Of a stretch of DNA of 64,000 nt, positions 1 to 64,000 are shown one piece after another. The stretch lies in the IMG/VR virus record IMGVR_UViG_3300031867_000048, positions 854 through 64,853 of that record, one strand, 5' to 3'. The position numbers and the translations under genes are program-made. The notes below the pieces were generated by a model. The model saw nothing but the letters and a program-made list of their open reading frames with translations. It made no database searches and was not told the origin of the DNA. Within the stretch, counting starts at the first letter, position 1; each line of letters begins with the position of its first letter. Origin of the DNA: a virus. Its lineage: Duplodnaviria > Caudoviricetes.

Positions 1-410
1 TTGATAGAGTGTGCAACGCCGTCGCTGGTCTGAGTGATAGCCTCAGACAGTGTAGTGATAATCGGGCGCTGACCAATCTCATAGTACTTCACCACAATAC
101 TCTTAGACTTCTGTGTCTTGGTGGATGCGCGCAGAATCTGGTCGATAGGACACGACTCCAGTTTCATCTCAACAATGTGCTTGTTGATCTGCTTCACGTA
201 GTAGTCATAGTCCTTGATCTGCTGCTCCATAATCTCCTGTGACTGAGTCAGTGTATTGGCACCAGCTACGCCAGTACCAGGGCCACCAGCCAAGTCACCA
301 ACAGGGTCTGTGATAGCGGGGTCATCAGCCAAAGCATAGACACTGCCGCTGCCCAGGATGATGGCTGCTGCAGCCACCATGAATCCTAGCCATTTCTTGA
401 ACTTTTTCAT
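1..410 (-). CDS. Major capsid protein, N-terminal part (runs off the left edge; missing from the ORF track)
   Basis: Manual translation from ATG at 410: MKKFKKWLGFMVAAAAIILGSGSVYALADDPAITDP...IVEMKLESCPIDQILRASTKTQKSKSIVVKYYEIGQRPI, open to the edge. Resembles the N-terminus of Bacteroidales prophage capsid proteins (recalled family) and follows the scaffold-like gene. Confidence 0.8.
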   Translation of the reverse strand, partial: MKKFKKWLGFMVAAAAIILGSGSVYALADDPAITDPVGDLAGGPGTGVAGANTLTQSQEIMEQQIKDYDYYVKQINKHIVEMKLESCPIDQILRASTKTQKSKSIVVKYYEIGQRPIITTLSEAITQTSDGVAHSI

Positions 411-466
411 TTCTTTGGTGTTTGTTAATTATTAATGTGAATTATCTCGCTTCCCTTTGTTAAGGC

Positions 467-1270
467 TTAGAAGTTTTTCATCCTGTTAAGCTGGCTCAGG
501 TACGGGTCTTTCTTCTCCTCAGCAAGGTTTGGGGTAGCGGCTCCACCTCCAAGGTCGGACGGCATATCGTCGCGCTTCTTCTGCTGGCGCTTCAACATGT
601 CAATCTTCTCGTTCTTGCCTCGCTTGTAGCCCTTCTGCTCAGCATCAGCCATACGGACATCATAGTCCTTAATCTTAAACAGACGGAGGAAGTCATCCTT
701 CTTCAGGTCGAAGTTGGCAGCACGGTTGATAAGACCGTTCTCCTTGTCATAAATCCAGTCAATCAAGTCTTTAACTTGCTCCTGCTTGTAGCCTGCCTCG
801 GCAATGGCAGCATCCAGCTCTGCATCCTCGGCTTCTATCTTGGCTTGTGCGGCTGCGCGAACTTTCTCCTCTTCCTCTGCGGCATGCTCTGCGTCCTTCT
901 TGGCCTGCTTGCGTTTAGCCTGACCTTCTTTCAGCTTCTTCTTGGCAGTCTCGTTGTTCTCAATCCAGTCCAGGAAGAAATCCATGTGATTGTCAAACAG
1001 ATACTCTGTCAGGTCGAAGTCGCTGCCATCAGCGTTCTTACCACTCATCATACCTGCCATCATCTCTGGGGCAAAGTCATTCTCCTGCATGGCCTTGTTG
1101 AAACGCTCCATCTTCTGCTTGTCAGCATCGTAGGCTTCAAGGTCACCAAGTATTGCACCTCCCAGAGCCTCATCATCATCAACGTTAAGCTCAGGATTGG
1201 CACCCTTATAGCGCTCTGCAAGTCGCTGGCGGCTTGTCAGTTGTGCCTGATTTTTATTTTCTTTTGCCAT
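467..1270 (-). CDS. Putative capsid scaffolding protein
   Basis: 267 aa, charged and coiled-coil-like, immediately upstream of the MCP in the same operon. Confidence 0.6.
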   Translation of the reverse strand: MAKENKNQAQLTSRQRLAERYKGANPELNVDDDEALGGAILGDLEAYDADKQKMERFNKAMQENDFAPEMMAGMMSGKNADGSDFDLTEYLFDNHMDFFLDWIENNETAKKKLKEGQAKRKQAKKDAEHAAEEEEKVRAAAQAKIEAEDAELDAAIAEAGYKQEQVKDLIDWIYDKENGLINRAANFDLKKDDFLRLFKIKDYDVRMADAEQKGYKRGKNEKIDMLKRQQKKRDDMPSDLGGGAATPNLAEEKKDPYLSQLNRMKNF

Positions 1271-1299
1271 ATTTTTATGCGTGAATTGTTAATTTGTCA

Positions 1300-1342
1300 C
1301 AAAAATATAGCATTTTATCGTGGTACTCTTTATAAAATATAT
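1300..1342 (-). promoter_or_regulatory. Late-type promoter for the scaffold/MCP/tail operon
   Basis: Minus strand: TTTTATAA (1337-1330), 22 nt, TATTTTTG (1307-1300). Confidence 0.75.
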
Positions 1343-1402
1343 ATTTTAATTATTATTTTTGCAAACTATTATAGTTGTTAATCATATAAAGTGTAGTTGT
1401 TA

Positions 1403-1828
1403 ATGGCAAGACATAAGGCCTCTGTTTCACAAATCTACATAGAGCGCGACAAAAAAGTTCTACCTGAGCTTATACGTCACGCAAAACATCTGGCGACATA
1501 TCCTACCACAATGAATGCACTATACAAGATTGCTGCTGACCTGCCGACAAAGCGTTTCTACGTAGGCGATGACGCTGCAATATGGTATATGCGAAGACGA
1601 TTATTCTACAAAAAGACACCTAAGTTCATCAATCCGTACAAACAGCGTCTCTTCGAAGCGCTTTTTGAAGAGGTGACGAAAATGATGAATAGCGAGAAAT
1701 ACAAAACGATAGGATGGAAAAATACAACACTCCTGGCACTGTTGCGTCCTGCGCCGTGTGTGGGCCTCACTCCATCCGTCATAGGAATCCTTACCCGCGA
1801 ACCAAACAGGAAGAAGAGAAATGAATAA
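1403..1828 (+). CDS. Conserved hypothetical protein heading the terminase operon (possible DNA-binding regulator)
   Basis: Basic 141-aa ORF with ATG at 1403, divergent from the scaffold gene. Function is inferred only. Confidence 0.6.
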   Translation: MARHKASVSQIYIERDKKVLPELIRHAKHLATYPTTMNALYKIAADLPTKRFYVGDDAAIWYMRRRLFYKKTPKFINPYKQRLFEALFEEVTKMMNSEKYKTIGWKNTTLLALLRPAPCVGLTPSVIGILTREPNRKKRNE

Positions 1829-2303
1829 GTTTCGTATCACACTGATAGTCTGCATCTTCATGGCGGCACTCATTCCGAATACTGACGAGCTGGCGGTGTC
1901 GGACAATAGTCCGCTTTATACCCATTTCGTATATATCCTAGGACATGACGGTTTCCTGCACTACGCCATCAATGCGTGGTCACTGCTGGTCATGCACAAC
2001 CTTTTTCGCTGGTACAGGGTATTGACGGCATACCTCTTTGCCGTGCTTGTCTCGTTTGTTGCACTACCTGCACAACCCATGGTTGGTGCATCGGTCTTTA
2101 CCTGTTTCTTCTTTGGCTTCACGGCTCCCTGGCTGTGGCATAAAGAACGCCTGTTGCTCTGCATGACAGTGGGTCTGCTATTGCTCACCTGTATACTCCC
2201 AGGATTTGCTGGCATCCCTCACGTCGCTGCCTTTGCCTTTGGTGTGTTTTTCTCCTATCTGGAGGCATTTATCCGTAATATCCATCATTATCTCAACAGC
2301 TAG
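1821..2303 (+). CDS. Rhomboid-family intramembrane serine protease
   Basis: Several hydrophobic helices; HxxxxHxxxN (HDGFLHYAIN), catalytic GAS (VGASV) and catalytic His (IPHVAAF..G). Confidence 0.8.
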   Translation: MNKFRITLIVCIFMAALIPNTDELAVSDNSPLYTHFVYILGHDGFLHYAINAWSLLVMHNLFRWYRVLTAYLFAVLVSFVALPAQPMVGASVFTCFFFGFTAPWLWHKERLLLCMTVGLLLLTCILPGFAGIPHVAAFAFGVFFSYLEAFIRNIHHYLNS

Positions 2304-2336
2304 TGTGTTCGCTGGTTTCATCAGCGAGAAAAGAAT

Positions 2337-4541
2337 ATGAGCAAGGAACCTACCATACAGAAGCAGAAAGAGATACCCATGAAGGTGCTGACGCAGATCA
2401 TCCTCATGGATATCCTGCGTATGAAGAAGCTCCTCACTCCCTACAATCCCATCACAGGAAAGGATGCTCCTGGCAAACGTGTACGGGTGGTCTTGGCCGA
2501 CTTCCTGCACGGTCAGGAGATGTGGGTACCTGTGGAGATGTTCCGTAGCAAGTTCTTCCGTGCACTGGTCAACTGTGGAACCATCAGCGACTATGTCTCT
2601 CGCTATCTCTATGATGAAGACCCAGAGAATGCACGCAAGGCTGTGGTACATCGCCTCATCCGTCTGCGCTGCCGTCATGACTTCTACTTCTTTGCAGGCG
2701 CGTATGCACGTATAAAGAATAAGGAGGGTGGCGAGGATATTCCTTTCTACCTGCGTCCTGCTCAGGTGAAGCTGTGCATGGTCTTTGAGAAGCTGCGTCT
2801 GGAAGGAAAGTCCATACGTGTCATTCTCTTGAAGTGTCGCCAGTGGGGTGGTTCCACCCTGACGGATATCTACATGGCGTGGATTATGCTCTTCTGGAAG
2901 ACTCACTGGAACTGCAACATCGTGGGTCACCAGTCTACGTCGGCCATCAACGTGTTCAACATGTACGAGCGCCTGATTAATGCACTGCCAGGATGGTTGT
3001 TCTTTGATATCGGGGAACCAATGCCTGAGGATTTCAAGAAAATCAAGGGCGACAAGAATCCGAATATCAAGTATCTGGCTCCTCGCAACTGCATGATACA
3101 GACTGGCTCAGCACTCAATCCTGAGTCGGCACGTTCCTCTGACGTGGCCATGGCCCATATCACAGAGGAAGCGTTCTTCCCGAATACAGAGAAGTGGACT
3201 CCTGCTCAGGTGGTGAAGTCAGTGGTGTCACCTATCGGCAACCAGCCCTACACCTTTATTGTCCGTGAGTCCACACCGAATGGCATGGAGAATGAGTACC
3301 ATGACGAATGGGTGCGTGCCAACAGCAAGGATAAAGAGGGAAAACCGCTGTCATCCTACCTGCCAGTCTTCGTGGCGTGGTTTGAGATTGAGTCATACAT
3401 CAAGCCTTTCAAGGATGACGATGAACGCGCAGACTTCGCCATCTGGCTCTGGCGCCATCGCAAAGATGATACGGGCTATGGTGCTTACTTCTGGCATCTG
3501 TATGAGATAGGCGCTTCGCTGGAGGGTATCAACTGGTACATTGAGAAGCTGAAAGACTACGCCTCTATCGAGGATATGCAACAGGAATATCCGTCGGATG
3601 CTATCGAGGCGTTCAAATACTCAGGTAAGGCAGTCTTCGACATTTATAAGGTGGAACAGCTGCGTGCCGACTGCTGCGATCCTATCTTCATCGGCGACAT
3701 CGAAGGTGACAGCTACGACCCCACCAAGGAGGCTATCGCTCCCAGTGTGTCTGGCGGTTCCGTCCCCAGAACCAAGAAGTACGAGAAGTACGCCTGCATG
3801 CAAAACCTCAGACTGGTACAACAGCCGAATGGATTCCTGCGGGTGTGGGACTACCCGGACTTCTCAGAGACTGTCAAGCATCGCTACCTGATAGCAGTGG
3901 ATATCGGTGGCTCCCACAAAACTTCCGACTGGTCAAGCATCGTAGTCTTTGACCGCTACGATGTCATGTACGGCGGCTATCCTGCCGTGGTAGCAGAGTG
4001 GCATGGTCACTGTAATCCAGACCAGCTGGCTATGAAGTGTGCTCAGCTGGCCCACTTCTATCAGGATGCTTTCCTAGTGGTGGAGAATAACACTGCCTAC
4101 TCAAAGATGAATGATACTGACGGCGATGTGTCTGAGCTGTTCTTCCCTATCCTTGTGCCACTGTATGACAATCTCTACAACAGCAATCACTCCAAGAAGC
4201 TGAAGCATCGCCAGAAGGAAATGACGTGGGGTTTCAATACCAATACCGCTACCAAGGTGGCCATCGTCCAGAACCTTGTCAGTATCATCCGTGACCGTAA
4301 GTACCTGGAACGTGAAGAAGAGTGTCTGAACGAATATGCCTACTACATGCAATATCCCAATGGTAAGTACGGCAACGTGCCAGGAAAGCATGATGACCGT
4401 GTCATGTCCCGTGGCATTGGCCTGCTCGTAGAGAAAGAAATGCCACTACCAGAAATCGTAGTCCAAAAGACTGCCGAAGAGGTGGCCCGTGAAAAGCTAC
4501 GTAAGAAGAAACCTGTCGCTCCAGAACTTATTAACGTATAA
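2337..4541 (+). CDS. terL: Terminase large subunit
   Basis: LLKCRQWGGST Walker A, AHITEEAF Walker B, VRESTPNG, nuclease IAVDIGG, VVENN and KHDDRVM motifs. Confidence 0.93.
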   Translation: MSKEPTIQKQKEIPMKVLTQIILMDILRMKKLLTPYNPITGKDAPGKRVRVVLADFLHGQEMWVPVEMFRSKFFRALVNCGTISDYVSRYLYDEDPENARKAVVHRLIRLRCRHDFYFFAGAYARIKNKEGGEDIPFYLRPAQVKLCMVFEKLRLEGKSIRVILLKCRQWGGSTLTDIYMAWIMLFWKTHWNCNIVGHQSTSAINVFNMYERLINALPGWLFFDIGEPMPEDFKKIKGDKNPNIKYLAPRNCMIQTGSALNPESARSSDVAMAHITEEAFFPNTEKWTPAQVVKSVVSPIGNQPYTFIVRESTPNGMENEYHDEWVRANSKDKEGKPLSSYLPVFVAWFEIESYIKPFKDDDERADFAIWLWRHRKDDTGYGAYFWHLYEIGASLEGINWYIEKLKDYASIEDMQQEYPSDAIEAFKYSGKAVFDIYKVEQLRADCCDPIFIGDIEGDSYDPTKEAIAPSVSGGSVPRTKKYEKYACMQNLRLVQQPNGFLRVWDYPDFSETVKHRYLIAVDIGGSHKTSDWSSIVVFDRYDVMYGGYPAVVAEWHGHCNPDQLAMKCAQLAHFYQDAFLVVENNTAYSKMNDTDGDVSELFFPILVPLYDNLYNSNHSKKLKHRQKEMTWGFNTNTATKVAIVQNLVSIIRDRKYLEREEECLNEYAYYMQYPNGKYGNVPGKHDDRVMSRGIGLLVEKEMPLPEIVVQKTAEEVAREKLRKKKPVAPELINV
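3746..3770 (+). repeat. Footed hairpin element inside terL
   Basis: TGTG-TCTGGCG-GTTCCGT-CCCCAGA. Confidence 0.65.
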
Positions 4542-4545
4542 CAAT

Positions 4546-5031
4546 ATGAAAAAATCTATCAAACATTCCATCCTCAACATCCTGTTCGCATGCTACGAAC
4601 CAGTGATCACCCGTATTGAGAAGTTTCGTGCTACGATGATGTGGCGCGACGGTGTCAAACAATGCATTAAGATGTACAAAGAACTGGCATCGCCTCGCGT
4701 CTACCTGTTCTACGACCAGAAGCATATGGTATGGGCACCGATGACCTACGAACCCAACAAAGGTCTCAAACCGTCACTGCGCATACTCCGTCGCATGGGC
4801 AAGGCCCGTGGCGTGGCAAAGATACAGGGTGTAGAAGGAATGAAAGAGTATAGCTTCTACTATACTCCTTCGAAGTGGGGTGCTCTTGGTTGTGACGAAG
4901 ACAACCGTGTGCGCACTGAAAAGCTAGCAAAGTGGATTGCGTACTACATGACGCACCTGTCAGAACCTATGCGGAAGTGCCAGGCGTTCCGATCGTCGGC
5001 ATCAGGCTCCCACCGTCGCCAGAATTACTAA
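4546..5031 (+). CDS. Hypothetical protein
   Basis: ATG 5 nt after the terL stop; basic 161-aa ORF. Confidence 0.65.
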   Translation: MKKSIKHSILNILFACYEPVITRIEKFRATMMWRDGVKQCIKMYKELASPRVYLFYDQKHMVWAPMTYEPNKGLKPSLRILRRMGKARGVAKIQGVEGMKEYSFYYTPSKWGALGCDEDNRVRTEKLAKWIAYYMTHLSEPMRKCQAFRSSASGSHRRQNY

Positions 5032-7024
5032 TCGTATCGGAACCATTCTGTCGGCTGGCAACACCTGGGGCCGTTCCTGTCGGGGCGGCTCCGGCCTGCG
5101 CCTGCATCTGTGCCAGCTGCATTTTCTCCTGATGGTGCTCCTCGGCCATGCGCTTCAGGCGGGCAGTATCTCCGAAATCAGCGGCATCCAGCATCTGTAC
5201 AAAGGCTATCTCGTCCTTCTCGTAGGCTTGGTATGCCAGCTCCTTCAGGTCTTCACGGATGACGGCGCTGTTCATATCCAGCGTCAGTGTCAGGTCACAC
5301 TCAATGTCGCCCATGGTCTCAGGATTGAAGTACTTCCAGACATCCTCACCCGTAATCTGTACGCTGCGGTGGCTGTCGTAGAAGCATTGAATAATCCATA
5401 CCTGCTTCTTGGCTACTCTGAGCTTGAAGTTGTTATATGACATCACGTAGTCGGCAATACCTGTGGCGCTGGCTTGCTGCTCTGCCATATAGCGACGGGC
5501 ACTGGTTCCTGCGGTAGGCGCTGCTCCCTGCAAGGCACTCTGCACATTCGACTGCTGCTGTACCAAATCTTTGTCACGATTAAGTATCAGGTCAATACCT
5601 GCTGGCAGACTCTTGTTCTGCAAGGCTTGCGGCGGGTTGCCACCTTTCTTGGAGCTGTAGAGTACTACACCGTCTACCTTGACATAGTTCTCTACCATCT
5701 CTTCGATACCCTGTATCTCACCAAAGGACTCCTCATCAATAGCCAGAGCACCCTTGGCACTGTTCATCAGGATAAAGTCCAGCAGGATATTGTCGTGGTT
5801 GTACTGGCGCTGCTTGTCAATGATACGGTCTTCAAACGAGCGTATCTCTCCTCTCATGCCGTATGCCAGGAATACGTACGGATGGAAATAGAACGAATAA
5901 CCGTCACGCTGCACCTTATACGGGCTGACACCTTCCTCCAGCAGATAGCCATTGGGGGAGATAAAGCGGTAGTACCACATCTCTTCAATGCGTGGCTCAT
6001 ACTCTATCAGCTCCAACTCTTCAACAGGAACGTAATAGGTGGGGTTGCCTGCCTCGTCAAGGATGGGCACGCCGTTGGCATCCCTGCGGATATTATCCAG
6101 ACGGCGCTGGTTGTTCTCAGCATCAATGGCTTTCTTATCTGCCAGCGGACGGAAACCACAGGTAGCATTCAGTCTGTCATGACACCACAATGCTCTGTTA
6201 TACTCCTTGCGCCAGATCTCAATGACTCTGTACTTACCCATCACGGACGGATGCAAGAAGTCCCAGATGCGGTCGCTCTGGTTCATGCCAGTATCGTTAT
6301 GGCCTGTCAGCGGCTGTTCACTGGCTGCTGCGGTATAGATATCTGTCAGCTTCTTCTCATCGCCAGGCTTGCGATAGAACTGTGTCAGCATCTGTGGCCA
6401 TGTGAGGTCGTGGGCCTCAGCGATAAACTCCAGCTCCTCCAGGTCGCTGCTCTGGAAAGGTGGCAGTGCCAGCAGGAACGGGTCAACAGTATCGACATAT
6501 ACATCTTCCCTGCCGTTGCGAAATGCCCAGTGGGGCTTCATACAGGTAAATCCCAAGCTGGTATGGCCTTCAAAACCTTCAGCATGCTTCTCAGACATGT
6601 TGTTGGTATTGTCGTTCTTACGCAAAAACTCACTGAAGATAAGAGCGTAGTCACCTTCATTGGCATCGGTATTCTTCACCTTTGCCGACATGTACTGATT
6701 ACGCATATAACCCTTGATAGACACCATCTTGTCAGTGATAATATCACTGGATAGCGGGGCCATACCCTTCATCTCCATATAGTCATGCACCGTCATAGTC
6801 ATACCATTATAGACCACGGTATCGTTCAACTGCCTACCCATATAGTAGTCAATGTCCCTGATGAACTTCTTGTGCAAGTCATGCATCTGACTATGATAGT
6901 AGTTGGCTATCTGCACCATCTGCAGATATTCCGCGCTGTTATTGAAGCGCTCATGGTTGTAGCCCTTGCTACTATTCACGCCCTGTTCTTCAGTACGTGT
7001 AGCATCGTTATACATTCTGCCCAT
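4967..7024 (-). CDS. Portal protein (P22-like)
   Basis: About 685 aa. DYYMGRQ, IDKQRQYNH.. and NSAKGALAIDE segments and a Q-rich C-terminus typical of podovirus portals; ATG at 7024 downstream of a late promoter. Confidence 0.85.
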   Translation of the reverse strand: MGRMYNDATRTEEQGVNSSKGYNHERFNNSAEYLQMVQIANYYHSQMHDLHKKFIRDIDYYMGRQLNDTVVYNGMTMTVHDYMEMKGMAPLSSDIITDKMVSIKGYMRNQYMSAKVKNTDANEGDYALIFSEFLRKNDNTNNMSEKHAEGFEGHTSLGFTCMKPHWAFRNGREDVYVDTVDPFLLALPPFQSSDLEELEFIAEAHDLTWPQMLTQFYRKPGDEKKLTDIYTAAASEQPLTGHNDTGMNQSDRIWDFLHPSVMGKYRVIEIWRKEYNRALWCHDRLNATCGFRPLADKKAIDAENNQRRLDNIRRDANGVPILDEAGNPTYYVPVEELELIEYEPRIEEMWYYRFISPNGYLLEEGVSPYKVQRDGYSFYFHPYVFLAYGMRGEIRSFEDRIIDKQRQYNHDNILLDFILMNSAKGALAIDEESFGEIQGIEEMVENYVKVDGVVLYSSKKGGNPPQALQNKSLPAGIDLILNRDKDLVQQQSNVQSALQGAAPTAGTSARRYMAEQQASATGIADYVMSYNNFKLRVAKKQVWIIQCFYDSHRSVQITGEDVWKYFNPETMGDIECDLTLTLDMNSAVIREDLKELAYQAYEKDEIAFVQMLDAADFGDTARLKRMAEEHHQEKMQLAQMQAQAGAAPTGTAPGVASRQNGSDTISNSGDGGSLMPTIGTPGTSA

Positions 7025-7048
7025 TGCTTGTCTGATTTTTATTTTGCG

Positions 7049-7139
7049 CAAAAATAAGAAAGATTACATACGTGCGCGTTATAAAATGTATATCATATAT
7101 ATTTTATAATCTTTTATCCGTTCATCATTGCTATCTTTG
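7049..7139. promoter_or_regulatory. Back-to-back pair of late-type promoters
   Basis: Minus: TTTTATAA (7086-7079)-N22-TATTTTTG (7056-7049). Plus: TTTTATAA (7102-7109)-N22-TATCTTTG (7132-7139). Confidence 0.8.
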
Positions 7140-7151
7140 CCACAAATAAAC

Positions 7152-7176
7152 AGTGCGGCGTGGTTCTGTCATGCCG
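7152..7176 (+). repeat. Footed hairpin element (5' UTR)
   Basis: AGTG-CGGCGTG-GTTCTGT-CATGCCG. Confidence 0.8.
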
Positions 7177-7194
7177 ATAAAAAACATAAGCAAT

Positions 7195-7653
7195 ATGGCA
7201 AAGAAAGTAAAAATCATGGAAGCGTGCGTCATCACTACCGATGACAAAGGACAGCGCACACTCGTTGGCAATGCTAAGGAGGCTCTTACCACGCTTACGA
7301 AGAACAAAATCGACGTAACCATCTGCCTGGAGAATACCAGCAAGGAGGATGCTGAGAAGTTCCTGAAGGATAATAACGTACCCTATAAAGAGCTTGCCAC
7401 TCCCTCTGAGCTGTCAGAGGGTAAGGAGAAGTTTGATGCCTGCGTCATTCCTGACAACAATGTGGTGGTACTCCGCGATGACTGGCAGTGGGCCATGAAC
7501 AGTGTCGTTGACAAGCTCTTCGACAACAGAGAGAAAGAACCTCAAAAGTCTGAACAGGAAAAGATGGACGAGCGTTTCAAGGACTACAAGCGCTGGGCTG
7601 ACGAAGCAAACGCTGCACGTAAGAAAAAGAGTGGCGATAACGTCATTGCTTAA
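7195..7653 (+). CDS. HAD-fold-like protein, apparently lacking the catalytic DxD
   Basis: GNAKEALTTL..IDVTI..FLKDNNVPY..FDACVIPDNNVVVLRDDWQW resembles small phage HAD proteins; the N-terminal motif reads IMEACV. Confidence 0.45.
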   Translation: MAKKVKIMEACVITTDDKGQRTLVGNAKEALTTLTKNKIDVTICLENTSKEDAEKFLKDNNVPYKELATPSELSEGKEKFDACVIPDNNVVVLRDDWQWAMNSVVDKLFDNREKEPQKSEQEKMDERFKDYKRWADEANAARKKKSGDNVIA

Positions 7654-7657
7654 TCAC

Positions 7658-7682
7658 TGTGTGTCGTGGCTCCGTCACGGCA
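7658..7682 (+). repeat. Footed hairpin element (intergenic)
   Basis: TGTG-TGTCGTG-GCTCCGT-CACGGCA. Confidence 0.8.
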
Positions 7683-7699
7683 ATTAAAATATCATCACC

Positions 7700-8596
7700 A
7701 TGCCAAAGTTAACAGTCACCATCCGACGTAGCAATATCTACCATATCGCAGAGGGTATCAGCACAACGATCTCCCTGCATAATGGTGGTACACCTACCTT
7801 CGAACAGCTGTGGGCCTCTCCTGACGAAGCAAAGAAGCTGGATATATACTACCGTGAAGCTATCAGCGACCTGGAGCGCCAGCTGACGGTATGGATTAAG
7901 GAGACCTCTGCACAGTTCAATCTCACTCAGGATGGCACAGACTATACGCTGGCTCTGCACATGAGCCGCTTCTGGCCAACACGCCTGGAAGGATTGTTAG
8001 ACAACAAGCTACAGGACTATCTGGTACATGCTGTCACTGCGGGATGGCTTAACGACTTTGCAGGACTGGAAATCAAGCAGGACTATCAGGCCATGGCGGG
8101 CCAAGACCTGCAGGACATCCGTTCCATCATCTGCAAGCGGGAATACGATTTCCATGGTGACGAGCGCCAGACAAACACAGACAAAGGCAGAAACGACATT
8201 CAGGCTGCTGAGCGCACAGCAGAAACAGAGAAAGACGGGCCACTCTTCCGTCCTGAGGTAGGCTTGCGTCGTGCTGACAACGTCCAGAAGACGGACAATG
8301 ACAACACGCCACCCTACTGCCGTCCGAAGAACCTGCGCCACCGCGACAACGACATCGTGGATACTCGTAGCGACTATACGGACTGGAGTGGTACAGGCAT
8401 CGCCTACAGAGATCAGCGTCCTGCATGCGCTCCCGTTCCTCCTCCGTGCCCTCCTCCACCTCCAAGGAAGAAAGACCCACGAATCCCAGACAATCCCACT
8501 CACCCCAACTATCCTCCCATTCACACCGATGGCATAGACTGGGATGATAGATGCTTATACGACGAAGAAGGTTCTGAAAATTACATCAACAATTAA
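7700..8596 (+). CDS. Virion structural protein (head-tail adaptor-like) with Pro-rich C-terminal extension
   Basis: 298-aa ORF in the structural region; PVPPPCPPPPP tail. Confidence 0.5.
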   Translation: MPKLTVTIRRSNIYHIAEGISTTISLHNGGTPTFEQLWASPDEAKKLDIYYREAISDLERQLTVWIKETSAQFNLTQDGTDYTLALHMSRFWPTRLEGLLDNKLQDYLVHAVTAGWLNDFAGLEIKQDYQAMAGQDLQDIRSIICKREYDFHGDERQTNTDKGRNDIQAAERTAETEKDGPLFRPEVGLRRADNVQKTDNDNTPPYCRPKNLRHRDNDIVDTRSDYTDWSGTGIAYRDQRPACAPVPPPCPPPPPRKKDPRIPDNPTHPNYPPIHTDGIDWDDRCLYDEEGSENYINN

Positions 8597-8608
8597 CAAC
8601 ATACTAAT

Positions 8609-9310
8609 ATGAACGAGAAGAAAATATCATTGACCTTCAGCTTAGAGGAGGTAACAAACGACGTACTGGTGAAATGCAATCAGATAAGTCAGTCCATCCG
8701 CGAAGAAGCTATGGATGATATCAAGGCTAACGTGCTGGGACCAGACAATCCTGAGTCACGCTCTATCATCAACCGTGCCGTCACTGAGGCTTTTGGAGAA
8801 GTCAAAGCATTGTGCCAGCGCTATCTGAAACAGGGCCGTACCATTGATGACAATACACTGGAACGTATGGTGCGTAGTGTCACTTACGTCAAGGAACGGG
8901 CCAAGGATGCCCAAGGTCACCCACTATACGCCTGCACTGTCAGCGGCGTAGAGACAGAGGTGTACCAGGAAGACCACGTCTGGAAGGATGCCATCACTGG
9001 AAACACCGTTGACCCTGACGAGACTCCTCTGCCTATCTTGGTAGACACTGACGAAATCGACACCATTACCTATGAGGAAATTCTTCTGGAGCTGTTTATC
9101 CCCAACTTCAACGTAGGTGTCACTGACCACCTGAAGTCAATGATACACAAGTTCGTGGTGGACTACATCATGGCTCGCTTCCTGCAAGACCAGCTGGCAG
9201 ACAAAGCTGGTGAGTACAAAGGACTGGCCGAAGGTGAAGACCGTTCTCTTATCATTCGCGACCTCAACGCCCGCGAGCGCTTCAACTTTCGCAAACCATC
9301 ATGGGTATAA
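8609..9310 (+). CDS. Virion structural protein (adaptor-like)
   Basis: 233 aa with a helical pattern similar to the preceding gene (EAISDLERQL vs EAFGEVKAL; LQDYLVHAV vs IHKFVVDYI). Confidence 0.5.
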   Translation: MNEKKISLTFSLEEVTNDVLVKCNQISQSIREEAMDDIKANVLGPDNPESRSIINRAVTEAFGEVKALCQRYLKQGRTIDDNTLERMVRSVTYVKERAKDAQGHPLYACTVSGVETEVYQEDHVWKDAITGNTVDPDETPLPILVDTDEIDTITYEEILLELFIPNFNVGVTDHLKSMIHKFVVDYIMARFLQDQLADKAGEYKGLAEGEDRSLIIRDLNARERFNFRKPSWV

Positions 9311-9323
9311 CAACAGTACTGCC

Positions 9324-9818
9324 ATGACAGAGATAAAAGCTTTCGTGGTGTCGTTCTTCTGTGGCGTATTCACACTGCTGGCACCGATACACAACTTCAT
9401 GTACGCCATGCTGTTCATCTTCTCGTTGAACTTCATTGCGGGCTTCACTGCCGACTGGATAGACATCAAACGCAAAGACCCAGATGCTAATCCCTGGAAC
9501 AACAAGAAAGCGCTGATGTTCTTCGTGTGCTGCCTGTTTTTCTTCGTCATCGCTGCCTGCGCATTCATTGTGGGCTATCTGATGGGCGAACAGGAACAGG
9601 CCAAGGCTGTAGTACAATATATGTGCTGGATAGCCATCGTGGTCTTTGCCATCAACATCTTCCGCAACCTCAGGAAGGTAGCCCCAAAAGGTACGACGTG
9701 GTATCGCTTCTTCGACATCTGCTACTACGTATTGTCAGTACAGTTCATTGAGAAATTACCGTTTGTCAAGAAATACCTTGACGAAAACAAAGAAGAGTAT
9801 GAAAATAGACCTGCATAG
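9324..9818 (+). CDS. Holin-like membrane protein
   Basis: 3-4 hydrophobic segments and a charged C-terminus; overlaps the putative lysin gene. Confidence 0.65.
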   Translation: MTEIKAFVVSFFCGVFTLLAPIHNFMYAMLFIFSLNFIAGFTADWIDIKRKDPDANPWNNKKALMFFVCCLFFFVIAACAFIVGYLMGEQEQAKAVVQYMCWIAIVVFAINIFRNLRKVAPKGTTWYRFFDICYYVLSVQFIEKLPFVKKYLDENKEEYENRPA

Positions 9819-10233
9819 AAAATGGCGCAAAACTGGCTACTCAATAGGTATCCTCTCCATCGACGGCAACCGCATCTGCGAGACGCTGGAAGATCAGGAC
9901 AGGGGACTGAAAGCAGAACTCTCTCCTGCCACCATCAAACAGCTGAAGGTGAAAGGCGAGACGGCAATACCCGTAGGAACCTATCAGGTAGTGATAACCT
10001 ACAGTCCGCGTTTCAAGAAGAACCTTCCACTGCTGTTAGGTGTGCCAGGATATGAGGGTGTGCGCATCCATTCTGGCAACCGTGCAAAAGACACAGAAGG
10101 ATGCATCCTCTGCGGACGTAATACGGCTCCTGGCACTGTCACCGACTCTCGCATCTGGACTGGAGTGGTCATAGCACAAATCGAGAAGGCTATCAAGCAA
10201 AACGAGAAAGTAACCATCACCATACACTACTAA
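9799..10233 (+). CDS. DUF5675-family putative endolysin
   Basis: SIGILSIDG..CETLED..ETAIPVGTYQV..VRIHSGN...DTEGCILCG pattern; next to the holin. Confidence 0.8.
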   Translation: MKIDLHRKWRKTGYSIGILSIDGNRICETLEDQDRGLKAELSPATIKQLKVKGETAIPVGTYQVVITYSPRFKKNLPLLLGVPGYEGVRIHSGNRAKDTEGCILCGRNTAPGTVTDSRIWTGVVIAQIEKAIKQNEKVTITIHY

Positions 10234-10317
10234 CCGTTGTACATGGTCAAAATCGCAAGCAGTAATAAATGGTTGATTGTCTTTTTTATATAAAATGAAT
10301 AGTGTTTATCTTTGTAG

Positions 10318-10405
10318 AAATTAGTTTAGAGTAGATTGTTTTAGGTTAGTAGTTTTTTATGGTTAACAAGAAAGGATGCCGTCTGTGAAGATAGCATCCT
10401 TTTTC
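10318..10405 (+). ncRNA. Candidate small RNA (U/G-rich 5' part, GUGA-tetraloop terminator)
   Basis: TATCTTTG at 10307-10314, no ORF, ends in GGATGCCGTCT-GTGA-AGATAGCATCC-TTTTT. Confidence 0.65.
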
Positions 10406-10411
10406 TTTCAG

Positions 10412-10436
10412 TGTGCCTGCTGTCTTTGTCAGCGGG
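10412..10436 (+). repeat. Footed hairpin element (intergenic)
   Basis: TGTG-CCTGCTG-TCTTTGT-CAGCGGG. Confidence 0.75.
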
Positions 10437-10437
10437 T

Positions 10438-13359
10438 CTACAGCTTCGCATACTTGTTGATGGCCTCCATCTCTACCTGCTGGTATTCTTCTGACGGCTT
10501 CATCTGCATATACACAGCAATCCTGAAGAACCTGTACGGACGACCTGGCATGTAGTTATAGAACCACCTGTTGGATGTCCCCAGACTCTGCCAACTCCGC
10601 TGGTCGTTGCTACCAAAGACATACATGGTGGGGGCAACAGCACTGTCAGCATACTGCGTGTATCCTCTGATTACATCCATCGTGTCTGAGAATGTCAGTG
10701 TGCGCGTTATGATCAGTCCTGGCACGGTGGGCGTATCAACACCACCAGCATAACCATACGTCTTGTCAAGTATCATCACCTTGCCGTCACCCAACTGCAC
10801 AAACGGCGACGGATAGCCAGGAATGACGGCTTTGATATTTGGAATAGCCATCGTGCTCCATGCCTCATCTCTGATACTGAAGACCATGGCCACGCCAGCA
10901 TCCACTGTGCCTTCTGCATTAGCTGCAGGTAATACCACTATCCTCTTCGAAGCATAGTCGTAGAACACACTGCCCTGATTGAACAGCTGTACTGCTGGCG
11001 GCATCTGGGCCAACAGCTTGTTGATGGTCTGCTGTGCTACCGTGCCGTTACTGGGGAATGCTGCTACCAGTGTGGGTAACAGGGTGCTCCAGTTTGGTAT
11101 GGGGCCATCCAGCACCTCCGATATGCTCAGCACGTCACTTTCTACAAACCTCGACAGGTTCCTCTCCGTGGCAAACACTACGCTCTGGTCTAGCTGGCAG
11201 ATAGTTTTCGGGTTGCTGCATACCTCTCTAGATATGTTGTGGATGGCGCTATACAGTCCTGTGGAGGCCACCTTCATTACCCAAATACCATCCGTAGAGA
11301 AAGCTATCAGGTCATGGTCACCAACCTGTCCCTGAGACAACGCTCTGGTAACAGCACCCACTCCTTTAATCTTCCCATTACCCACACTATTACGTCCTTC
11401 TACTGGGAAGAAGTACGGGTCATCCACCTCAGATGTCAGTATCTTGTTCGGCATGGGGAATGTATCCATACCAGAAGGAGGATATGGCGCTGGGGCTGTA
11501 ATATCTCCTGTGAGCTGCGTCTTGTAGAACAGACTTGTAGACACTGCCCCGTTTAAGAAGTTGCAAGGCTCCATAGATAATGTCAACATATAGTTGTCAG
11601 TCTTACTATAGTATATCATCATCTTGGTTGCGCGACTGTCAGGATAGTAGAATAAAGCGTTGCACAAGCAATACTCGCGAATGAATCCTCCATAATAGGT
11701 GTGGACGTACTTTTTGCCGTCTTCTGTCTCTAGTTCTACATACACATCTTTAACTCTTACAATGTCAAGATAATCCGTGTCGTCTGGACTAAGTGGTATA
11801 GGATCTGCCTCGTTGATCATTGTGGCGATATTGAAGCCTTGGAATAGTTGCTCCTGCATGCCAAACAAGTTCAAGCGATGGTTATACACATACATACCAC
11901 TCTCGCTGCTTATCGGCGTAAGCTTGTTGTGGGTATGGTATTCATCCCTCTCCATCATTTCCTGGGAGGTTAAGGTCAACACAGCATTTTCGTCAATTTC
12001 TAAATCAGCAAAAGAACCATCTGTACCTATTGTGTCATTTTTAATATCAAAAGACTTGATTTTGTAAAAAGTCGAGCAGTCCTTCAATCGTTGTGTGTAC
12101 TCTTCGTCGCTAGCCATCGGAATAGCAAATTCGTATGTCATCGGGGAAGAAGGGTATGCTCTCCCTTCGTCTGCATCATAATCAACCAGATTTGATTTAA
12201 ACAACGCTGCTTTACTGTCACGAATACCATTATTAGGTATCTCTGGCTTTGCTGACTCTATCAACTCATCTATCTTCTCTCTGGCCATCATGGGTGATAC
12301 AAAGATGTCAATGGACTTGACAATGTCAGACCAGTCTTCTTTCAGACTGTTCAAGGCAGTATTGCTGACGTCTGTTCCAATTGTAGAATACCTAATGTTT
12401 ACATTGTTGGGCTTGTATACAAAGCCAAACCCTCTAATAGCAACACTTTGCCCATTAAGTTCGGCAACGCCATTATAGTCTCCACCCAGGTTTGTGACTT
12501 CTGTAATTCCACTATGAACGTACTTAACCAAATTTGCAGTATATACTCGATAACTCTTTGGTGATGAAATATTCATAAAGACGGGTGCCGAATGCATTGT
12601 TATAGAACCATCATACAAACGGTAACAATAGCGAATAAGAAATGGAGCGTAGAAACGGTCTTTTTCGGCAATCTCATGATTTATCTTATTAACTAGAGCT
12701 TTTATGCCCTCAGAAACGGATGACTTGTAACTCTCTTTAATACCAACTTCAGTTCCGTAAGACCATTCTGTGATGGGATCATCTGGGGATGTTCCTTCCC
12801 AATAGTCCCAAGCGGTTGATCCCCCTACTTTCCCGACTAAATCTGATAAAGTAAAATCTTCGTCGTGGTTCTCAGACGGTCTAAATTTTAAGTCAAGGAA
12901 AGGTATCTGGTTACCAATATACTTATATCCTTCGTCAACACTTTTCCATAGGATATAGTGCACACCACTTTTATTCAGCACTACCAGCGTATTACCTACA
13001 CTCTCAATGGAGATAACCTCGTCGCCTTCGTCAAAGGTATGAAAAGGAGTACCGCCAGTGGTACCAGCTGTGCCGTCTTCATGATACCAAAACAGGTATG
13101 GACGGTTGTAGGCCATTTGCACACCGATAAAGTGCCTGTAACTGGGTGTATCATGTACGTACTTCAGCGTAGAAGCTAGCGTAGAGTCCACCATCTCACC
13201 TTGCACTTCGTGTTGCACCATACTACCCTCCAGTACGCTGGGCCTCAGCGCTCCATCATGAAGCTCCACATTGGCACACAGCGCCAGCTCACCATGCGAT
13301 GCCGACTGCTCATCCTTGTTCAGCGATAACCCCTTGAAACGAATTACTTCCTTTGCCAT
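10438..13359 (-). CDS. Tail/portal-stabilisation-like structural protein
   Basis: About 970 aa, beta-rich, own late promoter; central part (about 11900-13080) visibly more AT-rich. Confidence 0.6.
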   Translation of the reverse strand: MAKEVIRFKGLSLNKDEQSASHGELALCANVELHDGALRPSVLEGSMVQHEVQGEMVDSTLASTLKYVHDTPSYRHFIGVQMAYNRPYLFWYHEDGTAGTTGGTPFHTFDEGDEVISIESVGNTLVVLNKSGVHYILWKSVDEGYKYIGNQIPFLDLKFRPSENHDEDFTLSDLVGKVGGSTAWDYWEGTSPDDPITEWSYGTEVGIKESYKSSVSEGIKALVNKINHEIAEKDRFYAPFLIRYCYRLYDGSITMHSAPVFMNISSPKSYRVYTANLVKYVHSGITEVTNLGGDYNGVAELNGQSVAIRGFGFVYKPNNVNIRYSTIGTDVSNTALNSLKEDWSDIVKSIDIFVSPMMAREKIDELIESAKPEIPNNGIRDSKAALFKSNLVDYDADEGRAYPSSPMTYEFAIPMASDEEYTQRLKDCSTFYKIKSFDIKNDTIGTDGSFADLEIDENAVLTLTSQEMMERDEYHTHNKLTPISSESGMYVYNHRLNLFGMQEQLFQGFNIATMINEADPIPLSPDDTDYLDIVRVKDVYVELETEDGKKYVHTYYGGFIREYCLCNALFYYPDSRATKMMIYYSKTDNYMLTLSMEPCNFLNGAVSTSLFYKTQLTGDITAPAPYPPSGMDTFPMPNKILTSEVDDPYFFPVEGRNSVGNGKIKGVGAVTRALSQGQVGDHDLIAFSTDGIWVMKVASTGLYSAIHNISREVCSNPKTICQLDQSVVFATERNLSRFVESDVLSISEVLDGPIPNWSTLLPTLVAAFPSNGTVAQQTINKLLAQMPPAVQLFNQGSVFYDYASKRIVVLPAANAEGTVDAGVAMVFSIRDEAWSTMAIPNIKAVIPGYPSPFVQLGDGKVMILDKTYGYAGGVDTPTVPGLIITRTLTFSDTMDVIRGYTQYADSAVAPTMYVFGSNDQRSWQSLGTSNRWFYNYMPGRPYRFFRIAVYMQMKPSEEYQQVEMEAINKYAKL
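10906..10929 (+). repeat. Degenerate footed hairpin in coding region (PAANAEGTV)
   Basis: TGTG-CCTTCTG-CATTAG-CTGCAGG. Confidence 0.55.
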
Positions 13360-13377
13360 ATCTTTCTGTTTATTCCG

Positions 13378-13415
13378 CAAAAATATACAATCTACTCATA
13401 ACCAGTGTGATAAAA
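13378..13415 (-). promoter_or_regulatory. Late-type promoter
   Basis: TTTTATCA (13415-13408)-N22-TATTTTTG (13385-13378). Confidence 0.75.
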
Positions 13416-13497
13416 TATGCAATTAAAAAGTTCTATAATCCTTGCAAGTTTGGAAAGAATTAGCTATCTTTGCACCCAGAAACCTAAAACAAGTATT

Positions 13498-15348
13498 ATG
13501 CCATCGAATTTAGATAAAGATAATTCCACTTTCTATATTGCTGCGGATTACGTTCTCAATTGCTCTAAAGAAGATGCGGACATCATCTTCTTGACGGGTA
13601 AGGCAGGTACTGGCAAAACCACATTCCTTAAATACATAGCTAAACACATAAAGAATAGAGTCATATTAGCACCAACTGGAATAGCTGCTATTAATGCTGG
13701 CGGACAAACCATACATTCGTTTTTTCATTTTAATCCTAATGGAATCTATACGCCAGACAATCCCAACCTGAACCCTCGACATATAAGACATCACTTGGGA
13801 TTAAGTGACGAAAGGATAAAAACCATTATGAATATGGAACTCTTGATAATTGACGAGGTTTCAATGTTGAGATGTGAAATGATGGATGCGATAGACTGTG
13901 CTCTAAAAGTTTATCGTAGAAACACAAAACCATTTGGTGGTATCACCACTTTGCTTATTGGAGATGTATTTCAATTGCCACCTGTGGTTAAAAACCAAGA
14001 CAATATACTATATAACTTTTATGAAAGCCCTTTCTTTTTCAGCTCTAATGTGTACAAGAATGCGCAAACAGTTTCTTTTGAATTAGAGAAAGTATATAGA
14101 CAAGAAGACCTGGTGTTTCTTGACGTTCTCAATAATATACGTATCGGCAATTACAACTTGCAAGATATGATGGTTTTAAATTCTCGCGTTGGTCAGAAAG
14201 CTAACATTGGTACCATTTGTCTGTACCCGAATAACAACATGGCTTCCGCATTAAACCAGCAGAAGTTTGACGAAATACGCCATCAAGTATATGTATTTGT
14301 AGGAACTGTAATAAATGAGTTTAACGTTAGGGAAATGTCAAATGTAAGCGAAATCATAAAGCTTAAAGTTGGTGCTCAGGTCATGCTGATGGTTAATTCG
14401 TATACGCCAGATGGGTATTTTGATTACTACAACGGTTCTATCGGGACAATCACGTCAATTGACCCTCAGAAAAGCTGGATAAAAGTAAAGTTGGCAGATA
14501 GCGGAAGGGAGGTTCATGTAGATAAATACACATGGAAGAATGTTCAGCAAGTATATGACGAAGAAAAAGAAAAAATTGTTGAAGTTGAAAAAGGATCATT
14601 TACTCAGATTCCCGTACGGTTAGCCTGGGCTGTCACCATTCATAAAAGTCAGGGGCTGACATTAAATAGCGTTCAGGTAAATGTTAATAGAACATTTGCC
14701 TCAGGACAAACTTATGTAGCGTTAAGCAGGTGTCGCAGTCTTAGCGGTTTATTTCTTGAACAGCCTATAGGATTGGGCACCGTAATAGTTGACCAAAGAG
14801 TGGTTAACTATTACAACTCAATTAAAAACGAAATGCGACATGCCTTAGATGAGGTTGACGCTGTAACAAAACTGTACGAAGTTTCCAAATACGAATTTGA
14901 AAAAGGGAACGCTATTGCAGCTATTAGTTCTTTTTGCAGAGCACGCAAGAGAAATAATTACATGACGCATCTAATCCATAATCGTTATCTAAGATTGGCG
15001 AATATTGCAGTTTCAAAATTCTGGATATACAGAAAAGCGTCTGAATTAGTATCAGATATTAGAGAAAACAATTTACATCTTCAGAAAGAGCTTGACCAAT
15101 TAGAGGACGAACACGAAGAACTTGAAAGAAATAATACTGAGTTATTGTCTTATAATGAAAGTATGCAAAGACATATAAGAACGTTAGAAAACACCAATAC
15201 AATTCTAAAGCTTAACAATAATGAAAAAGAGAATGAAATCACCAAACTAAAAGATAGTCTTCACGACATAAAACAGCGTTTTATCGACAAAACAATTGAA
15301 CTGGATAATTTAAAGTCTCTTCCGTGGTATAAGCGACTTTTCTGGTAA
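13498..15348 (+). CDS. PIF1/RecD-like SF1B helicase with C-terminal coiled coil (moron)
   Basis: LTGKAGTGKT, LAPTGIAA, IIDEVSM, GDVFQLPPV, VYRQ, AWAVTIHKSQGLTL, YVALSR. AT-rich, with host-type promoter CTTG-N20-TATCTTTG and its own terminator. Confidence 0.9.
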   Translation: MPSNLDKDNSTFYIAADYVLNCSKEDADIIFLTGKAGTGKTTFLKYIAKHIKNRVILAPTGIAAINAGGQTIHSFFHFNPNGIYTPDNPNLNPRHIRHHLGLSDERIKTIMNMELLIIDEVSMLRCEMMDAIDCALKVYRRNTKPFGGITTLLIGDVFQLPPVVKNQDNILYNFYESPFFFSSNVYKNAQTVSFELEKVYRQEDLVFLDVLNNIRIGNYNLQDMMVLNSRVGQKANIGTICLYPNNNMASALNQQKFDEIRHQVYVFVGTVINEFNVREMSNVSEIIKLKVGAQVMLMVNSYTPDGYFDYYNGSIGTITSIDPQKSWIKVKLADSGREVHVDKYTWKNVQQVYDEEKEKIVEVEKGSFTQIPVRLAWAVTIHKSQGLTLNSVQVNVNRTFASGQTYVALSRCRSLSGLFLEQPIGLGTVIVDQRVVNYYNSIKNEMRHALDEVDAVTKLYEVSKYEFEKGNAIAAISSFCRARKRNNYMTHLIHNRYLRLANIAVSKFWIYRKASELVSDIRENNLHLQKELDQLEDEHEELERNNTELLSYNESMQRHIRTLENTNTILKLNNNEKENEITKLKDSLHDIKQRFIDKTIELDNLKSLPWYKRLFW

Positions 15349-15353
15349 TAAAT

Positions 15354-15386
15354 ACTCCCAATCTGTACAAACAAATTGGGAGTTTT
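15354..15386 (+). terminator. Intrinsic terminator between convergent genes
   Basis: ACTCCCAAT...ATTGGGAGT followed by TTT. Confidence 0.7.
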
Positions 15387-15394
15387 ATTACCAA

Positions 15395-18300
15395 CTATTG
15401 AGGTGCCTGTATCTCATCAACATCAGCCTGCGCCTTACGGATGGTCTCACGGATTTTTTTCATAACCTCATCCTCGTTCATACCACTACCTAGGCGTTTC
15501 TTCTCCTTGTTTATATCTCTGGTGGCCTTGTTGATTTTCTTATTGATCAACAGCCAGCTACCATAGCGCTCTTTCATGTCAGCATACTTGTCAGTACCTT
15601 TTGCGGCATCCACCTCCTGCTTGAACTTCTTGGCGGTTCTTCCAAGGTCTTTCAGCTTCTCTTCGGCAATGATGTCTTTTGAGGTGGCCAACATAACATA
15701 TCTGGCATTCTCCTTTTCGTCGACACCATCACCGTCAATGAAGTTGTGCACCTTCTCGATAGCTTCCTCACGGGTCATCGCCTTATACTCGCTATCCTTC
15801 AGGTGTTTCTTCAGCTTGTTCAGCAGGACTTTGCGCTCATCAGGATTCGTGGCGGCATCAAACTTCAATGCGGCGCTGCTTAGGTCTGTCACATCGTCTG
15901 TCATCTCACGGCGCTGTGTGGCCTTGATACTAGAGATGGCGGCATTAAGTGCTTTCTCTGCGTCGATACCGTTCATCACACAAGCATTGTAGGTAGCCTC
16001 GATACCGTTCCAGTCACCATCCATGATGAACGTCTCAAAGTAATCTTTGGCCTTATAGCGGCTAAATCCCTTGCTTGATGGCATAAAGAAGTCTAGCCAC
16101 TTGTATTCCTTGTCGGTCTGTGTAGGCATTCCAAACGGAATGAAGTGACGGGCCATGGCTGACAGAGTGGCAACGGTCTTACCGTACTTCTCTCTCAGCT
16201 CCTTGTTCTCATAGCTACCATTGAAACCTCCGATATTCTGTGCGCCCAGGAAGTCTATCACCGTACCGATATTGGGGTTGGCTTTCGACATCATGCGCTG
16301 TATCAGCGGCGATGGGAACTCTACACCGTGACGTCCAATGAATAACTCTGGGAACTCACGGAACTGCTTACCCCAGCGGACATAGGTCTCTGTACCGTCT
16401 GAGTAGCGTCCTGTAAACAGGTGTGTCTGCTGACCAACGGCATTGCCATACATGGTATAGTCATACCACTTCATACCATCAGGATATGCCAGTTCGTATG
16501 GCGACTTGTAGTTAGGATTGGTCTTGCGCTGCTCGTCGGCCTTGGCTTTCTCGTCCTTCTCATCCATCCAGCGCATCAGTGCGTTGATGGCATTGTAGAA
16601 CATGCCAAACCAGATTACTGCACCTATCAGGTAACAGATCTTGGCATTCCTAGAGCGCAAGCGTCTCAGCTCGTTGCTGGCAACGTCCTTACCAAACATG
16701 CGCTGAATGTTATCCCAGTTGTACTTGATGTACTTTCTGAAACCACCATCGCTGTAGATGCTACCAAAACCAAAGTTAGCAAAGAAGTGACGGTTGGTAG
16801 ATATTAACCAGTCAGGACTCAGGAAGAACCTGCGCATCCACTTCAATGTGGCGGGACTAATATTGATAAGCTCCCAGTACTGCCCACCAAACATATCGTT
16901 GACATACTGGCCTGCCTCATCAAGCATGCGCTCACGGGTGTCTTCGTCAAGTCCCTTGTCTGCCACTCTGCGGTCTACCTGTTTTGCAAGCTCCTTGAAA
17001 GCGCACAGCTTCAAACCGTCGTGTAGGTAGTTCCATAGCACGGTGTCAAAACCTTGATTTATCCAGTCCATAAAGATGGCTGCCGGACTACCAACAGTAC
17101 CTGCTGCTTTCTTCCATGCGGCATCATCCATCTGCAACCCCTTGAAGAACTCGCGCATCTTCTTAGTGATAGCATTGACATCGGCTGCTGCATAGTCCTC
17201 AGTGGCCCCCAACTGTACCAGATGCTTGGCGGCTAACTGGAAGTCCTCAGGATGGGTGTAGGCAGGCAGTGCGTTTCCTTTTATGCTGTCAACAATAATG
17301 TACTTAGCCAGATGTTTCAATGCATCGACGGGACCATTCTGTGCGATATCCACCTCCCACAATGCGAGTGCGTGGAAACCACTCAGTGCCAGTTGTATCT
17401 TCTTGGCGGTGCTACTGACAATGTCATAGCCCTTACCGATATTGCTCAGCCACTGTGCGGCATCAGGTGTACGCATCGTACCAAAGATGTTGGCAAAGCG
17501 CTTTTGGATATGTTTCAGCACATACACATCACCTACTCCTGGCACATAGTACTGGGCATACTTGTCACGCAACAGTCCGTCGGGCTTGTCAGTCATCAGC
17601 AACGGCAGGATGGCTTTCACCTCTCCCTCGTCATTCATCTCCTGGACTACCACAAACTTCAGATCGTCCAAGAAGTGACTGTTGGCAACGGCCTCGTTGT
17701 TCTGACGGCTGTAGTGCGCTATCATGTCGGAAATGTCAGTGTACTTAGGAACCAGACCTATGCTGATACCATCCATGTAGGTATCAATCTCACGGTGGCG
17801 CATGTTAGGCGACTTGGTGCGCTGGCGGTTCTCAATATACTGCTCCCATGCTTTTGGGTCGCTCTTCTCCTTATCCCAGACGTGGTTGACATAACCATCG
17901 TCAATGAAACCTGCATCACCTCTCAGGCCAGCATCCTCCAGCACCTGATAGAACTCGTCGTACCATGCCTTGATATGCTCCATGAGCTGCTGCACCTCAG
18001 GCTGTCCTTGGTACTTCTCAGCCCACTCAGGCATCACATCGCCACGACCTGTCACGCTGGCGGTATTCAGCAGACTGCGTATCTGCATGATGTCATCGGC
18101 AAACAGTTTGTTATAGCCTCCCTTGTTCTGGTTCAGCTGGTTCAGCTTCTCTGCAAGCCTTGCAGCGGCCTCGCGGTATGCCTGCTGTGCGTCACCTGTC
18201 GGGTGCTTTTCCTTATAGTCCCAAGCATCGTTGAGTGCTTTCAGCTCGTCCTCAATGGCATCCATGTTGTAGTAGTCAATGAAGGTGTGTGCTTTCTGCA

Positions 18301-21300
18301 CGGCTTCACTCTTATTGACCTCCATCACGGCATTCTCACGCTCTGCCTCCAAGTTCTCCCTGCGACGGTCTGCCTCTATCAGGAATGGCAATGCGGCTCT
18401 CAGCTCTTTACCTGTTGCATCAGGTATCCTTGCTGCCAACTCCTTAGCTACGGCATCACTCTTCTTCACAAAGTCATATACCCAGATAGCATCCTCAGCG
18501 TTGGCACTCTCAAAGTCCTTGCGTCTCTCAATGACTGCCAGCTTAGCCATACGCTTGGCTCCCTCTTCGTCAATCTCAAAACCTTCGGCATCAGCGAGGT
18601 CTTTCTCTGCCAGATACTGGGCCTCCTGCTCAGCATCGGTAAAGGTGGGCTGTGGTTCTACAGTTCCCTCATAGATGCGCTGGTCAACGCTCATCTCCTC
18701 TTGCAGGTCGTAGCGTTCTCTCCATGCGGTATAGGCGGCACGGTAGTCCTCGTTGGCACGTCTCAGATAGTCCATCAGCTTAGGCGCTGTTGACCACATA
18801 TCCTTGTCAGACTCGTACTGTGCCACTCTGACAGCATACTCCTGTGGGGTCTCACCGTCCTGTCGCTTCGGGAAAGCACCTAGTCCGTCGGTTCCACTGA
18901 CTCCATTGTCATCCATCCACTCCTGCAGGGCCTGCTTATAGTCAGCCTCGGCTCTTTCGTGGAAGTCCTCTTCCTTGGGTTCTGGGTCGCCATTCTCCTT
19001 GGCCATACGACGAGCTTCACGCCACTTCTCCCACTCCTTCAGGCGCTGGAAGTACTGTGCCATGCTCTCGCCTTTCTTCTGGCGGGGCTTGCCATTCACG
19101 CTACGCATGATGTCATGGTTACTTGCCTGTGCGGAAAGGTTTGCCCTTTCCGTTTCGCTCATCTTGTCCCACTTCTTCAGCGCTGCACCCGTCTTGACAA
19201 TGTAGTATGCAAGGTCTTTGTCGTTCAGCAGTCCACGTACCTTTGCACCCAACTTATTCAGCAGGGCTATCAGATAGTGCTTCACCTTAGTCCACAAGTC
19301 AAACTCGTCGGCTGTCTTGGGGCCTTCCTCGGCAATGTCAGCCAGTATCTCCTGTGCTGCCTTACTGTAGCGTGCACCATCCATCCACTCTGAGTCTATC
19401 TCGTCGGCCTTGTCAAGGATACGCTTGCGCACATTGTTCTTAGCACTGCGATATACAAACGTACCAAACTTGTTTACCTCATCCTGACCACCCAACAGAT
19501 CTACCAGACCTTCATGACCAAGCTTTTCATGGAAAACGGTACGGACAGCGTCATTGGCATCTTCGATATTATCAAGCAACAGTGTTACGGTATGAGTGTT
19601 GGGGTCGTAGATACCCTTGGTACCTGCTTCTATCTCAGCTTTCAGCTTAGCATCGGCATCAGCAGATGTCACGGCATTGACCTTTACGCCTCCCAGTGCT
19701 TCACCTGCAGCCTCAGCAACATCGGCAAAACCAGTAGTGTCATGTGCTGCAAGCTTCTTACCCTTAGAACGCATGATGTCATGCTCATCTTTCCATTCCT
19801 TATACGCTTCCTGACAGTCCTTACCCATACCCTTGTGTGGCGGCAATATCTTCATGCCTCTCTCAGCGAGTATTGGCAACAGCTTCGGTGGTATGATGTC
19901 GAAGTGGATACCATCGGTACCCTCAAACTCCTTCACCCAATCATCGGCAACCTCTTCCCAGGGAACCATGCGGACGGGCTTATCCCAGCGGCTCAGTATC
20001 AGGTATTCACCCTGCGTACCCCACTTATGCTTACCAACAGGCTTAGCGGCCTTGTCAGCGTGGTACTCACCATTCAGCTCACTCTTCGGATACTCCGTCT
20101 CTACATAGATTAGGTTCGGGCGCTCCCATGCCTGCTTGAACTGCTTATTGACCTTGTTAGGACGGATATGGATATACGGATTGTAGTCCACACCACCTAC
20201 GGGCTTGCCATCAGGCTTGATAAGGTCTATCTTACCTTGCTCGTTAGCCAGCTCAGGATGCTCGTCGCTACGCTCCCACTTACCATACTCAAACGGTGTG
20301 GTAGCCTTCTTACCCTCGCCTTTTTTACCCAGACGGTTAGCCATCGGACTACCCAGCGTGCCGTCCTCGTTGGCTACCACATTCCTGTAGCCAACCTCCT
20401 TCGGTTCCTTATCCAAACGCTTTACGGTCTCAGGGTCATCCTCGATATGGAACATAAGTTCTGCACGCTTCTTGATTTTCAGGTCATCAACATTATATAT
20501 AATATAGGTGGTGCCATCGCTGCCTTTGACCTTAGATCCGACATAACCTAATTCAGAGAATATCTTAGAGACGTCTTCTGATGGAAGAAACTGCTCCATG
20601 ACACCCCTTGCGGCATCACCAGTACCCTCATTAGAGTCTACGATTTTCCACTCATAGTCAATGATGTCGCGGTTCTTCTTCCAGTATTCAGCCTCATCAC
20701 CGCTGTTTATTCTTTCAAAGAAGGCTTTCTTAATATCTTCCTTTTGTTTCTTGGTGAGCTTCTTGTCAAGGTCAAAATAGTTCTTACCAGTATCATCTGG
20801 AATTTCTACCTCATAGACCTGCTTAGCAGGCTGCTCTACAATCTCTTCTTGGAAACCGAGAGTGCCAGGATGCTCTTTCTCCTGAAGCAAATAGTCCATG
20901 GCCTGCTCTGCATTGCTCTTGCCAGCATCAGGAAGAGACCCAAACGGGTTTTTGTCTCTGTGTCTGTTCAGTATTTCAATGGTATGCTCACAGGCTTTGA
21001 TAGCCTCGTCAACATTGTTGTCGGCTTTCTTCAGATATTCGTTAGCCCTGACCAAAGCTGGATCGTGTACTATCTCACCATTAACAGTATAGCCCATTTT
21101 CTGGATAACATTTCTGCGTCTGTCAGAAGACACCTTGGCGTAGTAGCGGGCTGTGCCCTCAGAAGAAGTTACATAAATGCCATGACCAGATACGGCCTGT
21201 CCTTCACCAGAACCGACTTTTGAAAGGTCAAACTTATCAAAGATGGCGCTGCTGCCATGATAGCCTAACATGGCATTGGCATCGTCGTACGGGTCTGCCA

Positions 21301-24300
21301 CCTTCATCACTTTTTCAAAGTCCTGATTAACCAGGTCTCTGATAGGCATGCGGATAATGGCATCCAGACTCGTCCAATCGTCACCAATGGTTTTGGTATG
21401 CTTGCCAAACAGCCTCAGCACAGCCTCCCAGAACTTTCTCAGGGCATTCTTCACCTCATTGATAATGCTCTTCGGAGTATTCTTCTTAAAGGCTGCTTTC
21501 ATGAACTCATCCTCTCCAGCTGCACCGGACAGACGGGCGTGTACCTCTGAAGCCATACGGTTCTCGTCGTTCCAGATGTTGCGGTAGTTAGGATTGCTGG
21601 CCACCTCTTCCCACATAGCGGTCTTCTTCATGGCGGCAACAAGCTTTTGCCACAAATCAGGATGCTCCTTCATGCACCAGTTATCCCAAAGGTGGGTAGT
21701 CTCATGCAACGGCGTGTTGGGGTTCAGACCGTCCTTTGTCAGGTACACCTGCTTACCATCACTCCATCCCAGCAACTTTTTACCCTCCTTCTGGAACATC
21801 GGCTGACCCTGCATGACAGACTCCCTCATTTCAGGAGTAACGTCGATGCTCCACATGGTAACGCCATCGTTTTCAAGTGCTGGCAGGTCAATCTTCTCTA
21901 CCTTGACACCCCACTTCTTACCATACTTATTCATGAAGCGTGGAAGCATCTCATCATAGAAGCCTTTCATGCCCTCACCACCAATGCGTAAACCGTCGCC
22001 ACTGATTTCGGCGGTTCCGTCTGGATGTTCATCGGCCTCCTTTATGATACGGGCACCAAGGTCTTTGCCAAAGTTCTGAAGTATCTGCTCTTTTGTCAAT
22101 AAGCCTTCCATGCCTTGCTCATGAATATAGCCACCTCTCTTATCCTTGACAAATACATCGTACTGCTCAGGAATGACTTCACCAGTCATGGGGTCACTGT
22201 GCGGATAGGCATTGATGCTATCAATGACACCTCCAAGGTCGTAGCGGTCTGCCTGCTGGTCACCAGTAGTCCAGGCCACCTTATCGTAGCCGTTCTCGGC
22301 TGCGTATCTCAGCATGCGCTTCATAGCCAGTTCATGCCAGTTCTTATCAAATGGGGCATCAGGAATATCTGAACCGCTAAACGGACCATATCCGTTTTCT
22401 TGCAGATATTTATTATAGTCTACTCTAACCTGCATAGTCTTATTGAAAAGATCGCCCATTTTCGACCTCTCTTCTTCTGTAAGACCATAACTGATATCAT
22501 CACGACCATACTTCTTACGAAGCTCAGAAGAATAGTTGTGGTATTCTTCATTGGCTTTGTCGTATGCCATCTTTTCAGGAGCATCGGCTGGCGGGTCTAC
22601 TCGATACCCTTTATCTCTACCCTCCTGATGACGCTTTGACTGTATCTCGTCAATGACCAGCACCTTCTTCTTTCCTTCGTCGAAAGTTTTGCTGTACTCA
22701 TCTTCCAGACGCTGCATTTCTGCATGTTCCTCGTCGGTCATCTTTGTAGACAGTTCCAACGGGTCATCACCTGTAGCATACTTCTCAACTAGTGAGTCGT
22801 AGTAGGTATCCAAAGCTTTCTTAGCGGCTTGGTGATTTGCACTCATACCGTGTTCTATCTCGGTATCACCAAAGCGTACCCAGGCAACAGCACGGCCTCC
22901 TCCAGCATCTCCAAAGTGTATCTCGTCACTTTCGTTCCATGGTTCTATGGTGGGAACTGTCAAAGCTATTTCACGCTTGTTATCTAGGCCATTGGTGGTA
23001 TAGGCCATACGTGTTCCGTTTATTGGGTTGTCGATATCAACCTCTACACCTAGCATCTTGGCTGCATCTTGAAGGTATCTAGGATTACGTACTACCAGAT
23101 TTTCTGTGTCACGCGTAGCAAAATAGGTAATAAAGTCGCTGCCATATTCCTCACGCAACTTTTCAAAAGCTGCATTCTTGGCCTGTGAAGGACTGTCAGC
23201 TTCCTTCCTTGCTTCATGATACAACTCACTCCAGCGCTTGTTAAGAGCTTCCATTGGCTCCCGCATGGCCTTTGGCAAACTGCTTACTGATAAAGAGTCG
23301 TAGTCTTCATCTTTCCGGTCTCTCTTGATGTTGCTGTAGTTAACATCTTCTACCTGTATCTGGTTCTTACGGATATAGTCCAGGAGATCTTGCTTGGTGA
23401 CGCTACCTTTCTGGTCCTTCAGCCAGTCAGAGAGTCCCAGCCACTTATCTTCGCCAGCTTTCAGACCGCCATTCTTCTGTAGCATGGCCAGCCACTGCTC
23501 AGGGGTAGCTTTCTCCTGTTTGATAGCCTCAACAGCACTCAGTGCATTACTGATAAAGATAGGTGCCGCTGTGCTCGTAGCGTTATCTGCGGGTTCATCA
23601 CCCCACATGAAGGAAATAGTCTGCACTATCTTGGCATCGTCCTCGTTAAAGATGACATAGTTGGTAGCACCATTGCCACCTCCCCAGATGGTGCCAGCAG
23701 GATACTTCACACCGACAAAGCCTAAGCTGTTCATCAGCTTGCTAACTCTCTCAGCATCTTTCACCCTGCCACCAAAGGCCATCAACAATCTGTCGTGTAT
23801 CTCCTTGTAGGCAAACTGCTCGCGCTCTATCATGTCAGCCAGCGACTCCCAGCCATTCTTGTAGTTGGTATAGATGAAACTCTGCTTTGGCTCACCATCC
23901 AGCTGACGGACAGCATCGGCAATCTTCTTGCGCAACGGTTTCTTGATGGTTACCATCCAATCAAGATAGTTGTCGCCAGTGTCTTCTGGGATTTCCACCT
24001 TGTAGAGAAGTCTCTTATCTGTCAGATCTGCGTCGCGTACCTTAAAGTCGGACTTCTTGGAGTTCTTCAGGATATTCAGCACTTCTTGCCAGGTATCCTT
24101 CATATCTTGCTCTTCGGCATAATCCATCAAGCGCTCTACAAAAGTAACAGCCTTTCGGATGGTTCCCTCACTATTCAGCGTATCGTATGCCAGACGGAGT
24201 GGGTCAAGCTTGCTCTGGTCAAGGTCAATCTTCTCGCCTTTGTACAATACTTCCTTACCGTTATATCCAGGAGTCTCATCGTTGTATTTTCTCTTGGCTA

Positions 24301-27300
24301 CAGAGTTTGCATAGTCTTCTGCAATTTTCTCGCCATCGGTGAGATAAGTACCCCAGCCAAACACCTGACTGCCTGCACCCTTGCCCATATTGCTATGGTC
24401 AAACTTGGTAAAGGTATAGCCACTGCCATGCCACGTCTCAATGTCGGCCTGCAAGTCCATCGGATTATTTACCTCCTCTGGCTGGGCAATACCTGTTGTA
24501 TCCTTATACTCACCACTGTAAAGCATCTGCTCTACAGACTTTACAATCTCAGAATACGGGCTACCATCAGCCTTACGAAGCTCCTTGTCAGGATAGAAAT
24601 ATTCTACAATATGGGCATTGCCATCGTTTGTAACGCCCGCATTAGGCTTTCGTGAAATGACAATGCTGACACCATTGGGTTCCTCACTATAGTCAAAGTT
24701 GCTGACTGTGACATTATGGTCGGCAAGGCGAAGAGTAACAACAGTTCCGTTCTTGGCCTCAATCGTCACATACTGGCTGTTTGAACCACGTTTCTTGGCT
24801 CCAACGGCCTTTGCAAGCAACGAAATAAAGCGGTTTTTCTCCTCGTTTGATATTTTTTCGGTGTTTTTTGCAAGAGTTTCAAGATTATTTTGTACCTTTG
24901 CAAAGTCAGAGTCAGTAACGACGGCGTCTTTTAACGGTGACTTTTCACCTAATGCGGTTGCTGAAGCTGACGTTTTTTTGTCACCTCCCATCATTTGCAT
25001 CAGTTCGTAGTACTCCGCTGCCTTACGTTGAATTTGTGACTGTGCCGCAACATCCTCAGGATACCCTATATCCATTATCTCCCAGCTTCCATCAGGAACC
25101 AGACGCTGCATACTTTCCAAACCAAACTTGGCAGTACTCAGTTTCTCAAAATACATGGGCACACCGTATGGGTTTGACATATCGTAGATAATGTATCGAC
25201 CTCTGCTTCCGTGCGGACTATTAGCACGCATATAAGCACTACGGGCAAACTCCTTGATAGGCTCCTGGTTCATCATAGAGAAGATCTTTAGCATCTGCTT
25301 CTCTTCTTCCTTGCTGACGGCCTTATAAGGAACGCCTGCATTATCCATCGCTTTCAGCACGGCCTTGGTAGCAAGCTGTTTCACACGCTCGTCTTCGGTC
25401 TTAGGTTTCCTGCCCAGGTACTGTTTGATAATATCATCAGCCTCCTTCTTATCCTTGGAAACCTCTTTACGACGCTCAACCTCTTTTAGCACTTTCTCAA
25501 CAGCATCCTGCGATTTGGCTACAGCCACTGTGCCCGTAGCATCAGCTTCGGGTTTCTCTGACTCTACATCAGCGCTCTCCAAGAATGCCATCTTGTAGCC
25601 TGCCTTTACCAGCTTAGGTGACAACGTATCAAACTGTTTTTGAGATACGGTAACAGTCTGCATGCCATCACGCTCACCTTCGCTGGTGTACGTATTGCCT
25701 ACGGCCTTAGTGCTGTCGCCAACAAAGACATAGCCATCATCAGTGGTATATCCTACTAGCCCATTCTCGCCAGCTTGCTTCTTCAGCTCTGCCAGCCTCT
25801 TACCAAGTGGACTGTTTAGGTTAAAGCCATGCATATCCATGACCACTGTCCCCGCTGCTTCTCTAGCGGGTTCCTCAAAGTCCTCATCACTGAACAGATT
25901 ACCCTCTTCTATCATGAACTGGAAGCGGTCGCTCAGCGGAATGACGTTACCGTTCTTGTCGGTAACCACTGGCTCTGCGCTCTTCAATGAGGCCACATGC
26001 TTGCGCTTCTCTACACTGTCTGCAAGGCTTGCAACGATACCCTTGCCTAGTGCCTGGATACATGCCTCAGCGGTATTGCCAGTATCTACCACATTGTCAA
26101 TGACCACTGGCAGCTTATCGGCAGGCAGCTGGTCTGTAGCTGCTACAATACCCATCTCACTGGAAGCAATAGGCTTGCCAGCATACTTGGCTTTGTACTG
26201 ACTGGGGCGCTCACCACTTGTCAGAACGTCGGCAACGGGTGCGCCTGTGCGCTCTGAGATAGCCTTGGCCAAATCCAGCATGTCGGTAGCCTTACCACTG
26301 TGACTGGGCGCTGGTACCAACACGGCATCCTTTGGAATCAATGGGGCCATCATGTCGGCAACCTTGGCAATTACCTGTGGGTCACGCTCCTTAACGGCAT
26401 GGGCCAATGGACGCATCTTGCGGTAGCCTTCTACAGCGATATACGGTGTGATACCGTTGCCGATATTCTCCCTGAGGGCTGCATCAAACAGCTCCTTGGC
26501 CTTGGCATTGTCACCAGCCTCAACAGCTTTCACGTAATCGTTATCACGCTCTTTCAGCCACTGCTCTACACGCTTGCGTGGGTTCATCTTGTTAGCGAAG
26601 TCACGCACTACCTGGTCATAGACCTGCTCAGCACTCTCGTACTTGATATGCAGGAAGTCACCAATGGCTTTCCAGAAGTCCTGAATGGCCTTGCTGATAT
26701 TCTTCCAGATGTTTCCCCACTTGCTCTTGTAGTTCGGGTCGCGCTGGTTCATACGGGCGTACTCCTGTTCTGCCCACTCAGCGCCACGCTGGCCACTGCA
26801 CTTGGTAATCATCTCCTCGGCAATATCATCCTCGCTCTTCAGGTCGGGGTTCAATGCCTTGATAAACTCCCAAGTATCCTTGTCGGCTTTCATCAGGCCA
26901 ACAATATTCTGCCATCCTTCAGGGTTCAGCCTGCGGAATGCTTCGCACCATGGATGGGCGTACTCATGGATGGGCAGCTCAGCATCAATCTTGCGGGGGT
27001 CCAGATACATCTTACCTCTGTAGACAAAACCGTAGATCTTGCCATCAGGGGTTTCAAAATGTCTCAGTTTACCCTCTTCGCTGTTGTCTTTCTCAGCCTG
27101 CTTGCGTACCTTACGCATCTCTGCTGGGTCGGTGCTGACGTCAAATCCCATACCTTCCAGCTGGTCAACCATAGCGCCACCAATCTCCTGCTGCTCTACG
27201 GCCTGACGGAAGAGGTCGGACTTCTTCTCTATCTCCTTGTCAATGGCAGCAATATCAGCGGTGGCTTGTGCTACAGTGTTCTGCAGCCTCACACCTTTCT

Positions 27301-30300
27301 CGGTATTCTTCAGCTTATCAATGGTTCCAAGCATCAGGCGGGCAGTGCTCAAGTCGGCCTTACGCTTCTTACGGGCCTGCTTCAGCTCGTCAATGCTCAT
27401 AGCCTCCAGCTCACCAACCTTATAACCTGCCTCCACTACTCCCACTGTTTCTCCAGAAGGTTCTGCGGGCTTAGCGTTCTTTCGCTCCTCCACATCTGCC
27501 ATCAGCTGCTCCATATTGTTGCTGACGGTCTCGGTCTGACGGGTACGGCTATACTCTGCAAAAGGCTTAGTCTTGTGGTCGCTATCTTCCAGCCACTTGT
27601 CAAAGACGGACTTACGTACACCAGTCATCTGCATGACGTGCTTATCCCACCAGCCTGGCTCGTAGTTACGCATGTATGCTCTCTTGGCGGCTGCATAGCT
27701 GGGATAGCCATACATCACCTTATGCTCGTCAAAGGTGCCATCCTCGTTCTTCTGGTCTACAACATATACTCTGCCGTTCCAGCTATCCAGATCGGCATCA
27801 TCGTTAATGAAGAAGTCCAGATGGTCACCATCGGTACCATACTTCTTACCGATATAACCATAGGTATCCTGCATCTCAATGCTCCATGGCTTGTCGTTGG
27901 CATCTTTGCCACTGCGTACACTACCCTTTGGGTTCTCGATACTCATTTGATAACCACCAAATGAGATATGACCCATCTTATAGTTACCAGCCTTCTTCTG
28001 CTCCTCGGTAGGCTGGGTATTCACTTCTTCCTTGGCCTTTGCAAGCCTTGCAGGGAAGCTGACATCTTCTTGGCTATCGAAAATCTTCTTGTCGAATACT
28101 GCAGAAACGGCACCGTTGAATGGCAGGATTGTCTCAGGATGGATATTCCGTAACAGGAACTGCATAGCATATCCCTCATCCCTGCTGTCAACCATCTCAC
28201 CAATCTTCTTGCCAGCCTCAGCGACATTGTCTGGAGTAAGATTGCCGATAATGCCTGCAATCTCATCAAGGCGGTCTGCGTACTTCTGCTGGAGATATAA
28301 TCTTGCCATCTCAGCATCATACACATTACTGTTGTTGCGCTTGGAGTATTCTTCAAAGCTCTCGCCGTCGATATACTTCAAGCTCTTCTGCTCTTCCTTG
28401 GAATAGTTGTCATCATCAATCTTGATGACATCTTTGAGGGGACCTACTTCTCCGTTTTCTTCTGCTTCGGCTGGCTTTCCTGCTCCTGAGTCTTGTACTT
28501 CTGGGGTTGTTCTTTGTTTTCGCCCATAGTCTACTCGTCCTCCAGGTCCACTTTCCTGTACGGCTGCGGGAACCTCTTCTTTATCTGCTCCATCGCTGCC
28601 TTGCTGACCTCTTCGCTGGGTTGCTTCTTTTGCTCGATCATAACCAATATTATGTAATATGTTATCAATAATTTCTTGATGCTCTGGACTCAGGCGTGGG
28701 AACAGATTATCAACCTTGCCTGTTGCCATTTGATGCGCAAAGACATGCACAAGATACTCTTCGTGCTGACTTTCCTCTGGCTCGTCCTGATATCTCTCCT
28801 GAATGGCAGCTTTGTGCTTGGCTGTTGCCTCTGGATTGGTTGGAGATGCTGTGTTCCAGAATGCCTCCGACACTTCACGCAGTCCGTTTCCGTAGTACTG
28901 CTCTAGACCTCGGTGGATATTCTCATGGAAAATAGCCTCTTCTACATTCTCTGGAGAGAGATACTCTGCAAAGATATAGATTTTTTTGTTTTCGGTATCG
29001 TATAATGCTGGAACTTTATACTTCTTTAAGTATTTTCTGAGGTCTTCAACAAATACATCTCCAACAATCTTTGCCAGCTGTTCGTCAGAATTGATATCAA
29101 CCATCTCTAATGGTGCCAGCGTTCTGTATTTCTTCAAATACAGGTCAACGCCATCTTTGATAGTTTGCAGATGCTTTGCAGCTAGTTCTGCATCATTCTC
29201 GCCAGCTCCTCCTTGACCTTCTGCCTCAGCTGCAGCTTGCTTACCTTCTTGCCCTTGCATGACCAGAGTACTCTCCTCTTGGCTTCCTCCAGCACGTCGT
29301 TCATTTGTTCTGTCATATTCGTTTGCTAATTGGTTAAAATACTCTTCACTGTTCTGGTAGCCTTCCTGCTCTGCCAGACGCTGCTCTAAGTCAGCGGTAA
29401 AGGCATCATACTCCTCAGGTGTCATACCTGTCATCTGCATGATGGCTTCATCCTCTGCCTGGCGCTGGGCCTCTTCTTCCAGCTCACGCTCTCGCTCACG
29501 GTTCTGCTCGTAGATCAGCTCAGCCTGAGCGATACGGTCATCAATGACGCGATGGCTGATATCGGTAGGCTTCTCTGCCTCCTTCAGCATAGTCAGCAAG
29601 GCGTTGCGTACCTCGTCATCACGGTAGGGACTACCCTCATAGAGGTCGTGAATAATCTCGTCAATACCCTTACCTTGTCCTGTGGGTGCAAGGAAATAGT
29701 TGTAGCCATTGGTGTCATAGCCTGCACCAACACCACGTTTCTTGTCCTTACCCATCTCGGCAATAAGTCCACGTACCTCATGCTCTCCACGTTTCAGTCC
29801 TTCCCAGTTGATGCTGCCCTTACCAAGGTTCTCAGCAATATACTCATAGACATCCTGCGGCTCCACATTGTCAAGGATAGCTGCTGCGTCGGGGTCATCC
29901 TTAAAGGCTTCCTGTGCCAGCTTCAGTTTCTTCGTCTTGTCTGTCTCGCCTGCCAGCTTAGCCATGGCCTGCTCATGGGGTGTCATATTCTGACGCTCAT
30001 TGATAGTATAAGCTCTAGCCAAATCCGTACCCAGCTTCTTCCAGGCATTCATCTCCTCAACCATCTGAGTCATGCGCAGACCTAATCTGGCCTGCTCGTC
30101 GGTCAATGATTTCACCTCGTTTGGAGTAAGGTCTGTCAGTCCGTGCTGATAGTCATCCAACTGCTTCTGGATATTATCGTACGTAGGATACACATCCTGA
30201 CGATACATCTTACTGAGCTGCTTGCGCTGTTCCTCAACAAAAGCTTCACCGTCGCTACGCTCAGGATACTTCTCCACCACCTGTTCTTTGGTAGGCATAT

Positions 30301-33300
30301 TAACCTTCCATGCTGGCTCTCCTTCTGGCGCAACAATCTTAGACTGACTCTTAGCTTTGCCAATCTCCTTGATGCGGTCTTTCTCAAAAGCCAGTCGTTC
30401 CTCATCGGTCATCATAGCCTGACGTATCTCGCCCCACTTTCTGCGCTGGGCATCAATGGTTGCAATCTGTGCCTCCAGTTGTTCTGTACGCTGACGCAGT
30501 GCGTCGGCCTCAGCATCATCGGCCATGGCCATATCATTACTGGTCTGCTGCAAGGCTTGCAAAGCACTATCCTTGTCAACAGATAACTTGGCAATCTGTC
30601 CGTCAACATCACTCAGCACCACCTTGCGGTCTACAGGCTGTCCGTCTGGTCCCACTTGGCTTAGCAGATACTCTGCGGCAACCTCAGGCTTGGTATCCTT
30701 ATTAGTAAGGTCGGGAGTACCTTCTGCATAGCCCACAATACCTTTGTCAAAGCGTAGTGTGCGCTGCTGTTCGGCTGCAGCGTTCTTCTCCTGCGCCAGC
30801 AATTCCTGTATCTTCACCATGTCGGCAGCATCAATAGCCTCAGCCATCTGCTCTGGAGTCATAGCCATACGACTACCGTCTTCCATCTGCACAACAGTAT
30901 TACCTTGCTCGTCCAAACCAAGGGCTGTGACATGGAACAGCTGGTTACCCATCACCATATCAGCTTCCTGACCGTCCATCAGCATACTACCCTCTGCCAA
31001 CATATTATAACGCTGGGCCAACTTATTACCATAGTCAGCAACTTCCTCAGCAATAATATCCTCAGCCGGACGGGTGTATTCAACCTGAACAATCTCGTTA
31101 GAGTCCACCTGGTCGGTGCGGCCATCCTCAGTGGTCACAAAGACGGTGCTGTGGTAACCGTTCATATCACCTGACTGGTAGTACACAATACTGTCATCTC
31201 TCAGGCGCAAAGCGGTAACATCCCCCTGCGGGTCTGCAAACGGCATTATCTGCTCACGCCTCAGATACTCGTAGTCAGCTATCTTTCGTTCAATGGCATC
31301 GTCGATACCTAGGCGCGTCTCATAAGCGTCGATATAGGCTTCAACGGCCTTGCGCTGCTCAGCACTCAGGTATGGTGACTGTTGCTGAAGGATACGCTCA
31401 GCGGCCTCCACATCACCCTGCTCAATAGCCTGCATCACCTGCTGACGTGCATAGCCTGCCTGTTCACCGTCTGGCATCAGTGCCAGCATACGGGCCTCAG
31501 CCAGCTTGCCATCATAGTTCATTGCTGGCAACTGACTTTCGTCCTCAGCAACAGAAGCACCACGCTCATAAGCGGCCTGCCTCCGTTCTGTTTTTGTAGT
31601 CCCACTACCATCTGTAGGTAGCCCACTACCATCATCAGCCACTGTGCCCGTAGCATCAGCTGCGGGTGTTCCTATACGTTCCAAGTTCTCATTGAAGCGC
31701 TCCATATAGGCATCCTGCAAGTTCTTGATATAGGCATCCAATACACCGTTAGCTTCCTCGGTAGTCAGTTCTGACAGCTTATCAAGGTTGTCAACATCGA
31801 CACCTGTTTCTGCTTCGGTGCGACCTTTGGCGGTATCTACCACATCCTGATAGCCTGTCTTGTCAGCAATACGCTCTAAGCCTCCAATAGTGTTGGCTCT
31901 GGCCATCTCCTGCATAAGCTGATAGTCTTGCTGTGCCTGCTCAATACTCTGGTATTCCTTGGTTTCGATAGGATTACCATAGACATTCTTGGTGGTAATA
32001 GTCACATTACCATTCTCGTCAATATCCATGCTGGCACCAAACACTGGCTCCAGACTGAGCACCTTACCAGTGGCGATAAACGCAACCTTACGCTTCAAGC
32101 TGCTGCTTATCTCAGGATTTCTCATAACGGCATCAAAAGCATCAGCATCGACATAGGCTTCTGTAGTCTCTGTGTTGCGCTGGCCTCTCTTGCCTGTAGC
32201 ATCTTCTGTATACTCTGCAGCAGCTCGTCTGACAGTAGCACTTTCAGGGGCAATCTTGCCAAACTCTCCAAGACCTTTGAAGATGCTGTCAAAGTTGTAG
32301 CCTGCCTGTTTCAGCTCTTCAATATCGCGCTGGTTAAGCTGCATGCCCAGGTCTTTGCTTTGCTGGTAGCGCTTCAAGAACTCCTTAGGATGTGTAACAG
32401 CACCAACGGTTTTCATACCCAGCACCATACCAAGAGCTTCGCCAGTGGTATCTGCCCAGTCAACATCGGCAATATCAATACCAAGTTGGTGGGCTTTTTC
32501 AATACCATTAGCTGCGGCAAAGATACCTGTCTCAGCACCAACACCAGCAATGTCTGCTAGTACTTTCTTTGTTAGACCGCTGTTTCGTGTAGCATTGGCT
32601 ATCACGCCTCCAGTAGCACCAAGAATACCACCAAGGGTAGCACCATGTACAGCCTGCTTGATAAGGTTGCCAGCATTAAATTCTCCTTCTGCTAGCTGAC
32701 GCACAGCTTCTGACTGTACATCGTAGGTGGCAAAGTTAGCGGCACTACCTGCTGAACGTAAGGCAAAGTTAAGTATTGGGGCCTGTGTTGCCAGGTATCT
32801 CTCAGCAACTCCTGCACCACCAGCAACAGCCTCTTCCAGGGCGGCATCTTTCAGACCTCTAGCGGCTGCACGCTTACCCATTTCTCTGGTTACTTCCTTA
32901 GCGGCCATACGCATACCTCCCTTGACAAGTGCATTGCCAACGGCTGTTGGTGCGGCAAATCCTCCTGTAAGCATATCAACAGCAAATGGTGCTGCACCAC
33001 CTGCTGCTCTTGTCAGCCAGCTGGCATCCTGAACATACTCCTCTGAGGCCATTGCTCTCAGCTGCTCACGCATGCCACTGCTGTTGGCAACTCTGCGTAC
33101 CATGGCATCAAACAGACTGGCTACAAAGTTCTCATGGAAAGCCTTGCCAGCAATATAATCCAAGGCGCTTTTAGGTGCTCCTTCTGCCTTATACTGGTCG
33201 TAGATGCGCTGTATCATCTGGTCGGCAACCTCATTGGTTTCTGTGGCAAACAACAGCTGCATATATTTCTTCTCGCGCTCACTCAGTGGCTCCGACTCTC

Positions 33301-34216
33301 CAGCACCTGTGTTGTCAGTGGTTTTGCCACTGATACCCATTCTGCTCAGCACATAGTCACCAAAAGCATCATCATTCTGTACGCGCTTAATGGTTGCGGC
33401 TGCAATCTTAGCTGGGTCTGTCTCGCGTTCTACATTAACAGCAGTTTGGAAAGCGCTAGCGAAATTAGATGTCGCTCCTGCAACAGTCTGAGGTGCACTC
33501 AAAGCACGCTCAGCCAACTGTGCCTCAGCATCCTGCACAGCTTTCTTGGCCCTCTCCTCTCCTGCTGCACGTTCTTCAGCAAAGACAGGGGCTACATGCT
33601 CCTGATAGAACTTCTCAGTATTCTGCTTGTCAAACTCACTGCGCTTCATCTGACGGGCAGCTTCGGCTTGCTGGGCCTGTTCTATAGCACCCATTCTTTC
33701 GCTAAAGTCAAAAATTTCTGGGTGCATAAAACTATTCCCAGCATCAGCCTGACGCTGTGCCCATTGCTTATTCAACTCTGGAGAGTCTGCCATCCGACGG
33801 GCTTCTTCTGCTCCCTGCACAAACGGCTTAGGTATCTGATACTCCTCAGGCCTTGACAGATCTATCGGCTCTGTGGGCTGAGGCTCCGTCTCTGCTACCA
33901 CATAAACTGGAGTTGCTCCTTTTTCCAACGAGTCTAGACCTGCCTCTGTGAATGTCATGCCGTTTTCAGCCTTGACAGTGTTGGCAATCATGCCTCCCTT
34001 CTTGGGCTTGGTATCAAACAGCGTGCTCCTGAAATCATCGTAGTTGTCAGGAACATCAAAGTCGTTATCTTTTAATGCTTTCCATAAGGTTAGTCGGTTC
34101 TGATATCCTTCGTTGCCAGGAAGAGACAGTGTTTCTTCAAAAGAACTGTAATTCTCAGGAACATCAAAGTTATTCGCAAGTAATGACTTGTGAAGGGTCT
34201 GTAATGGCTTCTCCAT
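15395..34216 (-). CDS. Giant (6273 aa) large polyvalent ejection protein
   Basis: Uninterrupted ORF. Recognised modules: InPase-like (IENPKGSVRSG..DTYGYI..DGDHLDFF), four HExxH-type metallopeptidase-like motifs, PRTase-like (VLVPAPSH..VVIDNVVDTG), MutS-I-like, two ART-like (WHGS/YHGS..G.G.Y) domains. Confidence 0.85.
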   Translation of the reverse strand: MEKPLQTLHKSLLANNFDVPENYSSFEETLSLPGNEGYQNRLTLWKALKDNDFDVPDNYDDFRSTLFDTKPKKGGMIANTVKAENGMTFTEAGLDSLEKGATPVYVVAETEPQPTEPIDLSRPEEYQIPKPFVQGAEEARRMADSPELNKQWAQRQADAGNSFMHPEIFDFSERMGAIEQAQQAEAARQMKRSEFDKQNTEKFYQEHVAPVFAEERAAGEERAKKAVQDAEAQLAERALSAPQTVAGATSNFASAFQTAVNVERETDPAKIAAATIKRVQNDDAFGDYVLSRMGISGKTTDNTGAGESEPLSEREKKYMQLLFATETNEVADQMIQRIYDQYKAEGAPKSALDYIAGKAFHENFVASLFDAMVRRVANSSGMREQLRAMASEEYVQDASWLTRAAGGAAPFAVDMLTGGFAAPTAVGNALVKGGMRMAAKEVTREMGKRAAARGLKDAALEEAVAGGAGVAERYLATQAPILNFALRSAGSAANFATYDVQSEAVRQLAEGEFNAGNLIKQAVHGATLGGILGATGGVIANATRNSGLTKKVLADIAGVGAETGIFAAANGIEKAHQLGIDIADVDWADTTGEALGMVLGMKTVGAVTHPKEFLKRYQQSKDLGMQLNQRDIEELKQAGYNFDSIFKGLGEFGKIAPESATVRRAAAEYTEDATGKRGQRNTETTEAYVDADAFDAVMRNPEISSSLKRKVAFIATGKVLSLEPVFGASMDIDENGNVTITTKNVYGNPIETKEYQSIEQAQQDYQLMQEMARANTIGGLERIADKTGYQDVVDTAKGRTEAETGVDVDNLDKLSELTTEEANGVLDAYIKNLQDAYMERFNENLERIGTPAADATGTVADDGSGLPTDGSGTTKTERRQAAYERGASVAEDESQLPAMNYDGKLAEARMLALMPDGEQAGYARQQVMQAIEQGDVEAAERILQQQSPYLSAEQRKAVEAYIDAYETRLGIDDAIERKIADYEYLRREQIMPFADPQGDVTALRLRDDSIVYYQSGDMNGYHSTVFVTTEDGRTDQVDSNEIVQVEYTRPAEDIIAEEVADYGNKLAQRYNMLAEGSMLMDGQEADMVMGNQLFHVTALGLDEQGNTVVQMEDGSRMAMTPEQMAEAIDAADMVKIQELLAQEKNAAAEQQRTLRFDKGIVGYAEGTPDLTNKDTKPEVAAEYLLSQVGPDGQPVDRKVVLSDVDGQIAKLSVDKDSALQALQQTSNDMAMADDAEADALRQRTEQLEAQIATIDAQRRKWGEIRQAMMTDEERLAFEKDRIKEIGKAKSQSKIVAPEGEPAWKVNMPTKEQVVEKYPERSDGEAFVEEQRKQLSKMYRQDVYPTYDNIQKQLDDYQHGLTDLTPNEVKSLTDEQARLGLRMTQMVEEMNAWKKLGTDLARAYTINERQNMTPHEQAMAKLAGETDKTKKLKLAQEAFKDDPDAAAILDNVEPQDVYEYIAENLGKGSINWEGLKRGEHEVRGLIAEMGKDKKRGVGAGYDTNGYNYFLAPTGQGKGIDEIIHDLYEGSPYRDDEVRNALLTMLKEAEKPTDISHRVIDDRIAQAELIYEQNRERERELEEEAQRQAEDEAIMQMTGMTPEEYDAFTADLEQRLAEQEGYQNSEEYFNQLANEYDRTNERRAGGSQEESTLVMQGQEGKQAAAEAEGQGGAGENDAELAAKHLQTIKDGVDLYLKKYRTLAPLEMVDINSDEQLAKIVGDVFVEDLRKYLKKYKVPALYDTENKKIYIFAEYLSPENVEEAIFHENIHRGLEQYYGNGLREVSEAFWNTASPTNPEATAKHKAAIQERYQDEPEESQHEEYLVHVFAHQMATGKVDNLFPRLSPEHQEIIDNILHNIGYDRAKEATQRRGQQGSDGADKEEVPAAVQESGPGGRVDYGRKQRTTPEVQDSGAGKPAEAEENGEVGPLKDVIKIDDDNYSKEEQKSLKYIDGESFEEYSKRNNSNVYDAEMARLYLQQKYADRLDEIAGIIGNLTPDNVAEAGKKIGEMVDSRDEGYAMQFLLRNIHPETILPFNGAVSAVFDKKIFDSQEDVSFPARLAKAKEEVNTQPTEEQKKAGNYKMGHISFGGYQMSIENPKGSVRSGKDANDKPWSIEMQDTYGYIGKKYGTDGDHLDFFINDDADLDSWNGRVYVVDQKNEDGTFDEHKVMYGYPSYAAAKRAYMRNYEPGWWDKHVMQMTGVRKSVFDKWLEDSDHKTKPFAEYSRTRQTETVSNNMEQLMADVEERKNAKPAEPSGETVGVVEAGYKVGELEAMSIDELKQARKKRKADLSTARLMLGTIDKLKNTEKGVRLQNTVAQATADIAAIDKEIEKKSDLFRQAVEQQEIGGAMVDQLEGMGFDVSTDPAEMRKVRKQAEKDNSEEGKLRHFETPDGKIYGFVYRGKMYLDPRKIDAELPIHEYAHPWCEAFRRLNPEGWQNIVGLMKADKDTWEFIKALNPDLKSEDDIAEEMITKCSGQRGAEWAEQEYARMNQRDPNYKSKWGNIWKNISKAIQDFWKAIGDFLHIKYESAEQVYDQVVRDFANKMNPRKRVEQWLKERDNDYVKAVEAGDNAKAKELFDAALRENIGNGITPYIAVEGYRKMRPLAHAVKERDPQVIAKVADMMAPLIPKDAVLVPAPSHSGKATDMLDLAKAISERTGAPVADVLTSGERPSQYKAKYAGKPIASSEMGIVAATDQLPADKLPVVIDNVVDTGNTAEACIQALGKGIVASLADSVEKRKHVASLKSAEPVVTDKNGNVIPLSDRFQFMIEEGNLFSDEDFEEPAREAAGTVVMDMHGFNLNSPLGKRLAELKKQAGENGLVGYTTDDGYVFVGDSTKAVGNTYTSEGERDGMQTVTVSQKQFDTLSPKLVKAGYKMAFLESADVESEKPEADATGTVAVAKSQDAVEKVLKEVERRKEVSKDKKEADDIIKQYLGRKPKTEDERVKQLATKAVLKAMDNAGVPYKAVSKEEEKQMLKIFSMMNQEPIKEFARSAYMRANSPHGSRGRYIIYDMSNPYGVPMYFEKLSTAKFGLESMQRLVPDGSWEIMDIGYPEDVAAQSQIQRKAAEYYELMQMMGGDKKTSASATALGEKSPLKDAVVTDSDFAKVQNNLETLAKNTEKISNEEKNRFISLLAKAVGAKKRGSNSQYVTIEAKNGTVVTLRLADHNVTVSNFDYSEEPNGVSIVISRKPNAGVTNDGNAHIVEYFYPDKELRKADGSPYSEIVKSVEQMLYSGEYKDTTGIAQPEEVNNPMDLQADIETWHGSGYTFTKFDHSNMGKGAGSQVFGWGTYLTDGEKIAEDYANSVAKRKYNDETPGYNGKEVLYKGEKIDLDQSKLDPLRLAYDTLNSEGTIRKAVTFVERLMDYAEEQDMKDTWQEVLNILKNSKKSDFKVRDADLTDKRLLYKVEIPEDTGDNYLDWMVTIKKPLRKKIADAVRQLDGEPKQSFIYTNYKNGWESLADMIEREQFAYKEIHDRLLMAFGGRVKDAERVSKLMNSLGFVGVKYPAGTIWGGGNGATNYVIFNEDDAKIVQTISFMWGDEPADNATSTAAPIFISNALSAVEAIKQEKATPEQWLAMLQKNGGLKAGEDKWLGLSDWLKDQKGSVTKQDLLDYIRKNQIQVEDVNYSNIKRDRKDEDYDSLSVSSLPKAMREPMEALNKRWSELYHEARKEADSPSQAKNAAFEKLREEYGSDFITYFATRDTENLVVRNPRYLQDAAKMLGVEVDIDNPINGTRMAYTTNGLDNKREIALTVPTIEPWNESDEIHFGDAGGGRAVAWVRFGDTEIEHGMSANHQAAKKALDTYYDSLVEKYATGDDPLELSTKMTDEEHAEMQRLEDEYSKTFDEGKKKVLVIDEIQSKRHQEGRDKGYRVDPPADAPEKMAYDKANEEYHNYSSELRKKYGRDDISYGLTEEERSKMGDLFNKTMQVRVDYNKYLQENGYGPFSGSDIPDAPFDKNWHELAMKRMLRYAAENGYDKVAWTTGDQQADRYDLGGVIDSINAYPHSDPMTGEVIPEQYDVFVKDKRGGYIHEQGMEGLLTKEQILQNFGKDLGARIIKEADEHPDGTAEISGDGLRIGGEGMKGFYDEMLPRFMNKYGKKWGVKVEKIDLPALENDGVTMWSIDVTPEMRESVMQGQPMFQKEGKKLLGWSDGKQVYLTKDGLNPNTPLHETTHLWDNWCMKEHPDLWQKLVAAMKKTAMWEEVASNPNYRNIWNDENRMASEVHARLSGAAGEDEFMKAAFKKNTPKSIINEVKNALRKFWEAVLRLFGKHTKTIGDDWTSLDAIIRMPIRDLVNQDFEKVMKVADPYDDANAMLGYHGSSAIFDKFDLSKVGSGEGQAVSGHGIYVTSSEGTARYYAKVSSDRRRNVIQKMGYTVNGEIVHDPALVRANEYLKKADNNVDEAIKACEHTIEILNRHRDKNPFGSLPDAGKSNAEQAMDYLLQEKEHPGTLGFQEEIVEQPAKQVYEVEIPDDTGKNYFDLDKKLTKKQKEDIKKAFFERINSGDEAEYWKKNRDIIDYEWKIVDSNEGTGDAARGVMEQFLPSEDVSKIFSELGYVGSKVKGSDGTTYIIYNVDDLKIKKRAELMFHIEDDPETVKRLDKEPKEVGYRNVVANEDGTLGSPMANRLGKKGEGKKATTPFEYGKWERSDEHPELANEQGKIDLIKPDGKPVGGVDYNPYIHIRPNKVNKQFKQAWERPNLIYVETEYPKSELNGEYHADKAAKPVGKHKWGTQGEYLILSRWDKPVRMVPWEEVADDWVKEFEGTDGIHFDIIPPKLLPILAERGMKILPPHKGMGKDCQEAYKEWKDEHDIMRSKGKKLAAHDTTGFADVAEAAGEALGGVKVNAVTSADADAKLKAEIEAGTKGIYDPNTHTVTLLLDNIEDANDAVRTVFHEKLGHEGLVDLLGGQDEVNKFGTFVYRSAKNNVRKRILDKADEIDSEWMDGARYSKAAQEILADIAEEGPKTADEFDLWTKVKHYLIALLNKLGAKVRGLLNDKDLAYYIVKTGAALKKWDKMSETERANLSAQASNHDIMRSVNGKPRQKKGESMAQYFQRLKEWEKWREARRMAKENGDPEPKEEDFHERAEADYKQALQEWMDDNGVSGTDGLGAFPKRQDGETPQEYAVRVAQYESDKDMWSTAPKLMDYLRRANEDYRAAYTAWRERYDLQEEMSVDQRIYEGTVEPQPTFTDAEQEAQYLAEKDLADAEGFEIDEEGAKRMAKLAVIERRKDFESANAEDAIWVYDFVKKSDAVAKELAARIPDATGKELRAALPFLIEADRRRENLEAERENAVMEVNKSEAVQKAHTFIDYYNMDAIEDELKALNDAWDYKEKHPTGDAQQAYREAAARLAEKLNQLNQNKGGYNKLFADDIMQIRSLLNTASVTGRGDVMPEWAEKYQGQPEVQQLMEHIKAWYDEFYQVLEDAGLRGDAGFIDDGYVNHVWDKEKSDPKAWEQYIENRQRTKSPNMRHREIDTYMDGISIGLVPKYTDISDMIAHYSRQNNEAVANSHFLDDLKFVVVQEMNDEGEVKAILPLLMTDKPDGLLRDKYAQYYVPGVGDVYVLKHIQKRFANIFGTMRTPDAAQWLSNIGKGYDIVSSTAKKIQLALSGFHALALWEVDIAQNGPVDALKHLAKYIIVDSIKGNALPAYTHPEDFQLAAKHLVQLGATEDYAAADVNAITKKMREFFKGLQMDDAAWKKAAGTVGSPAAIFMDWINQGFDTVLWNYLHDGLKLCAFKELAKQVDRRVADKGLDEDTRERMLDEAGQYVNDMFGGQYWELINISPATLKWMRRFFLSPDWLISTNRHFFANFGFGSIYSDGGFRKYIKYNWDNIQRMFGKDVASNELRRLRSRNAKICYLIGAVIWFGMFYNAINALMRWMDEKDEKAKADEQRKTNPNYKSPYELAYPDGMKWYDYTMYGNAVGQQTHLFTGRYSDGTETYVRWGKQFREFPELFIGRHGVEFPSPLIQRMMSKANPNIGTVIDFLGAQNIGGFNGSYENKELREKYGKTVATLSAMARHFIPFGMPTQTDKEYKWLDFFMPSSKGFSRYKAKDYFETFIMDGDWNGIEATYNACVMNGIDAEKALNAAISSIKATQRREMTDDVTDLSSAALKFDAATNPDERKVLLNKLKKHLKDSEYKAMTREEAIEKVHNFIDGDGVDEKENARYVMLATSKDIIAEEKLKDLGRTAKKFKQEVDAAKGTDKYADMKERYGSWLLINKKINKATRDINKEKKRLGSGMNEDEVMKKIRETIRKAQADVDEIQAPQ
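25529..25552 (+). repeat. Footed hairpin in the giant gene (PEADATGTV)
   Basis: TGTG-CCCGTAG-CATCAG-CTTCGGG. Confidence 0.75.
25847..25870 (+). repeat. Footed hairpin variant in the giant gene
   Basis: TGTC-CCCGCTG-CTTCTC-TAGCGGG. Confidence 0.6.
31643..31666 (+). repeat. Footed hairpin in the giant gene (PAADATGTV)
   Basis: TGTG-CCCGTAG-CATCAG-CTGCGGG. Confidence 0.8.
33872..33896 (+). repeat. Footed hairpin in the giant gene
   Basis: TGTG-GGCTGAG-GCTCCGT-CTCTGCT. Confidence 0.65.
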
Positions 34217-34225
34217 ATTATAGAT

Positions 34226-35848
34226 TTATTTCTTTGGTTTCGTTACCCATTTAACACCTGTAGACTTTTTCTCGCCTTTTGCAGGCTTCTGCTGGCTTGT
34301 GCCTACGGTCTTCGTAGTAGTAGACTTCGAACTGCGAACATGTCCGTAATCGTCCAGATCGTTCTCCACTACACGGACAGTAGTAGTGTTACCACTGCTA
34401 CCTCTGCGTCCTGTACTTGGCCTACGGTTCTTCTCAGCAGCAGAAACTTTTTGGTCTTTTTCTACAGGGGTTAGCACTTTTATTCGCTCTGTGGCAGCTT
34501 CGTTCTTTTTTATAGTAGAATCAGCTACACGGCCTTGGTCTTCAGCTCTTTTCGTAGTAGCATTGGCGCTCGCCTGGCGTGCTGCGGCATTGGCTTCTGC
34601 CATCTGCTTTCTCAGCTCATAGTTGCGCTCATCCGCCCAGTTCTTATGCATCTGTTGAATGAGACTCTGATTGTTCAGGCGACGCTGCTCCAAACCTTTC
34701 TCTTTCAACAGTCGCTGGCGCTCCGTCCACTGCACGGGGTCTTCCAGCTTGACAGAACCATAATTCACACTTGCAACGTTACCAATAGCATTACCCAGAT
34801 GCATCAGGAAGTTGTTGACCTTATCCCATCGCTCTTTGCGCTCCTGCATCTTCTTGGCCTCTTCGTTGTCGGCTACACTCTTACTCAGGTCGGCATCCTG
34901 AAACATGGCATTAATCCAATAGGTAGGATTGCCTGTCTCATTACCCCATCGCTGGTAGTCCTGCAACACCTGCGCAAGAGGTAAATTCAATTTCTTGGCT
35001 TCCTCATAGACATTGCCTACCTTTGACCAGTCAGTAAGATATTGGGGCGCGTCTTTCACTTCTGGTTTCTCTTCGGTGGGTACAACGGGCTGCTGTACCG
35101 TGGAAGGGTTAGAAGTCTGCTGGGCAATAGCATCCTGTACGGCGGCTCTGTCGGCAAAGGGGTTATTGCCAACATCTGTGCCAGGCTGTTGTGCTCCAGC
35201 ATTTGTACTATCGGCTACAGGCGTGGTATTTGTGGGTGTACTATCAGCTACTGGTGTCGTAGGTGCAGGTACACCCATCTGTGAAACATTCGGAGTTGTA
35301 GGTTCAGCAACCGAATGTCCTGGAATATTTGCATCTGGCACGCTGTTTTGGGCCTTTGGGGGTATTACTCTTGACGCTTCGACTGGTGGCATATCCATCT
35401 GCAAAACATTCGGAGTTGTAGGCTCTGCTGCCGAATGCCCTGGAATATTTGCATCTGGTATGCTGTTGGGAGTGCTTGGTACTACTCTCGTCGCCTCAAC
35501 TGGCGGGACACCCATTTGTGAAACAAGTGGAGTTGTAGACTCTGCATCTAAACGATTGGGAGTATTTGTATCTGGCAGGCTGTTTGAGGTGCTTGGTACT
35601 ACTCTCGTCGCTTCAACTGGAGGAATACCCATTTGTGAAACATTTGGAGCTGTTGACGCTGCTTCCGAATGACTTGGAACAGTTGCATCTGGCACACTGT
35701 TTGGGGTATTTGGTACTACCCTCGTTGCCTCAACTGGTGGAATACCAATTTGTGAGAGGTTTGGAGTTGTAGGTTCTGTCCCCAAACGACCTGGGATATT
35801 TGTATCTGGCTCGTTTATTTTGGGCTTCTTGATATTTTTGTCTGCCAT
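34226..35848 (-). CDS. Putative ejection protein with N-terminal 39-aa Pro-rich repeats
   Basis: Lies between a small Gly-rich ejection-like gene and the giant gene. Confidence 0.6.
   Translation of the reverse strand: MADKNIKKPKINEPDTNIPGRLGTEPTTPNLSQIGIPPVEATRVVPNTPNSVPDATVPSHSEAASTAPNVSQMGIPPVEATRVVPSTSNSLPDTNTPNRLDAESTTPLVSQMGVPPVEATRVVPSTPNSIPDANIPGHSAAEPTTPNVLQMDMPPVEASRVIPPKAQNSVPDANIPGHSVAEPTTPNVSQMGVPAPTTPVADSTPTNTTPVADSTNAGAQQPGTDVGNNPFADRAAVQDAIAQQTSNPSTVQQPVVPTEEKPEVKDAPQYLTDWSKVGNVYEEAKKLNLPLAQVLQDYQRWGNETGNPTYWINAMFQDADLSKSVADNEEAKKMQERKERWDKVNNFLMHLGNAIGNVASVNYGSVKLEDPVQWTERQRLLKEKGLEQRRLNNQSLIQQMHKNWADERNYELRKQMAEANAAARQASANATTKRAEDQGRVADSTIKKNEAATERIKVLTPVEKDQKVSAAEKNRRPSTGRRGSSGNTTTVRVVENDLDDYGHVRSSKSTTTKTVGTSQQKPAKGEKKSTGVKWVTKPKK
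35281..35815 (-). repeat. Coding tandem repeat, about 4.5 units of 117-120 bp
   Basis: Unit starts near 35281, 35401, 35518, 35635 and 35752; encodes PDxNIPGxxxxEPTTPNVSQMGxPPVEATRVV. Confidence 0.9.
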
Positions 35849-35866
35849 CGCTTCAACGTTTAGTGG

Positions 35867-36403
35867 TTACCATGTCATTCCTGTTTTACCTATCTTGCCA
35901 CCAAAGTCCAGACCACCTGCGGCCTGCGCCAATCCACCAAATGCGGCCTGCGTTGCTTGTGCCTTGGCCTGTGCTGCACCTTGGATGGCGTTGGCTTTAT
36001 ACTGTGTGAAGGCATTGAGCGTCTGGTCGGCATTCTGATAAACATTTTCCTTCTGTGCTTCATGCTGTGTGGCCTGCTGCTGCAACATGTTACCAACAGC
36101 CTCTGTAGCCTGCTGCTTAGCCAGAGCCTCACTCTCGTCCGTACCACCAGTAACAATATTAGTAGCACGGCTGCGCTTACCCTGTTCTGCCAGCACTTTC
36201 TGGGCGTTAGTCACAGCTGCTTGGTTACCTGCTGAGGCGTTGGGGTCTTGATAATACACAGCGTCACGGTGTGCCTTGACTTCCGACATACGCTGGTCGT
36301 AGGCTTTCTGCATCTGTGCATAGCCATCTGCCAGTGCGTTACCTGCCATGCTGCCACCAATAGCACCTGCTGCGGCACCTAATAATCCACCTATTAATCC
36401 CAT
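35867..36403 (-). CDS. Putative DNA-transfer/ejection protein
   Basis: MGLIGGLLGAAAGAIGG N-terminus, Q/A-rich helical body, first gene of the operon. Confidence 0.6.
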   Translation of the reverse strand: MGLIGGLLGAAAGAIGGSMAGNALADGYAQMQKAYDQRMSEVKAHRDAVYYQDPNASAGNQAAVTNAQKVLAEQGKRSRATNIVTGGTDESEALAKQQATEAVGNMLQQQATQHEAQKENVYQNADQTLNAFTQYKANAIQGAAQAKAQATQAAFGGLAQAAGGLDFGGKIGKTGMTW

Positions 36404-36414
36404 AATGATATACT

Positions 36415-36468
36415 TTTTATAATTATTGGGCAAAAATAATCTATTATCTTTGTACGCGCATTATAAAA
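36415..36468. promoter_or_regulatory. Overlapping divergent late-type promoters
   Basis: Plus: TTTTATAA (36415-22)-N22-TATCTTTG (36445-52). Minus: TTTTATAA (36468-61)-N22-TATTTTTG (36438-31). Confidence 0.8.
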
Positions 36469-36478
36469 TGTATATCGT

Positions 36479-36997
36479 ATGAAGAAAGAAACCAAGAAGA
36501 AAGCTACTACCACCACTCCCGCTGCATCAGCTACGGGCACTACTTCTGCTGTCGACAGCAAAGGCAAGCTACGCGACGAAGAAGGGAAGTTTACCAAAGG
36601 TCACAAGAAAATAGGTGGGCGTGTTGCTGGTACGAAGAACCGCAACAGCTCCATCCGTGATATCCTGAAGGAACAACTAGAACCATTCATCAAAGAGATT
36701 TCTGTCAACCTGCTAAAAGTACAAAGAGAAGAAGGTACTGCGGCCATGATGACGCTACAGGAAAAGTATATGCCTTACTTTGTTCCAAAGCTACAGTCCA
36801 TGTCACTGTCTGCTGATCAGGACAGACCAATCTCTGAAGAAGAACGACTGCTGGAGCTGGATGGCCTCTACACCAAGAAAGAACTATCCATTAACTTCAA
36901 ATCCATGACAGTGGTCAACAATGATAAGATGCGTGGTGCTGACCCAGACTCTGACGAGGATGACTTCGACCTGAGCATCTTCGACACTAAAGAATAA
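36479..36997 (+). CDS. terS: Putative terminase small subunit
   Basis: GKFTKGHKKIGGRVAGTKNR resembles the GGRxxGxxN DNA-binding motif of TerS-like proteins; late promoter. Confidence 0.55.
   Translation: MKKETKKKATTTTPAASATGTTSAVDSKGKLRDEEGKFTKGHKKIGGRVAGTKNRNSSIRDILKEQLEPFIKEISVNLLKVQREEGTAAMMTLQEKYMPYFVPKLQSMSLSADQDRPISEEERLLELDGLYTKKELSINFKSMTVVNNDKMRGADPDSDEDDFDLSIFDTKE
36518..36541 (-). repeat. Footed hairpin inside terS (the only minus-oriented copy found)
   Basis: Minus strand AGTG-CCCGTAG-CTGATG-CAGCGGG. Confidence 0.7.
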
Positions 36998-37034
36998 TAC
37001 TCTTCCACTAAACTTCCACTACTCTAGTGGGTAG

Positions 37035-37059
37035 TGTGCCCGTAGGTTTTATCTACGGA
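37035..37059 (+). repeat. Footed hairpin downstream of terS
   Basis: TGTG-CCCGTAG-GTTTTAT-CTACGGA. Confidence 0.75.
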
Positions 37060-37170
37060 TGTTACGTACGAAATATGTTAAAATCGTGTTAAAATTGCGC
37101 CGATGCGAACAAAAGTTGCCGAAAATCGCGCAAAAATTTCCATTTTTCGCACAAAACGTTTATCTTTGCA

Positions 37171-37242
37171 GTGCTTATTACGAAAGTAATTTGAGATTTC
37201 CTGGCAGGCATCAGACTCTTAGCAAAGCGGTGCCTGCTTTTT
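37171..37242 (+). ncRNA. Candidate ~70-nt small RNA or attenuator leader
   Basis: TATCTTTG at 37161-68; ATTAC-GAAA-GTAAT hairpin; GCAGGCATC..GGTGCCTGC-TTTTT terminator. Confidence 0.5.
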
Positions 37243-37290
37243 AATAGATGATCTTGTAATTTTCACATATAACAATAACGACAAAACTAC

Positions 37291-37327
37291 AAATGGAGTC
37301 CGTTGTGATAACGGACTCCATTTTTTT
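37291..37327. terminator. Bidirectional terminator downstream of the integrase
   Basis: AAATGGAGTCCGTT...AACGGACTCCATTT with a T-run. Confidence 0.75.
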
Positions 37328-37329
37328 CT

Positions 37330-38736
37330 TTATCCTGCCTTGACCTTATCAAACTCTGCTGCTGCCAACAGTGCCCGTTCCTTGGTATTCAGCTTGAGGT
37401 AGCGCCTCAACATATCCTCGCTGGCATGTCCTGTGACAGCCATGATAGCCGACAGCGGAACGCCAGCTTTGTAAGCATTGGTAGCAAACGTACGACGGGC
37501 GGTGTGCGTCACTATGGCATCACAGAAGCGTTTCTTGCTGGCATAGGAAAGCACTCCTCTACGCTCTGTCAGTCCGGCAGGCTCCGTCCATCCCAGCAAC
37601 AGTCCTACCACCTTGATGCGGTCATTCAGGTGCTGGTCGTAGATGACAGGCAGGTGGCCATCATACTTATCCAGTATCTCCTTGATCATGTCATTGTAGG
37701 GTACGTACACCTCTTTCTCTGTCTTAACCTGCACCAGATGCACAAACTTCCTTTCGCCCTGTATAGTCTCTATCATGTCACTGGTGATACGCTTGTAGTC
37801 ACTGACTCGCTGCCCTGTCAGGCATCCCATCACAAAGATGTCACGGGCTTCCGTAAGTTTTTTACGGTAGAGGTCACGCTGCAGGGCGTGCACCACCTTG
37901 TCGCGCTCTTCTTCATCCTTGGCATACTTTTCTGCTCTGGCCTTCATCTCCTTATAGTCCATCATGTCGAAGTGATACATCTCCTTCAGGCGGGCCTCAG
38001 GGATATAGATGTTCTCCACATCCTCCCTGTCAGCACTCCACTGCTTACTCATGAAGTCATCACGGGTTGTCAGGTGCAAGTCCTTTGCGGCATACAGCAT
38101 TGTCTTCATGTTCTTTATATGACGGGCAATGGTGTTCGGACTGTAGTTCTTCTCGATGAAGAACTGCTTATAGTCCCTATAGAAGTCGAAGTTGAGGTCA
38201 TCCCAGTCTATCACCCTCTTGCGTGCTTTCTGGTATTCCTCCATCTGTGCCAAGAACCCTCTGTAGTTCTTCAGCGTACCTGCCGTAATCTTTCTGGTAC
38301 TCTTCTGCTTCAACCTCTCACCATCCTCACACTCCTGAATATACTTGGCCACAAACTCTAGAAAGGTAGGCTTAGCCTTGGGTAGTGGAGATCTCTCTGA
38401 TTGCAGATAACTGCCTATCTTCTGGTTGTTAATCACCTCATTTATTATTACGCGCGCGTGTGGGGTGGTGATAGTATTGTTATCATCCATAGCCACCAAC
38501 AGTTTTTTCAAGTCCTGTATGATGGTTGTCAGCTGTGCATACGACAAGCCATCCAGCTCTTTGACGGGGCGCTCGTCGAAACTATTCTTGGGTAGTTGTG
38601 CATCCTCTAGCCAGTCTTTTACTCTCACCTTCAGGTGGAGTGACACATAACTGTTGATGCTCAACTTTCTGTTGACGATACGCACAGCCAGCGTACCGAC
38701 ATTATCTTTTTTGCTTCTTATTACGATTTGTATCAT
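37330..38736 (-). CDS. int: Prophage integrase (tyrosine recombinase, Bacteroidales type)
   Basis: TGQRVSD (R), HTARRTFAT (HxxR), TGHASEDMLRRY (H, Y); N-terminal arm-binding and SAM-like regions; adjacent to attP. Confidence 0.93.
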   Translation of the reverse strand: MIQIVIRSKKDNVGTLAVRIVNRKLSINSYVSLHLKVRVKDWLEDAQLPKNSFDERPVKELDGLSYAQLTTIIQDLKKLLVAMDDNNTITTPHARVIINEVINNQKIGSYLQSERSPLPKAKPTFLEFVAKYIQECEDGERLKQKSTRKITAGTLKNYRGFLAQMEEYQKARKRVIDWDDLNFDFYRDYKQFFIEKNYSPNTIARHIKNMKTMLYAAKDLHLTTRDDFMSKQWSADREDVENIYIPEARLKEMYHFDMMDYKEMKARAEKYAKDEEERDKVVHALQRDLYRKKLTEARDIFVMGCLTGQRVSDYKRITSDMIETIQGERKFVHLVQVKTEKEVYVPYNDMIKEILDKYDGHLPVIYDQHLNDRIKVVGLLLGWTEPAGLTERRGVLSYASKKRFCDAIVTHTARRTFATNAYKAGVPLSAIMAVTGHASEDMLRRYLKLNTKERALLAAAEFDKVKAG

Positions 38737-38809
38737 AAAAAATTGCTTTTGATTTCCGTTTACAAAGGTACAAATTCTTTTTGAACCTCCAACAAAATTA
38801 CTTAGAATT

Positions 38810-39039
38810 TGACGCACAAATGACGCACAAATGTTATAGAAGAGTGGAAACCATCGGAAACCACTTTTTTAAATATCTCTATTTCAAGGCCCTCTCGCCA
38901 TCACCCGTTTCCATTCTGTACCCGTATCAGGAATTCGCCAGGCACCTCTAAACAAACTCTCAGAACCTCGATAAACAAAAGGTTTTGAGAGTTTTCTTTT
39001 TCTGTAAATTCTCATTTTGACGCATTTTTGACGCACATT
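38810..39039. other. attP: core matching a tRNA-Cys 3' end with flanking arm-type repeats
   Basis: Core GAATTCGCCAGGCACCTC (38931-48) resembles the recalled Bacteroidales tRNA-Cys end GAATCCGCCAGGCACCTC; terminator hairpin at 38954-94; TGACGCACAAA x2 (38810-31) and TGACGCATTTT/TGACGCACATT (39018-39). Confidence 0.75.
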
Positions 39040-39041
39040 CG

Positions 39042-39099
39042 AATAATCTGAAATAATCTGAGATTATTCGCTCAGATTTGTACAGATTATCAGATTATT
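39042..39099. repeat. AATAATCTGA / TCAGATTATT direct and inverted repeats (possible Xis or operator sites)
   Basis: Two direct copies followed by inverted copies next to attP. Confidence 0.55.
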
Positions 39100-39394
39100 T
39101 ACCTTTGCAGATTCCATCCTTTAAAATCTTGATAGCCTCCTTCAGACCCTGCACCTGCCCTTTCAGCTTGGCTATCTCGACTTCATGGGACTTGCGGCCA
39201 TCAGCCTCAGCTTCATCAAAGAAGTAGCCAACGGGGACATGATAGAACTTGGCAATGCGCTCCAGAGTGCTGGCGCGTGGATCTGCGCCGTTGATAATAT
39301 TCATGATGGCCTGATAGGTCGTACCCATCTTCCTGGCATCACCATACCTGTCTGTACTACTATTAAACAGTTTCTTAATCTTTCCAGTATTCAT
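39095..39394 (-). CDS. XRE-family HTH protein
   Basis: ARKMGTTYQAIMNIING.DPRASTLERIAKFYHVPVGYFF. Confidence 0.85.
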   Translation of the reverse strand: MNTGKIKKLFNSSTDRYGDARKMGTTYQAIMNIINGADPRASTLERIAKFYHVPVGYFFDEAEADGRKSHEVEIAKLKGQVQGLKEAIKILKDGICKGK

Positions 39395-39407
39395 AACAAT
39401 ACACGTA

Positions 39408-39788
39408 TTATTCTATTCCATCGGTCTTTACAAATATCACACCCATAACAGAGCCCAGCATAACTGCCACATTATACACCTTGTCTATTAACAAATACTC
39501 GCCAGGGTGTGTAAACTGGACATATAGTCCTACAATCATAACAACACATAGAAAGATACACAGCAAAAGCGAAACGGCATTATTATGGCTGGGGGCTGTT
39601 TTTGCCCCGCCATAAATAAATGCAACACCAGAACCAGCAAAGATGGCTACAGAGAGTGCGTCCCTGGCTATCTCAAACGGAATAGCAAAGACATTTCCCT
39701 GAATGAAATTTATTACATGGACTACCACAAACGCTAAAATAGCTGCTGGCAGAACAGCAATCCATCTTAAAATGTTTTTACTATCCAT
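39408..39788 (-). CDS. Membrane protein in the immunity operon (possible superinfection exclusion)
   Basis: Four hydrophobic helices; AT-rich. Confidence 0.6.
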   Translation of the reverse strand: MDSKNILRWIAVLPAAILAFVVVHVINFIQGNVFAIPFEIARDALSVAIFAGSGVAFIYGGAKTAPSHNNAVSLLLCIFLCVVMIVGLYVQFTHPGEYLLIDKVYNVAVMLGSVMGVIFVKTDGIE

Positions 39789-39793
39789 CCCCC

Positions 39794-40150
39794 CTACTTC
39801 GCTTTATACAATTCCTGCATCTCTTCTGTAATCTCCATAAACTTCATCCAGATGTTGTACACCTTGTTTTCTTTTTCAACAAGTTTAGGGTCCGACATTC
39901 GGGTGAGTTCTTCTTTCAGCTTGCGGTTTTCTTCACGGAGCTTGCTAACTTCTGTATCTGTATCAATCTCATAGAAAAATCCCATGTCAACCTTTAAAAT
40001 ACGACACAACTCTTCAAGGAATCCCGTTTTAACATCTTTGGCGTTCAATGTCTGGTTTACAGATTGGGGAGGAACGCCAAGCATGCGGGCAATGTCTGCC
40101 AAGACATAACCTGCATCTTTCAATTTCTTGTCTAACTCTTCTCCACTCAT
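39794..40150 (-). CDS. CI-like repressor (XRE HTH plus coiled coil)
   Basis: LADIARMLGVPPQSVNQTLNAKDVKTGFLEELCRIL; divergent from the Cro-like gene. Confidence 0.8.
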   Translation of the reverse strand: MSGEELDKKLKDAGYVLADIARMLGVPPQSVNQTLNAKDVKTGFLEELCRILKVDMGFFYEIDTDTEVSKLREENRKLKEELTRMSDPKLVEKENKVYNIWMKFMEITEEMQELYKAK

Positions 40151-40218
40151 ATCTACTTTTATTTATTAAATAACCTTAAATAATTACTTGTATTTATTGT
40201 TTTATATCTATTTTTATT

Positions 40219-40290
40219 TATCTTTGCACTCAGTAAGCGTTCGGAACGTGTTCCGTAAATGTCCGCAAGTGAGTGCAGACTGCAAATATA
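40219..40290. promoter_or_regulatory. Face-to-face lytic/lysogenic promoters with a palindromic operator candidate
   Basis: Plus TATCTTTG at 40219-26; minus TATATTTG at 40290-83; both have canonical -33 spacing; CGGAAC-GT-GTTCCG lies between them. Confidence 0.7.
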
Positions 40291-40335
40291 CAAAGAATAA
40301 TTGATAAATCAAAGTATTTATAAATAAAAATTTAT

Positions 40336-40527
40336 ATGGCACTGACAAGACCGACCATCCAATTACCCAGAGGCGCAGCAGACAGAATCATGCAAGCTGA
40401 GGGATGCAGCAGGACAGCACTCTATGCTGCTCTGAACCATACATCGCATAGTGAAGAGGCCAAGCGTCTCAGGAAAGTAGCTGTAACCATGTATGGCGGT
40501 GTGGAATTCAAGAAACCAATCGTTTAA
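40336..40527 (+). CDS. Cro-like small DNA-binding protein
   Basis: 63 aa, HTH-like, first early gene. Confidence 0.6.
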   Translation: MALTRPTIQLPRGAADRIMQAEGCSRTALYAALNHTSHSEEAKRLRKVAVTMYGGVEFKKPIV

Positions 40528-40538
40528 CTCAATACATT

Positions 40539-40937
40539 ATGAAAAAAGAACTAATAACCTACATCAAGAAGTCCCACATCAAGGCAGTCCAGAAGTTCAA
40601 CGAAGAATTGCATGCCTTTGAGAAAGAGACTGGCGAGTACCCTGTTACTCTCTATGAGGATCCTCTTACCAGCTTCACGCTGTGCGACATTGCCATCAGT
40701 CAGGATGGCCAACTGTTCTATACCTACGACGGGCAGGTAGAGTTTGAGGTCGAAGTTGTCTACGACGAAGAGACCAACGACTACTATGAAGAATTTGGCT
40801 CTGAGTCTATCATGGAGTACATCAAGTTCTGGCGCAAGTGCCTGCGTCGCGCAAAGCGCTACTGGTCTATGGACTCTGAGAAGCTGGATGCCATTCAAGA
40901 CGGAGAGATTGAAGATGACGAAGAAGAGGAGGATTGA
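40539..40937 (+). CDS. Acidic hypothetical protein
   Basis: 132-aa ORF in the early operon. Confidence 0.7.
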   Translation: MKKELITYIKKSHIKAVQKFNEELHAFEKETGEYPVTLYEDPLTSFTLCDIAISQDGQLFYTYDGQVEFEVEVVYDEETNDYYEEFGSESIMEYIKFWRKCLRRAKRYWSMDSEKLDAIQDGEIEDDEEEED

Positions 40938-40939
40938 CT

Positions 40940-41152
40940 ATGGCAAAGCTATTTAAGATTGATGGCTTCAAAACTGCTATCAGGCTCGACAGGGTGGACG
41001 CAGTCGACCGTGTTGATAATGGGAAAGGCGAAGAGCTCCTTAGAATATTCATGTCTGGCATGGACGGAGGCTACAATTTTAACTTTGGTAAATACGGAGA
41101 GATGGCCGACAAGGCTTTTAATGACATCGTTAAAGAAATTGAGGAACTATGA
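40940..41152 (+). CDS. Hypothetical protein
   Basis: Closely packed ORF. Confidence 0.6.
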   Translation: MAKLFKIDGFKTAIRLDRVDAVDRVDNGKGEELLRIFMSGMDGGYNFNFGKYGEMADKAFNDIVKEIEEL

Positions 41153-41460
41153 CGAATACAATGACAGCAACACAGATGGCTAAGGCTTACGGCCTTAAGT
41201 CGCCCCAGGCTTTCAACAAGCTCATGGTGAAGTGCAGAGTGCTGGTAGATACCGTTAAAGGTTACGTGCTGGCTGAGGCTTTTCGTGGGCAAGGGTATTT
41301 GGCTGTCATAGACCAGCCTTACTTTCTGCCTAACGGCATCCGTGCCACCAGGAAGAAGGCCGTATGGACTGAGAAAGGCCAACTGTTTGTCCGTAGGCGC
41401 CTTGGCCGCATCGGCATTTTTCCAGTCAACGAGCAGGCAGACATCTTTTCAATGAATTAA
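41149..41460 (+). CDS. Phage antirepressor KilAC/ANT-like domain protein
   Basis: MTATQMAKAYGLKSPQAFNKLM...WTEKGQLFV. Confidence 0.8.
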   Translation: MTNTMTATQMAKAYGLKSPQAFNKLMVKCRVLVDTVKGYVLAEAFRGQGYLAVIDQPYFLPNGIRATRKKAVWTEKGQLFVRRRLGRIGIFPVNEQADIFSMN

Positions 41461-41465
41461 GATAT

Positions 41466-41786
41466 ATGAACATACAGACCATACTCAACTCACAGCAGGC
41501 TCCTCAGACGCTTATCATGATGTCTGGTGAACAACTGCGCCAGCTCATAGAGGATGTCACGGCCAACACCCGTCGCATCGTTGAAGAGCAGTATCAGCCG
41601 AAATACTACACCGTAGAGGATATGAAAGAGTTATTCCACTGCCAGACATCTACCATCTACAACTGGATAAGCAGAGGCAAAATAAAGGCCTACAAGATGG
41701 AGGAAAATGGTCGGACGTACTTTGACCAGGCAGAGGTGCGCGAGGCCATGAGAAGCGGTCTGTTGGGCAAATACGTACACAAATAA
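41466..41786 (+). CDS. Excisionase-like HTH protein
   Basis: YYTVEDMKELFHCQTSTIYNWISRGKIKAYK...YF. Confidence 0.8.
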   Translation: MNIQTILNSQQAPQTLIMMSGEQLRQLIEDVTANTRRIVEEQYQPKYYTVEDMKELFHCQTSTIYNWISRGKIKAYKMEENGRTYFDQAEVREAMRSGLLGKYVHK

Positions 41787-41798
41787 ACCAATACTACT

Positions 41799-42020
41799 AT
41801 GAAGAAATTCAAACGTACAGCAGTAGCAATCATCTGCGGCATCGTAGCTTTCTTCCTGCTCATGGGATGGGTTGGCGACTACGACTACTGCGAGCAGGTC
41901 ATCCTGCATATGTCACAGGAACAGTACGACTCAGTGAAGAACATGCTGGCTGATCAGACGGGAGAGACACCCTCTGACAGGGACATCGCCCACTGGTGGG
42001 CTGAACACCACTATAAGTAG
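41799..42020 (+). CDS. Small membrane-anchored hypothetical protein
   Basis: N-terminal hydrophobic helix. Confidence 0.65.
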   Translation: MKKFKRTAVAIICGIVAFFLLMGWVGDYDYCEQVILHMSQEQYDSVKNMLADQTGETPSDRDIAHWWAEHHYK

Positions 42021-42049
42021 CTTTCCTCCTTTCATTTTTAGAATTTATA

Positions 42050-42276
42050 TATTAACTAGTTTTAGGTTTTTAGTTCTTTAAGACTGGGCAGCGGCCCTTT
42101 CTGCAAGATTGATTTTCAAATTTCCTGCTGGTTCGTGAGAATAGGCAGTTTTCAAACGAACAAATCCATTCATAAGAATAGAATGTTACAATTCACTTGT
42201 ATGCAAAGGGCAGCGGCCCTGGCTGTAAAAATGATTTTCTATTACCCCCTGCTGGTACGCGAGTATAGGCAGTTTT
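42050..42276 (+). ncRNA. Tandem two-hairpin RNA element, two units
   Basis: GGGCAGCGGCCC (42086, 42208), then after 27-29 nt a GNRA hairpin CTGCTGGTTC-GTGA-GAATAGGCAG / CTGCTGGTAC-GCGA-GTATAGGCAG plus TTTT; compensatory base change between the units. Confidence 0.65.
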
Positions 42277-42309
42277 AAGTAAACAACATCTCAAATTACA
42301 ATAAACAAT

Positions 42310-42567
42310 ATGGCAACAAAAACAACAACACCACAGCAGACATCGACTCAGACGACTCCAAAGGTTGTCTGCTGTCTCAACTGCCTCCATGCGAATCTGC
42401 ATCGCTATGGAAACAATCCCATCCTGGCTGCATGCATGTGCAAGCCCCAGCCGGACAATGAGAAGTTTCCATACGCTGTAGAGGTGGCCTGCCATCTGCG
42501 TCGCTGTATCGACTGGAAGCTTGACCCAGAGAGAAAGGTTGTTGAACTGCGTAGCAAGGTAGCATAA
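42310..42567 (+). CDS. Cys-rich hypothetical protein (possible Zn-binding)
   Basis: CCLNC..C..C..C..C pattern. Confidence 0.65.
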   Translation: MATKTTTPQQTSTQTTPKVVCCLNCLHANLHRYGNNPILAACMCKPQPDNEKFPYAVEVACHLRRCIDWKLDPERKVVELRSKVA

Positions 42568-43478
42568 TGGGCGGGTGGTATAAAAGACAGCGTAACATTC
42601 CTGAGCGTCCTTGGTTCAAGGATGCAAAGGTGCTCCAGCTTTTCGACTATCTGGAGGCGACGGCCTATGTCACCGATGGGATGTATGAGGGTACAATCAT
42701 CCGTCGTGGCTCCTGCCCTACCACTCGTCCAGACATGATGGAAGCTACGGGCCTCAGCTACAAAGAAGTAGACCGTTGTCTGCGTGTTCTTATCTCTTAC
42801 GGGGAAATAATCGTTAAAGGGAACTACCGTTTTAGTATCGTAACTATCTGTGGCTATGACACTTTCAGCACACAGCAAACTTTATTTGGAACGGATGAGG
42901 GTACGACTAAAGATACTACTGAGGGTACGACTCAGGGTACTACTGAGGGTACGGCACACCTATTAACTAAAGAAGAAAGATATAAAGATATTCTTATAAC
43001 TCCTTACAGTCCTTATAAGAAGGAGAGAGAGACACAAGATGTGGGCTTAGAAGTAAAAAAGAGATATAACAAGACTTTTGACGGCATTCTTCAGCCGTGT
43101 GTCAGACTGACGCTTCCGACAAAACTGATGGTGGAGGATTGTGTGCGTCGTTTTGGATTGCAGGCAGTCGACCTGGTCTTTGAGCAAATCCTACAGGAAC
43201 CATTCTCGCTGGGACAGAACAAGACTGGTTTTATTGCCAGCTTCCAATACATCTTCAAGCCTGCCAACTTCCAACAGTACCTGGAACGTGCACAGCTGCG
43301 TCGCAAGAAGCAGGAAGAGCCTCAGCAGAAAGCCAGTGTCGGTGTTATCGGTGAGGAAGTACAGACACCTACCAGGCTATCCAAGGAAGAATACGAGCGA
43401 GACATGCGACAGGCTGCTGCAAACGGCAATGCACAGGCACAGCGTCTGGTAGCATTATGGGACTCACAAACAAACTAA
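42567..43478 (+). CDS. Replication initiator (lambda O/DnaD-like)
   Basis: N-terminal wHTH-like region, central repeat linker, C-terminal ..ASFQYIFKPANFQQYLE. Confidence 0.75.
   Translation: MGGWYKRQRNIPERPWFKDAKVLQLFDYLEATAYVTDGMYEGTIIRRGSCPTTRPDMMEATGLSYKEVDRCLRVLISYGEIIVKGNYRFSIVTICGYDTFSTQQTLFGTDEGTTKDTTEGTTQGTTEGTAHLLTKEERYKDILITPYSPYKKERETQDVGLEVKKRYNKTFDGILQPCVRLTLPTKLMVEDCVRRFGLQAVDLVFEQILQEPFSLGQNKTGFIASFQYIFKPANFQQYLERAQLRRKKQEEPQQKASVGVIGEEVQTPTRLSKEEYERDMRQAAANGNAQAQRLVALWDSQTN
42896..42955 (+). repeat. Iterons / probable replication origin
   Basis: Four (T/C)(G)AGGGTAC repeats inside the initiator gene, followed by an AT-rich tract. Confidence 0.7.
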
Positions 43479-43486
43479 GAAAGATT

Positions 43487-43987
43487 ATGGCAAGAATACA
43501 TCATAAAGAATCAGATATACAGATACGTATCGTCAAGTTCTTCAGAGTCACCTATCCTGACTTTGCATACCTGATGTTCCATCCACACAACGAGGGCAAT
43601 GCCTTTACTCGCCAGCAACAAATCATTGCCAACAGGGAAGGTGTCACCAAAGGAGTCTCTGACTTGGTATTCCTCATCCCTACACTGCACTACCACTTCC
43701 TGACTATCGAAGTGAAGAATGGTACCAAAGGGCGCCAGAGTGAAGAGCAGAAGTTGTTCCAGCGCTATGTAGAGGCCATCGGTGGTAAGTATGTGGTGGC
43801 ACGTACCTATGAGGGTGCTGTGGACTATATCAACCGCTACATGGATGATGTAACATTAGTTAACTACGGCGCTGTCGGTGCTGTCACCAAGGCTATAGAG
43901 AAAGAGCGTACTGCAGAAGCACAGCGTGAACTACAGAAACTCATGAACAAGAATATTGAAAACTCAGAAATATCAAAGTCACTATGA
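43487..43987 (+). CDS. VRR-NUC domain nuclease
   Basis: ESDIQ..HPHNEG..GVSDLV..IEVK..RQSEEQ. Confidence 0.88.
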   Translation: MARIHHKESDIQIRIVKFFRVTYPDFAYLMFHPHNEGNAFTRQQQIIANREGVTKGVSDLVFLIPTLHYHFLTIEVKNGTKGRQSEEQKLFQRYVEAIGGKYVVARTYEGAVDYINRYMDDVTLVNYGAVGAVTKAIEKERTAEAQRELQKLMNKNIENSEISKSL

Positions 43988-44301
43988 ACGAGAAAGAAGA
44001 AACAATCAAGCCAGAGCGTTCAATGATGTCACCATTCTGCGAGGCACTGATGAAATCTTGTGAGATGATTGACGACCTACGCATTCCCTCTGACACTGCC
44101 CTTGTGCTCTGTACTGACGGAAAGATTCTGGAGGTACGCCAGTGCGGACTCTATCCAGATGCGCTACGCATGCTCTACACGAAAATGAGTCATGATGACA
44201 AGTTTGCAGAGCTGATTACGGAGGCTAGCCTACTCTACTCTCGACACGTCCTTGGCAATAAGGTTCCTACTTCCACGACTATTATTAAACCCATCAAATA
44301 A
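43984..44301 (+). CDS. Hypothetical protein
   Basis: Coupled ORF in the early operon. Confidence 0.65.
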   Translation: MNEKEETIKPERSMMSPFCEALMKSCEMIDDLRIPSDTALVLCTDGKILEVRQCGLYPDALRMLYTKMSHDDKFAELITEASLLYSRHVLGNKVPTSTTIIKPIK

Positions 44302-44309
44302 GTACAACT

Positions 44310-44540
44310 ATGACAACAGAACAATTCCTTAAATTACAGATTGGTACATTCATCACCGATCATGAGGACATCAACAGTCCAGAGAACTATTGTAAGATAC
44401 TCCAGTTCAGGGGTACAGAAATACAGCTGCAGCCCTACGACGGCGTAGACAAACCATCAGAGGTTCACCCATACTGGGAAGACTACCGTAACATCAATCT
44501 CACCGAGAAACTTTACCCCTCTGAGTTTAAGATGCTGTAA
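44310..44540 (+). CDS. Hypothetical protein
   Basis: 76-aa ORF. Confidence 0.65.
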   Translation: MTTEQFLKLQIGTFITDHEDINSPENYCKILQFRGTEIQLQPYDGVDKPSEVHPYWEDYRNINLTEKLYPSEFKML

Positions 44541-44542
44541 CT

Positions 44543-45598
44543 ATGCGTATCGGACTGATAGACGTTGACGGACATGCCTCTAAGAAAAAGTGGGGTGCGA
44601 CGATATATCCCAATATCGCCCTGGCTAAGATTGCACGCTTCCATCGTGGATGTGGCAACACTGTAGAATGGTACAGCCCATTTGCAGAGCATTATGATTG
44701 GGTGTATATGTCAAAGGTGTTTAACTTCTCACCAGACTATCCCTACGTCATCAAGAATGCTGTCCACATTATCAAAGGTGGCACTGGCTATGTAACAGAT
44801 ATTGACTCTACGCCAGTTCTAAATATGAACCAGCAGACTAACTATATCTTTAATTTGCCACCAAGTGTTGACCACTGTCAGCCCGACTACAGCATCTATC
44901 CCAACATCCCCAAGGACTATGCCTACGGCTTCCTGACAAGAGGATGCCCCAACAAGTGCAAGTGGTGTGTGGTTCCTAAGAAGGAAGGTGCCATCCGTCC
45001 GTATATGGACGTTGACGAGATAGCTATTGAGGGCCGTCATAAGCTGGTGCTCATGGATAACAACTTCTTGGCTGCTGGTGACTACGCTCATGAGCAGCTG
45101 GACAAGATAATAGAGCGTGGCTACCGTGTAGACTTCAACCAGGCACTAGATGCCAGACTGGTGACGGATGACTTCGCCCGTAAGCTGGCACAGGTGAAGT
45201 GGCTCGATAAGAACCGCATACGCTTTGGCTGCGACACACCAGCACAGATACAGGAGTGTGAACGTGCCATGAGCCTCATCGACTCTTATGGCTTCAATGG
45301 GGAGTATTTTCTCTACACCATGCTCAACGATGACTTCTGGGAGTGCTACCACCGTATCACGTACTGGTGGAAACGGCTACAGGATGCACGCCACAGCAAG
45401 AAAGGCAACTGGGTATATGCCTACGCACAGCCCTACAGGGATCCCGTCAATCCTCACCATCAGATACCGCAATGGCAAAAGGATATGGCAAACTGGGTTA
45501 ACAAGAAAGCGCATTTTGTGGCCCATAGCTTTGAGGACTTCCAGCCTCGCAAAGGGTTCAGATGTAAAGTGTATCTATTAAAATCTAGACAATTATAA
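44543..45598 (+). CDS. Radical SAM protein
   Basis: LTRGCPNKCKWC (CxxxCxxC), MDNNFL, VDFNQALDARL. Confidence 0.88.
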   Translation: MRIGLIDVDGHASKKKWGATIYPNIALAKIARFHRGCGNTVEWYSPFAEHYDWVYMSKVFNFSPDYPYVIKNAVHIIKGGTGYVTDIDSTPVLNMNQQTNYIFNLPPSVDHCQPDYSIYPNIPKDYAYGFLTRGCPNKCKWCVVPKKEGAIRPYMDVDEIAIEGRHKLVLMDNNFLAAGDYAHEQLDKIIERGYRVDFNQALDARLVTDDFARKLAQVKWLDKNRIRFGCDTPAQIQECERAMSLIDSYGFNGEYFLYTMLNDDFWECYHRITYWWKRLQDARHSKKGNWVYAYAQPYRDPVNPHHQIPQWQKDMANWVNKKAHFVAHSFEDFQPRKGFRCKVYLLKSRQL

Positions 45599-45610
45599 AA
45601 CAGAACAATT

Positions 45611-46021
45611 ATGACAGGAATAGAATTTAAAGACCTATGTCAAGACGACCAAATAGTCATGGGCGGCAAGACTTACCGTGTAGAGGACACTGACCGCATG
45701 GGACGTGTTCAGCTGCAGCAGATGAAATACTACATTGACGTGTGGGATTATTGCGACGAATAATATGACTCTGACGAAGCTGCTTACGAAGCTGCCAGTA
45801 ACATCGTTGATGACTTGAAGGAGGATCTTAAAGAACTTCAAGAGTATCTGTCAGAATTAAAATCTGATGACGAAGCATACGACGAGACGCAGGAAGAGAT
45901 TGACAAGATTGAAGAGCAGATAGACGATCTAAAGTTTTGTGACATCGAGACAGAAGAATGTGGTAAGCCTTTCTGGATGCACTACAAAGATATTGATGCA
46001 GAAGATATTTTAGACGATTAA
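45611..46021 (+). pseudogene. Acidic protein gene split by an in-frame TAA at 45761-63
   Basis: MTGIEFK..WDYCDE*YDSDEAAYE..LDD: the same frame continues on both sides of the stop. Confidence 0.65.
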
Positions 46022-46023
46022 CC

Positions 46024-46473
46024 ATGGAGATAGCAGAGATATACTACAAGGCGAAAGACGGTAAGATATTTACTGACCCGTTGGAGTGTGAGGAATACGA
46101 AAAGAAAATCGGTATTCTGGACGGCTCCGTAGGCGACCTTATCCACACACTGGAGAAGGTTGCGCAACCCAAAGACTATATCTTTGGTATAGCATTGGTA
46201 AGGAAGCCTAACGGTGCTGCCAACGTGTATACACGCTGTACGGCATACATAGGTCACAAGCTGGAGGATTACGTAAACGTGGAAAACCTGAGCAAGGAAC
46301 AGCTTTACGAGAGTGCTACCGTTGACGATTTGATTCAGGCATTGAAGCAAGAAGACAAAGACCTACCATGTCAGTGGTTTCTGATATGGTCTGAGAATAT
46401 AGACATGCATGGATTTAGCATGATGTCAAACTACAACAAGGCTGCATGGCCAAAGGACGAAGACAAGAAGTAA
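46024..46473 (+). CDS. Hypothetical protein
   Basis: YYKAKDGKIFTDPLECEEYE N-terminal motif common in phage early genes. Confidence 0.7.
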   Translation: MEIAEIYYKAKDGKIFTDPLECEEYEKKIGILDGSVGDLIHTLEKVAQPKDYIFGIALVRKPNGAANVYTRCTAYIGHKLEDYVNVENLSKEQLYESATVDDLIQALKQEDKDLPCQWFLIWSENIDMHGFSMMSNYNKAAWPKDEDKK

Positions 46474-46499
46474 TTACATAATTTTAAAACGTAACAATT

Positions 46500-46982
46500 A
46501 TGAGAAGTAGAACAGCAAACTGGTTCATCTGCAAAATCCGCTATGAGAAGACCATGGAGGATGGCTTGCAGAAGAAAGTGACAGAACAGTATGTAGTGGA
46601 TGCCCTGAGCTTTACTGAGGCTGAGGCACGCATCATTGAACAGATGTCCGCTTACATAAGCGGAGAGTTTGAAGTGGTGGAGATTGATCGCTGCCAGTTC
46701 CATGAGGTATTCTTCAGCGACGAAGAGATGGCCGAAAAGTGGTATAAGGCAAAGCTGCAGTTCATCACCATCGACGAAAAGACGGAGAAGGAGAAGCGCT
46801 CCACCGTCAACTATCTGGTACAGGCTGGCAGCTTTGAGGGTGCACGAAAGAACATTGATGAAGTCATGGGAGGCACCATGATTGACTATGTCATCAACAC
46901 CGTCAAAGAGACTGTCATCATGGACGTGTTTGAATATGTGGCCACTAAACAAGAAGAAAATCATCCTGAGTATGAAAAATAA
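46500..46982 (+). CDS. DUF4494 family protein
   Basis: WFICKIRYEKTMEDGLQKKVTEQYVVDALSFTEAEARI...WYKAKL. Confidence 0.88.
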   Translation: MRSRTANWFICKIRYEKTMEDGLQKKVTEQYVVDALSFTEAEARIIEQMSAYISGEFEVVEIDRCQFHEVFFSDEEMAEKWYKAKLQFITIDEKTEKEKRSTVNYLVQAGSFEGARKNIDEVMGGTMIDYVINTVKETVIMDVFEYVATKQEENHPEYEK

Positions 46983-47011
46983 ATATTAACCCTTTAAATT
47001 CAATAAACATT

Positions 47012-47323
47012 ATGAACGAAGTAATCGGAAAGAAAGTGATTATCCGTGCAAACCGTGCGGGAGTGTTCTTCGGAACATTGAAAGACAAACAGTACACCCC
47101 AGCAGGTGTAGAGGTTAAACTGGAGAATAGCCGTCGCATCTGGTACTGGAAAGGTGCTGCCAGCCTCAGCCAGATGGCAACAGAGGGAGTGAAGGAACCT
47201 GAGAGTTGTAAATTCTCTGTCGTAGTGCCCAGTCACATTGTTGAGCAAGTCATTGAGATCATTCCCTGCAGCGACGAAGCTATCAACTCTATTGAGAACG
47301 TGCGAGTATGGAGAAACCATTAG
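47012..47323 (+). CDS. DUF6948-like protein
   Basis: VIIRANRAGVFFG..SRRIWYWKGAASLSQMATEGV. Confidence 0.8.
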   Translation: MNEVIGKKVIIRANRAGVFFGTLKDKQYTPAGVEVKLENSRRIWYWKGAASLSQMATEGVKEPESCKFSVVVPSHIVEQVIEIIPCSDEAINSIENVRVWRNH

Positions 47324-48060
47324 ACGAACAGATTAAGCAGTTCCTTGCCGTAAGCTATGGCTCTGGCTATGGCTCTGGCGATGGCTCTGGCTATGGCTCT
47401 GGCTATGGCTCTGGCGATGGCTCTGGCTATGGCGATGGCTCTGGCTATGGCTCTGGCTCTGGCGATGGCGATGGCGATGGCTCTGGCGATGGCTCTGGCG
47501 ATGGCTATGGCGATGGCTATGGCGATGGCTATGGCGATGGCTATGGCGATGGCTCTGGCTATGGCGATGGCTATGGCGATGGCGATGACATCCCTGAGTT
47601 CAACAATCAGAAGGTATATTGTGTTGACGGTGTAGCTACACTGATAGATTCCGTACATAGGAACTACGCTAAAGGACGCATCCTGAATAACGACTTCACT
47701 ACGACGGACTGCTACATTGCAAAGGTCGGCAACTACTTTGCTCATGGTTCTACATTGGAACAGGCATTACATGATGCAGCTGCCAAGTACGAAGAAAACC
47801 TGCCAGTAGAAGAGCGCATCAGTCTGTTCCTGCATCAGTACCCTGATCCTGACGTGAAGATACCTGCCAAGGAACTATACGACTGGCACCATAAGCTCAC
47901 CGGTTCATGCACCGCTGGACGCAACCATTTTGCCCAGGAACATGGGATTGATATTGAACACGACCAGTTTACCGTCCGTGAGTTTATCGCGCTCACAGAA
48001 AATTCCTATGGCAGTGACGTTATCAAGCAACTCAAAGAAGCTGTAAAAAGCAATAAATAA
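47308..48060 (+). CDS. Gly-X (GS/GY/GD) repeat protein with globular C-terminal domain
   Basis: 38 G-X dipeptides, then ..FAHG..WHHKLTGSCTAGR..; overlaps the DUF6948-like gene by 16 nt. Confidence 0.8.
   Translation: MEKPLDEQIKQFLAVSYGSGYGSGDGSGYGSGYGSGDGSGYGDGSGYGSGSGDGDGDGSGDGSGDGYGDGYGDGYGDGYGDGSGYGDGYGDGDDIPEFNNQKVYCVDGVATLIDSVHRNYAKGRILNNDFTTTDCYIAKVGNYFAHGSTLEQALHDAAAKYEENLPVEERISLFLHQYPDPDVKIPAKELYDWHHKLTGSCTAGRNHFAQEHGIDIEHDQFTVREFIALTENSYGSDVIKQLKEAVKSNK
47359..47586 (+). repeat. Hexamer array of GGCTCT / GGCTAT / GGCGAT, 38 units
   Basis: Read directly; only three hexamer types are used. Confidence 0.95.
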
Positions 48061-48083
48061 CTCTTTTAAAACAACAAGTAATT

Positions 48084-48530
48084 ATGTTACAAATGACACA
48101 GTACACAGGGACAAAGACCATCAAGGCATGTCCCATGACTCTTGGCGAAGCCGAGAAAGTATTAGGACGCAGCATCGACACATCCTCAGTAGAAGACCGC
48201 AACAGCACACCTGGCTACTTGGTGGAGTATTCCGACGGCTACCGTTCATGGTCACCCAAGGAAATCTTTGAGCGCTCCTACCGTATCAGCGAGACACACA
48301 TTGACCGTATGCTCATTGAGAAAGAGGAACTTGAAAAGCGTTTCCTGGCTGGACGCAAATTCACATTCTCTAGCAAGTTTGCATCACTTTCAGAGTTACA
48401 GAAGAAGCTTCTGCGTAAACAGCTTGACATCATGGAGAGTTACCTCTATACACTATGCGAGCGTATCGGTGTAGATGTAGCCATCGAAACTGAACGTAAC
48501 GGATGTGGTGACCCCTTACCACATGAGTAA
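48084..48530 (+). CDS. Phage protein with C-terminal crAss001_48-like domain
   Basis: GYLVEYSDGYRSWSPKEIFE; RMLIEKEEL..LLRKQLDIMESY. Confidence 0.75.
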   Translation: MLQMTQYTGTKTIKACPMTLGEAEKVLGRSIDTSSVEDRNSTPGYLVEYSDGYRSWSPKEIFERSYRISETHIDRMLIEKEELEKRFLAGRKFTFSSKFASLSELQKKLLRKQLDIMESYLYTLCERIGVDVAIETERNGCGDPLPHE

Positions 48531-48537
48531 CTGACAT

Positions 48538-48576
48538 CAGGGCGACCACTTTTCGTCGTTTTCCCTGGTCGCCCTG
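48538..48576 (+). terminator. Hairpin / probable terminator
   Basis: CAGGGCGACCA...TGGTCGCCCTG. Confidence 0.55.
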
Positions 48577-48594
48577 CTATTTACCTACTAGTAT

Positions 48595-48786
48595 ATGACC
48601 AAGCATCTTGATACTCTCTATGTGGTGACAGGCATCTCTAGGCTGACTGGCGAACGTGAGAACGTCAGCAAGCCTGCACCCATCATCAAGGCGATAAAGC
48701 TGTGTAGCAAGTGGAAGAAGAAGCCTGCCTGCAAGCGTGCTTATCTCTGGCTAAGAGTGGAACCTTTTTACCCCCCTATTCTGTAA
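48595..48786 (+). CDS. Small hypothetical protein
   Basis: YVVTGISRLTGERENVS motif. Confidence 0.65.
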   Translation: MTKHLDTLYVVTGISRLTGERENVSKPAPIIKAIKLCSKWKKKPACKRAYLWLRVEPFYPPIL

Positions 48787-48801
48787 TCAATAAGTAAGAC
48801 T

Positions 48802-49317
48802 ATGCCTTTCAAAGTAAGATACGACATCTATGAGCCGAACAAGCAGGCTCCCTGCATACAGACCTTCGACCGCATGTACGCATGGGCAGAGCTGAACGAC
48901 CGCCAAAAGAAGCCTGGCATGGCGCTCACCCGCATGACAACGACTGTCATTCCTGAAGAGCTGACAAGTGCTGAGCAATACCTCTACCTGGTCTATCAGG
49001 TGCGTAGTCTGCAGAAGCGCTACTGGGCCAACGGCAAACAAAAGGACGATCTGCTGGCGTCACTGGCCAAGGAGAAAGAGCTAGACAACAAGAATTCCAA
49101 TATCCGCTACCACTTGCAGGAGCATCCCAAGTACCGCATCGACGATACTGCTGCATACCAGTTCTTTATCACCGTTGAAGACTGGCGTACTAAATGGAAA
49201 GCTTATTTTGCGGCCAAGAAGAGTGGCGACCATAAAGCTTCAGCAGAGTTGTATATGGCTTGCCGTGACTTAGAGAAAAGAATAGACGAACACATCAAAC
49301 AAGTAATAGGACTATGA
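48802..49317 (+). CDS. Hypothetical protein
   Basis: 171-aa ORF. Confidence 0.7.
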   Translation: MPFKVRYDIYEPNKQAPCIQTFDRMYAWAELNDRQKKPGMALTRMTTTVIPEELTSAEQYLYLVYQVRSLQKRYWANGKQKDDLLASLAKEKELDNKNSNIRYHLQEHPKYRIDDTAAYQFFITVEDWRTKWKAYFAAKKSGDHKASAELYMACRDLEKRIDEHIKQVIGL

Positions 49318-49598
49318 ACACAGCAAGAACCACCACTTCCGCTACTTCTCCAGCAGGCAAGTATATCACCGTCACCATCGACGTGATGATACACGGAGGA
49401 CGGACCTTCTACAAGCAGTTGCACTACAAGCACTGCTCGCTCTATCGCTTCGACAACTCCGCACTGTCGGCAATGGCACAATGGATTGCTGACATGCTGC
49501 CGTCTGTCAACACTCGCTCTGACGTTGTCTGCTTCTGCAAGATGCCAAGTGGCGAAGAGGCTGTTATCAGTTTCAATCAACAATCAAAGAGAAATTAA
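49314..49598 (+). CDS. Hypothetical protein
   Basis: Overlapping start/stop coupling. Confidence 0.65.
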   Translation: MNTARTTTSATSPAGKYITVTIDVMIHGGRTFYKQLHYKHCSLYRFDNSALSAMAQWIADMLPSVNTRSDVVCFCKMPSGEEAVISFNQQSKRN

Positions 49599-49601
49599 CG
49601 C

Positions 49602-50096
49602 ATGACTACGATACCACCATTCAACCCAGAAGCAGAGGACATAAAGCGCTCCGTCCGCTATATCCTTGACAATGCACCCATCCAGCACCTCACAGAGGAA
49701 GAAGTGCTGACAACCATCAGGCTGCTACAGCTGGAGGTATGGCTACAAAGTTCAAAGCTCTCACGCTACAGTGTTACCATCTACCAAGACGATGAACGCT
49801 TGCAGAGCCTTACGGACGATGACCGCTTGCTGGCTATGCTGCTGCACTGTCGCTGCCGCAACAATCTACTCTTGCAGTACAAGCTACTGCTGTGGGCCTT
49901 TGGTCATACCGAATATCACTGGAAGAAGGTCGTCAAGCGCTGTCCCATCATTGAGATGACTTCCCAGACCGTCAATGGCCAGTATGGTGGCCGATACCTG
50001 GGCAAAGGTTATGTCATTGCCAAGCATATCCAGTCACTACGCACTTGGATCATACAGCACAGCAACAAAGAAGAATACAAACAACTAAAAGCGTAA
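49602..50096 (+). CDS. Hypothetical protein
   Basis: 164-aa ORF. Confidence 0.65.
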   Translation: MTTIPPFNPEAEDIKRSVRYILDNAPIQHLTEEEVLTTIRLLQLEVWLQSSKLSRYSVTIYQDDERLQSLTDDDRLLAMLLHCRCRNNLLLQYKLLLWAFGHTEYHWKKVVKRCPIIEMTSQTVNGQYGGRYLGKGYVIAKHIQSLRTWIIQHSNKEEYKQLKA

Positions 50097-50101
50097 CACA
50101 C

Positions 50102-50392
50102 ATGCCAAGAAAGAAACTATCAGAAATGACGTGTCTTGAACGAGCAGATAAGATACTTGGAGGCCGTACATTGGAAGAAGCAGAAGAGGCAGGTGTCGAA
50201 ATTCTTGCACGCTGCATGGCTCTTCACGTCTATGCACGCAAGGATGGGGAGGAATGGTTTAAAGACGTAATGCGTCGTATTGCGGAACGTGGCGACCAGT
50301 GGGCGCATGAAGGGAACCATCCTACTCTCCTTGCCTTTGCTGCTGTCGGGTATAAATACGAAAAGGAACAACAAGCTAAAAAATCGAATTAA
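50102..50392 (+). CDS. Hypothetical protein
   Basis: ATG at 50102, 5 nt after the previous stop. Confidence 0.6.
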   Translation: MPRKKLSEMTCLERADKILGGRTLEEAEEAGVEILARCMALHVYARKDGEEWFKDVMRRIAERGDQWAHEGNHPTLLAFAAVGYKYEKEQQAKKSN

Positions 50393-50394
50393 CT

Positions 50395-50805
50395 ATGAAA
50401 CTGATAGACAAAGATACTGTAGTAACAGAGATTGAGCGTCGTATAAACAACATCATACGTACGCCAGAAGAGGAAGCAGAGCTAAAGCAAAACTTCCCAG
50501 ACCAATACGGTATTATCCTTGGCTACCGTGCTGCTCTTTCCATCCTTGACAAGGAACAAGATTTAGTTTACTCGACACCCTCAAAGTGGAAGCCGAGTGA
50601 AGAGCAGATGAAGGTTTGTAATAAAGACTTTGAATCATATATGAAGGAGAATAGTATGACAGACAAAGAGATAATAAAAACAGTTGACGGTATTGTGTTT
50701 GCTCAACTTGAAGAAGGAGAAATAATGGTTCGAAGCCATTATTTCAAGTCAGAGAGTTTGAAATACTTAGACGAAGTGAAAATGATAATCGTTAAGGAGG
50801 ACTAA
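50395..50805 (+). CDS. Hypothetical protein
   Basis: MKLIDKDTVVTEIERR start and WKPSEEQM motif common in Prevotella phages. Confidence 0.65.
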   Translation: MKLIDKDTVVTEIERRINNIIRTPEEEAELKQNFPDQYGIILGYRAALSILDKEQDLVYSTPSKWKPSEEQMKVCNKDFESYMKENSMTDKEIIKTVDGIVFAQLEEGEIMVRSHYFKSESLKYLDEVKMIIVKED

Positions 50806-50808
50806 GAT

Positions 50809-51249
50809 ATGACAGCAAAGGAACTATTGGAATTTATACGGCTGAAATGGAAAATTGGAAGCCGTATGGTAGAGGTCACGGAAACGATGGACTTACAAGA
50901 AGCGAGCGAGACCTATGCGAAGTACGTGTGCAAGATGTATGGATGGGAGCCTCGATTCTTTAGCGATTACACTAACCATTTCTGCTCTATCGATCTTGCA
51001 TTCATGGACGGTTACATCAAGGCAATGCACGACAACGGCTACGAGTTCAAGAACGGCTTGGTAAAGAAGCGCGACATCACGAACGATATGCCGTGCGGTG
51101 CGCTCGACTACTACCGCAAGGATGCCATCGCAGACACGAAGGCAAAGGCAGTCGAGGTTCTGAAACGAGTGATGGAGAAGTACGAATCATCGAAGCAGAA
51201 CATCAACGTGATTGTGAATGCTTTCGAGAAAGAGATTAAGGAGGACTAA
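50809..51249 (+). CDS. Hypothetical protein
   Basis: 146-aa ORF. Confidence 0.65.
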   Translation: MTAKELLEFIRLKWKIGSRMVEVTETMDLQEASETYAKYVCKMYGWEPRFFSDYTNHFCSIDLAFMDGYIKAMHDNGYEFKNGLVKKRDITNDMPCGALDYYRKDAIADTKAKAVEVLKRVMEKYESSKQNINVIVNAFEKEIKED

Positions 51250-51251
51250 CT

Positions 51252-51470
51252 ATGAAAGCAAGAAATAAACATGCTGGAGAAGAATGCGAAGTCTGGTGGC
51301 TTTGTTGTGATTGTGGCAGAAAGTGTGCTGCAACAGATAAGCCAAACTATCAGGACGATGCAGGATATTGGAACTACAATGCTGTAGTAGATGATTACGA
51401 GTTTCTGACCAAGGACGGTTGGGTAGATGGACTAGATTATATTAAGAACCCTTATAGTTACCGATTATGA
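51252..51470 (+). CDS. Small Cys-containing hypothetical protein
   Basis: 72 aa with CCDC..C. Confidence 0.6.
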   Translation: MKARNKHAGEECEVWWLCCDCGRKCAATDKPNYQDDAGYWNYNAVVDDYEFLTKDGWVDGLDYIKNPYSYRL

Positions 51471-51751
51471 CAGACACTTTACGTTTTTACACATTCCTGG
51501 CACTGCTTGTATGGTTTGTCGTATGGCTTGCCATCGTTGCCGTACTAAGAGCCACACAGAGCGAAAAGGAAAAGCAGGATGAAACATACTGCGCTATCCA
51601 CAACATACCATTTATGAGCACGACAGAGTGCTGGACGGGTATCTCTATATTCTGGCCTGTACTCTTGTTACTCATTCCCTTCTTTTTACTCTACAAAGCA
51701 ATTTACAACTTAACAAAGAAATATACAGCACATGAAAAAGATAATGTTTGA
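51467..51751 (+). CDS. Small membrane protein
   Basis: Two hydrophobic segments. Confidence 0.6.
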   Translation: MTDTLRFYTFLALLVWFVVWLAIVAVLRATQSEKEKQDETYCAIHNIPFMSTTECWTGISIFWPVLLLLIPFFLLYKAIYNLTKKYTAHEKDNV

Positions 51752-52334
51752 TAACCACTACGGACTAGAGTCTGCCGTACTGTATGGCACAAAAACTATG
51801 ACTCGACGGATTGCTACAAAATGTAATGGTGAGATAAAAGGTATCGAGAAATTCATTTCGGATGTTGGTAATTTTGAAACTGCCTCAAGATACGTCATAC
51901 AAAAATTTGCCAAGTACAAAGTTGGCGACGTGGTGGCTATTGCACAGTCATATAAAGAAGCAGGCTACGACGAAGACATTAAAGTCCGCTGTAAGGGTAA
52001 ATGGCACGTTATCGGTTTTACTGCAGGATGGGAAAATAAGATGTTCGTCCGTGCCGACGAAATGCCTCACCAGATACAAATCACAGACGTAAAGCTGGAG
52101 CGCCTACAGGACATCACAGACGAAGACTGTAGGAAGGAAGGTATACAGAAGATTAACTTTGATTTATGTGATTTCAAAGGTGTCAGATATAGTTACGGTG
52201 GTATGACGGGCGACATTACCCGTCACCTTACTCCACGCGATGCTTTCCATGAACTTATATGCAAACTCTCAGGCAAAAATATCTGGATTGACAACCCTTA
52301 CGTATTCGCTTACACATTCAAACTCATTAAATAA
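51732..52334 (+). CDS. ASCH-like phage protein
   Basis: KTMTRRI..YKVGDVVAIAQSY..MFVRADEMP..VKLERLQDITDEDC..EGI..NPYVFAYTF. Confidence 0.75.
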   Translation: MKKIMFDNHYGLESAVLYGTKTMTRRIATKCNGEIKGIEKFISDVGNFETASRYVIQKFAKYKVGDVVAIAQSYKEAGYDEDIKVRCKGKWHVIGFTAGWENKMFVRADEMPHQIQITDVKLERLQDITDEDCRKEGIQKINFDLCDFKGVRYSYGGMTGDITRHLTPRDAFHELICKLSGKNIWIDNPYVFAYTFKLIK

Positions 52335-52338
52335 CATC

Positions 52339-52965
52339 ATGATGACTCTTGGCACAACAGTATATTTGGCATGGTACGACTTCCAGAAGCAGACGGAACA
52401 CATCTGCAAAGGTGAGGTGGTTGACAATGAGCTGTGGGCTGGCACCAAGCAGGCAGACATGATCAATGTCAGCTTCCAGCCGCCTGGTATGAAAGCACCC
52501 ATCTGCCACCACTTTACTGCTGATAAGCTTTCTGAAGATGCTACCAACGTCCCCCACGACGACTGTTACCTTGTCTGTGGCAAAAAGACCCGTGCTTTTG
52601 AGCACGACCACACTGTGCGACGTGGCTCCGTCACGTCGGCCACCTCTCCCTCCGATGCCTGGCAACGTAAGGAACAGTTTAAGGCAGACCATTGGGACTA
52701 TGAGCACGGCCACCTGTGGCTGGAATACCTCGACGAGTTCTACCAGCTCTGGCGTGATGCCATTGCAGCAAAGCTTGGCTATCCATCACAGTGTCCGACG
52801 GTTTCCCCTTCGGTTCCAGACCAGCCTGTACCGAAAAGTGCTCCAGTCACTCTGCCGTCACATAAGGAAGCCACCACTCCTGCTGCATCTCCAGCAGGAA
52901 AGCGCAAGCGCACCACTGGAACTATCACATATAACGACTCAATACAAACCTCATTATTCGAATAA
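52339..52965 (+). CDS. Hypothetical protein with low-complexity linkers
   Basis: Contains in-frame palindromic elements. Confidence 0.65.
   Translation: MMTLGTTVYLAWYDFQKQTEHICKGEVVDNELWAGTKQADMINVSFQPPGMKAPICHHFTADKLSEDATNVPHDDCYLVCGKKTRAFEHDHTVRRGSVTSATSPSDAWQRKEQFKADHWDYEHGHLWLEYLDEFYQLWRDAIAAKLGYPSQCPTVSPSVPDQPVPKSAPVTLPSHKEATTPAASPAGKRKRTTGTITYNDSIQTSLFE
52614..52638 (+). repeat. Footed hairpin in an early gene
   Basis: TGTG-CGACGTG-GCTCCGT-CACGTCG (perfect stem). Confidence 0.8.
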
Positions 52966-52969
52966 CATT

Positions 52970-53281
52970 ATGAAAAAGATTTTATTACTTATCGCAATCT
53001 CCTTGGCATGCATGTCAAATTCAAAGTGTGATAACGGTTTTTCCTTTGAGAATGACGAATGCACTTACTTGGTACTTGACAAAGGTAGCGAAGTCGGCTC
53101 TCATTTCAACATGTTCCACAAGGATGGATTTGAAGTGAGCACAGATTACTTTGTAACGTTTAAAAACACAAAGACTGGCCACGTTTTTGTACACAAATTC
53201 AGAGAGGGGAAGGATTATTACATGTTCCAAAAAGGTAAGACTTACAAGTGTAGGCGATTCCACGAAGACAATAAATACTAA
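52970..53281 (+). CDS. Secreted or lipoprotein-like hypothetical protein
   Basis: MKKILLLIAISLAC signal-like N-terminus; AT-rich. Confidence 0.6.
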   Translation: MKKILLLIAISLACMSNSKCDNGFSFENDECTYLVLDKGSEVGSHFNMFHKDGFEVSTDYFVTFKNTKTGHVFVHKFREGKDYYMFQKGKTYKCRRFHEDNKY

Positions 53282-53287
53282 ATAATT

Positions 53288-53896
53288 ATGAAGAAAGAAG
53301 ACTTTATCGGCAAGTTCATCTTGCGTGCAGGCGACCTGAAACCTGAAGAGATAACGCCATACTACTGGCATAGTCAGGGTATCACCATCTCCTACTGTCA
53401 GTACCTGAAATCTATCGGTTTGCTCTTCAATGACAAAGAGGATGCAGAACAGCATTACAGGTGCATCATGGGTAGCATGAAGATGCCAAGTATCCATACC
53501 AAGTCAAACCCTATACCAATCCCTCAATATGCCAAATATATTAAGGCTGTCAAGCCTCGCATCTATCTCTCAGGCCCTATCAGCAATCACGACCTGGAAG
53601 AGCGCCGTCAAGCATTCAAGAAAGCACAAACGGTACTGGAGGCAGAAGGTTTTACCGTGTTCAATCCTATGGAGAATGGTTTGTCCGCTGAGGCTACCAC
53701 CCACGACCATATGCACCGCGACCTTGCCGTGCTTACCAACGAAGACATTCCTTTCACCGCTATCTATATGATGACTGGCTGGCTCCATTCTGCTGGTTGC
53801 AAGTTGGAGTTTGACGTGGCAACAGCTATCGGCCTCAGCGTCATCATGGAAATAGATGAACAAAACACCAACTCAGTATTAATCAATTTCAAATAA
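53288..53896 (+). CDS. DUF4406 (nucleoside 2-deoxyribosyltransferase-like) protein
   Basis: RIYLSGPIS..F..AQ..L..GFTVFNP..IYMMTGWLHSAGCKLEFDVA. Confidence 0.85.
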   Translation: MKKEDFIGKFILRAGDLKPEEITPYYWHSQGITISYCQYLKSIGLLFNDKEDAEQHYRCIMGSMKMPSIHTKSNPIPIPQYAKYIKAVKPRIYLSGPISNHDLEERRQAFKKAQTVLEAEGFTVFNPMENGLSAEATTHDHMHRDLAVLTNEDIPFTAIYMMTGWLHSAGCKLEFDVATAIGLSVIMEIDEQNTNSVLINFK

Positions 53897-53900
53897 CATT

Positions 53901-54311
53901 ATGAACAGAACATTAGACCTCCTCTGGCTCCGTATCCGTGAATACTTCAAGCATCCTGCCGAAGACATCCGTACGGCCAATCCCGTCGTTCCTGGACGTC
54001 TCTACAACAGCTTTGGATACATTATCAAGGCCGTACCACTTACTGAGCGTGAAGCGCTCTTCATTAAACAGTCTGCTGACCGTGGTGCATTACCCATCGA
54101 ACTGCTGCGTGACATCAAGCATGGCCCAGATGCTATCAAGCAGATTGCACAGCTTCAGGAGATGCCAGGCTTGTCACTAACAGATCTGCCGTCGCGCTGC
54201 AACTTCTGCGACTTTCACAGACAGGGACTTCCCTGCCCCATCTACAACATTCTGCAAGACGGTTCAGTAGTATGCGACTCCCATAAGTATATCATCCTCA
54301 AAAATCAATAG
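53901..54311 (+). CDS. Hypothetical protein with C-terminal Cys cluster
   Basis: CNFCD..CP..C. Confidence 0.65.
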   Translation: MNRTLDLLWLRIREYFKHPAEDIRTANPVVPGRLYNSFGYIIKAVPLTEREALFIKQSADRGALPIELLRDIKHGPDAIKQIAQLQEMPGLSLTDLPSRCNFCDFHRQGLPCPIYNILQDGSVVCDSHKYIILKNQ

Positions 54312-54313
54312 CA

Positions 54314-55039
54314 ATGACAGAACAAAAAATCACTATCAATCGCAAGGCTCGCAAAGCCATCCAGAAGCACGTCAAGAATAAGAATAAAGACCACAAGAAG
54401 ATGGTCACGTCCGACGATGTCAAGGTAGTCTACAAAGATGACTCCTACATTGACAAAACCAAGAAGGTGTTCTCCAGCGGCATGGCTGCTGTCAAGGAAC
54501 GCCTGGCACAAAAGAATGCCAAACACGAACTTCCTGAGCGCATCATCACTGAGCGCCGTCCACTGCGTACCACCTGCCTCATCATCAACCGTGAGGGTAA
54601 AGAGCGTGCATTCCTGCCTGACAAGAAGCCATGCTACAAGATACTGGTGCATCGTTCCGTGGCCAAACACATGGTGTCGGCTGTCTGCATGCTCCTGCGA
54701 ATTGCCCGTAACCGTACCATTGAGACGGACGAATATCTGGATGGCTCATGGGCTATCACACCAGCAGAATACCGCATGATGGCCTCCACGACCATTCAGA
54801 AGGTACGCCGTCGCCCGTTCTGGTTCCTCCGTCGCTACTGGTACGAGATTTCCTTTGATGGGCGTGTGCAACCTGCTCACCTGCTCTTCGACTACGATAT
54901 CGACCCAACGGCCAAGAAAACACGCCTCTGGATTACCCGTGAATATGTGCCCATTGCTAAGACAGACCGCTTCAATGATTACTTCCGCTTCTGGCGAAAA
55001 AAGCCAAAGGATGCACACACAGGAGTTCTTCCCTGGTAA
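54314..55039 (+). CDS. Basic hypothetical protein
   Basis: 241 aa, last gene of the rightward operon. Confidence 0.7.
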   Translation: MTEQKITINRKARKAIQKHVKNKNKDHKKMVTSDDVKVVYKDDSYIDKTKKVFSSGMAAVKERLAQKNAKHELPERIITERRPLRTTCLIINREGKERAFLPDKKPCYKILVHRSVAKHMVSAVCMLLRIARNRTIETDEYLDGSWAITPAEYRMMASTTIQKVRRRPFWFLRRYWYEISFDGRVQPAHLLFDYDIDPTAKKTRLWITREYVPIAKTDRFNDYFRFWRKKPKDAHTGVLPW

Positions 55040-55047
55040 CAGCAACA

Positions 55048-55076
55048 TGGGGTGTCCCACGAAATGAGACACCCCA
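55048..55076. terminator. Bidirectional terminator between convergent operons
   Basis: TGGGGTGTC...GACACCCCA. Confidence 0.7.
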
Positions 55077-55093
55077 ACATTCTCCTGAAACAA

Positions 55094-55408
55094 TCAATTA
55101 CCTATATTGTCATCGTGTTTTTCTTCACCCAACGGCTCTTTGGGAATGGGAGGTGGCAAAGGTGATGAGCTGCCAAATCCACCACTAAGCATACCCAACA
55201 GTAACAATGGCAACACACCACTGGAAAATTCCATTTTCTCCTTGTCGCCATAGATTCTGTTGGTCAACGCATTCAGGTACATTTCCATACCAGCACGCTG
55301 ACTGTTCAGCAGGGACTTTTCTTTCTCACTCAAGGTAAAGAACTCTTCTGAGTTCATGTAGTCTACCAGCTCTAAGAGCTTTCTACATGGGAACAAATCG
55401 CCAGTCAT
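55094..55408 (-). pseudogene. N-terminally truncated crAss001_48-like gene
   Basis: CRKLLELVDYMNSEEFFTLSEKEKSLLNSQRAGMEMY lacks the usual N-terminal helix. Confidence 0.45.
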
Positions 55409-55481
55409 CTAGAACGACCTCAAAATCTGAGAGCATTTTTAACGTTCCACCTACCAATTTCAATGCTTCATACCTTTTCAT
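55383..55481 (-). pseudogene. Truncated small gene (MKRYEALKLVGGTLKMLSDFEVVLDDWRFVPM*)
   Basis: Resembles the N-half of a common ~75-aa Bacteroidales prophage protein; stops at the junction with the previous ORF. Confidence 0.4.
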
Positions 55482-55524
55482 CGTGCAAAATTTTGTTCAT
55501 TCAAAAATATTCATTACCTTTGCA

Positions 55525-55650
55525 CCCATCTCACCTCAGCATGGAATAAACCCACACACAGGAAAAAGAGGGTTACCGTCCCCTGGCTCCCGTGTGTGGG
55601 TTCGTTCATAAATGAGGTGAGATGCTTTTATGAAAGTCAGGGGACTTTTT
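55525..55650 (+). ncRNA. Candidate structured RNA (long hairpin with alternative pairing)
   Basis: Canonical promoter TTTG-N19-TACCTTTG (55515-22); stems 55527-38/55613-24 and 55549-63/55588-602; GTCCCCTG (55578-85) complementary to CAGGGGAC (55638-45). Confidence 0.6.
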
Positions 55651-55670
55651 CATTCCCCATGCTTTTCTGC

Positions 55671-55695
55671 TGTGCCCGCTGGTTCTGTCAGCGGG
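55671..55695 (+). repeat. Footed hairpin (intergenic)
   Basis: TGTG-CCCGCTG-GTTCTGT-CAGCGGG (perfect stem); a degenerate neighbour lies at 55703-55727. Confidence 0.8.
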
Positions 55696-55698
55696 TAT

Positions 55699-56166
55699 TT
55701 ATTGCGCCTTGCGGCTCCGTCGTATGGATATTAGTACCACTCCGGCTACGAATCCTATCAGTGCTCCTGCCAGCCATTCCCTGACACTCTCCCAGAGTGT
55801 GTGCGGCTTCTCCACCACCACTTTCTCTGTCTTCTGCTCTTTCATTGCCTGGTCACGCTGGCTCAGTGCTTCCCTGAGCATGGCCTTATAGATCTGCGTA
55901 CTGTCAGTCTTCTCACGGAAATGCTCCATGTTATGCCAGGACTCCTTGCTCTTGATATTTCCATGTTCGTCTTTGACAATAACAGTGCTGTCCTTGATAC
56001 GCACAGAGTCCTTGATGTTGGTAACTATCCGTGTGGAGTCTTTGATACGCACAGAGTCCTTGATATTCACGCTGTCACGTATATCACGCTCCTCTGTCAA
56101 GCTATGGCTGGTTTTACAACCAACCATAGCTGTCAGCGCTACAAATAACAATATTATCTTTTTCAT
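55699..56166 (-). CDS. Lipoprotein with C-terminal TM helix (unimolecular spanin-like)
   Basis: MKKIILLFVALTAMVG-C lipobox, repeated (I/V)(K/R)DS(V/T) beta units, C-terminal WLAGALIGFVAGVVLI helix; late promoter. Confidence 0.65.
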   Translation of the reverse strand: MKKIILLFVALTAMVGCKTSHSLTEERDIRDSVNIKDSVRIKDSTRIVTNIKDSVRIKDSTVIVKDEHGNIKSKESWHNMEHFREKTDSTQIYKAMLREALSQRDQAMKEQKTEKVVVEKPHTLWESVREWLAGALIGFVAGVVLISIRRSRKAQ

Positions 56167-56172
56167 ATGGTA

Positions 56173-56210
56173 CAAAAGTACAAACTTTATACCACATGAA
56201 CGTTATAAAA
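56173..56210 (-). promoter_or_regulatory. Late-type promoter
   Basis: TTTTATAA (56210-03)-N22-TACTTTTG (56180-73). Confidence 0.75.
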
Positions 56211-56234
56211 TATGCACGCAAAAACACGAACTGA

Positions 56235-57266
56235 TTAATTATCTTCATCGTAACAGATGTATCTGTTGAATGCTTTCTCGCTCGAATGGCCCGTTGCTCT
56301 CAGAATCTTGTTTCGTGGTATGTTTCGCAGGGTGTTGATGGTGGCGAATGAGCGTCTTGCACTATGAGAAGATATAAGCTGGTATCTCAGTTTCGTCTCG
56401 CGGGTAATAACGCCGTTAATCTTATTATCAATATGCACCTCGTCCATGAAGTCCTCGCCTATATGGTGCAAAAGCTCATGCAGATACGTGTTGTAGTTGT
56501 TGATGTCGCCCGTATATGGCGCATGGTAGCCATATTTCTCCAGTATGGCAAAGGTGATACGGCTGTCGATGCTCAGCGAGTTGATAGGCACGAAACACTT
56601 GTTGCCTGTCTTCTGCTGGACTATCGAGAACTGCCCATTGCGGAAGTTCTCAGGACTGATGCGCACAAGGTCGGAATATCGCTGACCGAGGTTGCAGCCA
56701 AGCACGAACATGTCACGCACTCGTTCCAATGTCTCAATCTTGTTCCGGCGCAGTTTCAACACCTTCTTCGAGCGGAAACTGTATGTCGGCTCTTGACCAA
56801 TCTTGAAGTGATAGATGTGCGAGATTTCATCAGGCGTGAGCGAAATCTTGCTGGGGATGTAGTTCGGGATGTCAACCTCGGAATAACTTGGATTGAGCTT
56901 AACACCATACTTCGACGACCAGTTGAGCACCGCAATCAGGTTGGCTTTTACGTGGCCGATGGTAGAGTACTTCAGTCCTTGGTCTGCCAAGAACGGAACG
57001 AAGTGATTCCAGAATACAGAACTAATCATGGCAGGCATGATGGTGCAACCAAACTGCTGCTCGATGTCCTCCAACTTGTTCACCAGCATGCGGTAATTCT
57101 GTTTAATCTTGGGATGCGAACGTGACTTGATCTCGCACATCTTACTAATACACTCGATAAGTGTACAGTTGCTCAGATCGAGCGAAAACATGTCACTCAT
57201 ACTTGATGCCAGGAACTCGCGGAATCCGCTGTTGGCATTACTCTGATAAAATCCTTGCATCATCAT
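56235..57266 (-). CDS. Second tyrosine recombinase (no arm-binding domain)
   Basis: LGQRYSD (R), QQKTG (K), SHSARRSFAT (HxxR), TGHSSEKAFNRY (H, Y); likely start MMMQGF at 57266. Confidence 0.88.
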   Translation of the reverse strand: MMMQGFYQSNANSGFREFLASSMSDMFSLDLSNCTLIECISKMCEIKSRSHPKIKQNYRMLVNKLEDIEQQFGCTIMPAMISSVFWNHFVPFLADQGLKYSTIGHVKANLIAVLNWSSKYGVKLNPSYSEVDIPNYIPSKISLTPDEISHIYHFKIGQEPTYSFRSKKVLKLRRNKIETLERVRDMFVLGCNLGQRYSDLVRISPENFRNGQFSIVQQKTGNKCFVPINSLSIDSRITFAILEKYGYHAPYTGDINNYNTYLHELLHHIGEDFMDEVHIDNKINGVITRETKLRYQLISSHSARRSFATINTLRNIPRNKILRATGHSSEKAFNRYICYDEDN

Positions 57267-57452
57267 ATCTGTATCTGCAATAAATATGGGGCAGCGTTGC
57301 GCGTTGCTATGGCCATTCATGCAAATGCCACCAGGTCCTTTCGGATGACTGACGCTGCTGCCCCAATGGGGTTCAATTACAATAATATGGCAGATACAAC
57401 AAATGCCACCTATGATGGCGGCATCGACGTACCGCATGAATGTTTAAGCGGT
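57267..57452 (-). ncRNA. Structured 5' leader of the recombinase
   Basis: Promoter TATCTTTG (57461-54); nested stems TGTATCTGC/GCAGATACA and TGGGGCAGC/GCTGCCCCA, TCC-GAAA-GGA, two 5' hairpins. Confidence 0.6.
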
Positions 57453-57510
57453 GCAAAGATAAACATTAATCCTGAAACCTCCAAGCAATTTCCAAAATTT
57501 AACAAAAACA

Positions 57511-57543
57511 AAGGGACGCAGGCCATGAAAACCTGCATCCCTT
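57511..57543 (-). terminator. Terminator of the capsid/tail operon
   Basis: AAGGGATGCAGG...CCTGCGTCCCTT plus T-rich tail on the minus strand. Confidence 0.75.
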
Positions 57544-57581
57544 ATGTATTGAGTTATTGAGTTATTACAAGAACTATTTAC

Positions 57582-60545
57582 TTATTCCACTTTAACAAGG
57601 CAAGAATAAGTAATCTTATTTGTTGTATCTCTTGCTGTTATTATAGCAGTGCCAGCAGCAACTCCAGTAACAACTCCAGAACTATCTACAGATGCTATGT
57701 CTGTATCGTTTGAGTTCCATGTAATATTTCCTGCGAGTCCAGAACTAATTGTTATACTTGAACCAATGGAAACATTATTTACAGCATAACTGATATGCCT
57801 TTCTTCTACAGGGTTGCTGTCATCAATACCATCCCTAACAAGTCCACCTATCCTCACCATGTAAATTAACTCATTGGCAAAGTCAGTAATAACAGCATCA
57901 AAAGATTGCTCTGTAATGGTATTAGGGACTCTTGTTCCTGATGGTACTTCTGTCCCATAATACTTATCAGCGGCTTCTATTATCATTGGCACTCCATTAC
58001 TGATAAATCGTACTCTGTCAAAGTGCCAGTGACCTTGAAGAATTGCAACCACATCACCTTTTCCTGAATCTGCATTGACGGCTTTTATTGCATCGGCAAA
58101 CACTTTAACACCACCTGATATGGTGTCACCATAATTCGCATCTCCATCTGGCCATGTACCATTCCAACCACAGAACCAGTGAACAAATATAAATACTTTC
58201 CAACCGCTTTCTACATTAAGAGCTTCATTAGCAAACCAAGTCTGCTGTTCAACATCTGTATATCCACCATTTAAGTCAAAATTAAGTATAACGTATCTTA
58301 CTTTTCTTAAATAATTATCAAAGTAATAATACAGTTTTTCTATGTTTCCATGATAATCATTTCTTTCGTTATTGTAACAATAGTCAATTAAACTATTAGC
58401 ATTTGCACCAAGGATGTCAGGCTCATGGTTACCAACAGCAAAAATAGTTTCTCCGTTCCATGCCCTGCGTAGTTTGTCTGTGGCCTCATGCATCGTATTA
58501 TAGTTAGCACCAGAACTCTGACAAATATCACCACCACTAAACATCTTACTGACATTTGTATTCTTCCTAATATAATTAAGAAGATTAGGTGACTTATGGG
58601 CATTCAGACTATTCCAATGAATATCCGTAATAAACATGAAGACATCTCCGTCGGAATTACTCTGACAACACAGTTCATTGATTCTTGCTACCTTATTCTG
58701 AATATAGTTATTTTCAAAATAATAGCCTGGTAATGCAAATTCGTATGCTTCTTCATCAAGTGCTTCCACTCTTGGGAGAAGGTTCTTTACGTCTGCACAT
58801 GCTTCCTCCAAGACTTCCTTCATCTTTACAGTCTTGCACGTAATGGTAATAGTTCCAGAGGCAGTGACCCTTGTACTTCCTATTGATGTACGAATCTTAG
58901 AAGTAGCTTTTGTAAGTTGAACACGAAGTACCTCATTGTATTTTACAGATGGAAAATAGATTCTATTTGTTATGTCTTGAAAATATTGAACTGCCGATGA
59001 TGTAAGAATACCATCATTCCCAGTTATAGATAGTTCTATAATCTCACCTGCTGCAATATCTACATTGATGTCGTAAGTAGTTGTTGCTGATGATGGATAT
59101 GTTAAAGAAAGATTTTTTTCATCAAGCGTTTTCTCAAACAAACCCTCCTTCATCTCATTGAATGCAGATACATTGCCAACAAGATAATCAACACCTACTA
59201 CAGAAATTTCAGGATTAATTTCAGTACCACCAGACTTTACAGAAACAACGAGATATTTTGCATCTGCTGGCGTTTGGGCATACACTACTTTACCTGCTGG
59301 TATTGGTACAATCCCGCCTTCTGAGCAAAGAGGTACAGTATCATTATTAGCAGGGATTGAATAATCAGTCAAGAAAGCAAAACTTATGGATATATTGGAT
59401 GTAGTTCCCTTAAACAGATACTTACCGGAAATAGGAATAACAACGTGCTCATAGCCATTGGCAACATACCATTTCGTATTATTCACACTGCCAGGAAACC
59501 TGTTATACTTTGTTAAGTCAATAGTACCTCCCATCATAAAATCTGTTTCTTCTGGAAGTTTCCCTACTGTTTCAACAACTCCGTTTCCACTGTTAAAGGT
59601 GACTGTATAATCTGCTTTTAACACCGAAATCACCACCTTCATATCTTTATATGCGACAAAGGTGTGTGTTTCCTTTGTATTCGCAGTTGCTATCTTGCAG
59701 ATTGGGGTAATAGTGTCGCCAATCGCTACCGAATTACTTGCAGTTGTTCCTATTACTGTATATGCCGCAGCATTAAATTTAGTCGTTACTGTAACAGACT
59801 CACCTTTTACAAGCGATATAGGTTGCGAGAATTGTATAGTACCTGCTGCTGCTATTACACCCGTTGCAGTTATCTGACCATTAGACCATGTGATATTCTT
59901 TGTCTCAGAACCTGTCAGTACATCTTCAATGTTAATTTTCTGCCAACAGCTAACATCTGTAGTAAAATCCTCTTTTGTCAAGAAGTACTGTACATACTTT
60001 TTGTCATTACTCTGTACGAACTTGATGCTCATGCCACCCTTGCGAACACCCACAGGAATGATCGTACTAAGATTGGCATCACTAAGCAAAGCGTCCAATG
60101 AGGCATACGTGGCCAGAGTGCCACCAGTGGCATTGTACTCAGAAACGTCAAACACTTCTCCTATCTGTGACTTGGTAGCAAGGTGTACATATTGTGTGCC
60201 ATCCCATCCATATTCAGAATACTTTGTTGCATCAACCTGGCTGTTAACACCATCATAGTTAGAGACACGATACACACAACCAACAGGATGCTCTGAAATA
60301 TTAGCCAAGTCAGCATAAGTCGCTACGGTAATATAGGCATGCTGTGGGGCTACCATTTGGTTCAATTCCGTCTTATTGTATGTCTCAGACTTCGTGTAAC
60401 GGTTAGAAAGAGCAGTATCAGTCTCTGCGTTGACCTGACTCTGCTTCCTTTTTTTATTGGTATCTAATACTTCATCTGCTACAACAGCAACTTTCTCCTG
60501 ACTTGTAGAATGTATTCTACCTGCTATTTCAAATATATCAGCCAT
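57582..60545 (-). CDS. Tail fibre/receptor-binding protein with calcineurin-like metallophosphoesterase and C-terminal Ig-like domain
   Basis: ITDIHW, GGDI, VGNHE, FVHW, QGHWH; WNSNDTDIASVDSSGVVTGVAAGTAIITA (Big_2-like); AT-rich C-terminal three quarters. Confidence 0.8.
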   Translation of the reverse strand: MADIFEIAGRIHSTSQEKVAVVADEVLDTNKKRKQSQVNAETDTALSNRYTKSETYNKTELNQMVAPQHAYITVATYADLANISEHPVGCVYRVSNYDGVNSQVDATKYSEYGWDGTQYVHLATKSQIGEVFDVSEYNATGGTLATYASLDALLSDANLSTIIPVGVRKGGMSIKFVQSNDKKYVQYFLTKEDFTTDVSCWQKINIEDVLTGSETKNITWSNGQITATGVIAAAGTIQFSQPISLVKGESVTVTTKFNAAAYTVIGTTASNSVAIGDTITPICKIATANTKETHTFVAYKDMKVVISVLKADYTVTFNSGNGVVETVGKLPEETDFMMGGTIDLTKYNRFPGSVNNTKWYVANGYEHVVIPISGKYLFKGTTSNISISFAFLTDYSIPANNDTVPLCSEGGIVPIPAGKVVYAQTPADAKYLVVSVKSGGTEINPEISVVGVDYLVGNVSAFNEMKEGLFEKTLDEKNLSLTYPSSATTTYDINVDIAAGEIIELSITGNDGILTSSAVQYFQDITNRIYFPSVKYNEVLRVQLTKATSKIRTSIGSTRVTASGTITITCKTVKMKEVLEEACADVKNLLPRVEALDEEAYEFALPGYYFENNYIQNKVARINELCCQSNSDGDVFMFITDIHWNSLNAHKSPNLLNYIRKNTNVSKMFSGGDICQSSGANYNTMHEATDKLRRAWNGETIFAVGNHEPDILGANANSLIDYCYNNERNDYHGNIEKLYYYFDNYLRKVRYVILNFDLNGGYTDVEQQTWFANEALNVESGWKVFIFVHWFCGWNGTWPDGDANYGDTISGGVKVFADAIKAVNADSGKGDVVAILQGHWHFDRVRFISNGVPMIIEAADKYYGTEVPSGTRVPNTITEQSFDAVITDFANELIYMVRIGGLVRDGIDDSNPVEERHISYAVNNVSIGSSITISSGLAGNITWNSNDTDIASVDSSGVVTGVAAGTAIITARDTTNKITYSCLVKVE

Positions 60546-60557
60546 ATCTTTTCAATT

Positions 60558-61811
60558 TTAAGCGTTAGCAATAGTAAATTTATAAGTGTATGTACCAGCA
60601 CCTCTTGCATCATTATTCTTGTATGCTTTGTATCCAGCCCTAGTAGATTCTATCTGAGTAAACCCAAGACTTGTTTCGTAAGTACTCACAAGCTTAATAC
60701 TTGTAAGATTGAAATTGTCAGGAACCTCAATGAATAAGTAATCACCATCAGCAGTAGTAATCTGTTTATTAAAAGAGCCTGCTGCATGAGGGCTAGTCTC
60801 TTCAACCATTGTAGTATCACCATAAGTAGCACCAGCACCAGTGTATATCTCATCCACAGCCTGTACATTAACAAAGTCATTTTCACTTTCGGGGTATCTC
60901 TTTGTAAGACCGCTTATCACAAACTCTGCATAGTACTGAATATTACCTCTTGTCGATGGCGTGACAGTATCTATAGCAGGAAGCATTCTATCACTGCCTG
61001 AAGAAATAGGATTCTCGATACCATTCTTGAATATCTTGATGCTTGAAGCACCTGTATCGCTGGTAGCAGTCACTGAGATGCTTCGTTGTACTCCCACAAA
61101 TACAACAGTTGGAGATGCATAAAGATTGAGTGTTGCCCCGCCAGATACTATCTGGTCTATCTGATACTGCAAAGAGACAAAGTTGTCACCAGCCTTATGC
61201 ACATTACCAATGGCTTCTGAAAGAGTCTTCTGGGTGATACCAACATCGTCAGAGTTCCCAAAGTCAACAGACAAAGAAGGCCCGTACTCATGCGTTGTGA
61301 TGCGAGTCTGCAAGTCGTGGTCTAGTTTGTCCCACGACAAATCATGATCTTTTATCTTTTCATTGGTAACGTTCTGGTCTTTGATGTTACGGGTTTGCAC
61401 GGCATCCGTGGCTATCTTACCTTTCTTTACAACATCATCCTCCAGCTCGTCACCAGTAATGCTTTCGTCAACAAGTTTTGAAGTCGTTACGGCACCTGGC
61501 GCTATTTTATCCGTAGTAACAGCCTCATTATCTATCTTAGCACTCGTCACAGCGCCATCGGCAATATGGATGGCCTTGATAGCCTGCCCGGCTATCTCAG
61601 GAGTCATCACGCGCATCTTTGTCTGGTGGTACTGCTGCGTATCGGCATCATACACCCATAGGTAGCCATAGGCATCTAACTTATAGACATGCAAAGCGGT
61701 GTCGAGCGCCTTCTCACTCTCTCGCTGCAGCTGGCCTGTCTTATTCAGAGCGACATCAAGCTTCTGCTCCAGCTCTATGATTTTTCGTGCTAATTGTTCA
61801 ATCGTTGCCAT
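60558..61811 (-). CDS. Tail fibre-like protein with AVTxxKI repeats
   Basis: IADGAVTSAKIDNEAVTTDKIAPGAVTTSKL..; beta-rich C-terminus. Confidence 0.7.
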   Translation of the reverse strand: MATIEQLARKIIELEQKLDVALNKTGQLQRESEKALDTALHVYKLDAYGYLWVYDADTQQYHQTKMRVMTPEIAGQAIKAIHIADGAVTSAKIDNEAVTTDKIAPGAVTTSKLVDESITGDELEDDVVKKGKIATDAVQTRNIKDQNVTNEKIKDHDLSWDKLDHDLQTRITTHEYGPSLSVDFGNSDDVGITQKTLSEAIGNVHKAGDNFVSLQYQIDQIVSGGATLNLYASPTVVFVGVQRSISVTATSDTGASSIKIFKNGIENPISSGSDRMLPAIDTVTPSTRGNIQYYAEFVISGLTKRYPESENDFVNVQAVDEIYTGAGATYGDTTMVEETSPHAAGSFNKQITTADGDYLFIEVPDNFNLTSIKLVSTYETSLGFTQIESTRAGYKAYKNNDARGAGTYTYKFTIANA

Positions 61812-61830
61812 AGTATATTATTGTGGTTGA

Positions 61831-62244
61831 TTATTGAGATATATGGGTGTAGTCGGTCTGTATGTACGTCCACACACCTTCCTGCTTCTCGTAGTACACA
61901 CCTTCGACGTTTTGCCAGTCAACATAGGTCAACAGCAGTTCTCCAACGGTTTCGTCCTTATAGGTTACAGTGTATGTGTGCTTCTGCGTGCCTGTAATCT
62001 TTACTACCATGTCGCCGTTGCGTAGTGCGTCCAGCTGTGCACCAGTCAGTGCGGTAATATCGGTTACCTCGATGACGGTTGGTGTGTTCTGTTTAAGAGC
62101 AAAACGCGACAAGATCTGCGCCAGTCTTTCACTCTCTGGCATACCCTGCAGCAGTGCATACACTTCTTTCTCAGAGTCGATAACTCTGTCGTTCTTTGTT
62201 CTGTCAGGACATGCGCCTGCGATACCATATACTCCGTTTTTCAT
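61831..62244 (-). CDS. Structural-region hypothetical protein
   Basis: 137-aa ORF in the late operon. Confidence 0.65.
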   Translation of the reverse strand: MKNGVYGIAGACPDRTKNDRVIDSEKEVYALLQGMPESERLAQILSRFALKQNTPTVIEVTDITALTGAQLDALRNGDMVVKITGTQKHTYTVTYKDETVGELLLTYVDWQNVEGVYYEKQEGVWTYIQTDYTHISQ

Positions 62245-62256
62245 AATGCCTTGTTT

Positions 62257-62886
62257 TTACATGTTCTTAAATCTGTCGGCTATTGCGCCTTCTTTCTTCC
62301 CTTCAAAGAAGATGCTGGCAGCACGGAAGATAACTTGCTGCTCAGCCTCACTGCGGATGCTACATACAATAGCGGGTAGAGTGGTAATTTCTTCTGTGAC
62401 CGTGTTGATAACCTCAGGGGTGGCGATATACGCCAGCTCTGCGCTAGTGTGTGCATTATCTCCTGGCCACCAGACAATGACTTTTGCCCCTGTCTCGTCC
62501 AGGTCAAGCATGGCCTTGGGCTTGCTGGCGGTTGCACGGCTCCAGGCACTGCTCTGCATCTTTTCCTCGTCGCTGCCAGCCTCCATCAAGCTACGGATGA
62601 TGCCTGCGGTGTTTGTTACGTCCAGATAGACAAAGCGGAGATAGTCATCTCCTACCTTATCATAGGCAAAACCTCTGGTGCTGTCTACAGTTCCTCCCAG
62701 TGCCTTGATGCTTCCGTCCAGCATATCTAGCGGCAACTCCAAAGACAACTGTATGGCGGCCTGCTGTACTGCCTGCCACAACTCATCATTGACATCGGTC
62801 TCAAAGCTGTCAGTGACTCCTGAGGGAACAATGTCATCAATGGCCTTACGTATCTTACCGATAATGTCTGTCTTGGTGATAACCAT
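62257..62886 (-). CDS. Head-closure/adaptor-like protein
   Basis: Position downstream of the MCP; helical ends with a beta core. Confidence 0.5.
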   Translation of the reverse strand: MVITKTDIIGKIRKAIDDIVPSGVTDSFETDVNDELWQAVQQAAIQLSLELPLDMLDGSIKALGGTVDSTRGFAYDKVGDDYLRFVYLDVTNTAGIIRSLMEAGSDEEKMQSSAWSRATASKPKAMLDLDETGAKVIVWWPGDNAHTSAELAYIATPEVINTVTEEITTLPAIVCSIRSEAEQQVIFRAASIFFEGKKEGAIADRFKNM

Positions 62887-62888
62887 AG

Positions 62889-63365
62889 CTATAGCTCTTT
62901 ATACTTGATAATGATGCCGTGCTCCTTGGCAACCTTGGCCAAAGCGGTGGGGTTGCGTACTTCAGCTTTCTTGATTTTCAGTTCCTTACAGATAGTCTCC
63001 CTGGCAACGGTATAGTTGTCAAAAACTCTCTCCTTGGGGTCTGCGTTGGTACTCACCGGCGTAGGTGCTGGTGTGGCAGCTGTTCCTGCCGTGGTTCCTG
63101 CTGCGGTGCCCGTAGCGGCAGCTGCGGGTTTCTTTACCACTCCCGTAGTGTCAACTGCGGGTTGTGCGCTCTTTACGGTGGTTTCCTGGATAACTCTTCT
63201 ACGACTCAGTGGGTGTCTACGGATGACGTTGGCCACCTTCTCGTCACTGGTCATAAAGATAGCGACACCTGCCTGATTACGATTACCAAAGGATACCAGT
63301 CTGTTACGACCTCCTACGGATATGATGAATGACAGCTGTCGCTGCGCTGCAAATGTATATTCCAT
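62889..63365 (-). CDS. Hypothetical protein downstream of the MCP with A/T/P-rich linker
   Basis: Start MEYTF at 63365. Confidence 0.65.
   Translation of the reverse strand: MEYTFAAQRQLSFIISVGGRNRLVSFGNRNQAGVAIFMTSDEKVANVIRRHPLSRRRVIQETTVKSAQPAVDTTGVVKKPAAAATGTAAGTTAGTAATPAPTPVSTNADPKERVFDNYTVARETICKELKIKKAEVRNPTALAKVAKEHGIIIKYKEL
63105..63128 (+). repeat. Footed hairpin in coding region (PAAAATGT)
   Basis: GGTG-CCCGTAG-CGGCAG-CTGCGGG. Confidence 0.7.
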
Positions 63366-63416
63366 GCTTTGTTTGTTATAGTGTGTGTTGCGGTTCCATC
63401 GCAACAGCCATTAAAG

Positions 63417-63457
63417 AAAAAGCTCCCCTGCCTTGCTGTGGGCTTCAGGCAGGGGAG
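63417..63457 (-). terminator. Terminator after the major capsid gene
   Basis: CTCCCCTGCCT...AGGCAGGGGAG-CTTTTT on the minus strand. Confidence 0.8.
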
Positions 63458-63472
63458 TTACGAAAGACATTT

Positions 63473-64000
63473 TTAAGCTGCCTGCAGCTCGTCCGTGATA
63501 CCGTCTTCGACGTCAAACTCTGGACGGAAGACGCGGGCGTGGGCGTTGGGGAAGTACAGTGTCCAGCAAGAGAACTCCTCCATGACAACGGCGTTGGCGT
63601 TGCGGATGAAGAGCTTCTTCAGGTCGTACTCCTGGCGCTGCCAGTTACCGAAAATCCACTTCTCCAGATAGCGTGGGTCAAGCATAAATGCACAGCCACT
63701 CATACCCATGTAGTTGAAAGCATCATGACGGTAGATCATAATCTTGGTACCCATAGAGCTGAAGCTTTCAAAGTCGATACCCCAGTTCTGGTAGTTGCTC
63801 TCAGTCTGCATGATGATGCGACGCTTTGACTTCAGGTTGCTCAGGGCCTTGTAGATAAGGTTGTCAACGAACAACAGCTTGGTACGGCTACCATTACCAG
63901 CATCCTGGATGGCCATACGTACGAAGTCGTTCAGCTGCTCCTCAGTGATGACATACTCGTAAACAGTCTTGTCAACCATCTTGGCCTCTGGAGTAGCGTC
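63473..64000 (-). CDS. Major capsid protein, C-terminal part (open to the right edge)
   Basis: ..GNGSRTKLLFV..WGIDFESF..RHDAF..AFMLDPRYL..AVVMEEFSCW..AHAR, typical of the C-terminus of an HK97-fold Bacteroidales MCP. Confidence 0.85.
   Translation of the reverse strand, partial: DATPEAKMVDKTVYEYVITEEQLNDFVRMAIQDAGNGSRTKLLFVDNLIYKALSNLKSKRRIIMQTESNYQNWGIDFESFSSMGTKIMIYRHDAFNYMGMSGCAFMLDPRYLEKWIFGNWQRQEYDLKKLFIRNANAVVMEEFSCWTLYFPNAHARVFRPEFDVEDGITDELQAA

Follow-up and report, generated by a model that had tools for sequence, protein, structure and literature searches.

Organization of the capsid-terminase locus

We analyzed a window of 64,000 nt, which spans positions 854-64853 of a source genome assembled as a single contig of 64,853 bp. 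The two ends share a 129-nt stretch with one mismatch, which leaves 64,724 bp of unique sequence; the assembly is therefore circular or terminally redundant. The virus is a rumen Prevotellaceae phage; a scan of genome contigs matched a single prophage, carried in a rumen Prevotellaceae MAG. A capsid gene and a scaffold-like gene on the minus strand lie opposite a plus-strand module composed of orf143, a rhomboid gene and terL (Table 1).

Table 1. Features of the capsid-terminase locus and other membrane proteins of the genome (window coordinates)
Feature	Coordinates	Strand	Evidence and remarks
Start of capsid body, continuing over the circular junction	1..215	-	PHROG 26635 match (profile positions 11-133 of 482); junction reading
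Spacer, capsid codons 29-65, between leader and capsid body	216..326	-	Acidic, Gly/Pro/Thr-rich; translation; AF2 coil
Leader, capsid codons 1-28	327..410	-	Basic tail, hydrophobic helix, Gly/Ser break, [FY]AxA site; translation; 115-sequence alignment
Scaffold-like protein, 267 aa, just upstream of capsid gene	467..1270	-	Glu/Lys-rich; scaffold-like by position and composition only; PHROG 22323 (function unassigned)
orf143, 143 aa, partner conserved upstream of rhomboid or of terL	1397..1828	+	Stop overlaps rhomboid start by 8 nt
Six-helix rhomboid, 160 aa	1821..2303	+	H47 1959-1961; N51 1971-1973; S91 2091-2093; H134 2220-2222
Large terminase (terL)	2337..4541	+	PHROG 2, 6.5e-21; 34 nt downstream of rhomboid
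P22-like portal protein	4967..7051	-	Pfam P22_portal, 1.9e-27
C-terminal 175 codons of capsid gene	63473..64000	-	Pfam SU10_MCP, 33.8 bits (cut-off 24.1); PHROG 26635 positions 331-470 of 482
Other membrane proteins of the genome	9210-9818; 35867-36433; 39408-39788; 41799-42020; 51467-51751; 55699-56175		

When the junction is read through, the minus-strand ORF that starts at position 410 joins the ORF ending at 63473 to give one protein of 553 aa. PHROG 26635 matches both pieces, and a full-length 553-aa homologue with 98% identity is known. The profile score identifies the product as an SU10-type capsid protein (PF17236), as does synteny, with the scaffold-like gene upstream and the portal and terL genes adjacent; the capsid of one relative (L046) scores 113 bits as SU10 type. 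Contigs from RNA libraries cover positions 1-435 of the window. Parts of positions 436-4600 were uncovered in the RNA run, which is not evidence that they are silent.

The arrangement of these genes is strongly kept. The scaffold-like gene holds its position in every relative, as it does in the cultured phages discussed below. The rhomboid ORF lies 1.41 kb from the start of the capsid gene, and at every rhomboid locus with enough flanking sequence (28/28) a leader-bearing capsid gene lies on the opposite strand at a distance of ~1.4-2 kb. The slot between orf143 and terL, facing the scaffold-capsid pair, is retained across lineages with capsid identity <30%.

The capsid protein carries a conserved membrane-type leader

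The capsid protein begins with four Lys within residues 1-6, followed by an apolar segment from W7 to L19, a GSGS break and the site YALA|DDP. AF2 modeling of the full protein from a shallow alignment gave a pLDDT of only 49, with a low-confidence leader helix at residues 2-19 and coil at residues 20-53. Among 115 homologues, which extend to ~47% identity, A26 and A28 are present in 115/115 sequences, Y/F25 in 114 and D29 in 111; W7, G9, F10 and G22 occur in 112, 112, 114 and 110, respectively. This conservation indicates that the leader is not a chance extension of the ORF. An internal start that would give a leaderless capsid was ruled out, because M61 is found in only 67 of the 115 homologues and no internal start is conserved. 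In the wider family, 105 of 124 full-length representatives carry a leader, as do 37 of 38 IMG/VR lineages. This capsid family comprises 534 clusters at 50% identity and occurs commonly in Bacteroidales of the rumen and human gut, and so nearly universal a membrane-type leader calls for explanation even without a link to the rhomboid.

In this subfamily the leader follows the pattern of a Sec-type signal peptide, with a basic n-region, an apolar h-region and small residues at -1 and -3. Four Lys lie before the leader helix, and the 15 residues after the leader include four Asp and no basic residue. From the positive-inside rule only, the leader is predicted to be N-in/C-out. This topology would place the capsid body on the periplasmic side, at odds with head assembly and DNA packaging. 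A capsid protein has to function in the cytoplasm, which makes a Sec-type signal on it a paradox.

The gene upstream of terL encodes a predicted rhomboid

The rhomboid motifs of the 160-aa protein are G89-A-S91-V, H134 and H47xxxN51. Its AF2 model has a pLDDT of 89.9 and a pTM of 0.85, and the top 38 PDB matches returned by Foldseek are all GlpG or iRhom (probability ~1, TM 0.55-0.70). With Pfam Rhomboid the window protein alone scores 13.4 bits, under the cut-off of 22.6; of 26 relatives, 14 reach E <= 0.1, the best at 5.1e-6. A profile made from the rhomboid alignment found no match among PDB sequences, and hhalign against single-sequence GlpG aligned helix 6 alone.

G89, S91 and H134 are the same in all 26 close and all 20 distant phage homologues, and among 20 phage rhomboids with 14-43% identity the only invariant columns are H42, H47, G89, S91 and H134. 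The helix-2 Asn (N51) is present in at least 90% and is replaced by Cys in the distant lineages L062 and L086. These motifs align with GlpG H150/N154, G199-S201 and H254. The WR motif of the L1 loop is absent: the loop is ~25 aa long, and MAFFT places GlpG W136-R137 on Y33-T34. Some relatives have W-x-R. By motif and by model, then, the phage protein is a predicted rhomboid fold with its catalytic residues intact.

These results agree with the sequence-only reading of this DNA, which had described a minimal 160-aa rhomboid with Ser and His motifs (GASV) directly upstream of terL and a signal-peptide-like capsid N-terminus (basic, hydrophobic, GSGS, A-x-A). Its joining of the 1-410 ORF, as the N-terminus, to the capsid gene at 63473-64000 was likewise borne out.

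The rhomboid occurs only with short-leader capsids

The same reading had proposed that the capsid protein is tethered to the inner membrane and released by the rhomboid, and had suggested co-occurrence of rhomboid and hydrophobic leader as a check. We compared 35 capsid lineages, using leader classes that were defined after the data had been seen, and found that all 24 rhomboid-bearing lineages combine a short leader (apolar span <=34 aa) with a long acidic spacer (>=35 aa; 35-85 aa in all of them). Ten leader-bearing lineages without the rhomboid have leaders of at least 36 aa and spacers of <=32 aa; they fall into two clades, which include two complete genomes that have terL. Leaderless forms, namely one lineage and three chromosomal islands, are also without the rhomboid. 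Thus, among the 35 lineages, the rhomboid occurs only with capsids that have the short leader and long acidic spacer. Independent evolutionary contrasts were concordant in 3 of 3 cases (p = 0.25). The expected co-occurrence held in one direction, in that the rhomboid is never found without the short leader, but not in the other, since two clades keep a leader without the rhomboid.

Two records were set aside. One (L173) has a type-A leader apparently without a rhomboid and was excluded as a fragment or chimera; it also lacks terL, and its sequence departs from that of its relative immediately upstream of the scaffold gene. The other (L163), without a rhomboid, was excluded as a degraded element that adjoins host genes and a transposase.

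The leader-bearing clades and complete genomes without the enzyme would fit a rhomboid that targets some other host or phage membrane protein, such as a holin-like, spanin, exclusion or injection protein. The link to leader type would then reflect shared ancestry, and the leader would be handled independently, for membrane targeting or assembly timing. The genome does encode further membrane proteins (Table 1), the contrasts number just three, and the recognition motif and predicted orientation of the leader are mismatched (see below). However, shared ancestry does not readily explain why the rhomboid keeps its position opposite scaffold and capsid genes at such low capsid identity, nor why every loss of the rhomboid coincides with a remodeled leader. 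A Gly-rich membrane protein of 188 aa, which had been offered as an alternative substrate, occurs whether or not a phage has the rhomboid; lacking a specific link to the enzyme, it was rejected as a rhomboid-specific substrate. We regard a different substrate as rather unlikely.

The leader fits the rhomboid recognition motif in part

Rhomboid recognition motifs have a small residue at P1, a large hydrophobic residue at P4 and a hydrophobic residue at P2', where Asp is deleterious (PMC2941825). In known substrates, which are N-out/C-in, the membrane helix lies on the P' side; a single exception, the type II protein Star, has been reported (PMC2941825). The leader matches two of the three key positions: the conserved A28 and Y/F25 correspond to P1 and P4, and the Gly/Ser break lies beside the site. 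At P2', position 30 is Asp in 87 homologues, Asn in 11, Glu in 10 and Ala in 5 (n = 115). The charges predict N-in/C-out rather than N-out/C-in, and the site follows the helix instead of lying at its outer N-terminal end. Both the predicted orientation and the acidic P2' count against direct cleavage by the rhomboid.

Judged from its residues, the A-x-A site suits host signal peptidase I equally well. Invariant A26 and A28, together with the basic n-region and apolar h-region, form the textbook pattern, and the predicted topology is that of a signal peptide and not of a rhomboid substrate. Cleavage might fall to signal peptidase I or some other enzyme of the host and leave the rhomboid a secondary role, for example ridding the membrane of leader helices left behind in their tens of thousands, in the manner of signal-peptide peptidase; the rhomboid would still co-occur with this leader type. 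Against host cleavage, other rhomboid-bearing lineages have Met, Phe, Leu or Cys at -3, all unusual at a signal peptidase I site, and the leader is conserved far beyond ordinary signal peptides. Export of the capsid body would also be left unexplained, and a leftover N-in/C-out helix would again present the rhomboid with a non-canonical orientation. Host cleavage with a secondary rhomboid appears unlikely.

No classical prohead protease is recognizable

Six-frame searches of the whole 64.8-kb genome for S78, ClpP-like S14 and S49 proteases, a set that stops short of the T4-type S77 family, were empty at E up to 1, and positive-control genomes did match. Nor did any of the 19 ORFs scanned with Pfam and PHROG match a protease, consistent with the earlier remark that no HK97-type or ClpP-type prohead protease can be recognized.

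N-terminal propeptides that face the procapsid interior are common on capsid proteins. The leader could be a hydrophobic assembly element of this kind, similar to a delta domain or targeting peptide, that never enters the membrane, or it could be removed by an unrecognized soluble protease, with the rhomboid unrelated to heads. Signal-peptide predictions on Porphyromonas phage capsids have been put down to prohead-protease cleavage (PMC10367356). Nevertheless, a leader outside the membrane is very improbable, given that no prohead protease was detected in the genome, that a separate scaffold-like gene is present, that an uncharged helix of 22 residues preceded by a +4 tail strongly signals membrane insertion, and that the exclusive association with the rhomboid would go unexplained.

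A possible membrane step in head assembly

We tentatively prefer the reading that the phage rhomboid is dedicated to the capsid leader and either cuts it off or clears it, although the sequence comparisons place its probability somewhat below an even chance. The capsid protein would be made only as a precursor, in which a 28-residue membrane-type helix with a small-x-small site is followed by a flexible acidic spacer of ~35 aa and then by the capsid fold. The leader would insert in the cytoplasmic membrane, and the mini-rhomboid, produced from the late module orf143-rhomboid-terL, would be the dedicated enzyme for it. With a cut at A28|D29, the rhomboid would either remove the leader from the capsid or dispose of a leader that had already been cleaved, and leader-free subunits would then build the head. 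Such a system may serve to tether or withhold subunits until late, or to concentrate them on the membrane as with the T4 prohead.

A stronger form of this proposal would make the rhomboid the capsid-maturation enzyme of a large Bacteroidales phage family, releasing leader-anchored subunits in an orientation foreign to known rhomboid substrates; relatives without the enzyme would have taken a longer leader, which may form a two-helix hairpin, predicted to have its two ends in the cytoplasm. We consider this version possible but doubtful. The tether-and-release idea of the sequence-only reading has thus survived in part: both components are real, conserved and syntenic, the catalytic residues are intact, the short-leader association holds and a classical prohead protease was not found. 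On the other side stand the predicted orientation, the acidic P2', the equal fit of the A-x-A site to host signal peptidase I, the two clades that have a leader without the rhomboid, and the small number of contrasts.

In the prevailing view, tailed-phage heads form from soluble subunits and are matured, where needed, by soluble proteases in the procapsid interior. The pairing of rhomboid and leader hints at an undescribed membrane step in this process. If that is true, passage of a capsid protein through the membrane and the use of an intramembrane protease would constitute a new assembly route, and bacterial-type rhomboids, for most of which no natural substrate is known, would gain one that is clear and abundant, perhaps unusually oriented. 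Apart from two Stenotrophomonas phage reports, the only ones to match rhomboid, terminase and capsid together, a literature search on phage rhomboids and capsids found no description of the pairing.

Comparison with known systems

HK97 gp4 and T4 gp21 are prohead proteases that remove capsid propeptides; they are soluble and act inside the procapsid. T4 head assembly can start on the inner membrane, where the tether is portal-gp40 and not the capsid protein. We propose that in this phage, too, an N-terminal capsid segment must go before the mature head forms, but no such prohead protease was found in its genome.

The phage rhomboid has the six-helix fold of GlpG from E. coli and H. influenzae (MEROPS S54, PF01694; PDB 2IC8, 2NR9, 3ODJ). 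It also shares the Ser-His dyad, formed by the helix-4 GxS motif and the helix-6 His, as well as the HxxxN of helix 2. Its charges predict N-in/C-in, and its active site would thus face the periplasm. In contrast to GlpG, it is just 160 aa long, lacks a cytoplasmic domain, has a very short L1 loop with Y-T for WR and, in this subfamily, carries G-A-S-V for GxSG. Identity is 14-16%, and the gene lies within the packaging operon.

In Providencia stuartii, the dedicated rhomboid AarA trims a short N-terminal extension and thereby activates one abundant protein, TatA (PMC2941825, PMC3712462), much as proposed here, and in both cases P1 is small and P4 large and hydrophobic. TatA is N-out and is cut before its helix, whereas the phage capsid helix precedes the site, is predicted to be N-in and has an acidic P2'. 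The GlyGly-CTERM/rhombosortase system likewise shows co-occurrence of a sorting signal and a specialized rhomboid across genomes, with a Gly/Ser-rich motif beside a membrane helix and a basic tail (PMC3237569, PMC6219818). There, however, the signal is C-terminal on secreted proteins, the relationship is many-to-one and the orientation is canonical; the phage signal is N-terminal and sits on a single cytoplasmic structural protein.

Close parallels are the cultured Bacteroides phages BS-TP4, BKO1-TP3 and BF1-TP2 (PQ571277, PQ571269, PQ571263; PMC12694917), in which orf-rhomboid-terL lies opposite scaffold-capsid. In their capsids a basic tail and a helix lead into a Gly/Ser break and an x-M-A site, after which comes an acidic spacer. 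They differ in capsid identity (34-39%), in having the canonical GLSG in two of the three, and in infecting Bacteroides instead of Prevotellaceae. Two of the three rhomboid genes are already labeled as such in GenBank; that of BKO1-TP3 is labeled "glycoside hydrolase", with a rhomboid structure match in its note only. The source paper mentions neither rhomboid nor leader, and it reports a cultured relative in 31% of the viromes of one study (PMC12694917). With the same module in three cultured phages, the pairing of rhomboid and leader is testable.

Organization of the capsid locus

The source is a single contig of 64,853 bp, and the window comprises its bases 854-64853. Its ends carry a 129-nt repeat with one mismatch, leaving 64,724 bp of unique sequence, and because of this repeat we take the assembly to be circular or terminally redundant. 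When read across the junction, the two terminal pieces form one capsid ORF, as the sequence-only reading had supposed. PHROG 26635 matches both pieces, and Pfam SU10_MCP scores above threshold on the C-terminal piece. The genes are ordered portal (-), orf143-rhomboid-terL-orf180 (+) and scaffold-like gene-capsid (-). A 143-aa protein is kept upstream of the rhomboid in relatives; in those that lack the rhomboid, it directly precedes terL. A search for family matches to this protein found none; possibly it is the small terminase, which would place the rhomboid gene between terS and terL. Because the genome encodes a tyrosine integrase, the phage must be temperate, and a prophage copy of one relative in a rumen Prevotellaceae MAG is consistent with this lifestyle. 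The genome recurs across many studies of bovine and goat gut metagenomes.

Coordinates of features in the window and in records of relatives (L handles)
Feature	Record	Position	Strand	Remark
Capsid gene	window	start 410, exits at base 1, crosses junction, end 63473	-	one 553-aa protein
orf143, 143 aa	window	1397-1828	+	stop overlaps rhomboid start by 8 nt
Rhomboid	window	1821-2303	+	ends 34 nt before terL
Giant ORF, 6,273 aa	window	15395-34216	-	~29% of genome
Gly-rich protein, 188 aa	window	35867-36433	-	
Tyrosine integrase	window	37330-38817	-	
Short-period tandem repeat region	window	47308-48060	+	inner part 47357-47635
Rhomboid, HxxxC	L062	8120-8575	-	
Rhomboid, HxxxC	L086	7785-8252	-	
Capsid mini-island	L185	10001-13632		
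Capsid mini-island	L187	9131-12242		
Capsid mini-island	L186			
Long leader, rhomboid-less	L046, L081, L083, L087, L091, L098, L100, L105, L038, L044			

Elsewhere in the genome, the giant ORF has similar counterparts in cultured relatives, one of them labelled DarB-like antirestriction. In the inner part of the tandem repeat region, one reading frame shows a long run of repeated Met-Ala/Leu-Ala codons, located either within a 250-aa ORF or opposite it.

A conserved leader precedes the capsid body

Capsid residues 1-6 include four Lys and are followed by 22 uncharged residues interrupted by GSGS; the leader ends in YALA, directly before DDP. This anatomy, which had been described from the window alone, is kept among 115 homologues (47-98% identity). 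All of them have A26 and A28, 114 carry Tyr or Phe at position 25 and 111 carry D29, while W7, G9, F10 and G22 are each kept in 110-114. Such conservation at the sequence level is unusual for a signal peptide. The leader is followed by a less conserved acidic spacer of about 35 residues, rich in Gly, Pro and Thr and modeled as coil at low confidence, and the capsid body begins near residue 66. With Met61 in only 67 of the 115 homologues, no internal start is conserved and all capsid product should therefore carry the leader.

Two contigs from a bovine gut metatranscriptome library are identical to the window and cover positions 1-435, which correspond to the 5' part of the capsid gene with the leader codons and 25 nt upstream of the ATG. 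These contigs end inside the 56-nt gap after the scaffold-like gene, and no other metatranscriptome contig matched within the first 4.6 kb of the window. They hint weakly that the leader codons are transcribed.

The 188-aa protein has features that resemble the capsid leader: its basic tail is combined with a hydrophobic helix rich in Gly and a site reading A-L-A|D-G. It is kept whether or not a phage has the rhomboid, and its homologue adjoins terL in the relative L046.

The phage rhomboid retains its catalytic residues

The rhomboid encoded in the window falls below the Pfam Rhomboid threshold, but the profile matches 14 of 26 relatives. Its AF2 model is confident (pLDDT 89.9), and each of the 38 top PDB matches is a GlpG or iRhom structure. 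Alignment with E. coli GlpG places H47/N51 on H150/N154, G89-S91 on G199-S201 and H134 on H254, the last pairing being found independently by hhalign. Across 20 phage rhomboids that share only 14-43% identity, H42, H47, G89, S91 and H134 alone are invariant. This pattern speaks for an active enzyme and against a pseudoprotease. In two distant lineages (L062 and L086), Cys replaces the helix-2 Asn, and GTSG and the helix-6 His are kept.

No match to Pfam S78, ClpP or S49 turned up in any of the six frames of the whole genome, whereas positive controls matched, and Pfam and PHROG scans of 19 ORFs likewise found no protease. Thus, the earlier recognition of a rhomboid beside terL, with no recognizable prohead protease, is borne out.

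Distribution of rhomboid and leader

A capsid protein profile retrieved 534 clusters at 50% identity; among the best 150, the hydrophobic leader is present in 105 of 124 full-length clusters. We collected 182 IMG/VR and phage loci, and an iterated search found the rhomboid in 141. The capsid proteins form 38 lineages at 70% identity, 37 of them with the leader. Lineages with too little flanking sequence and the degraded element L163 were left out; L173, a chimeric or fragmentary member of a rhomboid-bearing lineage, was also set aside. The 35 remaining lineages comprise 24 with the rhomboid, ten with the leader and no rhomboid, and one with neither. None of the ten rhomboid-less records, each searched over its full length, contained a rhomboid (5/5 rhomboid-bearing control records matched); two of the ten are rated complete, and both have terL.

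Leader anatomy separates the two groups cleanly. In rhomboid-bearing lineages the apolar span measures 19-34 aa and the acidic spacer 35-85 aa, whereas in rhomboid-less lineages the span measures 36-52 aa or more and the spacer 20-32 aa. We infer that a 36-52-aa stretch would be long enough for a two-helix hairpin, leaving the capsid body cytoplasmic. The rhomboid state needs three changes on the capsid tree, and all three independent contrasts point in the same direction (p = 0.25, with leader classes defined after the sequences were seen); three contrasts are too few to reach significance.

Bacteroidota chromosomes hold three capsid homologues without a leader, in mini-islands that encode a small ORF, the capsid, a 170-aa ORF and a short P22-type portal (416-452 aa), flanked by host genes. 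No rhomboid was found among the called genes of these three loci and no terminase nearby, although one locus spans only 3.9 kb and shows little. These islands may represent satellites or capsid cassettes that were domesticated.

Possible roles of the rhomboid

Our best reading is that the rhomboid would be dedicated to the capsid leader, because it occurs only with leader-bearing capsids, its position opposite the capsid operon is fixed across very distant lineages, its catalytic site is intact, the leader offers an aromatic P4, an Ala P1 and a flexible Gly/Ser break beside the site, and no other protease was found. That it acts on the leader in some way is plausible, if somewhat short of probable. 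The original proposal was more specific: a capsid tethered to the membrane by its leader and freed by the rhomboid in place of a maturation protease. The association is real, but the mechanism is unproven and partly contrary to known rules. Rhomboids require a small residue at P1, a large hydrophobic one at P4 and a hydrophobic one at P2', and Asp is deleterious (Strisovsky et al., PMC2941825). Known substrates also have the N-out/C-in orientation; a single exception has been reported, the type II protein Star, perhaps explained by its site looping back into the active site (PMC2941825). The capsid leader has an acidic P2' and a helix ahead of the site, and its charges predict an N-in/C-out orientation, features that speak against direct cleavage. 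An N-in/C-out leader would also carry the capsid body out of the cytoplasm, to a location that cannot be its final one.

A rhomboid substrate unrelated to the leader is rather unlikely. Signal peptidase could instead cut the leader, with a clearing role for the rhomboid: the A-x-A site is just as compatible with host signal peptidase I, but position -3 is Met, Phe or Cys in other lineages, and we consider this account doubtful. Given the long uncharged stretch, a leader that never enters the membrane is improbable.

Comparison with known systems

Judged by charge, both termini of the phage rhomboid lie inside together with loops 2 and 4, and its acidic L1 loop lies outside. GlpG has the same charge-based topology, so the phage active site should open to the periplasm; the L1 WR motif of GlpG is missing from the phage protein in the alignment. 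Our literature search found no paper linking a phage rhomboid to a capsid protein. A Porphyromonas phage study briefly mentions that signal peptides were predicted on capsid proteins, and it assumed that prohead proteases take them off (PMC10367356). The same module and leader are present in three cultured temperate Bacteroides phages, BF1-TP2 (PQ571263), BS-TP4 (PQ571277) and BKO1-TP3 (PQ571269), whose description mentions neither (PMC12694917). GenBank carries an automatic rhomboid label on the gene in two of the three, and the BKO1-TP3 product is labelled "glycoside hydrolase", with the rhomboid match appearing only in its note.

Follow-up and report, generated by a model that had tools for sequence, protein, structure and literature searches.

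A 64.85-kb temperate phage of the Prevotellaceae carries, in the 64.0 kb analysed here (the window), two families of short hairpins with a 5′ tag, 13 to 16 copies of one (family A) and 7 of the other (family B), which are REP/RAYT-type elements whose density and absolute polarity in phages set them apart. We consider it probable that they are REP-type elements of the Prevotellaceae, RAYT-linked, and were put on the phage strand in trans by a host enzyme. An earlier note on this sequence had offered a host REP family that colonised one strand as one of two readings, and that suggestion is supported by the same hairpin types, and a RAYT-like link, in Prevotellaceae chromosomes.

The earlier note described about 16 TGTG-footed hairpins spread genome-wide as a single family. 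The hairpin described is present at every position listed, but there are two families rather than one, and the list missed the family A copies at 2304, 19128, 30758, and 63382 and the family B copy at 23570. Family A consists of TGTG, a 7-bp stem, and the 7-nt loop GYTCYGT, with 13 solid and 3 weak copies in the window, all 16 on the + strand; the tag is TGTG in 11 of the 13 solid copies, and AGTG or TGCG in the other two. Family B consists of GTG, the 8-bp stem CCCGTAGC, and a tetraloop, with 6 of 7 copies on +, and is translated as P-A-A-x-A-T-G-T; the 6-nt loop drawn for this variant does exist, but is better parsed as the 4-nt loop of an 8-bp stem. Units are 24-25 nt long with regular 7-8-bp stems and loops of 7 or 4 nt. 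In family A the tag and loop are conserved while the stems vary but covary, with changes on both sides at 6 of the 7 stem pairs; pairing is kept in 94.5% of stem cells compared with 56.8% in shuffles, although the first figure is not independent because the copies were partly selected on pairing. The bias toward G-T mismatches on the foot-bearing strand was read correctly: G.T outnumbers A.C on the tag strand by 6:1 in the window and by 21:7 across six phage genomes (binomial p = 0.006), which fits the binding by TnpA-REP of single-stranded REP with its 5′ GTAG, but not of the complement (PMC3333891, PMC8266576). Inverted doublets of the BIME or REPIN kind are nearly absent and the copies are singletons; the sole pair in the window (55671/55703) is a direct tandem.

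Many family A copies hug gene borders. The copy at 2304..2328 (tag TGTG, arms TTCGCTG and CAGCGAG, loop gtttcat; 32.8 bits) begins 1 nt past the 1821-2303 stop codon, and 8 nt separate its end from the TerL ATG; in four metagenome runs a T2308C change turns a T.G into a C-G pair. The next, 3746..3770 (35.1 bits), lies in TerL in the sense orientation, is translated S-V-S-G-G-S-V-P-R, and is a 27-nt, 9-residue in-frame insertion relative to the related phages L003 and L004. The copy at 7152..7176, with foot AGTG (35.2 bits), sits between the divergent portal (−) and 7171 (+) genes, where L003 bears a hairpin of its own family; the one at 7658..7682, the top match of covariance model R1 (38.9 bits), follows the 7171-7653 stop codon by 4 nt and leaves 17 nt to the 7700 gene; and that at 10412..10436 (33.9 bits) occupies a convergent gap, with the 10438-13359 (−) stop codon 1 nt away and a classical terminator just before it at ~10384. 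Five copies are antisense within the gene for a giant 6273-aa protein: 19128..19152 (26 bits), which L007 and L008 share in the same position, one pair having changed in a compensatory way, and where L009 has an 18-nt deletion; 30758..30782 (33.7 bits); 33872..33896 (32.6 bits), read as A-E-T-E-P-Q-P-T; and the weak copies at 20861..20885 (15.8 bits, E 0.16) and 33310..33334 (foot TGTT, 18.8 bits). A copy with the family B stem CCCGTAG (37035..37059, 30.3 bits) lies in the convergent gap after the 36479-36997 gene, and one with a perfect stem (52614..52638, 36.9 bits) lies among overlapping + ORFs at 52.2-53.3 kb, followed by a weak, degenerate copy at 52790..52814 (18.1 bits). The tandem comprises a perfect-stem copy (55671..55695, 37.3 bits), with the 55699-56166 (−) stop codon 3 nt away, and its partner with foot TGCG (55703..55727, 20.4 bits). 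The last copy, also with a perfect stem (63382..63406, 37 bits), precedes the 62889-63365 (−) gene start by 16 nt; in L003 about 35 nt containing it are absent.

Family B copies are all coding. The + strand copy at 10906..10929 is antisense in a 973-aa gene and encodes P-A-A-N-A-E-G-T in a variable linker; four more + strand copies lie in the giant gene, at 23570..23593 (P-A-D-N-A-T-S-T, a 3-residue indel relative to the related phage G010), 25529..25552 (P-E-A-D-A-T-G-T, a 10-residue insertion relative to the G011 orthologue), 25847..25870 (P-A-R-E-A-A-G-T), and 31643..31666 (P-A-A-D-A-T-G-T); and the + strand copy at 63105..63128 lies in the linker of the 158-aa protein (62889-63365, −), where the G010 and G011 orthologues each carry a hairpin of the family proper to their phage. 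The sole reversed copy, 36518..36541 on − (P-A-A-S-A-T-G-T), belongs to this family and lies in the + strand gene 36479-36997. The reading of P-A-A-x-A-T-G-T in four proteins was correct, and alignment with orthologues, which the note had proposed, identifies both the TerL copy and the 25529 copy as insertions.

We scanned for TGTG, a 7-bp stem, and a 7-nt loop, and found 11 matches on + and 2 on −, compared with 1.65 +/- 1.31 (maximum 6) in 60 dinucleotide shuffles. A non-circular test of polarity starts from the loop motif GYTYYGT and then checks the flanking pairs and the foot: on the + strand, 7 of 51 motifs are flanked by 6 or more of the 7 possible pairs, and all seven have a correctly spaced foot, while on the − strand of the window none of 41 has paired flanks plus a foot. 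With filters off, the best 18 matches of R1 in the window are all on +. Pooled over six phage genomes, the TerL-sense strand has 72 copies and the opposite strand none, irrespective of gene direction (32 antisense to transcription, 9 sense, and 31 intergenic), at a spacing of about one copy per 2-5 kb. There is also a uniform strand asymmetry: in + strand terms, GC3 skew is negative for 22 of 26 gene segments, whichever their sense, and does not flip along the phage genome. The C-rich strand is the one that bears the tags.

Placement is REP-like too. Intergenic copies make up 31 of the 72 though non-coding DNA is only 4-12% of these genomes; in the window, family A has 7 of its 13 solid copies between genes, against 6% non-coding DNA. 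Many copies lie 0-12 nt from the stop codon of a gene on either strand (0-4 nt at 2304, 7658, 10412, and 55671), and the bases immediately before the tag can form a TAG stop. One element is translated in two frames in L014, and in L007 the element occurs in both gene senses and in gaps, which places its action at the level of DNA rather than peptide.

Each of five related phage contigs has its own family of tag plus hairpin, with tags GTAG, GTAT, or GTGC, and certain sites recur among these relatives: upstream of TerL, the 7152 and 7658 gaps, a TerL loop, and the linker of the 158-aa protein. L003, the closest relative, has swapped the whole family while its flanking genes are still 75% identical; no hairpin family is present in relatives whose TerL is 39-60% identical. 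Strains 95-99% identical exhibit neither gain nor loss at the four copies covered, which gives no hint of recent movement.

The same hairpin types occur in bacteria, at loci without similarity to the phages. Family A type hairpins number about 24 in G040, beside LpxB, tRNA-synthetase, CPSase, and PFOR genes, with several copies each in G091, G038, G029, and G001; the window's exact loop, GYTCYGT, did not turn up in any family of the host genomes examined. The type shared by family B and G010 has 17 dispersed copies in G038, three of which flank a RAYT-like gene; the G005 type has 28 copies in Prevotella RUG137; and the G004 type lies in and beside RAYT-like genes of G162. In bacteria, RAYT (TnpA-REP) proteins are Y1 HUH enzymes that recognise REPs, a 4-nt tag ahead of a short palindrome, in the form of folded single-stranded DNA. 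The RAYT-like family concerned (A3) comprises HUH proteins of ~330 aa with the motifs MPDHLH and Y-I/L-x-x-NP. RAYT linkage, which the note had suggested looking for in host chromosomes, is present in Prevotella-family genomes: an A3 gene is present in 9 of 13 R1-positive but only 21 of 138 R1-negative genomes (Fisher p = 6.5e-5), and in 5 of 5 genomes with at least 3 R1 matches. An R1-type copy lies 10 nt before the ATG of the RAYT-like gene in G091, with an inverted copy within the gene; copies lie within the gene in G029, as read in its sequence, and within the RAYT-like match in G035, as judged by coordinates only. Over all the types shared with phages, a cognate RAYT-like gene accompanied by the repeats at its own locus is found in five Prevotellaceae genomes (G091, G029, G035, G038, and G162). 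As the note had said of the window, there is no HUH transposase: neither PF01797 nor tblastn with six RAYT-like proteins found a Y1 HUH gene in the complete phage genome. The phage copies are accordingly non-autonomous REP members, since the cognate gene is found in Prevotellaceae genomes and not in the phage.

Host and phage differ in two respects. Hairpin density in phages is 20-60 times that of the host genomes examined, and host polarity is only moderate: copies point both ways, for example, on two G040 contigs and along G162. The 72:0 ratio is thus more than simple spill-over can account for. In the host MAG G001, which has a related prophage (L017), the L017 family occurs only within the prophage. 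The complete genome G162 contains an unrelated siphovirus-like prophage in which 6 REPs of the host family, within 14 kb, share a single strand, whereas the rest of the chromosome has ~17 in 2.9 Mb (about 1 per 170 kb) in mixed orientation; near another G162 prophage, of the wider clade (TerL at 0.899 Mb), there is no host-family copy. The earlier note would have given up its idea for an unpolarised, abundant host REP without positional conservation; a host REP type it is, but the phage copies are perfectly polarised and far denser than in the hosts examined, and some of their sites recur.

The perfect polarity regardless of gene direction, the spacing at about one copy per 2-5 kb, and the lineage-specific families at recurring sites could suggest working phage signals on single-stranded DNA (for priming of discontinuous synthesis, for replication or recombination, or as nick sites like those of T5 or tf) that co-evolve with a phage or host reader protein; a tag 5′ of a hairpin on one template strand is the geometry of a start site, and both the compensatory change in the coding copy 19128 and the better pair made by T2308C point the same way. 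We nonetheless think this unlikely, because the same types lie beside bacterial housekeeping genes and within RAYT-like genes, the unrelated G162 prophage has the same pattern with its host's family, L003 exchanged its entire family between conserved flanks, more distant relatives have none, and no primase, HUH, or other candidate reader turned up in the ~40 phage ORFs searched, a set without the giant protein. The signal that the note had offered as its other reading, tied to packaging, ejection, replication, or the recombinase, gained no support from the tests run and is not needed, but a REP-like origin is compatible with later co-option as a phage signal.

A role chiefly in RNA, as 3′-end stabilisers, terminators, or processing sites at gene borders, is very improbable. 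Proximity to stop codons on either strand, and the stabilisation of upstream mRNA by REPs (reviewed in PMC3733652), count in its favour; yet orientation is blind to transcription, intragenic copies cannot be 3′ ends, no T-run follows the hairpins, nothing matches Rfam, and the polarity of tag and loop would be left without an account. Just as improbable is the idea that family B is at heart a peptide motif, P-A-A-x-A-T-G-T serving as a linker or protease site, for example, with the palindrome a by-product of codons. All 7 copies, including the reversed 36518, are indeed read in one common frame, in the host gene's own sense, and direct reading of the sequence indicates that 5 of 7 stem pairs are dictated by amino acids alone; but a near-identical type in G010 is intergenic in places and takes either sense relative to genes, the same type is dispersed in G038 and flanks the RAYT-like gene, the 25529 copy is an insertion relative to its orthologue, and the intergenic family A copy 37035 has the family B stem.

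The closest known systems are the tagged REPs with RAYT/TnpA-REP, group 3 small perfect palindromes, and subclass 2.4 of Bacteroidetes and Cyanobacteria (PMC3733652, PMC3333891, PMC8266576, PMC6006769). Tagged REPs are mostly extragenic, near stops, can have a TAG stop before the tag, and include some in-frame intragenic copies (PMC3733652); single small REPs are known in group 3 (PMC8266576); and copies adjoining or inside the RAYT gene are reported for subclass 2.4 (PMC6006769). The phage elements share the conserved tetranucleotide 5′ of a 20-25-nt palindrome with kept pairing, the lineage-specific families, the dispersed placement near ORF 3′ ends, where TAG can precede the tag, some in-frame copies, and, in Prevotellaceae, copies beside and inside a RAYT-like gene. 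They differ in residing in genomes without the enzyme, so that the phage has no REPtron (a cognate RAYT flanked by repeats); in their density and 72:0 polarity; in being nearly all singletons rather than the inverted BIME or REPIN doublets common among REPs; in using TGTG, GTG(C), and GTAT besides GTAG; and, in family A, in conserving the loop rather than the stem. Rickettsia palindromic elements (RPEs) and intragenic REPs are likewise short palindromes at permissive gene sites, in frame and adding a short peptide, but the phage inserts are 24-30 nt and lie in TerL and virion proteins. RPEs are about 100-150 bp long, and we know of no report of strand polarity for them. The ends of IS200/IS605 elements and of their miniature derivatives (IS608, ISDra2) also combine a hairpin with a 5′ guide tetranucleotide on one strand, but the phage has no distinct left and right ends, cargo, or transposase, and its tag strand is C-rich. 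In those elements a Y1 HUH enzyme reads hairpin and guide on one strand, in an orientation tied to replication (PMC3333891, PMC6006769). The single-strand nicks of T5, phiKMV-like phages, and tf also involve a short motif about a dozen times on one phage strand, but these are nick consensus sequences not known as units of tag plus hairpin (PMC3517423). Integron attC sites were rejected: they are 57-141-nt R″/L″/L′/R′ palindromes with extrahelical bases, there is no cassette array, copies are intragenic, and both tyrosine recombinases of the phage match phage integrase families, which counts against an attC/IntI reading. Promoters for an N4-type virion RNA polymerase are template-strand hairpins with 3-nt loops and lie upstream of early genes only, whereas these copies lie in genes and at convergent ends genome-wide; and intrinsic terminators were rejected because neither strand has a T-run and classical terminators stand separately near 10384 and 63420.

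We infer that a host RAYT-like enzyme lays down or copies REPs in trans while the phage lives and replicates in RAYT-bearing hosts, trans action being most likely since the phage has no RAYT-like gene. Copies would survive only where they do little harm, in gaps at gene ends and, in frame, in flexible protein linkers. The absolute polarity would reflect a process that leaves just one of the two phage strands single-stranded genome-wide; candidates are replication that is unidirectional or of the rolling-circle kind, and passive replication of the prophage in one direction. Selection against the opposite orientation is a possible alternative. One counter-point to RAYT deposition is that the tag lies on the C-rich strand, whereas the IS608 model would predict the reverse, provided that the lagging-strand template is the G-rich strand.

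The dense one-strand pattern with the host's family occurs in two unrelated phage types. We tentatively raise the idea, though we rate its chances as rather low, that the RAYT/REP system of the Prevotellaceae may act preferentially on temperate phage genomes, with its enzyme seeding or copying REPs onto the strand exposed as the phage replicates. If so, phages might carry REP families between hosts, or REP-marking might provide a handle on phage single-stranded DNA for host or phage, with a possible function of RAYT in defence or control.

Scanning the window for TGTG followed by a 7-bp stem and a 7-nt loop finds 11 hairpins on the + strand (the TerL-sense strand) and 2 on the - strand, against 1.65 expected, bearing out the excess of TGTG-footed hairpins on + that the earlier note had claimed. 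The claimed strand polarity also holds: i) 7 of 51 loop motifs on + have paired flanks, and all 7 of these have the foot at the correct distance; ii) none of the 41 loop-motif occurrences on - has paired flanks and foot; and iii) the best 18 matches to a covariance model derived from 13 copies all lie on +. The hairpins are real, but what had been taken for a single family is two: family A, in which TGTG precedes a 7-bp stem whose closing pair is G-C and whose loop is GYTCYGT, and family B, better parsed as GTG, an 8-bp stem CCCGTAGC/GCTGCGGG, and a loop of 4 nt (ATCA, for example). The proposed in-frame P-A-A-x-A-T-G-T linker belongs to family B, all 7 copies of which encode it in the same sense as their host gene, with one family B copy reversed. 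No Rfam family reached its gathering score for the hairpins, and word searches of the literature for polarised phage hairpin repeats returned nothing direct.

The virus record is 64,853 bp long and rated complete, and the window, covering 64.0 kb of it, encodes TerL (2337-4541, +), a portal (4967-7051, -), a Dda-like helicase (13417-15348, +), and two tyrosine integrases (37330-38817 and 56235-57437); a 6273-aa ORF (15395-34216, -) accounts for 29% of the genome and contains 5 family A and 4 family B hairpins. Hairpins 52614 and 52790 fall exactly where two + strand ORFs (52240-52965 and 52538-53281) share about 430 nt in different frames, and because the translation of the second ORF is of low complexity and has no Pfam match, one or both may not be genes. 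Classical hairpin and T-run terminators lie directly beside REP copies 10412 and 63382 (at 10384-10410 and about 63407-63450, respectively), indicating that the phage also uses ordinary terminators. Among named phages, temperate Bacteroides phages come nearest (39% TerL identity); closer kin are IMG/VR contigs (TerL 62-88%) and prophages of Prevotellaceae and Segatella genomes, and bovine and goat gut metagenomes contain DNA near-identical to the window. In two metagenome runs, 125 other letters replace 44 nt at 13392-13437, between a 973-aa gene and the helicase gene, and one variant has a 10-nt insertion at 10353, in a non-coding stretch ahead of the terminator.

Each close relative has its own tag and hairpin family on the TerL-sense strand. 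The window has 13 copies of TGTG + stem + GYTCYGT on + and 0 on -; the corresponding counts are 15:0 for TGYG + stem + GTTTYCC in contig L008 (genome G011), 11:0 for GTYCY-GTAT-GYTGCNN-TAYCA-NNGCARC in L003 (G004), 15:0 for GTTCY-GTAG-GCCGCTG-CTGTG-CAGCGGC in G005, 10:0 for the same type in G006, and 8:0 for GTGC-CCGCCGY-RTYA-RCGGCGG in L007 (G010), summing over the six phage genomes to 72:0 under a counting rule that treats G.T and A.C equally. Of these copies 31 lie between genes, 32 are antisense to their gene, and 9 are sense; since the sense/antisense split follows the way coding DNA is divided between the strands, hairpin orientation is independent of transcription. The elements of the related contigs L007 and L014 are read in differing frames and senses, which makes them DNA elements. 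No hairpin family was found in the distantly related Segatella copri prophages or Bacteroides phage BS-TP4; the latter has an annotated reverse transcriptase at 35987-37477. A phage-encoded reader co-evolving with the hairpins was considered and rejected, because, across the part common to the window, L003, and L008, no stretch is closer between the two phages that share a hairpin type.

Comparison of related phages reveals individual copies as insertions: the TerL copy is an in-frame 27-nt insertion relative to L003 and contig L004, copy 63382 is located in about 35 nt absent from L003, and copy 25529 corresponds to 10 extra residues relative to G011. At sites matching 2304, 7152, and 7658, L003 carries hairpins of its own family, and one TerL loop, like the linker of a 158-aa protein, holds different hairpin families in different phages. 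G005 and G006, which are 89-92% identical, differ in two decayed copies within genes and in one indel of about 50 nt that bears an element; in strains 95-99% identical to the window, all four covered copies are kept (four metagenome runs of assembled contigs, two of which, X2 and X3, yielded the same tables and are counted as one data set). Target duplication was considered and rejected: the TerL and G006 indels lack clean duplicated ends, and an informal comparison showed a likeness of 5′ flank to 3′ arm only for copies 2304, 3746, and 19128.

A first host test pointed to a signal intrinsic to the phages, since the L003-type pattern in the metagenome-assembled genome G001 was confined to its prophage; wider host surveys reversed this view. 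Prevotella RUG137 has 28 copies of the G005 type across more than 20 contigs, mainly as a compensatory stem variant; G038 has 17 dispersed copies of the family B/G010 type; and of 151 Prevotellaceae genomes searched with R1, a covariance model of the window's family A copies, 13 have family A-type hairpins, with three or more matches in five of these. R1 matches in G001 had at first been read as accidents of the peptide V-x-D-G-S-x-V; this reading is countered by about 24 copies of TGTG-TTCTGCG-GTTNNNC-CGCAGAA adjoining housekeeping genes in G040, an intergenic family which identifies the family A type as a DNA repeat. Other copies lie within glutamate synthase, class I tRNA synthetase, and peptidase genes of G091, and these genomes have neither similarity to the phages nor a TerL of the phage clade. 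In G029, three family A-type hairpins form a tandem in-frame array (C22:92-206, 39-nt period, sense) within an ORF.

The host copies are associated with a family of ~330-aa RAYT-like proteins with weak Y1_Tnp matches and the motifs MPDHLH and Y-I/L-x-x-NP. It occurs in 30 of the 151 genomes, in 9 of the 13 that are R1-positive (Fisher p = 6.5e-5), and in all 5 with three or more R1 matches. The G091 gene has an R1-type copy 10 nt ahead of its ATG and an inverted copy in-frame within it; hairpin copies also lie within the gene of G029 and, judged from coordinates alone, within the match in G035; the G038 gene is flanked by the family B/G010 type; and the G004 type is found in and adjoining the RAYT-like genes of G162. 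Hairpin copies inside the RAYT gene are a reported trait of RAYT subclass 2.4 (PMC6006769). The window phage encodes no RAYT-like gene, and among about 40 phage ORFs other than the 6273-aa one, scans with Pfam and PHROGs found no primase, HUH enzyme, or polymerase. Short classical RAYT genes (G015, G091, G038) were considered and rejected: they are flanked by REP families other than those of the phages. Such Y1_Tnp genes (152-165 aa, 72-81 bits) in Prevotella RUG137, G091, and G038 have their own REPs on both sides (CAACCGC-TCC-GCGGTTG, GTGCCCT-NNN-AGGGCAC, and CCCAGGG-N5-CCCTGGG), which differ from the phage hairpin families.

A second, independent case is found in the complete genome G162, where a host REP family occurs about 17 times over 2.9 Mb in mixed orientation, and a siphovirus-like prophage (2126-2141 kb), whose TerL, portal, capsid, and tape-measure set differs from that of the window phage, has 6 host REPs in 14 kb in a single orientation. 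The region at C1:6.7-20.5 kb has a matching set of 5-6 host REPs in the opposite chromosomal orientation, four matched sequences being identical, and is presumably a second copy of this prophage. No host-family copy lies near a wider-clade prophage in the same genome. Replichore polarity was rejected, as the chromosomal copies lack a clean two-arm pattern.

In 22 of 26 gene segments, covering both senses, GC3 skew referred to the + strand of the window is negative, without a flip, and this uniformity fits a one-way process over the whole phage genome. Among host copies, too, the tag strand is the locally C-rich strand, in 15 of 18. The sign of the skew is opposite to that predicted by the IS608 model, if the lagging-strand template is the G-rich strand. 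The cause of the polarity, and whether phage or host gains from it, are matters of inference.

In the usual account, REPs and RAYTs are components of bacterial chromosomes that are passed on vertically. Plasmids seldom carry RAYT genes (PMC5581495), and the mode of REP spread is still unclear (PMC8266576). In anatomy and position the phage hairpins match tagged REPs (PMC3733652), and within the host family hairpins of these types are linked to RAYT-like genes; those in the phage are non-autonomous copies. The novelty lies in how dense and how absolutely polarised they are in phages, and in the copies that sit in-frame in TerL and virion proteins: phage genomes without the enzyme carry REP-type hairpins 20-60 times more densely than the host genomes examined, on one strand only, and some contribute peptides to terminase and virion proteins. 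We wish to stress for annotation that short in-frame hairpin inserts and "conserved intergenic hairpins" in phages are not necessarily regulatory signals. If our reading is true, these phages would provide a natural system in which to observe REP spread and a possible route for REP families between hosts, and the hairpin strand would report which phage strand is single-stranded in replication.
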